DNA of 38,832 nt. Origin: Chthoniobacterales bacterium. GTDB taxonomy: Bacteria; Verrucomicrobiota; Verrucomicrobiia; Chthoniobacterales; UBA6821. A program made the translations under genes and the position numbers. The stretch is from positions 1 to 38,832 of the forward strand of contig JBIRBD010000002.1 in NCBI GenBank assembly GCA_044326465.1. The letters are read 5' to 3'. Below, piece by piece: positions 1 through 38,832 of the stretch. How positions within the stretch are numbered: position 1 is the first letter of the stretch; each line of letters starts with the position of its first letter. The notes beneath the pieces were generated by a model. That model worked only from the letters and a program-made list of their open reading frames with translations, did no database searches and was not told where the DNA came from.

Positions 1-10
1 AAGCTAGGGT

Positions 11-30
11 ATCCGTTCATATGAACGGAT
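11..30. repeat. Perfect 20-bp palindrome ATCCGTTCATATGAACGGAT
   Basis: Read directly: the 10-nt arms are exact reverse complements. No flanking T-run, so it is not a classical terminator. Confidence 0.8.
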
Positions 31-32
31 CA

Positions 33-63
33 GTAAAGAGTAAAGAGTGAAGGGTAAAGAGTA
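33..63 (+). repeat. Tandem heptad array GTAAAGA GTAAAGA GTGAAGG GTAAAGA GTA (consensus GTRAAGR)
   Basis: Exact 7-nt phasing read from the sequence. Related arrays occur at 157-177 and 23859-23886 in the opposite orientation. Confidence 0.8.
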
Positions 64-156
64 TTTTTAGTCTGAAATTAGATTGATCATTTGAAATCCA
101 CTCTCATACGATCCGTCTTTAGAAAACAAGTCATAGAAAACTTTGTTTTTTCACAC

Positions 157-177
157 GCTTCACTCTTTACCCCTCAC
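157..177 (-). repeat. Heptad array, inverted copy (minus strand reads GTGAGGG GTAAAGA GTGAAGC)
   Basis: Plus strand reads gcttcac tctttac ccctcac. It forms an inverted pair with the 33-63 array, about 93 bp away. Confidence 0.7.
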
Positions 178-603
178 AAACGTTCTGCTGAACGGTTACT
201 ACTCTTTTTTGCCATTTATATTTTACAATTTTCCTAGAGCTTTGATTTCTTTTTTTCTGCCCCATAGCACAGTCTACGATGAAGGATTTCAACTTGAGCT
301 GTTTGATAAAATGAAGGTTTTTGGCAGAGAGATAATAGAAGAAGTAGTGATAATATTGTTTGTGCTTGCTGGATCTAATGAAGCATTCTGTGCGGGGTTT
401 TCATATTTTTCTTTTAAGAAAAAGAGCGATTTTAGTGTGTCTCGATAGACTTCTTAAATGATCTGGCTCATTGGCTTAGTAAAAGGAGGTATATTACTTT
501 CTACTTCTTGTATTAAGGTCATTAATGAGCTCTGTGCCTCTTGCGCAAAGGCGCTCTGAGGATCGGTGATGCCTAGTTTAGGTCTTTGCATCTCCTTGCC
601 AGC

Positions 604-677
604 TGCACTCGGCGGGAATCGAACCCACAACCTCTGCCTTCGGAGGGCAGCGCTCTATCCAGTTGAGCTACGAGTGC
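604..677 (-). tRNA. tRNA-Arg, anticodon CCG
   Basis: Minus strand folds as a 74-nt cloverleaf: GCACTCG-TA-GCTC-AACTGGATA-GAGC-G-CTGCC-CT CCG AA-GGCAG-AGGTT-GTGGG-TTCGATT-CCCGC-CGAGTGC-A. It has a 7-bp acceptor stem, a TTCGATT T-loop and a 7-nt anticodon loop with CCG. CCA is not encoded. Confidence 0.9.
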
Positions 678-927
678 GAACTAAGATTACAGACTCTAGG
701 CTATAGGCTAGAGATTGCAGAAGCTAAAAATTGGCCATTTATTAAATCAGAGGGGAATAAAAAATTCTGTCTGATTTTTATTTTGATCAGACTCTTCTTT
801 CTACAGTCTATATACTCGTCATGAATGAAGATAGCGGTTTTTGTTATCTCTCCTTATTTTCTCTAGCGGCGTTGTCATTGCTTGCGTTATAGTCGCATAG
901 CGCTTTTAGTCTCTAGCCTCTTTTATC

Positions 928-1929
928 ATGTCTCAAGAATATTTTCATCGTTTAATTATTGCTCCTGATGATGGTATCGAGCCGATCCAAAAAGCTATTC
1001 AATCAGCAGTCAAGACCCTCGATATAAAAATGTTTCAGTTTACCGAGCCTCGACTTATTGAGGAAGTCATCGTGGCGCATCGTCGTGGCGTGAAGGTTCG
1101 CGTGATGTTGAATCCATCGCGATTTACGGGAGAGCATGACAATGATGAGGCTTTTGCTATTTTTAAAAAAGCAGGTGTTGCTGTGGCTGATACCAATCCT
1201 AAATTTCCTATCACGCATGAAAAATCGATGGTAATTGATAGAAAGATCGCTTTTATTATGTCACTTAATTGGGCGCCAAAGTATTTTGGAGAGACTCGCG
1301 ATTATGGATTAATCACGACAAAGCCTTGTGAGGTTGAGGAGATAGCTGATTGTTTTAATGCTGATTGGCATCGCACTGATTTTATTCCTCCTGTAAAATC
1401 TCCTTTGATTTGGAGTGTTGGCAAAGCGCGTGATGAAGTGATTCAATTTATTCATTCTGCAAAAAAAACACTTTATATTCAGCATGAAAAATATGTTGAT
1501 ACACCCGTTATTGAAGCTTTAGTTGAAGCCAAAGCTAAAAAAGACCTTAAGATTCATGCGATGGCTCTTCCTGTGCATTCCTTGCGTGAGTTTTATCGAT
1601 TGGAAGGAATCGCAGGCATGAGGCTTCTAGCTAACCTTGGGATTCATGTTCGTAAACTCCGGGGGATTCATCTGCATGCAAAATTAATTATTGCAGATGA
1701 GGAGAGGGCTCTTTTGAGTTCCTTTAATTTTTATCCAAAATGTTTTAATGAGCGACGTGAGCTTGGTATTCGCTTTGATGATGCTCGTTTGATTTACCAA
1801 CTTGTTGATATATTCAAGGATGATTGGGAAAATTCTAAGAAAATGGATATTTCTGATCAAGGGATCGCTGCTGATTTAAAAGCCCACGAAGAAAAACTTA
1901 AAAAAACAATTCAAAAGAATAAATCATAA
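928..1929 (+). CDS. Phospholipase D / cardiolipin-synthase-like superfamily protein with two HKD motifs
   Basis: Two HxKxxxxD motifs: H-E-K-S-M-V-I-D and H-A-K-L-I-I-A-D. ATG start; 333 aa. Confidence 0.8.
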   Translation: MSQEYFHRLIIAPDDGIEPIQKAIQSAVKTLDIKMFQFTEPRLIEEVIVAHRRGVKVRVMLNPSRFTGEHDNDEAFAIFKKAGVAVADTNPKFPITHEKSMVIDRKIAFIMSLNWAPKYFGETRDYGLITTKPCEVEEIADCFNADWHRTDFIPPVKSPLIWSVGKARDEVIQFIHSAKKTLYIQHEKYVDTPVIEALVEAKAKKDLKIHAMALPVHSLREFYRLEGIAGMRLLANLGIHVRKLRGIHLHAKLIIADEERALLSSFNFYPKCFNERRELGIRFDDARLIYQLVDIFKDDWENSKKMDISDQGIAADLKAHEEKLKKTIQKNKS

Positions 1930-1938
1930 AAATTTATT

Positions 1939-2526
1939 GTGTCATCGTCTACCGCTAATGAACTTCTAGCAAACAATTCTTCGCCGCTAAAGCCAGCAAA
2001 AGTTAGCCTTTATGAGCTTGCCAAAACCTTTCTTTTTATTGGCATAACCAGTGTTGGTGGAGGCTTAACAGCTTATGTTCGCCGCATTATTGTCGAAAAT
2101 AAAGGCTGGCTCACAGACGAAGAATTTTTTCCTGGATTAGCTTTATGTCAGTTGCTACCAGGGGCAAATGTTGTCGGGCTTGCTCTTTATATTGGCTACC
2201 ATCTTTGTGGTGTTCGAGGAGCCATCGTCTCTACTATTTCTATTATTGCGCCTCCTGCATGTATTTTATTTGGGCTTGGCTATCTCTATTTTTCACTTGG
2301 ATCATTGCCATCAGTTGATGCCGTGCTTATTGGTGTTGCTGCTGTGGCCTGCGGATTGATGTCAAGCATGTTTATTGAGTCAGCAAAGGCATCGCTTAAA
2401 AACAGCTTCGACGTGTTGATTTTTCTTGCAACATTTTCATTAATAAAATTTGCGCATGTCCACGTTCCTTATGCGATTCTTCTCATGGCTCCAATAGCCA
2501 TTTGGCGTTACCGGCCAAGAAGTTAA
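1939..2526 (+). CDS. Chromate ion transporter (CHR) family, short-chain half 1
   Basis: Polytopic hydrophobic protein. Carries the CHR-type signature SVGGGLTAYV...GWLTDEEFFPGLALCQLLPGANV. GTG start. Paired with the next ORF, as in split CHR transporters. Confidence 0.75.
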   Translation: MSSSTANELLANNSSPLKPAKVSLYELAKTFLFIGITSVGGGLTAYVRRIIVENKGWLTDEEFFPGLALCQLLPGANVVGLALYIGYHLCGVRGAIVSTISIIAPPACILFGLGYLYFSLGSLPSVDAVLIGVAAVACGLMSSMFIESAKASLKNSFDVLIFLATFSLIKFAHVHVPYAILLMAPIAIWRYRPRS

Positions 2527-2532
2527 TTATCT

Positions 2533-3093
2533 ATGAATCAAATCTATCTCGCTCTTGCAAAGCTTTTTTCTTTCTTGTCATTATCTGCTTTTGGTGGAGG
2601 TAATGTTATTTTTCCAAGTATCCACCAAGTCGCGGTGAATCAGTATCACTGGATGACTGATCGACAATTCTTAGATGTTTTTAGTATTAGCAAAGCTGCT
2701 CCAGGACCGACAACCATGCTTGTGGAGCTTGTTGGGATGAAGGCTGTAGCCTTTCCTGGGGATGGTCATTTTCTATTTATCCCTGCTTTGATTGCAGCGG
2801 TGGTTTCGATTTTGGCAATTTTTATTCCAAGCTCAGTTTTACTCTTATTTGTCGTTAATGCTTGGAAAAAAATTCATGGTGCACCGTGGCAAGAGAGCAT
2901 TCAAAAAGCGCTGATGCCAATTACGTGCGGCCTTATTTTGGCTTCTACATGGATTGTCGCAAGGCCAGCAATAACAGGTTGGATTACCGGTTTCATAGCT
3001 CTGATCGGGCTCTATGTCATTTTTTATACAAAAATTAATCCGGTGCTGTTAATGCTTGTCGCAGGTTTTATGAGCTGGATGATTTGGAAATAA
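2533..3093 (+). CDS. Chromate ion transporter (CHR) family, short-chain half 2
   Basis: Hydrophobic, with SAFGGGNVIFPSIHQ...WMTDRQFLDVFSISKAAPGPTT. Lies 6 nt after half 1. Confidence 0.75.
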   Translation: MNQIYLALAKLFSFLSLSAFGGGNVIFPSIHQVAVNQYHWMTDRQFLDVFSISKAAPGPTTMLVELVGMKAVAFPGDGHFLFIPALIAAVVSILAIFIPSSVLLLFVVNAWKKIHGAPWQESIQKALMPITCGLILASTWIVARPAITGWITGFIALIGLYVIFYTKINPVLLMLVAGFMSWMIWK

Positions 3094-3353
3094 AAAATTT
3101 CAAATTCGGCCGTTTTTAGGAGGGATAATGAGGCCAACAGCGAGATCAACAACATTTCCTCGAGAAATAAACTCTCGGAATTCTTTAATAATGCGAGAGG
3201 ATATAATGTCAAATTGTCTGCCAAAACAGTATTTCGACAAGATTTCTTTAAAAAAGTTCTTGCTATTACTAGAAAGATTGATTTACATTCTCATCTCTTT
3301 TCGCCAAGTTGTGGCGATTAAATTTCACCCTATTTTTAAGAACCACAAGTTCC

Positions 3354-3779
3354 ATGGCTAAAGAAATCGTAGCTAAAATTAAATTGCAAATTCCCGCAGG
3401 AGCGGCTAATCCAGCGCCTCCCGTAGGTCCTGCTCTTGGTCAACAAGGTGTCAATATCATGGCATTTTGTAAGGAATTTAATGCCACCACACAAAAGCAA
3501 GCGGGTGATATTTTGCCTGTAGTGATTACTGTTTACAAAGATAAGAGTTTTACTTTTATTACCAAATCGCCGCCGGCTGGGATTTTGCTCAAAAAAGCTG
3601 CCAATATTGCTTCTGGATCCAAAGAGCCTAATAAAATTAAAGTTGCTAAGCTTACAAAAAAGCAAGTTATGGATGTTGTTAAGATCAAAATAAACGATAT
3701 GAATACAAAGTCCGACGAGGCTGCTTTTCGTACGCTCTGTGGAACGGCTCGTCAAATGGGCATCGAAATAGAGTCCTAA
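3354..3779 (+). CDS. rplK: 50S ribosomal protein L11
   Basis: [43 protein letters not shown] is a canonical L11 N-terminus. The true start is the ATG at 3354, inside the longer 3309 track ORF. Confidence 0.96.
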
Positions 3780-3851
3780 TTAACGTATAGCGCATTTTAT
3801 TAAATACCACCAACCGCAGGAGATTTTACTATCGCTTGTACTGCTTTTATC

Positions 3852-4571
3852 ATGATTAAAAATAGCAACCAAAAACATAGCAAGCGGTATCGTGCCGCTA
3901 ATATTCTTATTGAGTCAGGAAAGAAATATCAACTTCCTGAAGCTCTAAAGCTTCTTCAGGCAATGCCTGCAACAAAGTTTGATCAGACGGTGACTCTTTC
4001 CATTCGGCTTGGAGTTGACCCTAAACAAAGTGATCAAATGGTTCGTGGCACATGTCCTCTTCCTCATGGGAGTGGAAAGAATGTTCGTGTGCTTGTTTTT
4101 GCTGCAGGTGTTGCAGCTGCCGCTGCTCGGGAGGCAGGCGCTGAATATGTCGGTTACGAAGACATGATCAAAAAATGTCAAGATGGTTTCTCTGATTTTG
4201 ATGTGGCTATTGCTACTCCTGCGGCTATGACGGAAGTAAGAAAGCTCGGAAAAGTGCTTGGTCCCCGTGGCCTCATGCCTAATCCTAAAACAGGAACGGT
4301 TAGTGACGATACAGCACAAGCGGTTAGGGAAGTCAAAGCTGGACGTGTTGAGTTTAAGCTTGATAAAAATGGAAATGTTGCGATTCCTGTTGGGAAATTT
4401 TCATTTCCTCTGGAGCATCTTGTTGATAATGCTTCTGACGTTATTAACGCCGTTGTTAAATCTCGTCCAGCAAGCGCTAAGGGTTCGTTTGTTGAAGCGA
4501 TAACACTAGCTGCGACGATGCTTCCTGGAGTGAGGGTTGATGCGTCTCCATTTTTAAAACAAGCAAGGTAA
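3852..4571 (+). CDS. rplA: 50S ribosomal protein L1
   Basis: 239 aa with [35 protein letters not shown], a canonical L1 signature. Position after rplK fits. Confidence 0.95.
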
Positions 4572-4589
4572 AAAATAAGTTAAATTTCT

Positions 4590-5105
4590 ATGAGACCAGA
4601 AAAATCTACCATTGTTGATGACATTAAGTTCAAGCTTAATGCTTCGCCATTCCTTATTCTTATTGAGTATAGCGGTATGAATGTGATTCATTTTTCTGAA
4701 TTGCGTAATCGCCTCTTTGCAGTTGGTGCTTCTTGCTCTGTTGTTAAAAATACCTTTCTAAAGCGTGCATTAAAAGATGCAGGCCTGGTTGCTCTCGATG
4801 AACATCTCACTGGGCAAACAGCGTTAATAGCAGGAGAACGTGATGTTTGCTCCGCTGCGAAAGCACTTAAAACATTTGCTGATGAGTTTAAGAAACCAAC
4901 TCTTCGCGCTGGTATTTTAGACAATGATCTTCTTTCTGTTGAGCAGATTATGGCATTGGCGACACTTCCCTCTAAAGAAATACTCCAGGCTCAACTGCTT
5001 GGGCTTATGCTCATGCCTGCAACAAAACTTGTTCGTACTCTTAACGAGCCAGCAGCAAGTCTTGCAAGAGTTCTTTCGGCAAAGGCAAAAACGTTGGAAG
5101 ATTGA
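4590..5105 (+). CDS. rplJ: 50S ribosomal protein L10
   Basis: 171 aa. L10-like sequence and position; only 18 nt after rplA. Confidence 0.9.
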   Translation: MRPEKSTIVDDIKFKLNASPFLILIEYSGMNVIHFSELRNRLFAVGASCSVVKNTFLKRALKDAGLVALDEHLTGQTALIAGERDVCSAAKALKTFADEFKKPTLRAGILDNDLLSVEQIMALATLPSKEILQAQLLGLMLMPATKLVRTLNEPAASLARVLSAKAKTLED

Positions 5106-5299
5106 TAATAAAGTTGACCAAAACTAGAGTATCAAATTCATCCTGTTTTTTTAAATAATAACCATAACAATTTTCTCCTGAAGTACAAAGTGACGACGGG
5201 TGATAAAACAACTAACACGATGTTTCGTCGGATCAGCAGCTGCTGATTTGAAATGTTCTGAGGCTTCAGAGCGCGACGGCATCACAGTCCCAATATATT

Positions 5300-5677
5300 A
5301 TGTCAGATAATCAAGCTATCGTAGATCAACTCAGTAATCTCACTGTCCTTCAAATTGCTGATCTTGTTAAATCCCTTGAGGAAAAATGGGGTGTCAGTGC
5401 TGCTGCACCTGTTGCCGTTGTCGCTCCTGGTGCTGCTGCCGCTGCTGCTCCTGTTGAAGAGAAGACAGCCTTCACTGTCATTCTCACCGATATTGGAAGC
5501 AATAAGATCGGTGTTATTAAAGAAGTTCGTGCTGCTGTTCCAGGACTTGGTCTTGCTGAGGCAAAGGCTCTTGTCGAAAGTGCTCCTAAGTCAATCAAAG
5601 AAGGTGCAACAAAAGAAGAAGCAGAGGAAATTAAAAAGAAGATCGAGGCTGCTGGAGCCAAGATCGAAATTAAGTAA
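5300..5677 (+). CDS. rplL: 50S ribosomal protein L7/L12
   Basis: 125 aa with an Ala/Pro hinge ([21 protein letters not shown]). C-terminal domain reads [29 protein letters not shown]...[13 protein letters not shown]. Confidence 0.96.
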
Positions 5678-5991
5678 TTTTCAAATCCAGGCTGGTTGTT
5701 GTGTTAATCATAAAAATATTTTTTCTATGATTGACACAGCGGCCGGAATGTTTTTCAGTAACACCCATCCTTTTTAAAAATCTGCATCCCCTTTTGTCCA
5801 TTTGCGACAGCCTTCTGACACATAGGAGTGCCTTTTTTATTCTATGGCTGGGATTTTCCATTTTTAACTACTGGCATTTATTGGCCAACATCATTTTTTC
5901 ATTCCTTATTAACCTCAGCTAATAAGGATATGAATAAATCTCACGTTACTCCTCAATTTTTAGGATACAACATCTAGCGATACATTGATCT

Positions 5992-8900
5992 ATGTCTGAA
6001 CGCATCTATTTTGGAAAACTCAATGAGGTGATCGATCCTCCAAACTTAATTGAATTGCAAATTAAGTCCTACGAAGAATTTTTTCAAAAAGGAATTGATC
6101 CTCTAAAGCGCCGAGATGTTGGTTTGCAGGCTGTTTTTCGCGAATTTTTTCCCATTTATGGGTTTGAAGAGAAATCAAACCTTGATTTTGTTAGTTATCA
6201 TCTCGATGAGCCAAAAATTGGACCTATTGATTCACAGTTGGAAGGTTTAACATACAGTGCACCTCTTTATGTAACTTTTCGCTATAAAGACGAAAAAGTC
6301 ACAAAGGAAGAAAAAGTTTATATGGGAGAAATTCCTCTCATGACCCCGCAAGGAACTTTTATTGTCAATGGAGCAGAGCGTGTTGTAGTCAGTCAGCTTC
6401 ATCGTTCGCCAGGTATTAGCTTTGAAACTGATGTCCACCTTAATGGCAAGTTGCTTCAAGGATTTCGCATTATTCCTGATCGTGGTTCTTGGATTGAAAT
6501 TCAATTTGATACAAATGATCTTCTTTATGTTTATCTTGATCGCAGGAAGCGTCGGCGCAAATTTTTAGCTACAACCTTTCTTCGTGCTCTTGGATATCCG
6601 AGCGATGAAGAAGTTGCTGGACTTTTCTATAAAATTGAGAGTCTTAAACTCACTTCCAAATTAAATGAAGAAGAGATTAGCACTAAAATTCTTTTGCAAG
6701 ATTACACAGAAGGTGACAATACTATTGCTCGCGCCTATGAGCCATTAACCTTAGCTGTTATACGCGAGTTGATTCAGGCAAAGGTTACGACCGTTAAAGT
6801 GGTTGATACTAAGGAAGATGATACTATTGTTAAATCCTTAAAGCGCGATCCTGCTCACGATGAAGATGAGGCTTTAAAAGATATTTATCGCAAACTCCGC
6901 CCTGGAGATCCTCCAACAGTCCAGAACGCTCGAGGAATGCTTAAGAGACTCTTTTTTGATGCGAAGCGATACGATCTAGGGCGTGTTGGTCGTCATAAAA
7001 TTCAGCAGAAACTAGGTCTAAAGGTAGAATCCAATGATCGTCTTCTCTGTAAGGAAGACATTGTTGAAGCGATGCGCTATCTTCTCAAATTACGTCGAGG
7101 TGAAGGAATGATCGACGATATTGATCACCTCGGTAGCCGTCGTGTACGTACTGTTGGTGAGCTTTTAGCAAATCAATGTCGTGTTGGTCTTTCTCGTACA
7201 GAACGCCTTGTTCGTGAGCGTATGGCGCTTTATGATCCGGCTGTTGATCATATCACCCCACAGAAACTAATTAATCCAAAATCACTGAGTGCTGTAATTC
7301 GTGACTTTTTTGGACGTTCCCAGCTGAGTCAGTTCATGGATCAAACGAATCCGCTCTCAGAACTCACTCATAAAAGACGTCTTTCTGCTCTTGGGCCAGG
7401 AGGATTGAGTCGTGAACGTGCCGGATTTGAAGTGCGAGATGTTCATCCTTCTCACTACGGTCGCATTTGTCCCATTGAAACACCTGAAGGTCCTAATATT
7501 GGACTTATTAGTTCGTTGAGTACTTTCGCGCGTGTTAATGATTTTGGATTTATTGAGACTCCTTACCGTAAAGTTGTTAAGGGACTAGTTACCAATGAAA
7601 TTGTTTATCAAACAGGTGACCAAGATGAAAACTTTTACATTGCACAGGCAAATTCTCCTATTAATGCTCAAGGAAAATTCTTAGGCAGCACCGTTTCAGC
7701 ACGTTATCGCGGTGATTCTGTCGAGGTTGAGCCAGGAAAAATAGAATACATGGATGTTTCTCCAAAACAGCTTGTATCTGTGGCTGCTGGATTGATTCCG
7801 TTCCTGGAACATGATGATGCTAATCGTGCGCTGATGGGTTCTAACATGCAACGCCAAGGTGTTCCTTTGCTTGTTTCTGATGCTCCGATTATTGGAACAG
7901 GTCTAGAAGCACGTGTCGCACGTGACTCAAAAGCAGTTATTCTTTCTGAAACCAATGGTAAGATTGCATCAGTTGATGCATTGCGCATTGTTGTTACAAA
8001 AAATGGCGAGCTTCCTGAAGGAAAAAAGAAAGTAAAACATTCTCCAGAGAATGGAGTGTATGTCTATGAGCTGCGTAAGTTCATGCGTTCAAATAGTAGC
8101 ACATGCATCAATCAGCATCCTATTGTTAAGAAAGGCCAGTCCGTTAAAGCAGGAGATGTTTTAGCAGATGGACCAAATACTGACAAGGGAGAGTTGGCAT
8201 TGGGACGCAATGTTCTCGTGGCATTCATGCCATGGAATGGTTACAACTTTGAAGATGCTATCATGATTTCAGAGCGAGTAGTCAAAGAAGATATCTATAC
8301 TTCAATTCACATCGATGAATTTGAAATAGGCGCTCGTGATACAAAGCTTGGACCAGAGGAAATTACTCGAGATATTCCTAATGTTAGTGAGGAAGCGCTG
8401 CAAAACCTTGGTCCAGACGGTGTTATTCGTATTGGCGCGGAGATTAAACCAGGCGATATTCTCGTCGGTAAAATTACACCTAAGAGCGAAACCGAGTTGG
8501 CTCCTGAAGAGCGCCTGTTGCGTGCTATCTTTGGTGAAAAAGCTGCGGATGTACGTGATACTTCTCTCACCGTTCCTTCGGGAACATATGGTATTGTAAT
8601 GGATGTTCGCGTCTCTTCTAAAAAGGAGATTACAAAAATCAAAGTTACACCGTTAGAAGCCAAGCGTCAGCTGAAGGCAATACAAGACGATCATAAAAAA
8701 CGAAAGGAAGAGCTTTATGAGCTTCTTACAGAAGGTCTTTCTAATGTTCTCTTAGGTGAAAAAATTCCGCTTGATGTTGTTAATGGACAAACTGGAGAGA
8801 TAATTATCCCAGCCAATCGCAAAATTACTAAAATGCTTTTGCGAAAACTTGCAAGCGTCTATGATCATGTCGAAATTGATCCAAGCCCTATTCGGAATAA

Positions 8901-9789
8901 AATCAGAGAAATTATTGGTCAGTTTGAGCACCGATTTGCCGATCTTCAAAACGAAAAAGATGAAAATCTTGGACGTATTGAAAGTGGTGATGATGTAGAT
9001 CCTGGAATTATCAAACAAGTCAAAGTCTATATTGCAAGCAAACGAAAATTGAGTGTTGGAGATAAAATGGCAGGACGCCATGGAAATAAAGGTGTTGTTG
9101 CTAAGATTGTTCCAGAAGAAGATATGCCTTACTTGGCTGATGGAACGCCTGTTGACATTGTCCTTAATCCTCTGGGTGTTCCTAGTCGTATGAATGTGGG
9201 GCAAGTTTTAGAAACGCATCTTGGCATTGCAGCAAAAGCACTTGGATTTAAGGTAGCGACGCCTGTATTTGATGGTATTCCTGAACAGCGTATCCGTGAA
9301 TATCTCAAGGAGGCTAGCAAGAAAGAGGGCTTTTCTTGGATTCAAGAAAATGGAAAGTCAGTGCTTTACAATGGTCTTACAGGAGAGGCATTCGATCAAG
9401 AAGTTGTGGTTGGTATCATCTATATGTTGAAACTTGGCCACTTAGTTGCTGATAAAATTCATGCACGTGCTGTTGGCCCTTATTCTTTAGTTACTCAGCA
9501 GCCACTTGGTGGTAAAGCGCAGTACGGAGGACAACGTTTTGGAGAAATGGAAGTTTGGGCGCTACAGGCCTATGGTGCTGCTTATACATTACAAGAATTA
9601 CTCACGGTAAAATCAGATGATGTTCAAGGACGGACTCGTATTTACGAAAGCATTGTAAAGGGAGATAACTCTCTTGAAGCAGGCATTCCTGAATCTTTTA
9701 ATGTTCTCATTAAAGAAATGCAAGGTCTTTGTCTTGATGTTTGTGTAGGCAAAAAAGATGGCCCTCGTGCGTTTATTGATCTTGCCTAA
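5992..9789 (+). CDS. rpoB: DNA-directed RNA polymerase beta subunit
   Basis: 1265 aa with conserved blocks [40 protein letters not shown] and [13 protein letters not shown]. Confidence 0.98.
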
Positions 9790-9855
9790 ACCTTATAATA
9801 ACAGCCTCAGTTAATACTGATTTATTGTCCTAAAAGACACACTTAGAAGCTAGCT

Positions 9856-12800
9856 ATGATTGAACAAGAAATAACCGACTTGCTTGGAAACCCCAATGAT
9901 AATTCCTTTGATCAGGTGCAAATTACTGTTGCATCGCCTGAAATAATGCGATCTTGGAGTAAAGGTGAGGTAAAAAATCCTGAAACGATTAATTACCGGA
10001 CTTTTAAGCCTGAAAAAGGAGGTCTCTTTTGCGAACGAATTTTTGGTCCTTCCCGCGATTGGGAGTGTTCTTGTGGAAAGTACAAACGTATTAAACATAA
10101 GAATGTTGTTTGTGATCGTTGCGGTGTTGAAGTAACCTTGAGTCGTGTGCGTCGTGAAAGAATGGGGCATATCGATCTTGCTGTTCCTGTTTCTCATATT
10201 TGGTTTTATAAATGCATGCCTTCCCGCATTGGTCTCATGCTTGATATGACAGGTCGTCAGTTAGAACGGATTATCTATTATGAAGATTATGTTGTAATCG
10301 ATCCAGGCAAGACACCTTTTGAAAAAGGTCAACTTCTCACGGAGTCAGAATTTCGCGAAGCAGAAGACCAGTATGGTGAAGATTTCACTTATGGCATGGG
10401 TGCTGAAGCTATCCAAAAACTACTTGAGTCGATGGATCTTAAAAAAGAACAAGTACTCATTGAGAAGCAGATGGCTCAGACTAAGAGCAAGCAGATTCGC
10501 AAAAAATTAGCGAAGAGAATGAAGCTTGTTCAGGGATTTGTTAGTTCAAAGACACGTCCTGAATGGATGCTCCTCAATGTTCTTCCGGTTATTCCTCCTG
10601 ATTTACGACCTCTTGTGCCATTAGACGGAGGACGTTTTGCAACCTCTGATTTAAATGATCTCTATCGAAGAGTGATCAATCGTAACAATCGATTAAAGAC
10701 ATTATTACAGTTAAAAACTCCTGAAGTTATTATTCGCAATGAAAAAAGAATGCTTCAAGAGGCTGTTGATGCACTTTTTGATAACGGTCGTCATGGTCGC
10801 GCTGTTACAGGAGCCGCGAATCGACCTCTAAAATCATTGAGTGATATGCTCAAAGGAAAAGGTGGTCGTTTCCGTCAAAACTTACTTGGAAAGCGCGTTG
10901 ATTACTCAGGTCGTTCGGTTATCGTTATTGGACCTGAGCTGAAGCTGAATCAATGTGGTCTACCAAAAAAAATGGCACTTGTTCTCTTTGAACCATTTAT
11001 TATTCGTCGCCTTAAAGAACTTGGCTACGTTCATACTGTTCGTAGTGCAAAAAAACTTATTGAACGTCAGACGCCTGAAGTGTGGGATATTCTTGATGAA
11101 GTTACTCGCGGGCATGCAGTTTTGCTCAATCGTGCGCCGACACTTCACAGGCTTTCAATTCAAGCTTTTGAGCCAATTTTAATTGAAGGAGAAGCTATTC
11201 GTGTTCATCCGCTTGTTTGTACAGCATATAATGCAGACTTTGATGGTGATCAAATGGCAGTGCATGTTCCTCTTTCTGTAGAGGCTCAACTAGAAGCTCG
11301 CACATTGATGTTAGCGCCAAACAATATTTTTTCACCTTCTAGCGGTAAGCCGATTACCAATCCATCACAAGATATTCCTCTTGGGTGTTATTATTTAACT
11401 CAGTCACCTCGCATTCTTCCTGGAGCTAAGGAAGTTCGCTTCCCTCTCTTTGCTAATGCATCGGAGGTTGAAATGGCATTGAGCGAAGGATCTATTAAAG
11501 TCCATACGCGTATTCGACTCCAAAATCCAGATCGTGGCATTGCTACGGTTTATGGAAATAGAGAACTTCCTGTTATTGAGACCACTGCTGGTCGTGTTGT
11601 ATTTAATGAAATCTGGCCAAAAGAACTTGGTTTTTACAACAAAGTTGCTGGAAAAAAACAACTCAGTGATATTATTTGGCGTTGTTATAAGGCAGTTGGT
11701 CAACAGCGTACTGTTGAAACTCTTGATCGTTTGAAAGAAGTTGGTTTCCGTGAAGTCACTAAAGCAGGTGCTTCCGTTGGTATTAACGACATGATTATTC
11801 CAAAAGAAAAAGTACATCTTGTTGAAAGTGCTCAAAAGCAGATTGTTGAAGTTCAAAAACAATATCATCGTGGTATTATTACTGATGGAGAACGTAAGAA
11901 TAAAGTTCAGGATATTTGGACTCATACTGGTGAGGAAATAACCAATGCTCTTTTCCGGACGCTAGAGTATAACGATGGCCGTAAAGAGATGAATCCTGTT
12001 TTTATGATGGTTGATTCTGGTGCTCGTGGTACTCGTAGTCAGGTAAAACAGCTAGCTGGAATGCGTGGTCTCATGGCAAAGCCATCAGGAGAAATTATAG
12101 AGCAGCCAATTCTTTCTAACTTCCGTGAAGGCCTCACCGTGCTTGAGTATTTTATTTCAACTCACGGTGCTCGTAAGGGACTTGCTGACACAGCTCTTAA
12201 AACAGCTGACTCTGGCTACCTTACACGAAAACTAGTAGATGCCGCTCAAGATGTAATTATTACGGAGGATGACTGCGGTACTGTCAATGGTATTGTCGTT
12301 GCGCCAATCTATGAAGGTGATGAAGAAGTGGTTACCTTAGCTACACGCATTATTGGGCGTGTTAGTTGTGAAACAGTAAAAGATCCGATGACAGGTAAGC
12401 CACTTATTAAATTAAATCAGCTTATCGATGAAGAGACAGCTCTTATGCTCGCTAAAATTGGACATGAACAATTAAAAATTCGCTCTGTTCTCACCTGTGA
12501 GAGCAAAAGAGGTGCTTGTGCTAGGTGCTATGGTAGCAATTTGGCTACAGGATTAATGATTGCTCATGGTGAAGCTGTTGGTATTGTCGCAGCACAAAGT
12601 ATTGGTGAGCCAGGTACTCAGCTCACAATGCGTACCTTCCACGTTGGAGGAACGGCGAGCCAGACCTTTAAACAACCTATTATTAAATCAAAAAACGACG
12701 GAATAATTCGTTTTAATGATCTAAGAACAGTGCAATCTCTTGATGGAACATTTATTGTTTTGAGCAAAAATGGCACTATTGGAATTTACAGTAAGGATGG

Positions 12801-13965
12801 TCGGGAATTAGAAAGTCATCTTGTTGTTATAGGTTCTGTTATTTCTGTTGCTGATGGATCAACTATCAAAAAAGGAGTTTCTTTTGTTCAGTGGGATCCT
12901 TACAATATTCCAATTATTACAGAAAAAGCAGGAAAGGTTGAATTCCGCGACATGATTGCTGGTGTTACAATACGAAAGGAAGTTGATGATGAAACAGGAA
13001 TTATGGGAACCGTCGTTATTGAGCACAAAGAAGATCTTCATCCTCAGTTAGCTATTATTGATGCAAATAAACAGGTCATCGTTAGTTACTCTATCCCGGC
13101 TGGAGCTCACCTTGAAGTAAAAGAAGGCGAGACGGTTCAAGCTGGACAGCGATTAGCTAAAACTCCACGTAAGATTGCAAAAACAAAAGATATTACGGGA
13201 GGTCTTCCCCGTGTTGCTGAGTTATTTGAAGCGCGTCGCCCAAAAGAAGCTTGTGAAATTGCACGCATTGACGGCGTTGTTGATATTGGTGGCACTGTTC
13301 GAGGGAAGCGCAAATTAATTGTTCGAGATACGCTTACAGGAACAGAAGAAGAGCATCTAATACCTCTCTCTAAGCATATTATTGCTTTTAAGGGTGACTT
13401 TGTAAAAAAAGGTCAGCAGCTTACCGAAGGTCCTGTTGTTCCGCATGAAATTCTCGAGGTTTGCGGTCCCCAAGAACTTCAAGAACACCTTCTTAATGAA
13501 GTTCAAGAAGTTTATCGTTTGCAAGGTGTTGAAATCAATGATAAGCATATTGAAATCATTATTCGACAGATGCTTCGTAAAGTAAAAATTACTGATCCAG
13601 GTGATACTATTCTTCTTTGGGGCGATCAAATTGATCGTCTGGAATTTGAAAATGAAAATAACAATGTTATTGCTAAAGGTGGAAAACCTGCAGAGGCTTC
13701 ACCTGTACTTCTTGGTATCACGAAAGCATCTTTAGAAACTGATAGCTTTATTTCTGCTGCATCCTTCCAAGACACAACACGTGTTTTAACAGAAGCTGCA
13801 ACTCTTGGTAAGATAGATCGTCTTCGTGGATTTAAAGAAAATGTCATTATGGGACACCTTATTCCGGCAGGTAGCGGATTTAAGACAAATAGGCAATTTG
13901 ATATAGCATTGCTGGAAGAGACTACAGCAATAAAAACTGATATTTCTAACGAAGCAATAGCGTAA
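9856..13965 (+). CDS. rpoC: DNA-directed RNA polymerase beta-prime subunit
   Basis: 1369 aa with the zinc motif CSCGKY...CDRCGVEV, the catalytic [12 protein letters not shown], and a trigger-loop region. Confidence 0.98.
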
Positions 13966-14000
13966 GCTTAATTATATAAACATCTAATAAATTTTTTCTC

Positions 14001-14768
14001 ATGTCTGTTGAAATAATGACCGAACTACTCGAAGCTGGTGTCCACTATGGCCACCAAACCAAACGTTGGAATCCAAAAATGAAGGATTTCATTTTAGAAG
14101 AAAAAAACTCTATCTATATTATTGATCTCTCTAAAACAGTAGATCAACTACGCGATGCAGGAAATTTTCTTGCAAATATAGCTAAGCAACGAGGAAATAT
14201 TCTTTTTGTAGGTTGCAAAAAACAAGCCCAGGAAGCTGTTAAGGAGTCTGCAGAGGCCTGTAACCAATTTTATGTAAATCAGCGCTGGCTTGGAGGCACA
14301 CTGACCAATCTTGTAACCATTCGCAAGAGTGTCAATCGTCTTCGTGAATTTGAAGAGCTTGAAAAAAGTCCAGGATTTCATAAGATTAATAAGGCAGAAG
14401 CAAGCGCACTTCGTCGTGAAGCACTAAAGATTCGTAAAAATCTTGAGGGAGTTTTAACTATGGAAAAACTTCCTGACGCTATTGTTATTATCGATACCGT
14501 TCGCGAAGCCATTGCTGTAGCAGAAGCACGCAGATTGAAAATTCCAATTGTGGCAATTGTTGATACTAACAGTGATCCAGAAGTTGTTGACTATCCAATT
14601 GCAGGTAACGACGATGCTATTAGAGCTATTCGTATTGTTCTTCAAAAACTTGTCGACGCCATTATTACCACGCAAGGAGTTAACGCTGTCGCTCGACAAC
14701 AGTCTGTTAAGGAGGAAATAAAGCCCGCTGGAGAACTGTTGCAAACTGCTACTCAAAAAAAAGCATAA
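14001..14768 (+). CDS. rpsB: 30S ribosomal protein S2
   Basis: LLEAGVHYGHQTKRWNPKM signature; 255 aa. Starts 35 nt after the rpoC stop. Confidence 0.95.
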   Translation: MSVEIMTELLEAGVHYGHQTKRWNPKMKDFILEEKNSIYIIDLSKTVDQLRDAGNFLANIAKQRGNILFVGCKKQAQEAVKESAEACNQFYVNQRWLGGTLTNLVTIRKSVNRLREFEELEKSPGFHKINKAEASALRREALKIRKNLEGVLTMEKLPDAIVIIDTVREAIAVAEARRLKIPIVAIVDTNSDPEVVDYPIAGNDDAIRAIRIVLQKLVDAIITTQGVNAVARQQSVKEEIKPAGELLQTATQKKA

Positions 14769-14811
14769 TTACCTCGCTCGTTACGAGTTTTAACACCTAA
14801 ATTATTTTTTA

Positions 14812-15402
14812 ATGATTGATCCAAACTTAGTCAAAAAACTTCGAGAAAAGACAAATGCTGGCATGATGGATTGCAAGCGTGCTCTTATGGAAGCTGCTGG
14901 CGATGCCGAAAAAGCAGAAGCAATTTTACGCACAAAGGGGATTGCAAGCGCAGATAAAAAGTCATCGCGTGCCACTAAAGAAGGGGTCATAGCATCCTAT
15001 ATTCATTTACAAGGAAAAGTAGGTGTGCTTGTCGAAATTAATTGTGAAACTGATTTTGTTGCCAAGAACGACATCTTTCGAGATTTTGTCAAAGATGTTA
15101 CACTTCAAATTGCAGCAAGTCATCCGGTAGTTGTCACGCGCGATGAAGTTGATGCAAAGCTTGTAGCTGCAGAGCGAGAAATCTATCGTGGACAAGTTGA
15201 AGGTAAGCCAGTAGCCATCATTGACAAAATTGTTGATGGGAAATTGGATAAGTTTTACAGTACGATCTGTTTAATGGAACAAAGTTTTATTAAGAATCCT
15301 GATCTTACCATGAAAGAATATGTTGCTACGAAGATCGCAGAGCTTGGCGAAAATATTGTGATTCGGCGCTTTTCTCGGTATATGGTTGGAGAAGATACCT
15401 AA
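14812..15402 (+). CDS. tsf: Elongation factor Ts, short ~200-aa form
   Basis: N-terminal VKKLREKTNAGMMDCKRAL motif, then VEINCETDFVAKN. Only 196 aa. Confidence 0.9.
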   Translation: MIDPNLVKKLREKTNAGMMDCKRALMEAAGDAEKAEAILRTKGIASADKKSSRATKEGVIASYIHLQGKVGVLVEINCETDFVAKNDIFRDFVKDVTLQIAASHPVVVTRDEVDAKLVAAEREIYRGQVEGKPVAIIDKIVDGKLDKFYSTICLMEQSFIKNPDLTMKEYVATKIAELGENIVIRRFSRYMVGEDT

Positions 15403-15568
15403 ATCTAAAAGCGGAAGTGAAAATAAAGTTTTTAGTGCAATCGATTCGTTTGCAAAGTGATTCCTCTAAGAACTCATTTACCTTCAGGTGATCCATGACC
15501 TGATAGCAACCACCTTTAAATCCAGCTACTTACGCCAACTTTCTCATTTTTATTCCCGTTTTTAGCTC

Positions 15569-15623
15569 AAAAACAACAACTGATAACTTTATTGCTCATC
15601 TCTCTGATCAGAAGGAGAAGAGC
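15569..15623. repeat. Modular intergenic repeat: heptad-like AAAAACAACAACTGATAAC, ATTGCTCATCTC box, and TCTGATCAGA palindrome
   Basis: The 12-nt box ATTGCTCATCTC (15591-15602) and the palindrome TCTGATCAGA (15603-15612) recur exactly at 16188-16199 and 16148-16157. Confidence 0.7.
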
Positions 15624-15655
15624 TATGATACATTTTTGATGTTGCTATTTTTTCA

Positions 15656-16141
15656 ATGAACAGCACTCCCTCTTCTTCTGTCACATTAGCGACGCTTCTC
15701 TCAGAGAAGCAGATTATTCCTAACATGGTGGCTGTTGATCGTTGGCAAGCCATTGAAGAGATTGTCCAATTTCTTATTCAAGGAGGTTTTCTTCAAGCTC
15801 ACAATAAAGAAGATATTCTTGCTGCGCTTGCCCAACGAGAAGAAACAATGAGTACAGGGATTGGTTTTGGTGTTGCCATTCCACATGCTGCTTCTGATTC
15901 GGTTCACAATATTATTGTTGCTTTTGCTCGTTCTAAGGAAGGAATTGAATTCGAATCGCTGGATGAAAAACCGGTTCATTTTATCGTTCTTTTTCTTGTT
16001 CCTAACAACCAATTTCAGACGCACCTGAAAACACTTTCTGCTATTGCAAAATTTCTAAATGATCGTGTAACGAGGGAAGAACTTATGACGGCGCAGGATG
16101 CTATGTCGATCATGAAAATTTTTGCAAATAAGCAAAGTTAG
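15656..16141 (+). CDS. ptsN: PTS EIIA(Ntr/Fru)-type regulatory protein
   Basis: 161 aa with REETMSTGIGFGVAIPHA, the phospho-His motif of the EIIA-2 family. Confidence 0.8.
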   Translation: MNSTPSSSVTLATLLSEKQIIPNMVAVDRWQAIEEIVQFLIQGGFLQAHNKEDILAALAQREETMSTGIGFGVAIPHAASDSVHNIIVAFARSKEGIEFESLDEKPVHFIVLFLVPNNQFQTHLKTLSAIAKFLNDRVTREELMTAQDAMSIMKIFANKQS

Positions 16142-16146
16142 TAGAG

Positions 16147-16400
16147 GTCTGATCAGACTTTAGGAAGTGGAAATAAGCGCCAACGTAATTGCTCATCTCC
16201 TTCTGGAGATAAGCATTGGTTGTTGGTTCTCGGTTCTCGGTTGATAGTAAAGAAATATTTTTTCTTAGCTGCTAAAAAAGAAGCATTGCCCTAAGAGGCT
16301 GATAAAATGGGACTCTTGAAAAATAAATCTTTCGAATAAAAAACCAACAACTAACAACCGACAACTTTTTTCTCCTCTTCTTTGTCAGAAGAAGATAAGT
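16147..16400. repeat. Composite palindromic / MITE-like repeat: two hairpin-plus-heptad arms in inverted orientation around an ~90-bp core
   Basis: Left arm is the hairpin GCTCATCTCC-TTCT-GGAGATAAGC (16191-16214) plus heptads GGTTGTT GGTTCTC GGTTCTC GGTTGAT (16218-16245). Right arm is the inverted heptads (16338-16365, reverse complement GTTGTCG GTTGTTA GTTGTTG GTTTTT) plus a hairpin near 16376-16392. Confidence 0.7.
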
Positions 16401-16451
16401 GATTACCTGCCAACTACTAGCGGCTCAGATTAGAATTTCCATTAACGGCTC

Positions 16452-18227
16452 ATGAATTCTCAAAAGACGATTCAACTATTATTAAGCGAACGCCTTGCTC
16501 AAGCGCTTGCCAACTTACATATCAAGGCTGAACTGGCCACTATTACGATTGCTGCTGATGCTCGTTTTGGTGATTATCAGAGCAATAGTGCAATGATCGC
16601 AGCTAAGCAGATTAAAAAAAATCCTCGTATTGTAGCTGAACAAATTATTGAACAATTACACCTTCAGGATCTCTGTGAGCCTCTAGAGATTGCCGGTCCT
16701 GGATTTATTAATTTTCGTCTAAAGAATAAGTTTTTAGAACAAAGAATTACCGAGCTTCTTGAAGATCCACGCCTAGGAATTCCACTAGTAGCGGAACCAA
16801 AAACCATTGTTATTGATTTTAGCTCTCCGAATGTAGCAAAACCAATGCATGTTGGTCATATTAGGAGTAGTATTCTTGGCGATAGCCTTGCACGTATTGC
16901 TCGATTTCTTGGGCATCATGTTATTACTGACAACCACATTGGTGATTGGGGAACTCAATTTGGAAAGGTGATTTATGGGTGGAAGTATCTACGCAGCAAT
17001 AAAAGTGCTTCTAGCCCGACTTTCGCTATTCGAGATACTTCTTCTGTTCATGAATTGGTACGCCTTTATCGCGAAGTCAATGAACTTGAAGAAAAAGATG
17101 CCACTGTCAAAAAAACTGTTCGTGAAGAACTCGTAAAACTTCAGCAAGGGGATCCTGAAAATTTAGCGATTTGGAAAAAGGTAGTTGATATTTCATGGCA
17201 AGAGTTTCAAAGGCTGTACGAACTTTTAGGAATTAAGTTTGATGAGTGTCTTGGAGAAAGTTTTTATAATGATGCCTTAGCTCCTCTTGTAGAACGCCTT
17301 GCCAAGGACGGAATTGCCGAAGAGAGTGAAGGTGCACTCTGTATTTTTTTTAAGAATCAACCGGCTCTTCTCGATAAGCCCTGTCTGATTCGAAAAGCCG
17401 ATGGTGGCTTTCTCTATGCAACGACCGATCTTGCAACAGTTGAGTATCGAGAGAAAAAATGGCGCCCTGATGCTGTTTGGTATGTCTGTGGTGCGCCGCA
17501 ACAATTGCATTTTGAACAAATTTTTTCAGCTGCTCATCGTCTTGGCATTACTTCTGATCTGCGTCACATTAGCTTTGGAAGTATTTTAGGCGAAGATCGC
17601 AAAATGATGAAGACGCGTAGCGGCGAGAATATTGAATTGGGTAGCTTGCTGCAGGAGGCCATAGAACGAGCTTTCCGGCTTGTCTCAGAAAAAAACCATG
17701 ATTTTTCACTGGTTGAAAAGAAAGAAGTGGCGCAGGTTGTCGGCCTAGGAGCGTTAAAATATGCGGATCTGATGCAACATCGTATGACTGATTACATTTT
17801 TTCTTGGGAAAAAATGCTTTCGTTCCAAGGCAATACAGCGCCATATTTACAGAATGCTTACGTCCGCATTAAATCTATTTTTAGAAAGAAGACAGATTCT
17901 GAAGAGCAGTTAGGAGAAAAAAACAAGCCCTCACCATTAGAGTCTCATTCCATTATCATTAGCGAGCCGGTTGAACGTCAGCTTGTGCTGCAACTTTTGC
18001 AATTTGGGGACATTATTCCTACAATTCTTATTGATGCGCGTCCCAATATCTTATGCTTGGCACTGTTTGAGCTAGCAAATAGCTTTCATCGCTTCTATGA
18101 ACTTTGCCCGATCTTAAAATCTGAAGGAGCCATAAAACAATCACGCTTGAGGCTTGCAGAATTGACCGCTCGCGCATTGAAGCTAGGACTTGGCCTCCTT
18201 GGTATCGATGTTCCTGAAAGGATGTAG
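16452..18227 (+). CDS. argS: Arginyl-tRNA synthetase
   Basis: 591 aa. Class I HIGH variant PMHVGHIRSS. Has the N-terminal Arg-tRNA-synthetase add-on domain and the typical C-terminal ...ERM ending. Confidence 0.93.
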   Translation: MNSQKTIQLLLSERLAQALANLHIKAELATITIAADARFGDYQSNSAMIAAKQIKKNPRIVAEQIIEQLHLQDLCEPLEIAGPGFINFRLKNKFLEQRITELLEDPRLGIPLVAEPKTIVIDFSSPNVAKPMHVGHIRSSILGDSLARIARFLGHHVITDNHIGDWGTQFGKVIYGWKYLRSNKSASSPTFAIRDTSSVHELVRLYREVNELEEKDATVKKTVREELVKLQQGDPENLAIWKKVVDISWQEFQRLYELLGIKFDECLGESFYNDALAPLVERLAKDGIAEESEGALCIFFKNQPALLDKPCLIRKADGGFLYATTDLATVEYREKKWRPDAVWYVCGAPQQLHFEQIFSAAHRLGITSDLRHISFGSILGEDRKMMKTRSGENIELGSLLQEAIERAFRLVSEKNHDFSLVEKKEVAQVVGLGALKYADLMQHRMTDYIFSWEKMLSFQGNTAPYLQNAYVRIKSIFRKKTDSEEQLGEKNKPSPLESHSIIISEPVERQLVLQLLQFGDIIPTILIDARPNILCLALFELANSFHRFYELCPILKSEGAIKQSRLRLAELTARALKLGLGLLGIDVPERM

Positions 18228-18313
18228 GCTTTTAAGTTAACCTAAAAACGTCAATGGATCGTGGCAAATTAACGCAATATGCTCAGCATCAAAATCATTT
18301 TTAGACTAAGCCC

Positions 18314-19813
18314 TTACGTTAATTTTCTCACTCCCATCACCGTTTTTAGGTCGCTGGCCGCAATTTCTCGATCGCTACTTTTCTCATGATGTCGATCGAT
18401 GATGATGGTGGCTATCTGAATAAGTAAAAGGCGTCGCTGAGTTTCATTAAGTGGATGCGTTGCTTCTAAAGAGACATTATAGCGAGCTTTTTCCGCTGTA
18501 TTAAGTTGGCTTTCGTTATTTTCAACTCCTAAAGTCGGATTAATGGGCAAACTCTTGCATCCGTTCATGCAATTGGCTCGCCTATCTTTAGGAAGTTTTT
18601 CTATTTCAGGATCTAGCGAATCTTGAAGAGGTGGAGCTTTCCTCTTCTCTAGACTGCTGGGCGGGTATAAACTCTTTTTCCACTCTTCCGTAAAAGGCCC
18701 AGTAATATTCCACTGAATTATTTTTGTGCCATGAATTAACCAATGGATGACAAGCAAGTATGTTTGACGGATGCGAGCAGCTGTTAGATTTTGGCGTTTA
18801 TTATGGCTGACTGTTTGGCTCCGATCATGCCAACGATATTGATAAAGATAATCAGGGATGAAGAGCAAAGGTTCATTAATAGCTGTTCTTAAAGCGAATT
18901 CATAGTCTTGGCAGCCCTCAAAGGTGCTATTAAAAATGCCAAGATCAGCATGAATATTTTTTTTGATCGCTTTGAGATGGTTTGCAAAATTATTAACGAT
19001 CAGATCACTTGTTTTTTCTGAACGTAGTCGCCACGAAAGAATATTTCCATGTTCGTCGATATCAATGGCACGCGAGCTAATAAAACGTATTGTTGGATTT
19101 TTCTGAATAGTTTGCGCTAGAACAGAAAAAACATTTGATTGGAGGCGGTCATCACAGTCTAGATGAAGAATCCACTCGCCTCGTGCGCGCTCAATGGCTT
19201 GATTTGTACTCTGGCAAATTCCGAGATTATTTTTATTCGTATGGAAAACTATTTTTTCCCCAAGTGCTTCCCCTGCTTCTTGAAGTAACTGCTTTGAATC
19301 AATCGAAGGGTCATCATTGACGATAAGAATTTCAACCTGAGTTGTGGGGCTGTGGCGGCAGGCAGTAGTAACAGACTCAATGCAACTTTTAAAAAATTGA
19401 AGATGATGATGAAAACAGATAAGGACCGTAAAACTTGGAGGAGGTGATGAAAAATTAGTTGATGAAATCTGCTGAGTTGTGAAAAGAAAATTTTTAGCAT
19501 CGACTTCAAGCTGACTAGAAGATTGATTCAAAATTTCTGCAGCCCACTTGCGCGATGATTCTTGTTGACGCGATTTAATCGGATTATATCCCATGCAAGG
19601 ATAGGCCAATGTAATACTTCCCTGGCAAAACCAACTCAAGAAGTGCACAACCTGATGAAGGATGCAGTGATATCTTGTTTGACGATCCTTCTGCTCGGAT
19701 AAATCAAGGCGCTGTAAAAATCCTGTTAACGGTACAATAATACGAGAAAGAATTTTCCTAATAAAGAGAGCGGCAACATGCCTGATCTTTGATGGGGAAG
19801 AACGGATAGTCAT
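18314..19813 (-). CDS. Family 2 glycosyltransferase (GT-A) with N- and C-terminal extensions of unknown function
   Basis: Central GT2 pattern: FTVLICFHHH...ILIVNDDPS...NLGICQSTNQAIERARGEWILHLDCDD. ATG start. Divergent from the main operon. Confidence 0.75.
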   Translation of the reverse strand: MTIRSSPSKIRHVAALFIRKILSRIIVPLTGFLQRLDLSEQKDRQTRYHCILHQVVHFLSWFCQGSITLAYPCMGYNPIKSRQQESSRKWAAEILNQSSSQLEVDAKNFLFTTQQISSTNFSSPPPSFTVLICFHHHLQFFKSCIESVTTACRHSPTTQVEILIVNDDPSIDSKQLLQEAGEALGEKIVFHTNKNNLGICQSTNQAIERARGEWILHLDCDDRLQSNVFSVLAQTIQKNPTIRFISSRAIDIDEHGNILSWRLRSEKTSDLIVNNFANHLKAIKKNIHADLGIFNSTFEGCQDYEFALRTAINEPLLFIPDYLYQYRWHDRSQTVSHNKRQNLTAARIRQTYLLVIHWLIHGTKIIQWNITGPFTEEWKKSLYPPSSLEKRKAPPLQDSLDPEIEKLPKDRRANCMNGCKSLPINPTLGVENNESQLNTAEKARYNVSLEATHPLNETQRRLLLIQIATIIIDRHHEKSSDREIAASDLKTVMGVRKLT

Positions 19814-19916
19814 AATAATTCGGTAGGTAATAATGCCTCTTCCTCTTTTTAGATTTCAAATTTAATCTTTGGATAATAGATTAAACTCTATTTTTTACAA
19901 CTTTCCTTGAATTGAA

Positions 19917-22169
19917 TTGAAAACTAGTTTGTTACATTTTCTCAGGATTGTTTTTTTAATACGCGCAGCCTTATTGAGGCACTTGTATCGTCCATCAAAA
20001 CATACTATCGCCGTTACTCTGGCTAGAGTTTCACAACAGAGTCAAAGAGAGAGACATGATATAAAAGCATTCCTTCGCGGATGGACTCACTATGTACCAT
20101 GGAACTTATTGCTCTTATTGCATATTAAACATGATTGGAAATTTGTTGAGGCACTGCCCTTGCTATCGAGGCTTAAGGATTGCTACATTCCTTCTGAAAA
20201 AGAGATTCTGTATCTTCCTAAAAAGATAGATTTGCTCTACGTTCCTTTTGGCAATTTTGCTGTTCCTAAAGCGCCTCCTTATCCTGTTGTTTTTTATTTT
20301 AGAGATATTGAGGATTATTTTTTTCCTGAATCTTTTTCTCTGCAAGAGCTTTCAAAAAAACGTAATGGGTATCGTTGTGCTAGGGTCTATGCCAGTCATA
20401 TAATTGTTCCTTCAGAATTTAGCAAAAAATCAATCAGTGCTTGTCTAGAAATTCCTGAAAAATATTTTTCGGTCATTCCTTCGCCTTGTAACACGTTCTC
20501 TTCTAAAAAGGAAAAACCAGCAAAGATAAATGATATTCCCTTTATTTATTACCCTGCTGAAAACAAGCCTCATAAAAATTATGACAGACTTTTTCAAGCT
20601 ATCACAAAAATAATAAACAAAGGATGGAAGGGATGTCTTGTTTGCACTGGAGAGGTTAGCAATAACACTAACGATTTAGAAAAATTAGCCCAACAAAACG
20701 GCATTCAAGATCATTTTGTTCATTTAGGAAAAATAAAGTCTGCTGAGATATCCTGGCTTTACAAGCATGCAGAGCTACTAATTTTTCCAAGTCTATTTGA
20801 GGGATATGCATTTCCTATTCTCGAGGCATTCGAGTCAAAGCTCCCTGTCGTATGCTCAGGCGTAACAAGCCTTCCTGAATTAGGGGGGGATGCTGTGCTT
20901 TATTGCAATCCCTTTGAGGTCGATGATATCGCCGAAAAAATTTGGATTTTATGGAATGATCGCAAGCTACGTGCTCAGTTAATTTCTCGTGGTAAAAAAC
21001 GCGCGCAACTTTTTTCAACAAAAAAAAATATTAGGCAGCACGCAGAGCTTTTTTCTCAACTTATTCAAAACAAAACAAGTAAAGAAGATCATAGGCCTGC
21101 TATTGGCCCTCTTCCAGAGATTAATCTCAATCTGATCGAAGATATTTATCGAAAGGCAGTAAATGCTGAAATTCAGCAGTATATTCCACCAAGAGATGAT
21201 TGGTTCTCTGTTATAAAGCAGGGAGGGGCAGAATGTAGTCTTAACCCGACTTTCGCTAGTCGGGATGGCGATCTTTTGCAATATGCTTGTTATAAAAAAG
21301 ATGGAGAAGTGGATGGTCCGGTCACATCATTGCCGGTACATTTTTTTACGATTGTTTATGATGGAATGCCTTTTATCGAAAAGCACCTAGATGTTTTTAA
21401 GCAACTGCCTTTTAAGTGGCATTGGCATGTTATTGAAGGTGCCGCAAAACCAGAAAAGACATCTTGGATATTTCAGAATGGAGGTCAATTGCCACTAGAT
21501 GCATCTTTTTTTAGTAACGATGGGACTAAGGAATATTTGGATAAAATAGCAGCAGAGTTTCCAAAGAATATCACCCTCTATCGCAAGAATAAATACTGGA
21601 AGGGAAAACTAGAAATGATTTCTGCTCCTATTGATTCTTTGCCTAAGCAAGCACTTCTCTGGGAAATAGATGTCGATGAAATTTGGAATGCTGATCAAAT
21701 CATAACGCTCGCAAATCAGTTTTTTCAAGAGCCTGCTCGAACAAGCGCTCTCTTTTATTGTCGGTTTTTTGTAGGTCCAGGTAGAGTGGCTGATAATATT
21801 GGATTATATGGCAATAATCCTTCTCAAGAATGGAGACGCGTATGGAAATATCGTGCTGGCGATTATTGGGAGGCACATCAGCCACCATCTCTTATGAGAA
21901 CTATGGAGAATGGAGAAAAACATAATGTTACCAACATCAATCCATTTACTCATGAAGAGACGTGGAAGATGGGATTAGTCTTCGATCATCTTGCTTACGT
22001 TACAAAAAAACAGTTGCAATTCAAAGAGACTTACTACGGATATTCAGGGGCAGTAGCGGCATTTGAAAAAATGTGTCAGGATGATGAGGAGGAATTTTTA
22101 GTTAATAAATATTATTCTTGGATCAAAGATCCTATCTGGGCTTTTCATGACAAAAAAAATGCTAAATAA
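19917..22169 (+). CDS. Two-domain glycosyltransferase: N-terminal GT4 (GT-B) plus C-terminal GT-A-like domain
   Basis: GT4 E-x7-E region: FPSLFEGYAFPILEAFESKLPVVCSGVTSLPELGG. The C-terminal half has FFTIVYDGMPFIEKHL, SNDGTKEYL and EIDVDEIW (DxD-like). The TTG start is uncertain. Confidence 0.7.
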   Translation: MKTSLLHFLRIVFLIRAALLRHLYRPSKHTIAVTLARVSQQSQRERHDIKAFLRGWTHYVPWNLLLLLHIKHDWKFVEALPLLSRLKDCYIPSEKEILYLPKKIDLLYVPFGNFAVPKAPPYPVVFYFRDIEDYFFPESFSLQELSKKRNGYRCARVYASHIIVPSEFSKKSISACLEIPEKYFSVIPSPCNTFSSKKEKPAKINDIPFIYYPAENKPHKNYDRLFQAITKIINKGWKGCLVCTGEVSNNTNDLEKLAQQNGIQDHFVHLGKIKSAEISWLYKHAELLIFPSLFEGYAFPILEAFESKLPVVCSGVTSLPELGGDAVLYCNPFEVDDIAEKIWILWNDRKLRAQLISRGKKRAQLFSTKKNIRQHAELFSQLIQNKTSKEDHRPAIGPLPEINLNLIEDIYRKAVNAEIQQYIPPRDDWFSVIKQGGAECSLNPTFASRDGDLLQYACYKKDGEVDGPVTSLPVHFFTIVYDGMPFIEKHLDVFKQLPFKWHWHVIEGAAKPEKTSWIFQNGGQLPLDASFFSNDGTKEYLDKIAAEFPKNITLYRKNKYWKGKLEMISAPIDSLPKQALLWEIDVDEIWNADQIITLANQFFQEPARTSALFYCRFFVGPGRVADNIGLYGNNPSQEWRRVWKYRAGDYWEAHQPPSLMRTMENGEKHNVTNINPFTHEETWKMGLVFDHLAYVTKKQLQFKETYYGYSGAVAAFEKMCQDDEEEFLVNKYYSWIKDPIWAFHDKKNAK

Positions 22170-22172
22170 AAA

Positions 22173-22847
22173 ATGAACAAGGCCTTTGTTATTAATCTCG
22201 ATACAGAGCAGGAAACTTTCGCAACCGTACAACAAGAGTTGTTGCCTTATGGGATTGAGTGTGAGCGTTTTATTGTGAAACGAGATAAGTACAAACAAAT
22301 AGGATGCACCATCAGTCATTTGAGTTTAATTGCTCAGGCAAAAGAAAAAAAATGGCCCTATCTTATTGTTATCGAAGATGACTGCATTGCTCGCGAAGCG
22401 ATGCATGAATGGCCGATCATCGCACAATTTTTACAACAAGAAAAAAATCGATGGGATCTTTTTTTAGGAGGAGCATTGTATGTGCATCCCAAAAAGCTAC
22501 ACACCAATTTTAAACCAAAATCAATGGAGATAGAAATGATTGAATGTCTGCATGCGGTAACAGCTCATTTCATTATTTATAATGACACTTCGTATGATCG
22601 ATTGTTGCAGTGGCATGATCTTCCAATGCCACTTGAGGAGAGGCCTATCCTTGATCATTTTTTTGAAAAGTGTAATTTTAAAATTTGGGTGACATCTCCT
22701 TGTCTTGCTTGGCAAAAGCCGCATCATGATAGTGACTTTACGGAACTTTTTGAGCATGCTGAGGGAAAGCTGCATTATTTTACTAAATCGATAAGAAGCT
22801 GCTTAAAATATCGTCTCTTTGGACGATGGCTAAGAACAATTTCATAG
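22173..22847 (+). CDS. Family 25 glycosyltransferase (LOS/LPS beta-glycosyltransferase-like)
   Basis: MNKAFVINLDTEQE...IGCTISHLSLI...YLIVIEDDC matches the GT25 pattern. Starts 3 nt after the upstream stop. Confidence 0.75.
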   Translation: MNKAFVINLDTEQETFATVQQELLPYGIECERFIVKRDKYKQIGCTISHLSLIAQAKEKKWPYLIVIEDDCIAREAMHEWPIIAQFLQQEKNRWDLFLGGALYVHPKKLHTNFKPKSMEIEMIECLHAVTAHFIIYNDTSYDRLLQWHDLPMPLEERPILDHFFEKCNFKIWVTSPCLAWQKPHHDSDFTELFEHAEGKLHYFTKSIRSCLKYRLFGRWLRTIS

Positions 22848-22975
22848 AAGGCAACGCAGAAAATTGATAATTACAGACCTTGTTCAATGGTATATCTTAA
22901 TAATAAAATCCTTGCTAACAATTTTATTTGGCCTTATAGGCTCAAACCGACAAGATAAGTCAGGAATTTACTCCA

Positions 22976-23848
22976 TTGAACACTTCATCAACAACTCATC
23001 ATTCTAATGCAGGCTGGACCACGGTTATTGAACCGCGCATTAGCCTTTTTCATATTCCTTGGAAAGAAATTTGGAATTATCGAGAGCTTGTTGGCAGAAT
23101 GGTTCATCGCGATTTTATATCGCAATATAAGCAGACGTTTTTTGGATCACTTTGGTATGTTATGCAGCCTTTGTTTACGAGTTTGATGTTTACACTAGTA
23201 TTTTCAAACATCGCCAGAATTTCTACAGGAGGTATTCCTCCTATACTTTTTTACATGTCGGGAACGGTCTGCTGGACCTATTTTTCAGCCTGTGTAAACG
23301 GAACAGCATCAACATTTATTTCAAATTCTTCATTATTTGATAAAGTTTATTTTCCACGATTGGTCGTTCCTATTTCTCAATTAATTGTAAATCTTGTTGG
23401 CTTTAGCATGCAGATGGCCATGTTTCTCGGATTTTATGCATGGTATTTCTGGCATGGATCCCCCATTACTATGGGATGGCGCATTATTGTATTGCCTGTT
23501 TTATTGCTTCAAATGGGTGCGCTGGGATTAGGCGTTGGGTGTTTTGTTTCGGCTATTACAACACGTTTTCGCGATCTCCAAATCTTACTAGGATTTTTTA
23601 TTCAACTCTGGATGTATGGAAGCTGCGTTGTTTATCCGATGAGCCTTGTTCCTCCTGGCATTATTCATACACTCTACCTGCTCAATCCTATGGTAGCAGT
23701 TATTGAAGGTTTTCGTTTTGCTTTTATGGGGCAGGGAACAGTGACGTTACTCCAAATTATCATTAGCTGCTTTGTTAGCATGGTGACGATTTTTGTAGGA
23801 GTTGTTTTATTTAATAAAACCGAACGGCTCTGCGTAGACATCCTGTAA
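22976..23848 (+). CDS. wzm: ABC-2 type polysaccharide export permease (Wzm/TagG/KpsM-like)
   Basis: EIWNYRELVGRMVHRDFISQYKQTFFGSLWYVMQP signature followed by about 6 hydrophobic segments. TTG start predicted. Confidence 0.85.
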   Translation: MNTSSTTHHSNAGWTTVIEPRISLFHIPWKEIWNYRELVGRMVHRDFISQYKQTFFGSLWYVMQPLFTSLMFTLVFSNIARISTGGIPPILFYMSGTVCWTYFSACVNGTASTFISNSSLFDKVYFPRLVVPISQLIVNLVGFSMQMAMFLGFYAWYFWHGSPITMGWRIIVLPVLLLQMGALGLGVGCFVSAITTRFRDLQILLGFFIQLWMYGSCVVYPMSLVPPGIIHTLYLLNPMVAVIEGFRFAFMGQGTVTLLQIIISCFVSMVTIFVGVVLFNKTERLCVDIL

Positions 23849-23858
23849 AATCTACGAC

Positions 23859-23886
23859 TCTTTACCCTTTACTCTTCACCCTTTAC
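23859..23886 (-). repeat. Heptad array GTAAAGG GTGAAGA GTAAAGG GTAAAGA (minus strand) in the wzm-wzt spacer
   Basis: Plus strand reads tctttac cctttac tcttcac cctttac, four exact 7-nt phases. Same family as 33-63. Confidence 0.8.
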
Positions 23887-23903
23887 TGCTTTTGCTCTCT
23901 CAG

Positions 23904-25106
23904 ATGTCTGAAGTCGTCATTAGAATAGAAAATTTAGCGAAGAAATATCGTCTCGGTGTGATCAATCGCAAGATGCTTGTAGATCAAATTGAGAGCTGGA
24001 TTGCGAGGAAGTTAGGGCGTCCTGATCCGCATGCAGGCGTTCATGAACACGCAACAGATCGCATGCCGACGCCCTATGATTTTTGGGCGCTACAAGATAT
24101 TAACTTAGAAATTAAAAAAGGGGATGTTGTTGGCATCATGGGGCGCAATGGATCGGGAAAGTCGACATTATTAAAAATTTTATCGCGTATTACGGCGCCG
24201 ACAAAAGGTCGTGTCTGTATTAAAGGTCGTGTGGCAAGTTTGCTCGAAGTTGGAACTGGTTTTAATTATGAACTCACGGGACGAGAAAATGTTTATCTCA
24301 ACGGAAGCATCCTTGGGTTAAAACAACGCGAGATTGATGCGCGTTACGCTAGTATTGTCGACTTTTCTGAGATCGCAGATTTTATGGATACGCCAGTGAA
24401 ACGCTATTCAAGCGGCATGCGCGTCCGTTTGGCTTTTGCCGTAGCGGCACATCTCGATCCCGAAATTTTAATCCTCGATGAAGTCTTGGCAGTAGGTGAT
24501 GCGAAGTTTCAAGAAAAATGCCTCAATCGCATTAGTGAAATACGTAATTCAGGAATCACTATTCTTTTTGTAAGTCACTCATCGAAAAGTGTTTTAGAGT
24601 TATGTACGCACGGTGTTGTCTTGCGCGAAGGTCGTATTGTGGCTTCTGGAACCGCTAGGGAGGCAACGGAACAATATTTGGAATCGCTGCATTTATCTCA
24701 TTCAGAAAACCTCATTCCAGGAATGCCTCAAAGTCGTATTGGCTTGCAGGCTGGGGCTCTTGCAAAAATGTTAACGCAGGCATTACCAGAAGGAAAAATT
24801 GTGTTTAATATTCCGATAGAAACTCCTGATGGTATTATTGTGATCGATGTTGGATGGGTGTCAGAAAGTAGAATGAAGACAATGAGGACAGAGCCAACCT
24901 GGGGAGGATCACCAGATATTGCTATTAATATTATTTCGAAAGACAAAGTTGAAGCTGATACTAAGGCTAATATTAATCGCTTACTAAGAGTTGGAGCATC
25001 AGAACCATGGATTGTCTATCCTAATGGAGTTATTGAGAGATTTAAAATTAAGGAAAGGGAATTTCTTATTCCTTGCGAAGTTAAAAATATTCATGACCTC
25101 TTGTGA
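23904..25106 (+). CDS. wzt: Polysaccharide ABC exporter ATP-binding protein (Wzt/TagH-like) with an atypical C-terminal domain
   Basis: Walker A GRNGSGKST, signature YSSGMRVRLAFA, Walker B ILILDEVLAVGD. The ATG at 23904 (MSEVVIRIENL) is preferred over the TTG at 23892. About 135 extra C-terminal residues. Confidence 0.88.
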   Translation: MSEVVIRIENLAKKYRLGVINRKMLVDQIESWIARKLGRPDPHAGVHEHATDRMPTPYDFWALQDINLEIKKGDVVGIMGRNGSGKSTLLKILSRITAPTKGRVCIKGRVASLLEVGTGFNYELTGRENVYLNGSILGLKQREIDARYASIVDFSEIADFMDTPVKRYSSGMRVRLAFAVAAHLDPEILILDEVLAVGDAKFQEKCLNRISEIRNSGITILFVSHSSKSVLELCTHGVVLREGRIVASGTAREATEQYLESLHLSHSENLIPGMPQSRIGLQAGALAKMLTQALPEGKIVFNIPIETPDGIIVIDVGWVSESRMKTMRTEPTWGGSPDIAINIISKDKVEADTKANINRLLRVGASEPWIVYPNGVIERFKIKEREFLIPCEVKNIHDLL

Positions 25107-26071
25107 AAATTTATGTTGCAGCTGCTTCACCTAGTAACACAAGGCAGTACAAAAAATTATTAGAGCTTTGGACGATTTCTTCCAAAAAGCATCAGATTTG
25201 TAATACGCCGGAAGAGGCTGATTTTATCATTATAACTGATATAGCTGGCCCTGGTTGGTTCAAAGATCTTCGCAATCACGCTGCTATCAAAAAGCCAAGT
25301 CAGTGCTTTGCTGTTTCTGATGCTGATTATCCGATGCCGCTCCTGCATGGAGTCTACACCTCTCATTCCAAGAAATTAAAATTTTCTTCTCGATTTAGAA
25401 CAGGAGCCTATAACCTATTTCCTGAAAAATCTAAAAATCTTATTGTCCAGCAATCAGCTACGAATGCTTACCTTGAGCCAAAAAATTTTCTTTATTCATT
25501 CATTGGTCAGGATAGTTCTTCTGTTCGGTTAATTTTGTTTAAGATGCTATCGAAAAAGAAAGATGTTCTTATTGTTAATTCAACAGAAAAATTTAATGCC
25601 TATCATTTAAAAGGAGAGAATCCCAAGCGTGAGCAACGATCCTATGTTAAAACGATCATAGAATCAAAATTTGCTCTCTGCCCTAAAGGCACAAGTGGAG
25701 CATCAATGAGACTTTTTGAAGTCATGCAACTAGGAGTTGCACCTATTATTATTTCTGATGAATGGATTCTTCCAAAAGGTCCTTTATGGCAGGAATTTGC
25801 CATTGTTATAAAAGAGAAAAATATTCATCAGATTGATAGCATTCTTCGGGACTGTGAAAATGAATACGCTATCATGGGAAAAAAAGCACAACTAGCTTAC
25901 AAAAGTTTTTTTGCTGATAATGTCTATTTTGATTACTTAATTAATCAGCTAATTGATATCAAAAAGAATCAAAAAATACCTGAGAAGTTTTTTTGGAACT
26001 GTAGAAATTTTATTGTTAAGTTCTGGATGTTTCAACGCAGATTAGGCCTGCCTTGCTTAGGACGTTACTAA
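25103..26071 (+). CDS. Exostosin-like (GT47-like) glycosyltransferase
   Basis: KFALCPKGTSGASMRLFEVMQLGVAPIIISDEW matches the exostosin C-terminal motif (CPxG...R..E....G..PV.IS). The GTG start overlaps the wzt stop (GTGA). Confidence 0.6.
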   Translation: MKIYVAAASPSNTRQYKKLLELWTISSKKHQICNTPEEADFIIITDIAGPGWFKDLRNHAAIKKPSQCFAVSDADYPMPLLHGVYTSHSKKLKFSSRFRTGAYNLFPEKSKNLIVQQSATNAYLEPKNFLYSFIGQDSSSVRLILFKMLSKKKDVLIVNSTEKFNAYHLKGENPKREQRSYVKTIIESKFALCPKGTSGASMRLFEVMQLGVAPIIISDEWILPKGPLWQEFAIVIKEKNIHQIDSILRDCENEYAIMGKKAQLAYKSFFADNVYFDYLINQLIDIKKNQKIPEKFFWNCRNFIVKFWMFQRRLGLPCLGRY

Positions 26072-26084
26072 AAGCTAAAAGCGT

Positions 26085-26966
26085 ATGTTTTCTAAGGTTC
26101 ATCAAATTTTAAGTAAGCAGAAAGAGCAAAAAAAAATTTCTCCTTCGCTGACAGCTGCAGCATGTAATCAAAAAATTGTAGAAGCTTTAGCTAACAAAAA
26201 ACCCTATTTTATCGGCCGTCTCGGTTGGATGGAAGGATATGCAATTGGTCAATTATTAGCAAATGCAGGAACGACTTTAAGTTTGAGGGAGAAGCTGGCG
26301 TTGCATGCAGGTGTTTTTCCTCCGACGGAAGAGCAATTAAAAAAATTTGCTGATATTTATTTAGAAGCGATGAGCAATGTTGATATTTTTGGTTTGATGG
26401 AAGCTCCCTTTCATGGATGGCTCATTAAAAAATATGCGTCACAAGCAGCGTGTGCCGAGCTTGGATCTTTAGAACCTTATTTTAGTGAAGAGCCATGGTC
26501 ATGGCAGCTCAAGGGATTAACTGTTCTTGTCGTACATCCTTTTTCAGAATCCATCATGAAGCAATATTCCACGGTGCGTGCGCAGCTTTTTACGAATCCA
26601 AAAATGCTTCCTGAATTCACGTTGAAAGTCATTAAAGCGCCTCAAACCATCACTGGTAACGCAACAGAATATAATTGTTGGTTAGAGACGTTAGAAGCAC
26701 TCGGTAAAAAAATTCAGCAAGAAAAATTTGATGTCGTCATTATAGGATGCGGTGCGTATGGATTACCGTTAGCGACAATGATTAAAAAAATGGGAAGGGT
26801 TGCTATTCATCTTGGAGGAGCGACACAGTTGCTTTTTGGTGTAAGTGGTAATCGTTGGCGTCATCATCCGAAATTCAAAACGATTATCACAAGTGCATGG
26901 CAAGCACCTTTAGAAAGCGAGAGGCCTGCAGGCTGGAAAAAAGTCGAAGATGGCTGTTATTGGTAA
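26085..26966 (+). CDS. Putative GT-D / DUF1792-like glycosyltransferase
   Basis: Weak pattern matches: FIGRLGWMEG (compare RFGDGE) and VVIIGCGAYGLPLATMIKKMGRVAIHLGG (compare the GP.A..LA.DL...G.QA.D.G region). The locus context supports a sugar-modifying role. Confidence 0.4.
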   Translation: MFSKVHQILSKQKEQKKISPSLTAAACNQKIVEALANKKPYFIGRLGWMEGYAIGQLLANAGTTLSLREKLALHAGVFPPTEEQLKKFADIYLEAMSNVDIFGLMEAPFHGWLIKKYASQAACAELGSLEPYFSEEPWSWQLKGLTVLVVHPFSESIMKQYSTVRAQLFTNPKMLPEFTLKVIKAPQTITGNATEYNCWLETLEALGKKIQQEKFDVVIIGCGAYGLPLATMIKKMGRVAIHLGGATQLLFGVSGNRWRHHPKFKTIITSAWQAPLESERPAGWKKVEDGCYW

Positions 26967-27895
26967 TGGCTATGTTAAATATATCTCAATGCCAAAAAAT
27001 TATTCGAGGCGATCTTTTCCAAAAAAAATGTGATCATATTTTTTGGAATAATGAGCATGCTCAAGGAAATATGAAGTTTCGCGGCGGGGTCATTGTCTTT
27101 TGTAAAATCGATGAAGTGTTGCGATTTTTTGAAAAACTTCGCCTGACACGTCGCCGCATTATTTTAGTAACAGGCGAAGGTGATTTTCCGTGTGATGCAT
27201 GGAGACAACAATTTTTACCTGTAAATGTAGCTTGTTGGTTTGCAACTAATGTTACGCATCCTCATCCTAGAGTTTGTGCCTTGCCGTTAGGTCTCGGAAC
27301 ACCGAAGGATACTGTTACGTTGGATGTCGCTACCATGGTATCAAGTAAGGAAGAGGTTTTTTCTCGTGATCAATGGCTCTATATCAATTTTCGTCCTGAA
27401 ACAAATCCTGAAGTGCGTTGTGAAATTTATGACTATTTTGAATTGCTAGCAGAGCGAGAATCATGGATTACGTTTGAGAAGCCTTCGGAAGAAAATTCAA
27501 GCCAAAACTTTCTGAGGCAGTTGCTGTGTCACCGCTTTATTTTAGCGCCGCCAGGCAATGGCTTCGATACGCATCGTCTGTGGGAAGCCTTGTTGCTAGG
27601 CGCTTATCCTGTTGTTTTGAATTCAATAGCAATGGAGCCTTTTGCTGATTTGCCCATTCTTTTTTTCGATGATTTTCAAGAAATTACTCTTGATTTTCTC
27701 AAAGAAAATATAAGCCAACTGAAAGAAAAAGAAAAAAATCTTTCGATGTTGCAGATAGATTTTTGGGAAGAAAAAATTCAAAAAGCAAAAAAAGATTTAC
27801 AGCGCAAAAAACATCTAACTTTAATAGAATGGTTGAGCGAATCCTTTTTGTATGGAAATCAAATGCTAAAACGCAGGTTTCAAAAATATGATTGA
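26966..27895 (+). CDS. Exostosin-like glycosyltransferase (second copy, divergent)
   Basis: HRFILAPPGNGFDTHRLWEALLLGAYPVVLNS fits the same CPxG...R.WEA...G..PV motif. The ATG overlaps the upstream TAA by 1 nt (TAATG). The track ORF start at 26855 was rejected because it overlaps the previous gene. Confidence 0.55.
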   Translation: MAMLNISQCQKIIRGDLFQKKCDHIFWNNEHAQGNMKFRGGVIVFCKIDEVLRFFEKLRLTRRRIILVTGEGDFPCDAWRQQFLPVNVACWFATNVTHPHPRVCALPLGLGTPKDTVTLDVATMVSSKEEVFSRDQWLYINFRPETNPEVRCEIYDYFELLAERESWITFEKPSEENSSQNFLRQLLCHRFILAPPGNGFDTHRLWEALLLGAYPVVLNSIAMEPFADLPILFFDDFQEITLDFLKENISQLKEKEKNLSMLQIDFWEEKIQKAKKDLQRKKHLTLIEWLSESFLYGNQMLKRRFQKYD

Positions 27896-29030
27896 ACAAA
27901 TTAAAAAGTTCATTTTTCAGAAAAAAACATCGTCTCTCATTCGCTTATTTCCTAAAAATTCTTCACGAGGAACCGTTGTTATTAGTTATTTAACATGGCC
28001 TTTTTGTGAAGGCCATAACTCGGTTCGGGCTCGCGGACACACGAATGCTTTTGAAGTCGTTACTATTGCTGAAATTTATCAAGAGCTCGGCTACACTGTT
28101 GAAGTTGTCGATTACGATAACAATAATTATCTACCGCCAAAGGATTGTTCCCTGGCTATTGATCTGCATGGACAACTTGCGCGGTGGAATAAGACCCTTC
28201 CTAAAAATTGTCTGCGCATTCTTCATGCAACAGGTGCGCATTGGAGCTTCGCCAATGAGGCAGAGCAGGCTCGGCTTGCGGCAATAAAAAAACGTCGTGG
28301 TGTTGCTCTTGCTCCGCGACGTCAGGTGCCGCTATCACCTAGTGCAGAGCTTGCTGATCAAATTGTCGTTTTAGGAAATGAGTTCACAATGCAGAGCTTT
28401 GCTTTTGCTAATAAGCCTATTACTCGTATTCCGATTTCTTCTGCTTATGAATTTTCTTGGCCAAAAAATCGGGATTTTTCATTAGCGAAAAAAAAATTCC
28501 TTTGGCTTGGAAGTTACGGGATGGTGCACAAAGGTCTCGATCTTGCACTGGAAGCTTTTGCTCAAATGCCAGAATTGAGGCTTACTATTTGTGGACGTCC
28601 AGAAAAAGAAGAAGATTTTTTCAAGCTGTATGAAAAAGAATTATTACATACGCCTAACATTAAGCTTCATGGCTGGATCGATATGGCATCAACTGAATTT
28701 TTAGAAATCGCAGCTACTCATGCTGGAATCATTTATCCATCATGTTCTGAAGGTGGTGGGGGATGTGTAATTCATTGCATGCATGCAGGAATGATTCCGC
28801 TTTGCACGCGCGAAGCATCCGTTGATCTTCAAGATTTTGGAATGTTCATTAATGATGGAACCGTTGAGGCTGTCGTAGAGGCTGCAAGAAAAATTGCTGC
28901 GCTTCCGGATGAAGAAGTGGAACGTCGCGCGCGCTTCGCCTGCGAGCACGTACGCGTGCATCACACACGCGAGGAGTTTAAGAAAAACTATCGAAGCTTT
29001 GCAGTAAAGATGATAGAAACCATCAAGTGA
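27888..29030 (+). CDS. GT-B fold glycosyltransferase (GT4/GT1-like)
   Basis: FLWLGSYGMVHKGLDLALEAF...IYPSCSEGGGGCVIHCMHAGMIPLCT. The ATG overlaps the upstream stop by 8 nt. Confidence 0.6.
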   Translation: MIEQIKKFIFQKKTSSLIRLFPKNSSRGTVVISYLTWPFCEGHNSVRARGHTNAFEVVTIAEIYQELGYTVEVVDYDNNNYLPPKDCSLAIDLHGQLARWNKTLPKNCLRILHATGAHWSFANEAEQARLAAIKKRRGVALAPRRQVPLSPSAELADQIVVLGNEFTMQSFAFANKPITRIPISSAYEFSWPKNRDFSLAKKKFLWLGSYGMVHKGLDLALEAFAQMPELRLTICGRPEKEEDFFKLYEKELLHTPNIKLHGWIDMASTEFLEIAATHAGIIYPSCSEGGGGCVIHCMHAGMIPLCTREASVDLQDFGMFINDGTVEAVVEAARKIAALPDEEVERRARFACEHVRVHHTREEFKKNYRSFAVKMIETIK

Positions 29031-30094
29031 AAATACTATTCGATACCTATATCTATAAGCTGCAAATAACAGGTGGTATCAATAGATATATTGCAGAAAT
29101 TATTTCTGGGCTTCCTGAGAATTTTCATCCGTTTCTTTTTAAAAAAATTGAGAGAAAGCTCTGTGTTCCCAAGCATCCTCACCTCAAGAATTTTTGGATG
29201 CCCATCGACACGCGCTTTAGTCCATTTTTTATGCAGTGGAAATTGAAGTCGATGGATATTGTTCATCCATCCTATTATCAGATCTATTCATCACTCTCAT
29301 GGGATAAGATGCCATGTAAGGTCGTCATTACCGTCCATGATTTGATTATGATGCGTTTTGCAGATAGGTATGAAAAAAGCAGCAAAGTCATCAGTGCACA
29401 AAAAGCAGCCATTAAAAGAGCAGATCATATCATCTGTATTTCTCATTCTACGCGGAATGATTTGTTAGAAAAATTTCCAGAGTGTGAAGAACGAAGCAGT
29501 GTTATTCATTTAGCCTCTTCCTTGCCACAGCCTGATGGATCGTTTAGCAATCCTTTTGATAAACGCTATTTTCTTTTTGTGGGCGCACGCTCTTTTTACA
29601 AAAACTTTGAATTAACCGCTCGTGCTTTTGCTCTTCTCTATCAAAAATATTCTGACCTTCAACTTGTTGTAGTGGGTGGAAGTTTTAATGAAGAAGAAAA
29701 TAAATTAATCCACGGACTTGGAATTTCTGATGGGGTCAAGCTGGTAAAACATCCTGATGATTCAGAATTAGCTCTTCTTTACAAATATTCTGAAGCTCTT
29801 ATTTATCCCTCAGAATACGAAGGTTTCGGCTTGCCGCCGCTAGAGGCAATGAAAATGGGCGTTCCGGTGATTGCTTTAAACATCAGCAGTCTTCCTGAGG
29901 TTATTGGGGCAGGTGGAATATTAATTGATCCAGAAAAAGCCTCGCCGTATCTTCTAGCCGAGGCAGCAGAATCACTACTCACCTCGGAATCTCTTTGCAA
30001 GAGGCTTTCTGCTGCAGCGCTCCAACAAGAAAGTCAATTTTCTTGGAAAAAAACCGTTGATAAGACGGTTGATGTTTATAACGAGTTACAATAA
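29027..30094 (+). CDS. Family 4 glycosyltransferase
   Basis: FLFVGARSFYKNF...IYPSEYEGFGLPPLEAMKMGVPVIALNISSLPEVIG is a classic GT4 E-x7-E region. The GTG overlaps the upstream TGA (GTGA). Confidence 0.8.
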   Translation: MKILFDTYIYKLQITGGINRYIAEIISGLPENFHPFLFKKIERKLCVPKHPHLKNFWMPIDTRFSPFFMQWKLKSMDIVHPSYYQIYSSLSWDKMPCKVVITVHDLIMMRFADRYEKSSKVISAQKAAIKRADHIICISHSTRNDLLEKFPECEERSSVIHLASSLPQPDGSFSNPFDKRYFLFVGARSFYKNFELTARAFALLYQKYSDLQLVVVGGSFNEEENKLIHGLGISDGVKLVKHPDDSELALLYKYSEALIYPSEYEGFGLPPLEAMKMGVPVIALNISSLPEVIGAGGILIDPEKASPYLLAEAAESLLTSESLCKRLSAAALQQESQFSWKKTVDKTVDVYNELQ

Positions 30095-30103
30095 TAAATT
30101 TGC

Positions 30104-31069
30104 GTGTGTAAAAAAGCTCTTATCATTGGTGTCTCTGGTCAAGATGGCGCCTACCTTGCCAGGCTGTTACTAAAGAAAGGATATGAAGTTTATGGTACCT
30201 CGAGAGATCACGAAGCTTCTTCCTTCACTAATCTTAAAAAGTTACAAATTAAAGATCAGGTTCAGTTAAGGTCGATGACAGCCTCTGATTTTCGCAGCGT
30301 ATTAACAATACTGCAAGAGGTCGAGCCTGATGAAATCTATAATTTAGCAGGGCAGACTTCTGTTGGACTTTCTTTTTCTTGTCCCGTTGAAATGTTCGAA
30401 AGTATCTCGGTGGGAACCATTCATATTTTAGAATGTTTGCGACTGCTAAAACAAAAGGTGCGATTTTATAATGCGGGATCAAGTGAGGTTTTTGGAAATA
30501 CACTCAAGCCTGCTTGTGAGCAGACGCCATTTCAGCCACGAAGCCCTTATGCAACAGCAAAGGCCGCTGCCCATTATGCTGTTTCTAATTATAGAGAGGC
30601 CTACGGTTTATTTGCATGCACAGGGATCCTTTTTAATCATGAATCGCCATTGCGATCAGAGCGCTTTGTTACAAAAAAAATAATTTCTACTGCGGTGCGC
30701 ATTGCACGGGGTTCAAAAGAACGTCTTAAACTTGGTAACTTAGCTATTCATAGGGATTGGGGCTGGGCGCCAGAATATGTAGAAGCGATGTGGAAAATAT
30801 TACAGTATGAAATTGCTGATGATTTCATTATTGCGACAGGCCAGATGCATTCATTGGAAGAATTTATTCAAAAAACTTTTTCTCAGTTGGGACTTGAGAG
30901 TAAAGACCACGTCGACTCTGAGGCTTCCTTGTTTCGTCCTTCTGATATTGCAAAAAGCGTGGGTAATCCAACCAAGGCAGCAACGGTGTTGAAATGGAGA
31001 GCAGAAGTGCTATTGGATGAAATAGTGGCTTTATTGATAGAGGATGAAATAAAGAAAACTTCTTGTTAG
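30104..31069 (+). CDS. gmd: GDP-mannose 4,6-dehydratase, short ~320-aa form
   Basis: KALIIGVSGQDGAYLARLLLKKGYEVYGTSR, SPYATAKAAAHY (YxxxK) and GILFNHESPLRSERFVTKK are typical Gmd blocks. GTG start. Confidence 0.88.
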   Translation: MCKKALIIGVSGQDGAYLARLLLKKGYEVYGTSRDHEASSFTNLKKLQIKDQVQLRSMTASDFRSVLTILQEVEPDEIYNLAGQTSVGLSFSCPVEMFESISVGTIHILECLRLLKQKVRFYNAGSSEVFGNTLKPACEQTPFQPRSPYATAKAAAHYAVSNYREAYGLFACTGILFNHESPLRSERFVTKKIISTAVRIARGSKERLKLGNLAIHRDWGWAPEYVEAMWKILQYEIADDFIIATGQMHSLEEFIQKTFSQLGLESKDHVDSEASLFRPSDIAKSVGNPTKAATVLKWRAEVLLDEIVALLIEDEIKKTSC

Positions 31070-31078
31070 CGTTGCTGT

Positions 31079-32806
31079 ATGAATAGTCAAAAAATCAGCG
31101 TTCATTTTATGCCAGGCGATGGCAAAGGCTGGGCGTTAGATGAAGATCGGCGCCAGATGCGTGAAGCACTTAAAGGAATTATTTGCGAGACAACCCTTAT
31201 GCGGGCGCAGGTGCTTCATACACCTTTTTGGCAAGGGTTAAACTCGGTAGCTCCAGAAATTTTGAAGCAGGCTTTTATTATCGCCCATGCTGATAATCCA
31301 CCTTTTTTTTATCTTAAGCAGCCGGAATTTTTTCTTGGGCAGCAGCAGGTGGATCTTTGGATAGCACGTTCACTCGAAGCTCTGGAGCAGTTCCATTCAT
31401 TACGGCTTCCGGTAAAATATATTCCCTACACGATTGATCCGGAACTTTTCTTTCCGATCGCCGATAAAAAAGCATTACGTGAACGTTTTAACATTCCTCT
31501 GGATCGTTATGTTATTGCTAATTTTCATCGCGACACGGAGGGTGCCGATTTAGTAACGCCAAAATTACAAAAAGCACCGGAGCTCCTGTTGGCTATTCTA
31601 AAAAAACTCCAAACTCGTGGAGCCAATATCCATGTATTGCTCGCCGGCCCGCGTAGGCACTGGTTGCGCAAGGAACTGATGCGCGAAGGGATCCCCTTTA
31701 CCTTTGTTGGAAAAAGTGACATTGAAGGTGATGATTTTGGAATTAATATTCTGAATCGTGTTACGCTGAATGAATTAACGAACGCAGCCGATCTCTATTT
31801 GATTCCATCACGTTGGGAAGGGGGACCACAATCAGCAATGGAAGCAGCTGCCTGTCGGTGCAAGCTCATGAGTACGCCACTCGGTGTTGCACGCGATATT
31901 TTGGAACCAGCGTCACTTTTTCATTCAACGGAGGAGGCAGTTAAAAAAATTTTTGAAGATATTCAATGCAATAGCCTGCAATCAACTCTCGAACCTCAAT
32001 GGAAACGTTGGAAAAAATCACATACGACAGAATCCCTATTTCACGGCCTTTGTGAGCTCTATCGAGAACTTCCAAGTGATGTTTTGTTTCAAAGAAAAGT
32101 CGTTGCAAAAAACAGGTCGCTGGGAAAAGCCCCATGGCAGCAGGTAACGCATATTCTTAAAACAAGGCTTGGATATCAGTCTTTGCCAAAAAAAATAGGG
32201 TGGAATCATGCCCCTGGAAAAAATCGAGACCTCGATGCAGTGATGTTAGCTGTTGGGCAAGCATTCAAAGCACTTGGAATTAGCATTTGTCGTCCATCTG
32301 GAGTTGGTCTTGAATGTATAGGTTGGCCAACAGAAAAACTACCTCCGGCAAGATCAGGCTGTGTGCGCCTGCAATGGATAGTACCAGGTATGCCGATAGA
32401 AATTTTCTTTCAGGCTGATTTATTTATCACTCCATCGGTACAAGATATTCTCAATCTCCGGAGCGAAGGTTTCGGCCAGCCTGCAATCGTTATTCCATTT
32501 CCTATTGCGCGCGAAAAAAATAAAGAAGCTTCGCCCTTTGTTGTTCCTTTCGATGATAAGCATGCATCCATGAACATTTGGCGAGCATTAGCGGAGGGCC
32601 GTTCAGTCGTTTATCCAGAACATTTAGCTTATTACGAGCAGGTTTTTCATGGAGGACTTCCCTATAAAAATGAACCTGATCTTCCTGGCGTTCTTGCTTC
32701 AGCTCGTCAAAGTAATCTGGAACTTTCTATGCTGGCACGCATTCCGGTTATGAACGTAGCAACCAAATCACTCAAGAAGTTGCTAGCGGAGATTAATTTT
32801 TCGTAA
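31079..32806 (+). CDS. Large GT-B type glycosyltransferase with an additional C-terminal domain
   Basis: LYLIPSRWEGGPQSAMEAAACRCKLMSTPLGVARD is GT4-like. About 240 further residues are of unclear fold. Confidence 0.55.
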   Translation: MNSQKISVHFMPGDGKGWALDEDRRQMREALKGIICETTLMRAQVLHTPFWQGLNSVAPEILKQAFIIAHADNPPFFYLKQPEFFLGQQQVDLWIARSLEALEQFHSLRLPVKYIPYTIDPELFFPIADKKALRERFNIPLDRYVIANFHRDTEGADLVTPKLQKAPELLLAILKKLQTRGANIHVLLAGPRRHWLRKELMREGIPFTFVGKSDIEGDDFGINILNRVTLNELTNAADLYLIPSRWEGGPQSAMEAAACRCKLMSTPLGVARDILEPASLFHSTEEAVKKIFEDIQCNSLQSTLEPQWKRWKKSHTTESLFHGLCELYRELPSDVLFQRKVVAKNRSLGKAPWQQVTHILKTRLGYQSLPKKIGWNHAPGKNRDLDAVMLAVGQAFKALGISICRPSGVGLECIGWPTEKLPPARSGCVRLQWIVPGMPIEIFFQADLFITPSVQDILNLRSEGFGQPAIVIPFPIAREKNKEASPFVVPFDDKHASMNIWRALAEGRSVVYPEHLAYYEQVFHGGLPYKNEPDLPGVLASARQSNLELSMLARIPVMNVATKSLKKLLAEINFS

Positions 32807-32807
32807 A

Positions 32808-33755
32808 ATGAGACGCCCCATACCCTCACAACACAGGATCGCTATCACAGGCGGGCGTGGGCGCCTAGCTGGTTTGGTCGCCGCGTTTTTACGCGAGAGA
32901 GGATTTGAAGTGACGCTCTTTTCAAGAGTGGGTAGTGACGAATTTTGTGCACTTGAGGAACTCTTGCAGTCAAGCGCGATGGCAGAATATAGAGCTATCT
33001 TACATATGGCTTGGAGTAGCGTTCCTTTCACCAGCGAGCAAGATCCTGGATGCGAAGAGAGGGAAGATTTACCCCTCTTAAAAAAAATACTTCTGACACT
33101 CTCTTCTCTTAACTCAAATTCCTTGGAAGATCTTATTACTTCGAATGCCGAAAGTCCGGTTACAACCTTAGCATTTCCTCGATTGATTTTTCTTTCTTCA
33201 GCCTCTGTGTATGGAAATACAAGCGAAATAGCAGTCACTGAAACCTCTTCTTGTCAGCCTTTGAGTGGTTACGCGCGTGCTAAACTTGCAGCAGAGAAAA
33301 TAATTTTTGAGGATGCTGCTCTTCACTCTTCCTTCAACGCGCTGATTTTGCGTGTCTCTAATGTCATTGGATTTTCATCTGATCCAAAACGGCCGCAAGG
33401 AATCTTGCCTCGGATTTTTGCAGCAGCCCGAGAAAAACAAGCATTGGAAATTTGGGGAGATGGCTGTTGCAGCAAAGATTATCTTTGGATTGATGATTTT
33501 CTTACGGCCCTCGAAGCAGCCATAACGGAGCCTATAAGAGGTATTTTCAATATTGCCTCAGGACAAAATTTTTCTATTTCTGATTTGGTTTTGCTGGTTG
33601 AACAAAGTTGCAAGAGTCATGTCAATGTCACCTATCGTCCTCGTTATGCGTGGGATGTTGCCATTGCGCATATTGATGCCACGGCGTTTTCGAAGGCCAC
33701 AGGCTGGTGTGCGAAGGTTAATGTTGAAAAAGCGATTAAAGAAGGGAAGAAATAA
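32808..33755 (+). CDS. NAD(P)-dependent sugar-nucleotide epimerase/reductase (extended SDR), candidate partner of Gmd
   Basis: Rossmann motif IAITGGRGRLAG; catalytic SSASVYG ... YARAKLAAE (YxxxK). An unusual insertion of about 50 aa lies between the Rossmann core and the catalytic Ser. Confidence 0.7.
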   Translation: MRRPIPSQHRIAITGGRGRLAGLVAAFLRERGFEVTLFSRVGSDEFCALEELLQSSAMAEYRAILHMAWSSVPFTSEQDPGCEEREDLPLLKKILLTLSSLNSNSLEDLITSNAESPVTTLAFPRLIFLSSASVYGNTSEIAVTETSSCQPLSGYARAKLAAEKIIFEDAALHSSFNALILRVSNVIGFSSDPKRPQGILPRIFAAAREKQALEIWGDGCCSKDYLWIDDFLTALEAAITEPIRGIFNIASGQNFSISDLVLLVEQSCKSHVNVTYRPRYAWDVAIAHIDATAFSKATGWCAKVNVEKAIKEGKK

Positions 33756-33786
33756 CGACAAAGAGCACAAAGAACGTGGAGAGTTT

Positions 33787-35106
33787 GTGTGTGTGTTTCT
33801 CTCGCGTTCTTTGAGGCTATTCATTTTTTTCTCTCTGGTTATTGTTGGTCTCATGCAACAAACTTTCTCGTATTTAAAAGAAAAATTGCGCTTTTATGTC
33901 GATCTTCCAGCTCGTTTTTTCTTTCGATGGAAGCGTCGTAAAATAGAGCGTTCTCCTAAAAATCCCATAGCTATTGGCTTTGGTGGCGTTTTAGATCATC
34001 GCAAGATTATTCATGGTGGCGCTGTAAAGTTGTTGCCATTGCGAGCAGCGATGGGGAGTGGTGAAAAACTTTTTAATCTGCTCTACCTTGTCAGTAGCTC
34101 GCAGGCTCGTTTTTCAGAAGACCTCGTAAAACTTTGCCGTCGCCGTGGTATTCCTTTTGTCTGGAATCAAAATGGAGTCGGTTATGCAGGATGGGCTGGA
34201 TTCGAAGCAGAGCGGCACAATGGACCGATGAGAAGAATGCGTCGATTAGCAGACTATGTGATTTACCAAAGCGCCTTTTGTCGTGATTCTGCCGAGCGAT
34301 TTCTTGGGCCATGCAATGTGCCCCATGAAATTCTTTTTAATCCTGTCAATTTAGAAAAATTTTTCCCATTACAGGAGAGACCTCCCTTAGAGCCTGTTAG
34401 ATTGCTGACCTTAGGAACGCATGGCTATGCCGAGCGTGTGATTTCGACACTTCATGCATTAAAAATTTTATCGGATGCCGGATATTCCTGCAGTCTAACC
34501 ATTGCCGGAAAATGTCAATGGCATGCTGCTGAGCAGATGATTCACGAGGAGATAAAAAGACTTGGAATTACTCGGCAAGTGACCATTTTGCCAGCCTTCA
34601 CTCAGGATCAAGCGATAGCACTTTATCAGTCACATCATCTTGTGTTGCATCCAAAATATCTCGACCCATGTCCCACTGTTGTTGTCGAAGCGATGGCCAC
34701 AGGTTGTCCTGTTGTTGCTTCTGGTAGTGGAGGTCTCCCCGAACTTGTTTCTAAGAACCTGTATTCATCCTCTACTGAAGACCGCGAACAACTACGTCAC
34801 GGCAGTGCTCGCAGTATCACGGATGATCTATCCACTCAACTGCTCCGCGCTGGCGCTCCTTGTTGTTCATCGGTCTCAGCGACCATGAATACAGGTTCAA
34901 TGGAGTGTGCTTATCTCATTCCAGCTCCAGAAAATTGGGAAAAAATGATCACCCCAACGGGGGAAGAATTAGCAGCTGGCGTGATCTCTATTTTGCCTCG
35001 CTTTGCAGCCTGTGCTGCGGCCGCGCGTGCCCGCGCAGAAGAAAAATTTGATGAAAAAAAATGGGTGGCACGCCATAGAGAAATTTTTTTACAATTGTTG
35101 CGATAA
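33787..35106 (+). CDS. Family 4 glycosyltransferase with a possible N-terminal membrane anchor
   Basis: LVLHPKYLDPCPTVVVEAMATGCPVVASGSGGLPELV. The start is ambiguous: GTG at 33787 or 33793, or ATG at 33853. The track start at 33553 was rejected because it overlaps the SDR gene. Confidence 0.7.
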   Translation: MCVFLSRSLRLFIFFSLVIVGLMQQTFSYLKEKLRFYVDLPARFFFRWKRRKIERSPKNPIAIGFGGVLDHRKIIHGGAVKLLPLRAAMGSGEKLFNLLYLVSSSQARFSEDLVKLCRRRGIPFVWNQNGVGYAGWAGFEAERHNGPMRRMRRLADYVIYQSAFCRDSAERFLGPCNVPHEILFNPVNLEKFFPLQERPPLEPVRLLTLGTHGYAERVISTLHALKILSDAGYSCSLTIAGKCQWHAAEQMIHEEIKRLGITRQVTILPAFTQDQAIALYQSHHLVLHPKYLDPCPTVVVEAMATGCPVVASGSGGLPELVSKNLYSSSTEDREQLRHGSARSITDDLSTQLLRAGAPCCSSVSATMNTGSMECAYLIPAPENWEKMITPTGEELAAGVISILPRFAACAAAARARAEEKFDEKKWVARHREIFLQLLR

Positions 35107-35108
35107 AG

Positions 35109-36143
35109 ATGATGAAGCAATTACCCAGCCTTTCTGTGCTCATGACCGTTTTTAATGCGGAAAAATATTTAGCTGCCTCCATTGAAAGCATTCGTAATCA
35201 AACATTCCGTGATTGGGAGTTTCTCATTGTTGATGATGCTTCAACGGATCAGTCATTAGCCATTGCAGAAGCCTATGCAAGAATCGATGACCGTATTCGA
35301 GTGATTACAAATGTTCTGAATAAAGGCCAAACTGCTTCTCTTAATCAGGGTTTGCGAGAGACTCGTGGTTATTGGATAGCGCGACAAGATGCTGATGATA
35401 TCTCTCATCCTTTGCGATTTGAAAAACAATTAGAAAAATTTCGTATGATGCCAGAGCTTGTTTTGCTTGGAACAATGGGCTCTATGATCAACGAAAAAAA
35501 TGAATGTGTTGGTCTGCTTGATATGCCAATAACGCAACAGCTTATTTGTTGGAGTGCCCCCATTATTAATCCTTTCATCCACACATCGGTGATGTTTCAA
35601 AAAAAAATCATTCAACAATTAGGTGGTTATCACGAGTCATTTCGTATTGCTCAAGATTATGATCTTTGGGCGCGCGTTATGAGGTATTATGTGGTTGAAA
35701 ATCTTCCAGAGCGTCTTGTGAGTTATCGTCATTTGGAAACTTCACTATCGAAAACAGGACGGTCAACAACATTTAAGGAAGCAGAAAAAGTGTCAGAGCA
35801 GATGGAGGAAGTGGCCTTCAAGCGTTCTCTGCAGGCTGATGAGCGAAGGGTTATCGCTTCTTTTAGAGAAGGAATACTGCCTCTTTCAGAGGCGCCAGAT
35901 TTTTGGAAATGCTATCATTCGCTCGAATTTCTAATGAAAGGGCAAGGTCGGCTCCTTCTAAAAGAGGCTAGGAGATTAAGGGCTGTTTATCATCTCAAAC
36001 TCGCCGGAATTTTTGTAAACGAGACGCGGGCATTCTTAGTAGAAATTCTCGCCGCATTTTTTGCTGCGCCACTATTTACGGCGAAGTGGCTTTGGGAGCG
36101 AGTGAGCAGTAGTTCAGGCAATGCCCTCAACTTAAGGAATTAA
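35109..36143 (+). CDS. Family 2 glycosyltransferase
   Basis: LSVLMTVFNAEKYLAASIESIRNQTFRDWEFLIVDDASTDQS ... ARQDADD is a classic GT2 N-terminal pattern. Confidence 0.85.
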   Translation: MMKQLPSLSVLMTVFNAEKYLAASIESIRNQTFRDWEFLIVDDASTDQSLAIAEAYARIDDRIRVITNVLNKGQTASLNQGLRETRGYWIARQDADDISHPLRFEKQLEKFRMMPELVLLGTMGSMINEKNECVGLLDMPITQQLICWSAPIINPFIHTSVMFQKKIIQQLGGYHESFRIAQDYDLWARVMRYYVVENLPERLVSYRHLETSLSKTGRSTTFKEAEKVSEQMEEVAFKRSLQADERRVIASFREGILPLSEAPDFWKCYHSLEFLMKGQGRLLLKEARRLRAVYHLKLAGIFVNETRAFLVEILAAFFAAPLFTAKWLWERVSSSSGNALNLRN

Positions 36144-36344
36144 GTTAACGGCAAGGGGTACAGGTGACAAGTAAGTAAGGCCTACGGCAAAAAGAGCAAA
36201 ATTTATTCGACGAATTTTGTCTTAATTGTCTTAAGTTAGAGCTATTAGGTGAACGGGTACTGAGGTTTAGCTTAATTGCGGCTTTCTACAATATGGAGAT
36301 CTCGTTATAAGTTTCGAAAGAAGTCTAATGAAATTATCCTGGAT

Positions 36345-38336
36345 TTATTTGTTCTCATTTTTTGTTTCTTCTACTGCTTCAGAGGTTGCAGACTCAACAA
36401 TTGGTTCAATTTTTGTAGTCAAGAGGTAATTGGGAGCTTCCTCTTTTTGTTTGAGGCGGCCTAATTGTCGCATTTCAGAAGAGGTAATGGCTTCTGGATA
36501 GTAGTCTCTTCCTATTTCTCTAAATTGAGGAGGTTCTGCTTTGTAAGGCTTTATTTCCCAATAATTATAAAATTTTTCTGGTGATAGTCCCCATTCTTCT
36601 GGAAGTTTCCAGACAAATAAAACTGGTATGTTATTATCTCTTGCAAAGGATAATCCAAGCTTACTTGTCACTCTAAAAAAAGATCTTACTAATATAGAAT
36701 CAAGCACTATTTTTTGGTCTTTTGTTAGGCTTTTATATCTTGTTTTTAGCGCATTTGCATCAAAAAGCTGATCTGTAGCTAATTGAGTGCCAGCATCAGC
36801 TAATAAATCTAAAGCAGGGGATAATATTTCAATAATACGGTTCCAATTCTTGTTTAGAAAAAATTGCTTTAATGGATCAGAAATATTATGAAGCCTTGTA
36901 ATACCGTAGTAATTTTTTGCTATAAAACGCTTTTTTTGCTCAGGGGAACCTAACTTATTAAAAAAATTAAAATGATATTTATATGTTTCTGAGCCTAAGA
37001 AATCAGCCCATAAGTGAATATTATCATGAGATAAATTAGTTTTGTTTCTAGCGTTAATTTCTTTAACTCTTTCAGGGCTAATGAGATTTCCCGGTGAGTT
37101 ATTTTTTAGTTTATTAGTAAATTCACAATACTTAGTGAAGTTTAAATGAGCGCCAATATTAAGGCAGTCATTATAATCATTCATGGTTACAACGTTATTA
37201 AGTTTAAAAACACCTCCTAATTTATTTTTTATTTCATCTCGTGGTCCAACAGATCCGCTTTTACCATCGAAGCCGTAGAGTAAAATTGGGTTATTGCAAA
37301 TAGGCTCATTACCCGTGGAAGGAGATAATATATTTTCTCCACTATGCTGAACTATTTTAATATCGTGCTTATACTTATTGCCTAAGTGAGATAATAACGA
37401 TCTAAGAAGGCTAGCCTGATCTTGATCTTCTATTGAGTATCTGTCAGCACGGCGTGCTTCTCTATCTGTTCTTTCAAGATCGTTAAATCGCTGAGCAATC
37501 AGAAGAACTTTTTCTTCAGGTGTCGCATTAATAGCCTCTACACTAAATAGTTGCTCGATTTCTTTCCATGTGACATGTATGTTATAGGGATGGGATGAAG
37601 GTTGATTACTTTCAAGAAGATGAATGATATCTGGAACAACGATCTCTTGACCTTTTTTAAGATCCTTAAGGAAAGCATGTCGTTGAATTTCGGATTCCTT
37701 TTTTTTTGTATCTCTGGTAATGGACAGCGCAGCCATACCATCATCGAGTTCTGATGGTTGAGCTATTTCTGTTGTGGCAGCTGTAGATTTATCAACTGCA
37801 GCAAGAATTTGTTCGAGTTTTGTAGTGCTAAGACGAAGTTCAGATGTTGCTGCAGAAGGGAAGTCAGTCTCTTGAGGAAAATAGCTATGAATTAAATTGC
37901 CAATCTCAGTAGCATGCGAGGGATATTCTTGTTCCAGTACAGCTTGCAAGGCTTGAATGATTTCACGATCATCATTATCGCCAAGCATACGATTGGCATC
38001 AGCTGCAGAATGAATAGCAGTATTATTACCATTCAGAACAAGGCGTTCTGTGGGAGTTCCCTCAGCAGCTTCTCTAAAGTGTTGAAGGGTTAGAGAAGTC
38101 CTTTGAGGAGCATTTTGAGAAGTTAGATCATCAGGAACTGTTACTGTAGGATCACCTGCTTTTAACATAAGTTCATGGCCGAAAGCCATGAGTCCAATAA
38201 ATCCAACGACTGAACTTACATTTCCGATATAAGAGTTGACGTTAGAAGTTGAAGTAGGGGAAGAAACTGCAACTAATGTCAACATTTTTGAAGGAACTTC
38301 GACTTCAAAGGAGTCGTTGTTATATGGCAAACTCAC
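36345..38336 (-). CDS. Large orphan protein (663 aa from a GTG start) with one hydrophobic segment near the N-terminus; candidate secreted or effector-like protein
   Basis: Long uninterrupted ORF with no recognisable family motif. The reading frame stays open 120 nt upstream of the GTG, to 38456. Confidence 0.6.
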   Translation of the reverse strand: MSLPYNNDSFEVEVPSKMLTLVAVSSPTSTSNVNSYIGNVSSVVGFIGLMAFGHELMLKAGDPTVTVPDDLTSQNAPQRTSLTLQHFREAAEGTPTERLVLNGNNTAIHSAADANRMLGDNDDREIIQALQAVLEQEYPSHATEIGNLIHSYFPQETDFPSAATSELRLSTTKLEQILAAVDKSTAATTEIAQPSELDDGMAALSITRDTKKKESEIQRHAFLKDLKKGQEIVVPDIIHLLESNQPSSHPYNIHVTWKEIEQLFSVEAINATPEEKVLLIAQRFNDLERTDREARRADRYSIEDQDQASLLRSLLSHLGNKYKHDIKIVQHSGENILSPSTGNEPICNNPILLYGFDGKSGSVGPRDEIKNKLGGVFKLNNVVTMNDYNDCLNIGAHLNFTKYCEFTNKLKNNSPGNLISPERVKEINARNKTNLSHDNIHLWADFLGSETYKYHFNFFNKLGSPEQKKRFIAKNYYGITRLHNISDPLKQFFLNKNWNRIIEILSPALDLLADAGTQLATDQLFDANALKTRYKSLTKDQKIVLDSILVRSFFRVTSKLGLSFARDNNIPVLFVWKLPEEWGLSPEKFYNYWEIKPYKAEPPQFREIGRDYYPEAITSSEMRQLGRLKQKEEAPNYLLTTKIEPIVESATSEAVEETKNENK

Positions 38337-38404
38337 ATCTTCAATGTGAGAGTTGAAGTTAGTAGTTGAAGTTACAGAAGAAGTAATTTCACCATTAATT
38401 ATAT

Positions 38405-38791
38405 CTACCCTGCCAGCTTTGCTGGCTTCTTCCTGTAGCCTATAGGCTGTAGCCTGTTAATATACTGAATTGGGGAATTTTCTCGTCCAGCAATGACTTC
38501 ATAATGCCATCGCCCGGGCGTCCCTACGCGCGCGATGCAGGCTTTCTCAGGATCAGCGAGCATTTTTTCATCATAGAGATGAAATTCATCTGTTGCTGCT
38601 GCTACATTAAGAAATTCACAATAATCACTTGCCGTAACTTCCTCTTTGTTCAACGAACCTTGATAGAATGATTCACTATTTTGATATTCTTTGATCTTAG
38701 AATGCTGAAGCTCATCTGAGATACTCTCTGAAAAAAGAGTGTTAACATTGAGCAAAATGACCAAATAAAAGAAAAAATGAAGAGGGTTCAA
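38405..38791 (-). CDS. Signal-peptide protein with an N-terminal fragment of an FGE/SUMF1-like domain; probably the 5-prime part of a disrupted gene
   Basis: Hydrophobic N-terminus FFFYLVILLNVNTLFS. VTASDYCEFLNVAAATDEFHLYDEKM...IARVGTPGRWHYEVIAGRENSPIQY fits the VTN..Y.EFLN..A..D...LY...M....I.R.G..G.Y.Y.V..G.EN.PV.YV pattern. The rest of the domain is missing. TTG start. Confidence 0.5.
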   Translation of the reverse strand: MNPLHFFFYLVILLNVNTLFSESISDELQHSKIKEYQNSESFYQGSLNKEEVTASDYCEFLNVAAATDEFHLYDEKMLADPEKACIARVGTPGRWHYEVIAGRENSPIQYINRLQPIGYRKKPAKLAG

Positions 38792-38832
38792 GAGGGATAG
38801 ATATGTTAGAAAAGGAGCTAAAAAATATTGGC

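Follow-up and report, generated by a model that had tools for sequence, protein, structure and literature searches.

What does the block of glycosyltransferase genes that follows argS in this genome make, and is such a block out of the ordinary for the lineage that carries it? A preliminary description of the window (the whole stretch of 38,832 nucleotides that was analysed) had reported a Wzm/Wzt-type glycan locus with about 11 glycosyltransferase genes directly downstream of argS, and had called it notable in what it took to be a chlamydia-like genome. We called gene families from Pfam scores against gathering cut-offs, and also used NCBIfam and PDB matches. Every ORF that the description had placed was located, and the identities of rplKAJL, rpoB and rpoC, as well as the position of the block next to argS, were confirmed. 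Between positions 18314 and 36143 lie the genes for Wzm, Wzt, Gmd and an extended SDR, together with 11 glycosyltransferase-type ORFs (families GT2, GT4, GT25, GT47-like and GT-D-like), 10 of which score above the Pfam gathering thresholds:

16452..18227, plus strand: argS (Pfam tRNA-synt_1d, 326.6 bits), immediately upstream of the block and its left border
18314..19813, minus strand: GT2 glycosyltransferase, 499 aa (Pfam Glycos_transf_2, 58.9 bits), divergent from the rest of the block
19917..22169, plus strand: two-part glycosyltransferase, 750 aa (Pfam Glycos_transf_1, 79 bits, residues 197-362)
22173..22847, plus strand: GT25 glycosyltransferase, 224 aa (Pfam Glyco_transf_25, 34.6 bits; cut-off 24)
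22976..23848, plus strand: Wzm, ABC-2 permease (Pfam ABC2_membrane PF01061, 60.3 bits; cut-off 26.9)
23904..25106, plus strand: Wzt, ABC ATPase, 400 aa as called (Pfam ABC_tran PF00005, 84.2 bits; cut-off 25); ORF open from 23892
25103..26071, plus strand: Exostosin/GT47-like glycosyltransferase, 322 aa (Pfam Exostosin_GT47, 65.5 bits; cut-off 33.4)
26085..26966, plus strand: GT-D-fold-like glycosyltransferase, 293 aa (Pfam GT-D-like, 34.8 bits; cut-off 27)
26855..27895, plus strand: second GT47-like ORF, 346 aa as longest ORF (Pfam Exostosin_GT47, 24.9 bits, below the cut-off of 33.4)
27888..29030, plus strand: GT4 glycosyltransferase, 380 aa (Pfam Glyco_trans_1_4, 35.8 bits)
29027..30094, plus strand: GT4 glycosyltransferase, 355 aa (Pfam Glycos_transf_1, 117 bits)
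30104..31069, plus strand: Gmd, GDP-mannose 4,6-dehydratase (Pfam GDP_Man_Dehyd, 346 bits)
31079..32806, plus strand: large GT4-type protein, 575 aa (Pfam Glyco_trans_1_4, 38.5 bits), opening the second conserved module
32808..33755, plus strand: extended SDR, nucleotide-sugar epimerase or reductase, 315 aa (Pfam Epimerase, 90 bits)
33853..35106, plus strand: GT4 glycosyltransferase, 417 aa from ATG 33853 (Pfam Glycos_transf_1, 63 bits); ORF open from 33553
35109..36143, plus strand: GT2 glycosyltransferase, 344 aa (Pfam Glycos_transf_2, 111.8 bits), last gene of the block

Gaps between the 14 plus-strand genes are short (-112 to +128 nt), which gives the look of an operon. On the left, the conserved housekeeping run rplKAJL-rpoBC-rpsB-tsf-ptsN-argS ends with argS, and synteny with Chthoniobacterales MAG loci stops at that gene. 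Wzm is the sole multi-span membrane ORF in the block; the 11 glycosyltransferase-type ORFs have no predicted multi-span segments, and a survey of membrane segments and Pfam domains found neither a Wzx flippase nor a Wzy polymerase in the block. As the preliminary description had stated, the window contains no polyprenyl-phosphate initiating transferase (WecA/WbpL/WbaP type; the six related loci inspected also have none), no manB/manC genes for GDP-mannose supply, no Wzy_C/WaaL-type ORF and no chain terminator (methyltransferase or kinase domain) recognisable by Pfam or NCBIfam.

Chlamydiae make only rough LOS, so that a chlamydia-like genome with a pathway for a long-chain O-antigen or capsule would be notable. 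The genome does fall within the PVC group, to which Chlamydiae also belong, and the glycan locus architecture is real. However, the best 80 relatives of ArgS (genome representatives) include no chlamydia; all named ones are Verrucomicrobiota, headed by Chthoniobacterales/Spartobacteria with 61-71% identity. RpoB and RpoC are 87-93% and 87-88% identical, respectively, to those of Spartobacteria MAG loci, which have the order rpoB-rpoC-rpsB-tsf-ptsN-argS in common with the window, and the named homologues of both Wzt and the SDR are all verrucomicrobial. The marker-gene identities thus refute a chlamydia-like host. By these marker comparisons, the host is an uncultured Chthoniobacterales ("Spartobacteria", Verrucomicrobiota) bacterium of freshwater or soil type.

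The exporter and the C-terminal domain of Wzt

Both transporter subunits exceed their HMM thresholds, and the best solved relative of each is found in the Aquifex aeolicus WzmWzt O-antigen transporter (PDB 6an7/6oih/6m96; full length 7k2t/8dku), in agreement with the glycan-export architecture first proposed. Wzm best matched its A. aeolicus counterpart (6m96_B, E 1e-13); mycobacterial Wzm and TarG ranked next. The nucleotide-binding domain of Wzt (approximately residues 57-269 of the 404-aa ORF) matched A. aeolicus Wzt (6amx/8dku, E 2e-69), with TagH/TarH and mycobacterial Wzt/RfbE next best; the top NCBIfam models, TagH (E 4e-60) and galactan-Wzt (E 5e-56), both scored below their equivalog cut-offs. 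Full-length identities of 65-80% to the window Wzt were found for more than 120 Wzt clusters, and every cluster whose source is named is verrucomicrobial. In the related loci L083, L085 and L087, Wzm is 65-83% and Wzt 67-79% identical to the proteins of the block, while ArgS identity in comparable taxa is lower (68% for the MAG holding L083, 57-59% for Terrimicrobiaceae). Judged by these identities, the Wzm/Wzt pair is routine in this verrucomicrobial lineage.

The window Wzt and A. aeolicus Wzt are both about 400 aa long and combine an N-terminal nucleotide-binding domain with an additional domain of about 130 aa at the C-terminus, but their similarity ends with the nucleotide-binding domain (window Wzt residues 57-266). 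The A. aeolicus C-terminal domain is described as carbohydrate-binding and as recognising the modified chain terminus (PMC9445017). The window Wzt carries instead a predicted alpha/beta nuclease fold of the Uma2/DUF820 type:

24705..25103, plus strand: Wzt C-terminal domain, Uma2/DUF820-like, PD-(D/E)xK fold (AF2 model, Foldseek and profile search)

Pfam gave no match on the Wzt C-terminus: a search with this part by itself did not detect PF14524 (Wzt_C) even at E<=5, and the Uma2 model was also silent. The AF2 model is alpha/beta (pLDDT 89.7, pTM 0.85), and its top Foldseek matches are 1wdj, 9y1l, 3ot2 and 6okh (E 3e-7 to 5e-5, TM 0.64-0.71). All seven matches at E<=0.001 are Uma2/DUF820 structures, and there is no Wzt chain among the 50 listed. 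A profile of the domain recovered the same Uma2 structures from the PDB (E 5e-5 to 6e-4) and also free-standing proteins assigned to Uma2 by Pfam (E 1e-16 to 1e-19). As modelled, the domain is a Uma2/DUF820 fold and not a canonical beta-sandwich carbohydrate-binding domain.

With Uma2/DUF820 proteins (Pfam PF05685; TT1808 1wdj, 3ot2, 6okh, 9y1l) the domain shares fold, profile and the 'aPD...S' and 'E-x-W' motifs; it differs from them in its fusion to an ABC ATPase, in an unconserved motif Glu and in a family-specific invariant 'RTEPTW' segment with two more invariant Trp. The window Wzt (SPDIAINIIS) has Asn in place of the Glu of the Uma2 motif ('PD..(V/I)E(I/V)xS' in 9y1l, 3ot2 and 6okh), and across 27 aligned family members this position is N, S, G, F, L, Y, A, C, Q or E. 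The window Wzt is a member of a verrucomicrobial Wzt subfamily, and on this alignment its C-terminal domain is catalytically degenerate. The domain resembles Uma2 'putative restriction endonuclease' proteins in fold as well as in profile. This would suit an active nuclease in a fusion related to defence or DNA, as opposed to an accessory domain of the transporter, but the variable motif position and the fusion to a membrane-transporter ATPase, always within glycan loci, make such a role very improbable. We infer that the Uma2-like domain is a non-catalytic substrate-sensing or dimerisation/regulatory module. A more specific proposal, which we make tentatively and regard as rather unlikely, is that the verrucomicrobial subfamily swapped the beta-sandwich domain for a dead Uma2 domain that acts in substrate recognition or gating of glycan export. 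If true, export would be coupled in a previously undescribed manner to chain completion, or to a conserved feature of the primer or lipid, and this would be the first cellular role assigned to any Uma2-type domain. The Uma2-like C-terminus is the one unusual feature of the locus.

E. coli O9a/O8 and Raoultella O12 have the terminator WbdD together with a Wzt carbohydrate-binding domain (Pfam Wzt_C PF14524). They resemble the window in their two-domain Wzt and large multi-domain GT4 proteins, whereas the window lacks PF14524 and a methyltransferase/kinase terminator domain. The P. aeruginosa CPA locus (rmd-gmd-wbpW-wzm-wzt-wbpXYZ) also combines gmd, wzm/wzt and GT4-type transferases in an operon-like cluster. 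It has three GT4 genes against 11 glycosyltransferase-type genes of five families here, and the window differs further in its Wzt C-terminal domain, in a GalE-like SDR with no demonstrable Rmd, and in having no wbpW/manC.

The preliminary description had treated Gmd and the SDR as partners, which these data do not establish. Gmd matched 2z1m (E 4e-91) and P. aeruginosa Gmd 1rpn (E 5e-83) in the PDB; against the NCBIfam gmd model it scored 317.6 bits, below the equivalog cut-off of 415. The SDR has GxxGxxG and YxxxK motifs, and its best NCBIfam and PDB matches are GalE-type, with Rmd (6x3b) weak at 4e-8 and Fcl at 26 bits. Its orthologues in three relatives (L089-L091, 51-55% identity) lie between the same GT4 genes in a GT4-SDR-GT4 arrangement, followed by GT2 in two, and gmd is not adjacent. 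These comparisons do not allow the SDR to be named as the reductase completing a GDP-6-deoxyhexose pathway.

Related loci and the origin of the block

Comparison with related loci resolves the block into two modules that are kept within the order: module 1, GT2 | wzm-wzt-(GT47)-GT-D-GT47-GT4-GT4-GT25, whose gene order is the same in L092, L095 and L096, and module 2, GT4-SDR-GT4-GT2, found in L089-L091 (L090 is from the same MAG as L083, on a different contig). The divergent GT2 gene of module 1 (18314..19813) has orthologues 47-56% identical divergently upstream of wzm in L083, L085/086, L092, L093 and L095. The GT47-like gene at 25103..26071 has an orthologue in L092 only (57%), while the GT-D-like gene has them in L083, L085, L092, L095 and L096 (54-58%) and in L087 (43%). 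Orthologues of the second GT47-like ORF (54-60%) occur in L083, L085 (two tandem copies), L092, L095 and L096, and those of L083 and L085 have precomputed PF03016 matches; the start of the window ORF is uncertain because it overlaps the preceding gene by 112 nt. Of the two GT4 proteins that follow, the one at 27888..29030 is 67-68% identical to its orthologues in L085, L092, L095 and L096, and the one at 29027..30094 is 57-59% identical to those in L092, L095 and L096. GT25 orthologues (62-66%) end the module in L085, L092, L095 and L096. In module 2, the large GT4-type protein is 55-66% identical over its full length in L089, L090 and L091, and the last GT2 57-60% identical in L089 and L091. 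Orthologues of the remaining GT4 (52-61%) align from residues 104-114 of the ORF open from 33553, so the homologous region begins near ATG 33853.

Related loci of Chthoniobacterales/Verrucomicrobia (for example GCA_049314455.1 contigs 25 and 7, the JGI contig Ga0114975_10000614, and GROS21 scaffold_18 from ENA) encode Wzm/Wzt that are 74-83% identical to those of the block, with matching accessory genes in unchanged order. Unlike the window, they carry the two modules on separate contigs or in separate contexts, have variable inserts (GT32-like, GT11-like, methyltransferases, glf, ugd, rml, sulfotransferases) and lack gmd in their 10-kb flanks, and none adjoins argS. Here the two modules are joined with gmd in between, and the GT4+unknown-domain protein and GT25 stand in front of wzm, relocated with respect to the relatives. 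No gmd orthologue was found within the 10-kb flanks of related loci L083-L171, which makes gmd the sole block gene with no counterpart in the loci examined.

Could the block be a recently acquired genomic island, transferred from another lineage and inserted downstream of argS? Relatives with the rpoB...argS run have unrelated genes after argS (three carry tmk, holB and others unconnected with this locus), an identical ArgS occurs elsewhere only on contigs of 2 kb, which end about 70 nt past argS, and GC ranges from 0.35 to 0.45 among the block genes. Against this, the closest homologues of nearly every gene lie in Chthoniobacterales or other Verrucomicrobia at identities at least equal to that of ArgS; no tRNA, IS element, integrase, transposase, or flanking or direct repeat was found at the block borders; and the block differs little from the neighbouring core genes in GC and GC3 (GC3 0.29-0.38 versus 0.26-0.33). 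Since synteny downstream of argS varies among the relatives themselves, within-lineage rearrangement suffices to explain the position, and we consider recent transfer improbable. By gene order and identity, the locus is two modules inherited within the order, not a foreign island. Because Wzm/Wzt and most of the glycosyltransferases recur in many contigs of the lineage, the claim that the locus is notable there falls, in substance, on the ground that the preliminary description itself had named: such loci are routine in this lineage.

Predicted pathway and product

With a transporter that is routine in the lineage and two modules conserved within it, the block is therefore best read as an ordinary ABC-transporter-dependent glycan locus; we put the probability that it is such a surface-glycan locus of an uncultured Chthoniobacterales bacterium, as predicted from its genes, at about 0.8. 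Following the established Wzm/Wzt pathway, the glycan would be built on a polyprenyl-phosphate carrier at the cytoplasmic face of the inner membrane, with the gene for the initiating enzyme presumably located elsewhere. Soluble GT-A and GT-B enzymes of the locus (GT2, GT4, GT25, GT47-like, GT-D-like) would assemble the chain, Gmd may provide a GDP-4-keto-6-deoxymannose-derived 6-deoxyhexose, and Wzm2Wzt2 would carry the finished lipid-linked chain across the inner membrane. Most probably the chain would then be ligated to lipid A-core as an O-antigen-like polymer; alternatively it may form a capsule-like or other lipid-anchored glycan. As the window has no initiating phosphoglycosyl transferase, WaaL, GDP-mannose supply or terminator, the carrier, the acceptor and chain-length control are assumed in this scheme.

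Mycobacterial galactan and wall teichoic acid are exported via conserved Wzm/Wzt- or TarGH-type transporters. Here Wzm/Wzt are more conserved across genera than a housekeeping enzyme, ArgS. Transporters of serotype-variable O-antigens are not usually so conserved, and the product may be a comparable lineage-conserved envelope polymer, or a capsule or protein-linked glycan, in place of a variable O-antigen. At least eight accessory genes kept in order, the rank of TagH/TarH and mycobacterial Wzt/RfbE directly behind A. aeolicus Wzt, and a Wzt that lacks the O-antigen-type carbohydrate-binding domain are consistent with this. On the other hand, the best structural relatives are the A. aeolicus O-antigen transporter proteins, GT25 is an LPS-associated family, and the sugar-nucleotide genes vary around the same Wzt (rml, ugd/glf, sulfotransferases). 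The window also lacks KpsE/KpsD export partners and KpsC/KpsS linker enzymes (the KpsM match is 51 bits against a cut-off of 300), as well as glycerol- or ribitol-phosphate genes. A conserved envelope polymer, capsule or protein-linked glycan is rather unlikely, and we prefer the O-antigen-like product.

Among the enzymes that would assemble the chain, the 19917..22169 protein is 52% identical over its full length to a 754-aa protein of L083 and 48% identical to a partial copy in L097. Its N-terminal half is a GT4 (GT-B fold), and its C-terminal ~370 aa gave no Pfam or PDB match. A DxD-like motif, 'EIDVDE', was spotted by eye in the C-terminal half.

Gene content of the block and its putative product

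The preliminary description had read the block at 18314-36143 as an ABC-transporter-dependent Wzm/Wzt glycan locus, and both this pathway type and the accompanying gene list and coordinates are borne out by the ORF map and Pfam scans. The plus-strand genes (n = 14, 19917 to 36143) encode, in order, a 750-aa GT4 protein, GT25, Wzm, Wzt, a GT47/exostosin-like protein, a GT-D-like protein, a second GT47-like protein, two GT4 proteins, Gmd, a 575-aa GT4 protein, an extended SDR, a further GT4 and a GT2. Gaps between them range from -112 to +128 nt, and by this measure the set looks like an operon.

Main features of the block, with Pfam bit scores
18314-19813, minus strand: GT2, divergently transcribed from the rest of the block
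First plus-strand gene: 750-aa GT4 protein, C-terminal half without family match
Plus strand: Wzm, ABC2_membrane, 60.3 bits
Plus strand: Wzt, ABC_tran, 84.2 bits
Plus strand: GT47/exostosin-like protein, 65.5 bits
Plus strand: GT-D-like protein, 34.8 bits
Plus strand: second GT47-like ORF, 24.9 bits, under the 33.4 cut-off
Plus strand: Gmd, 346 bits

The best solved relatives of the Wzt nucleotide-binding domain and of Wzm are the Aquifex aeolicus O-antigen transporter subunits (E = 2e-69 and 1e-13, respectively). The nearest NCBIfam models for Wzt are the TagH and galactan-Wzt equivalogs, whose cut-offs it does not reach, as expected for a non-equivalog member. PHROGs added no assignment, and a promoter and terminator scan gave fewer sites than in shuffled sequence. 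At 26855-26966 the GT-D-like gene shares ~110 nt with the GT47-like ORF after it; tblastn similarity to the overlapping N-terminal extension is kept in two related loci (L095 4500-4608 and L096 5361-5469) and not in a third (L092). Either the long overlap is conserved or the start has been mis-called.

If the locus works like established Wzm/Wzt pathways, soluble glycosyltransferases would assemble the chain on a polyprenyl carrier in the cytoplasm, and Wzm2Wzt2 would export it. The multi-domain 750-aa and 575-aa GT4 proteins might act in polymerisation or in setting chain length. No family was detected in their extra regions; Pfam at E<=5 gave no match on the unassigned parts of the large glycosyltransferases, and sequence and profile searches of the PDB with the C-terminal half of the 750-aa protein returned chance nanobody matches only. 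As a DxD-like motif (EIDVDE) in that half was recognised by eye alone, we make no claim on its GT-A nature. An initiating transferase, GDP-mannose supply genes and a ligase are absent within the window, as had been stated before, and no genes for the outer-membrane step were found there either.

The same description paired Gmd with the SDR. The identity of Gmd is secure on sequence grounds (solved matches 2z1m, E = 4e-91, and 1rpn, E = 5e-83); the pairing did not hold up as well. The SDR carries GxxGxxG and YxxxK motifs, yet scores 90 bits for GalE against 26.5 bits for Fcl in NCBIfam, and in the PDB it matches GalE-like structures at 1e-17 against 4e-8 for Rmd (6x3b). Moreover, its orthologues in three relatives lie in the same GT4-SDR-GT4 context with gmd absent. 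For these reasons we regard a partnership between Gmd and the SDR as possible, not as proven. A 6-deoxyhexose in the product would be predicted from Gmd alone.

Lineage of the genome and the argS border

Upstream of the block the window carries rplK-rplA-rplJ-rplL, rpoB, rpoC, rpsB, tsf, a PTS-EIIA(Ntr)-type gene and argS. With one genome scanned for each prokaryotic species, 580 ArgS relatives were found, and the best 80 of these are all from Verrucomicrobiota, apart from one MAG without a taxon name; no Chlamydiae appear among these 80. Top of the list are Chthoniobacterales/"Spartobacteria" MAGs (61-71% identity), followed by Terrimicrobiaceae, Verrucomicrobiales and Akkermansia. In at least ten relative loci, the 10 kb upstream of argS share the order rpoB-rpoC-rpsB-tsf-EIIA-argS with the window and encode RpoB, RpoC and RpsB 87-93%, 87-88% and ~80% identical to its own. 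These data rule out a chlamydial origin. Of the earlier wording, "PVC-like" stands, Chthoniobacterales lying within the PVC group, while "chlamydia-like" does not; since the lineage was misread, the significance that a surface polysaccharide pathway would have had in a chlamydia-like organism falls away with it.

Judged from gene order, conserved synteny stops at argS. Relatives with the conserved rpoB to argS run have unrelated genes after it, none matching the window's downstream genes; three of them have tmk, holB, an amino-acid kinase gene and others without a tie to the block there. The unrelated genes also speak against a hypervariable glycan site downstream of argS. An insertion of the block at this point, which the synteny comparison was meant to reveal, is not favoured: the downstream genes differ among the relatives themselves, and rearrangement inside the lineage is the simpler explanation of the block's position. 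A foreign genomic island is likewise disfavoured, because the block genes have their closest homologues in Verrucomicrobia, with identities no lower than that of ArgS, because Wzm, Wzt and the gene modules described below are conserved, and because the block and the core genes beside it have similar GC3 (0.29-0.38 and 0.26-0.33, respectively). Scans for tRNAs, Rfam families and repeats revealed no tRNA, IS element, integrase or flanking repeat at the block borders, and import from another phylum is unlikely. An identical ArgS was found elsewhere only in two ~2-kb Logan contigs (L081 and L082, from SRR21875704 and SRR21875703). Both end ~70 nt past argS, exactly at the block start; the assembly may have broken at a junction that varies between strains, a small point for local variability.

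Some further features of the window were recorded. A 38-nt imperfect inverted repeat (18240-18277 and 18314-18351, 71% complementary) has one arm in the gap between the convergent argS and GT2 genes and the other overlapping the 3' end of GT2; it may be a shared terminator, and was not among the calls of the consensus terminator scan.

Features outside the block
604-677, minus strand: tRNA-Arg(CCG), the sole RNA gene detected in the window (ARAGORN, Rfam)
928-1929: two-domain PLD/NucT-like protein, just before the CHR pair
1939-2526 and 2533-3093, plus strand: adjacent half-size chromate-transporter (CHR) genes, PF02417/TIGR00937, a split ChrA pair
36345-38336, minus strand: 663-aa ORF directly after the block, no predicted membrane segments, GC3 0.236 (lowest in the window); unmatched in Pfam, NCBIfam and PHROGs and without a homologue in any locus retrieved
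38405-38791, minus strand: 128-aa ORF near the window end, hydrophobic signal-peptide-like N-terminus, no family match

Neither of the last two ORFs had a Pfam match even at E<=5.

Wzm/Wzt and two gene modules in related loci

Chthoniobacterales are abundant in soil and freshwater. More than 120 Wzt cluster representatives are 65-80% identical to the window's protein across the whole ~400 aa, and all those with a named taxon are from MAGs of Chthoniobacterales, Terrimicrobiaceae or Verrucomicrobiae. In three Wzt-cluster neighbourhoods and 80 metagenome contigs, wzm-wzt lay in a glycosyltransferase-rich cluster every time. Such loci are thus routine in this lineage, a finding that the preliminary description had named as one that would count against it, and by its gene content the block is an ordinary member of a pathway common in Verrucomicrobia. 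Exact-sequence look-ups with the 404-aa Wzt ORF and the last GT2 gave no match. The searchable literature held no description of ABC-transporter-dependent glycan assembly in Chthoniobacterales, and only generic papers on Verrucomicrobia O-antigen.

Two modules recur. Module 1, a divergent GT2 facing wzm-wzt-[variable insert]-(GT47)-GT-D-GT47-GT4-GT4-GT25, keeps this order in L092, L095 and L096 and is found partly in L083 and L085. Compared with the window, identities are 47-56% for GT2, 65-83% for Wzm, 67-79% for Wzt, 54-58% for GT-D, 54-60% for the second GT47-like protein, 67-68% and 57-59% for the GT4 proteins encoded at 27888-29030 and 29027-30094, and 62-66% for GT25. Module 2, GT4(575 aa)-SDR-GT4-GT2, comprises the right-hand genes of the block and occurs in L090, L091 and, more loosely, L089, at 51-66% identity, its terminal GT2 being matched in L089 and L091 only. 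L083 and L090 belong to the same MAG (GCA_049314455.1) and lie on different contigs, so adjacency of the modules is not shown for that genome. In the window both are fused with gmd at the junction, the only block gene without a counterpart in any of 89 related loci, and GT25 and the 750-aa GT4 protein stand ahead of wzm instead of behind. The window offers a compact reference locus that joins two lineage-conserved modules.

Wzm and Wzt are conserved at or above the housekeeping level of ArgS, while the flanking sugar-nucleotide genes vary, suggesting that recognition involves a conserved part of the glycan or of its carrier. The stronger conservation of Wzm and Wzt relative to ArgS would also fit a conserved envelope polymer as the product rather than a classical variable O-antigen, a reading that we regard as rather unlikely.

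Individual relatives had features of their own. L085 carries a 23S-rRNA-intervening-sequence-protein gene (PF05635) between wzm and wzt (9543-9896) and an AbiEii toxin gene amid its glycosyltransferase genes (18905-19774). L087, a Terrimicrobiaceae locus of the same Wzt subfamily, has rml genes, two sulfotransferases, an asparagine-synthase-like gene and GT61-type and GT8-type genes (11228-19826), with a GtrA-fused GT2 and PMT_2-like membrane proteins upstream; this gene set may reflect a sulfated glycan that contains rhamnose and undergoes modification in the periplasm as well.

The C-terminal domain of Wzt

The C-terminus of Wzt (residues ~272-404, 24705-25103) has no Pfam match, Wzt_C/PF14524 included, even at E<=5. 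A full-length AF2 model shows a confident alpha/beta domain, not a beta-sandwich, and a domain-only model built with 27 homologues reached pLDDT 89.7 and pTM 0.85. When it was compared with the PDB by Foldseek, all seven hits at E<=0.001 were Uma2/DUF820 "putative restriction endonuclease" structures (entries 1wdj, 9y1l, 3ot2 and 6okh; E = 3e-7 to 5e-5, TM 0.64-0.71). A sequence profile of the domain retrieved the same entries (E = 5e-5 to 6e-4). Together, the absent Pfam match and the Uma2-only hits rule out a canonical Wzt carbohydrate-binding domain. In a library of 1.84 billion proteins the profile matched 896, 139 of them at E<=1e-10, mostly stand-alone proteins of 130-230 aa, and six of the matches examined contain Pfam Uma2 (PF05685) above cut-off; a word-indexed protein search returned 7 fragments only.

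The glutamate of the Uma2 motif aPD..(V/I)E(I/V)xS is kept in 9y1l, 3ot2 and 6okh. In the window's Wzt it is Asn (SPDIAINIIS), and the position varies within the Wzt-fused family; nuclease activity of the domain is therefore unlikely. The fused family has invariant residues of its own, including three Trp and an RTEPTW segment. Mean identity is 48% for this domain against 80% for the nucleotide-binding domain; it was found in Wzt homologues down to ~55% identity, and below ~58% mostly the nucleotide-binding domain alone aligned.

According to PMC9445017, the carbohydrate-binding domain of Wzt in characterised systems recognises a chemically modified chain terminus. The window differs in that such a domain is missing and no methyltransferase or kinase terminator is encoded; methyltransferases are present in some related loci. 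The Uma2-like domain might instead be a non-catalytic recognition, dimerisation or regulatory module. No paper was found that pairs Uma2 or DUF820 with Wzt. The Wzt-Uma2 fusion is the block's one new-variant feature and a testable departure from the textbook model of terminal cap recognition. Finally, a 699-aa protein in the representative library (P0182) has a Uma2 domain at its N-terminus joined to a GT4 glycosyltransferase domain and is, by this predicted architecture, a second case, independent of the first, in which Uma2 is fused to glycan machinery.
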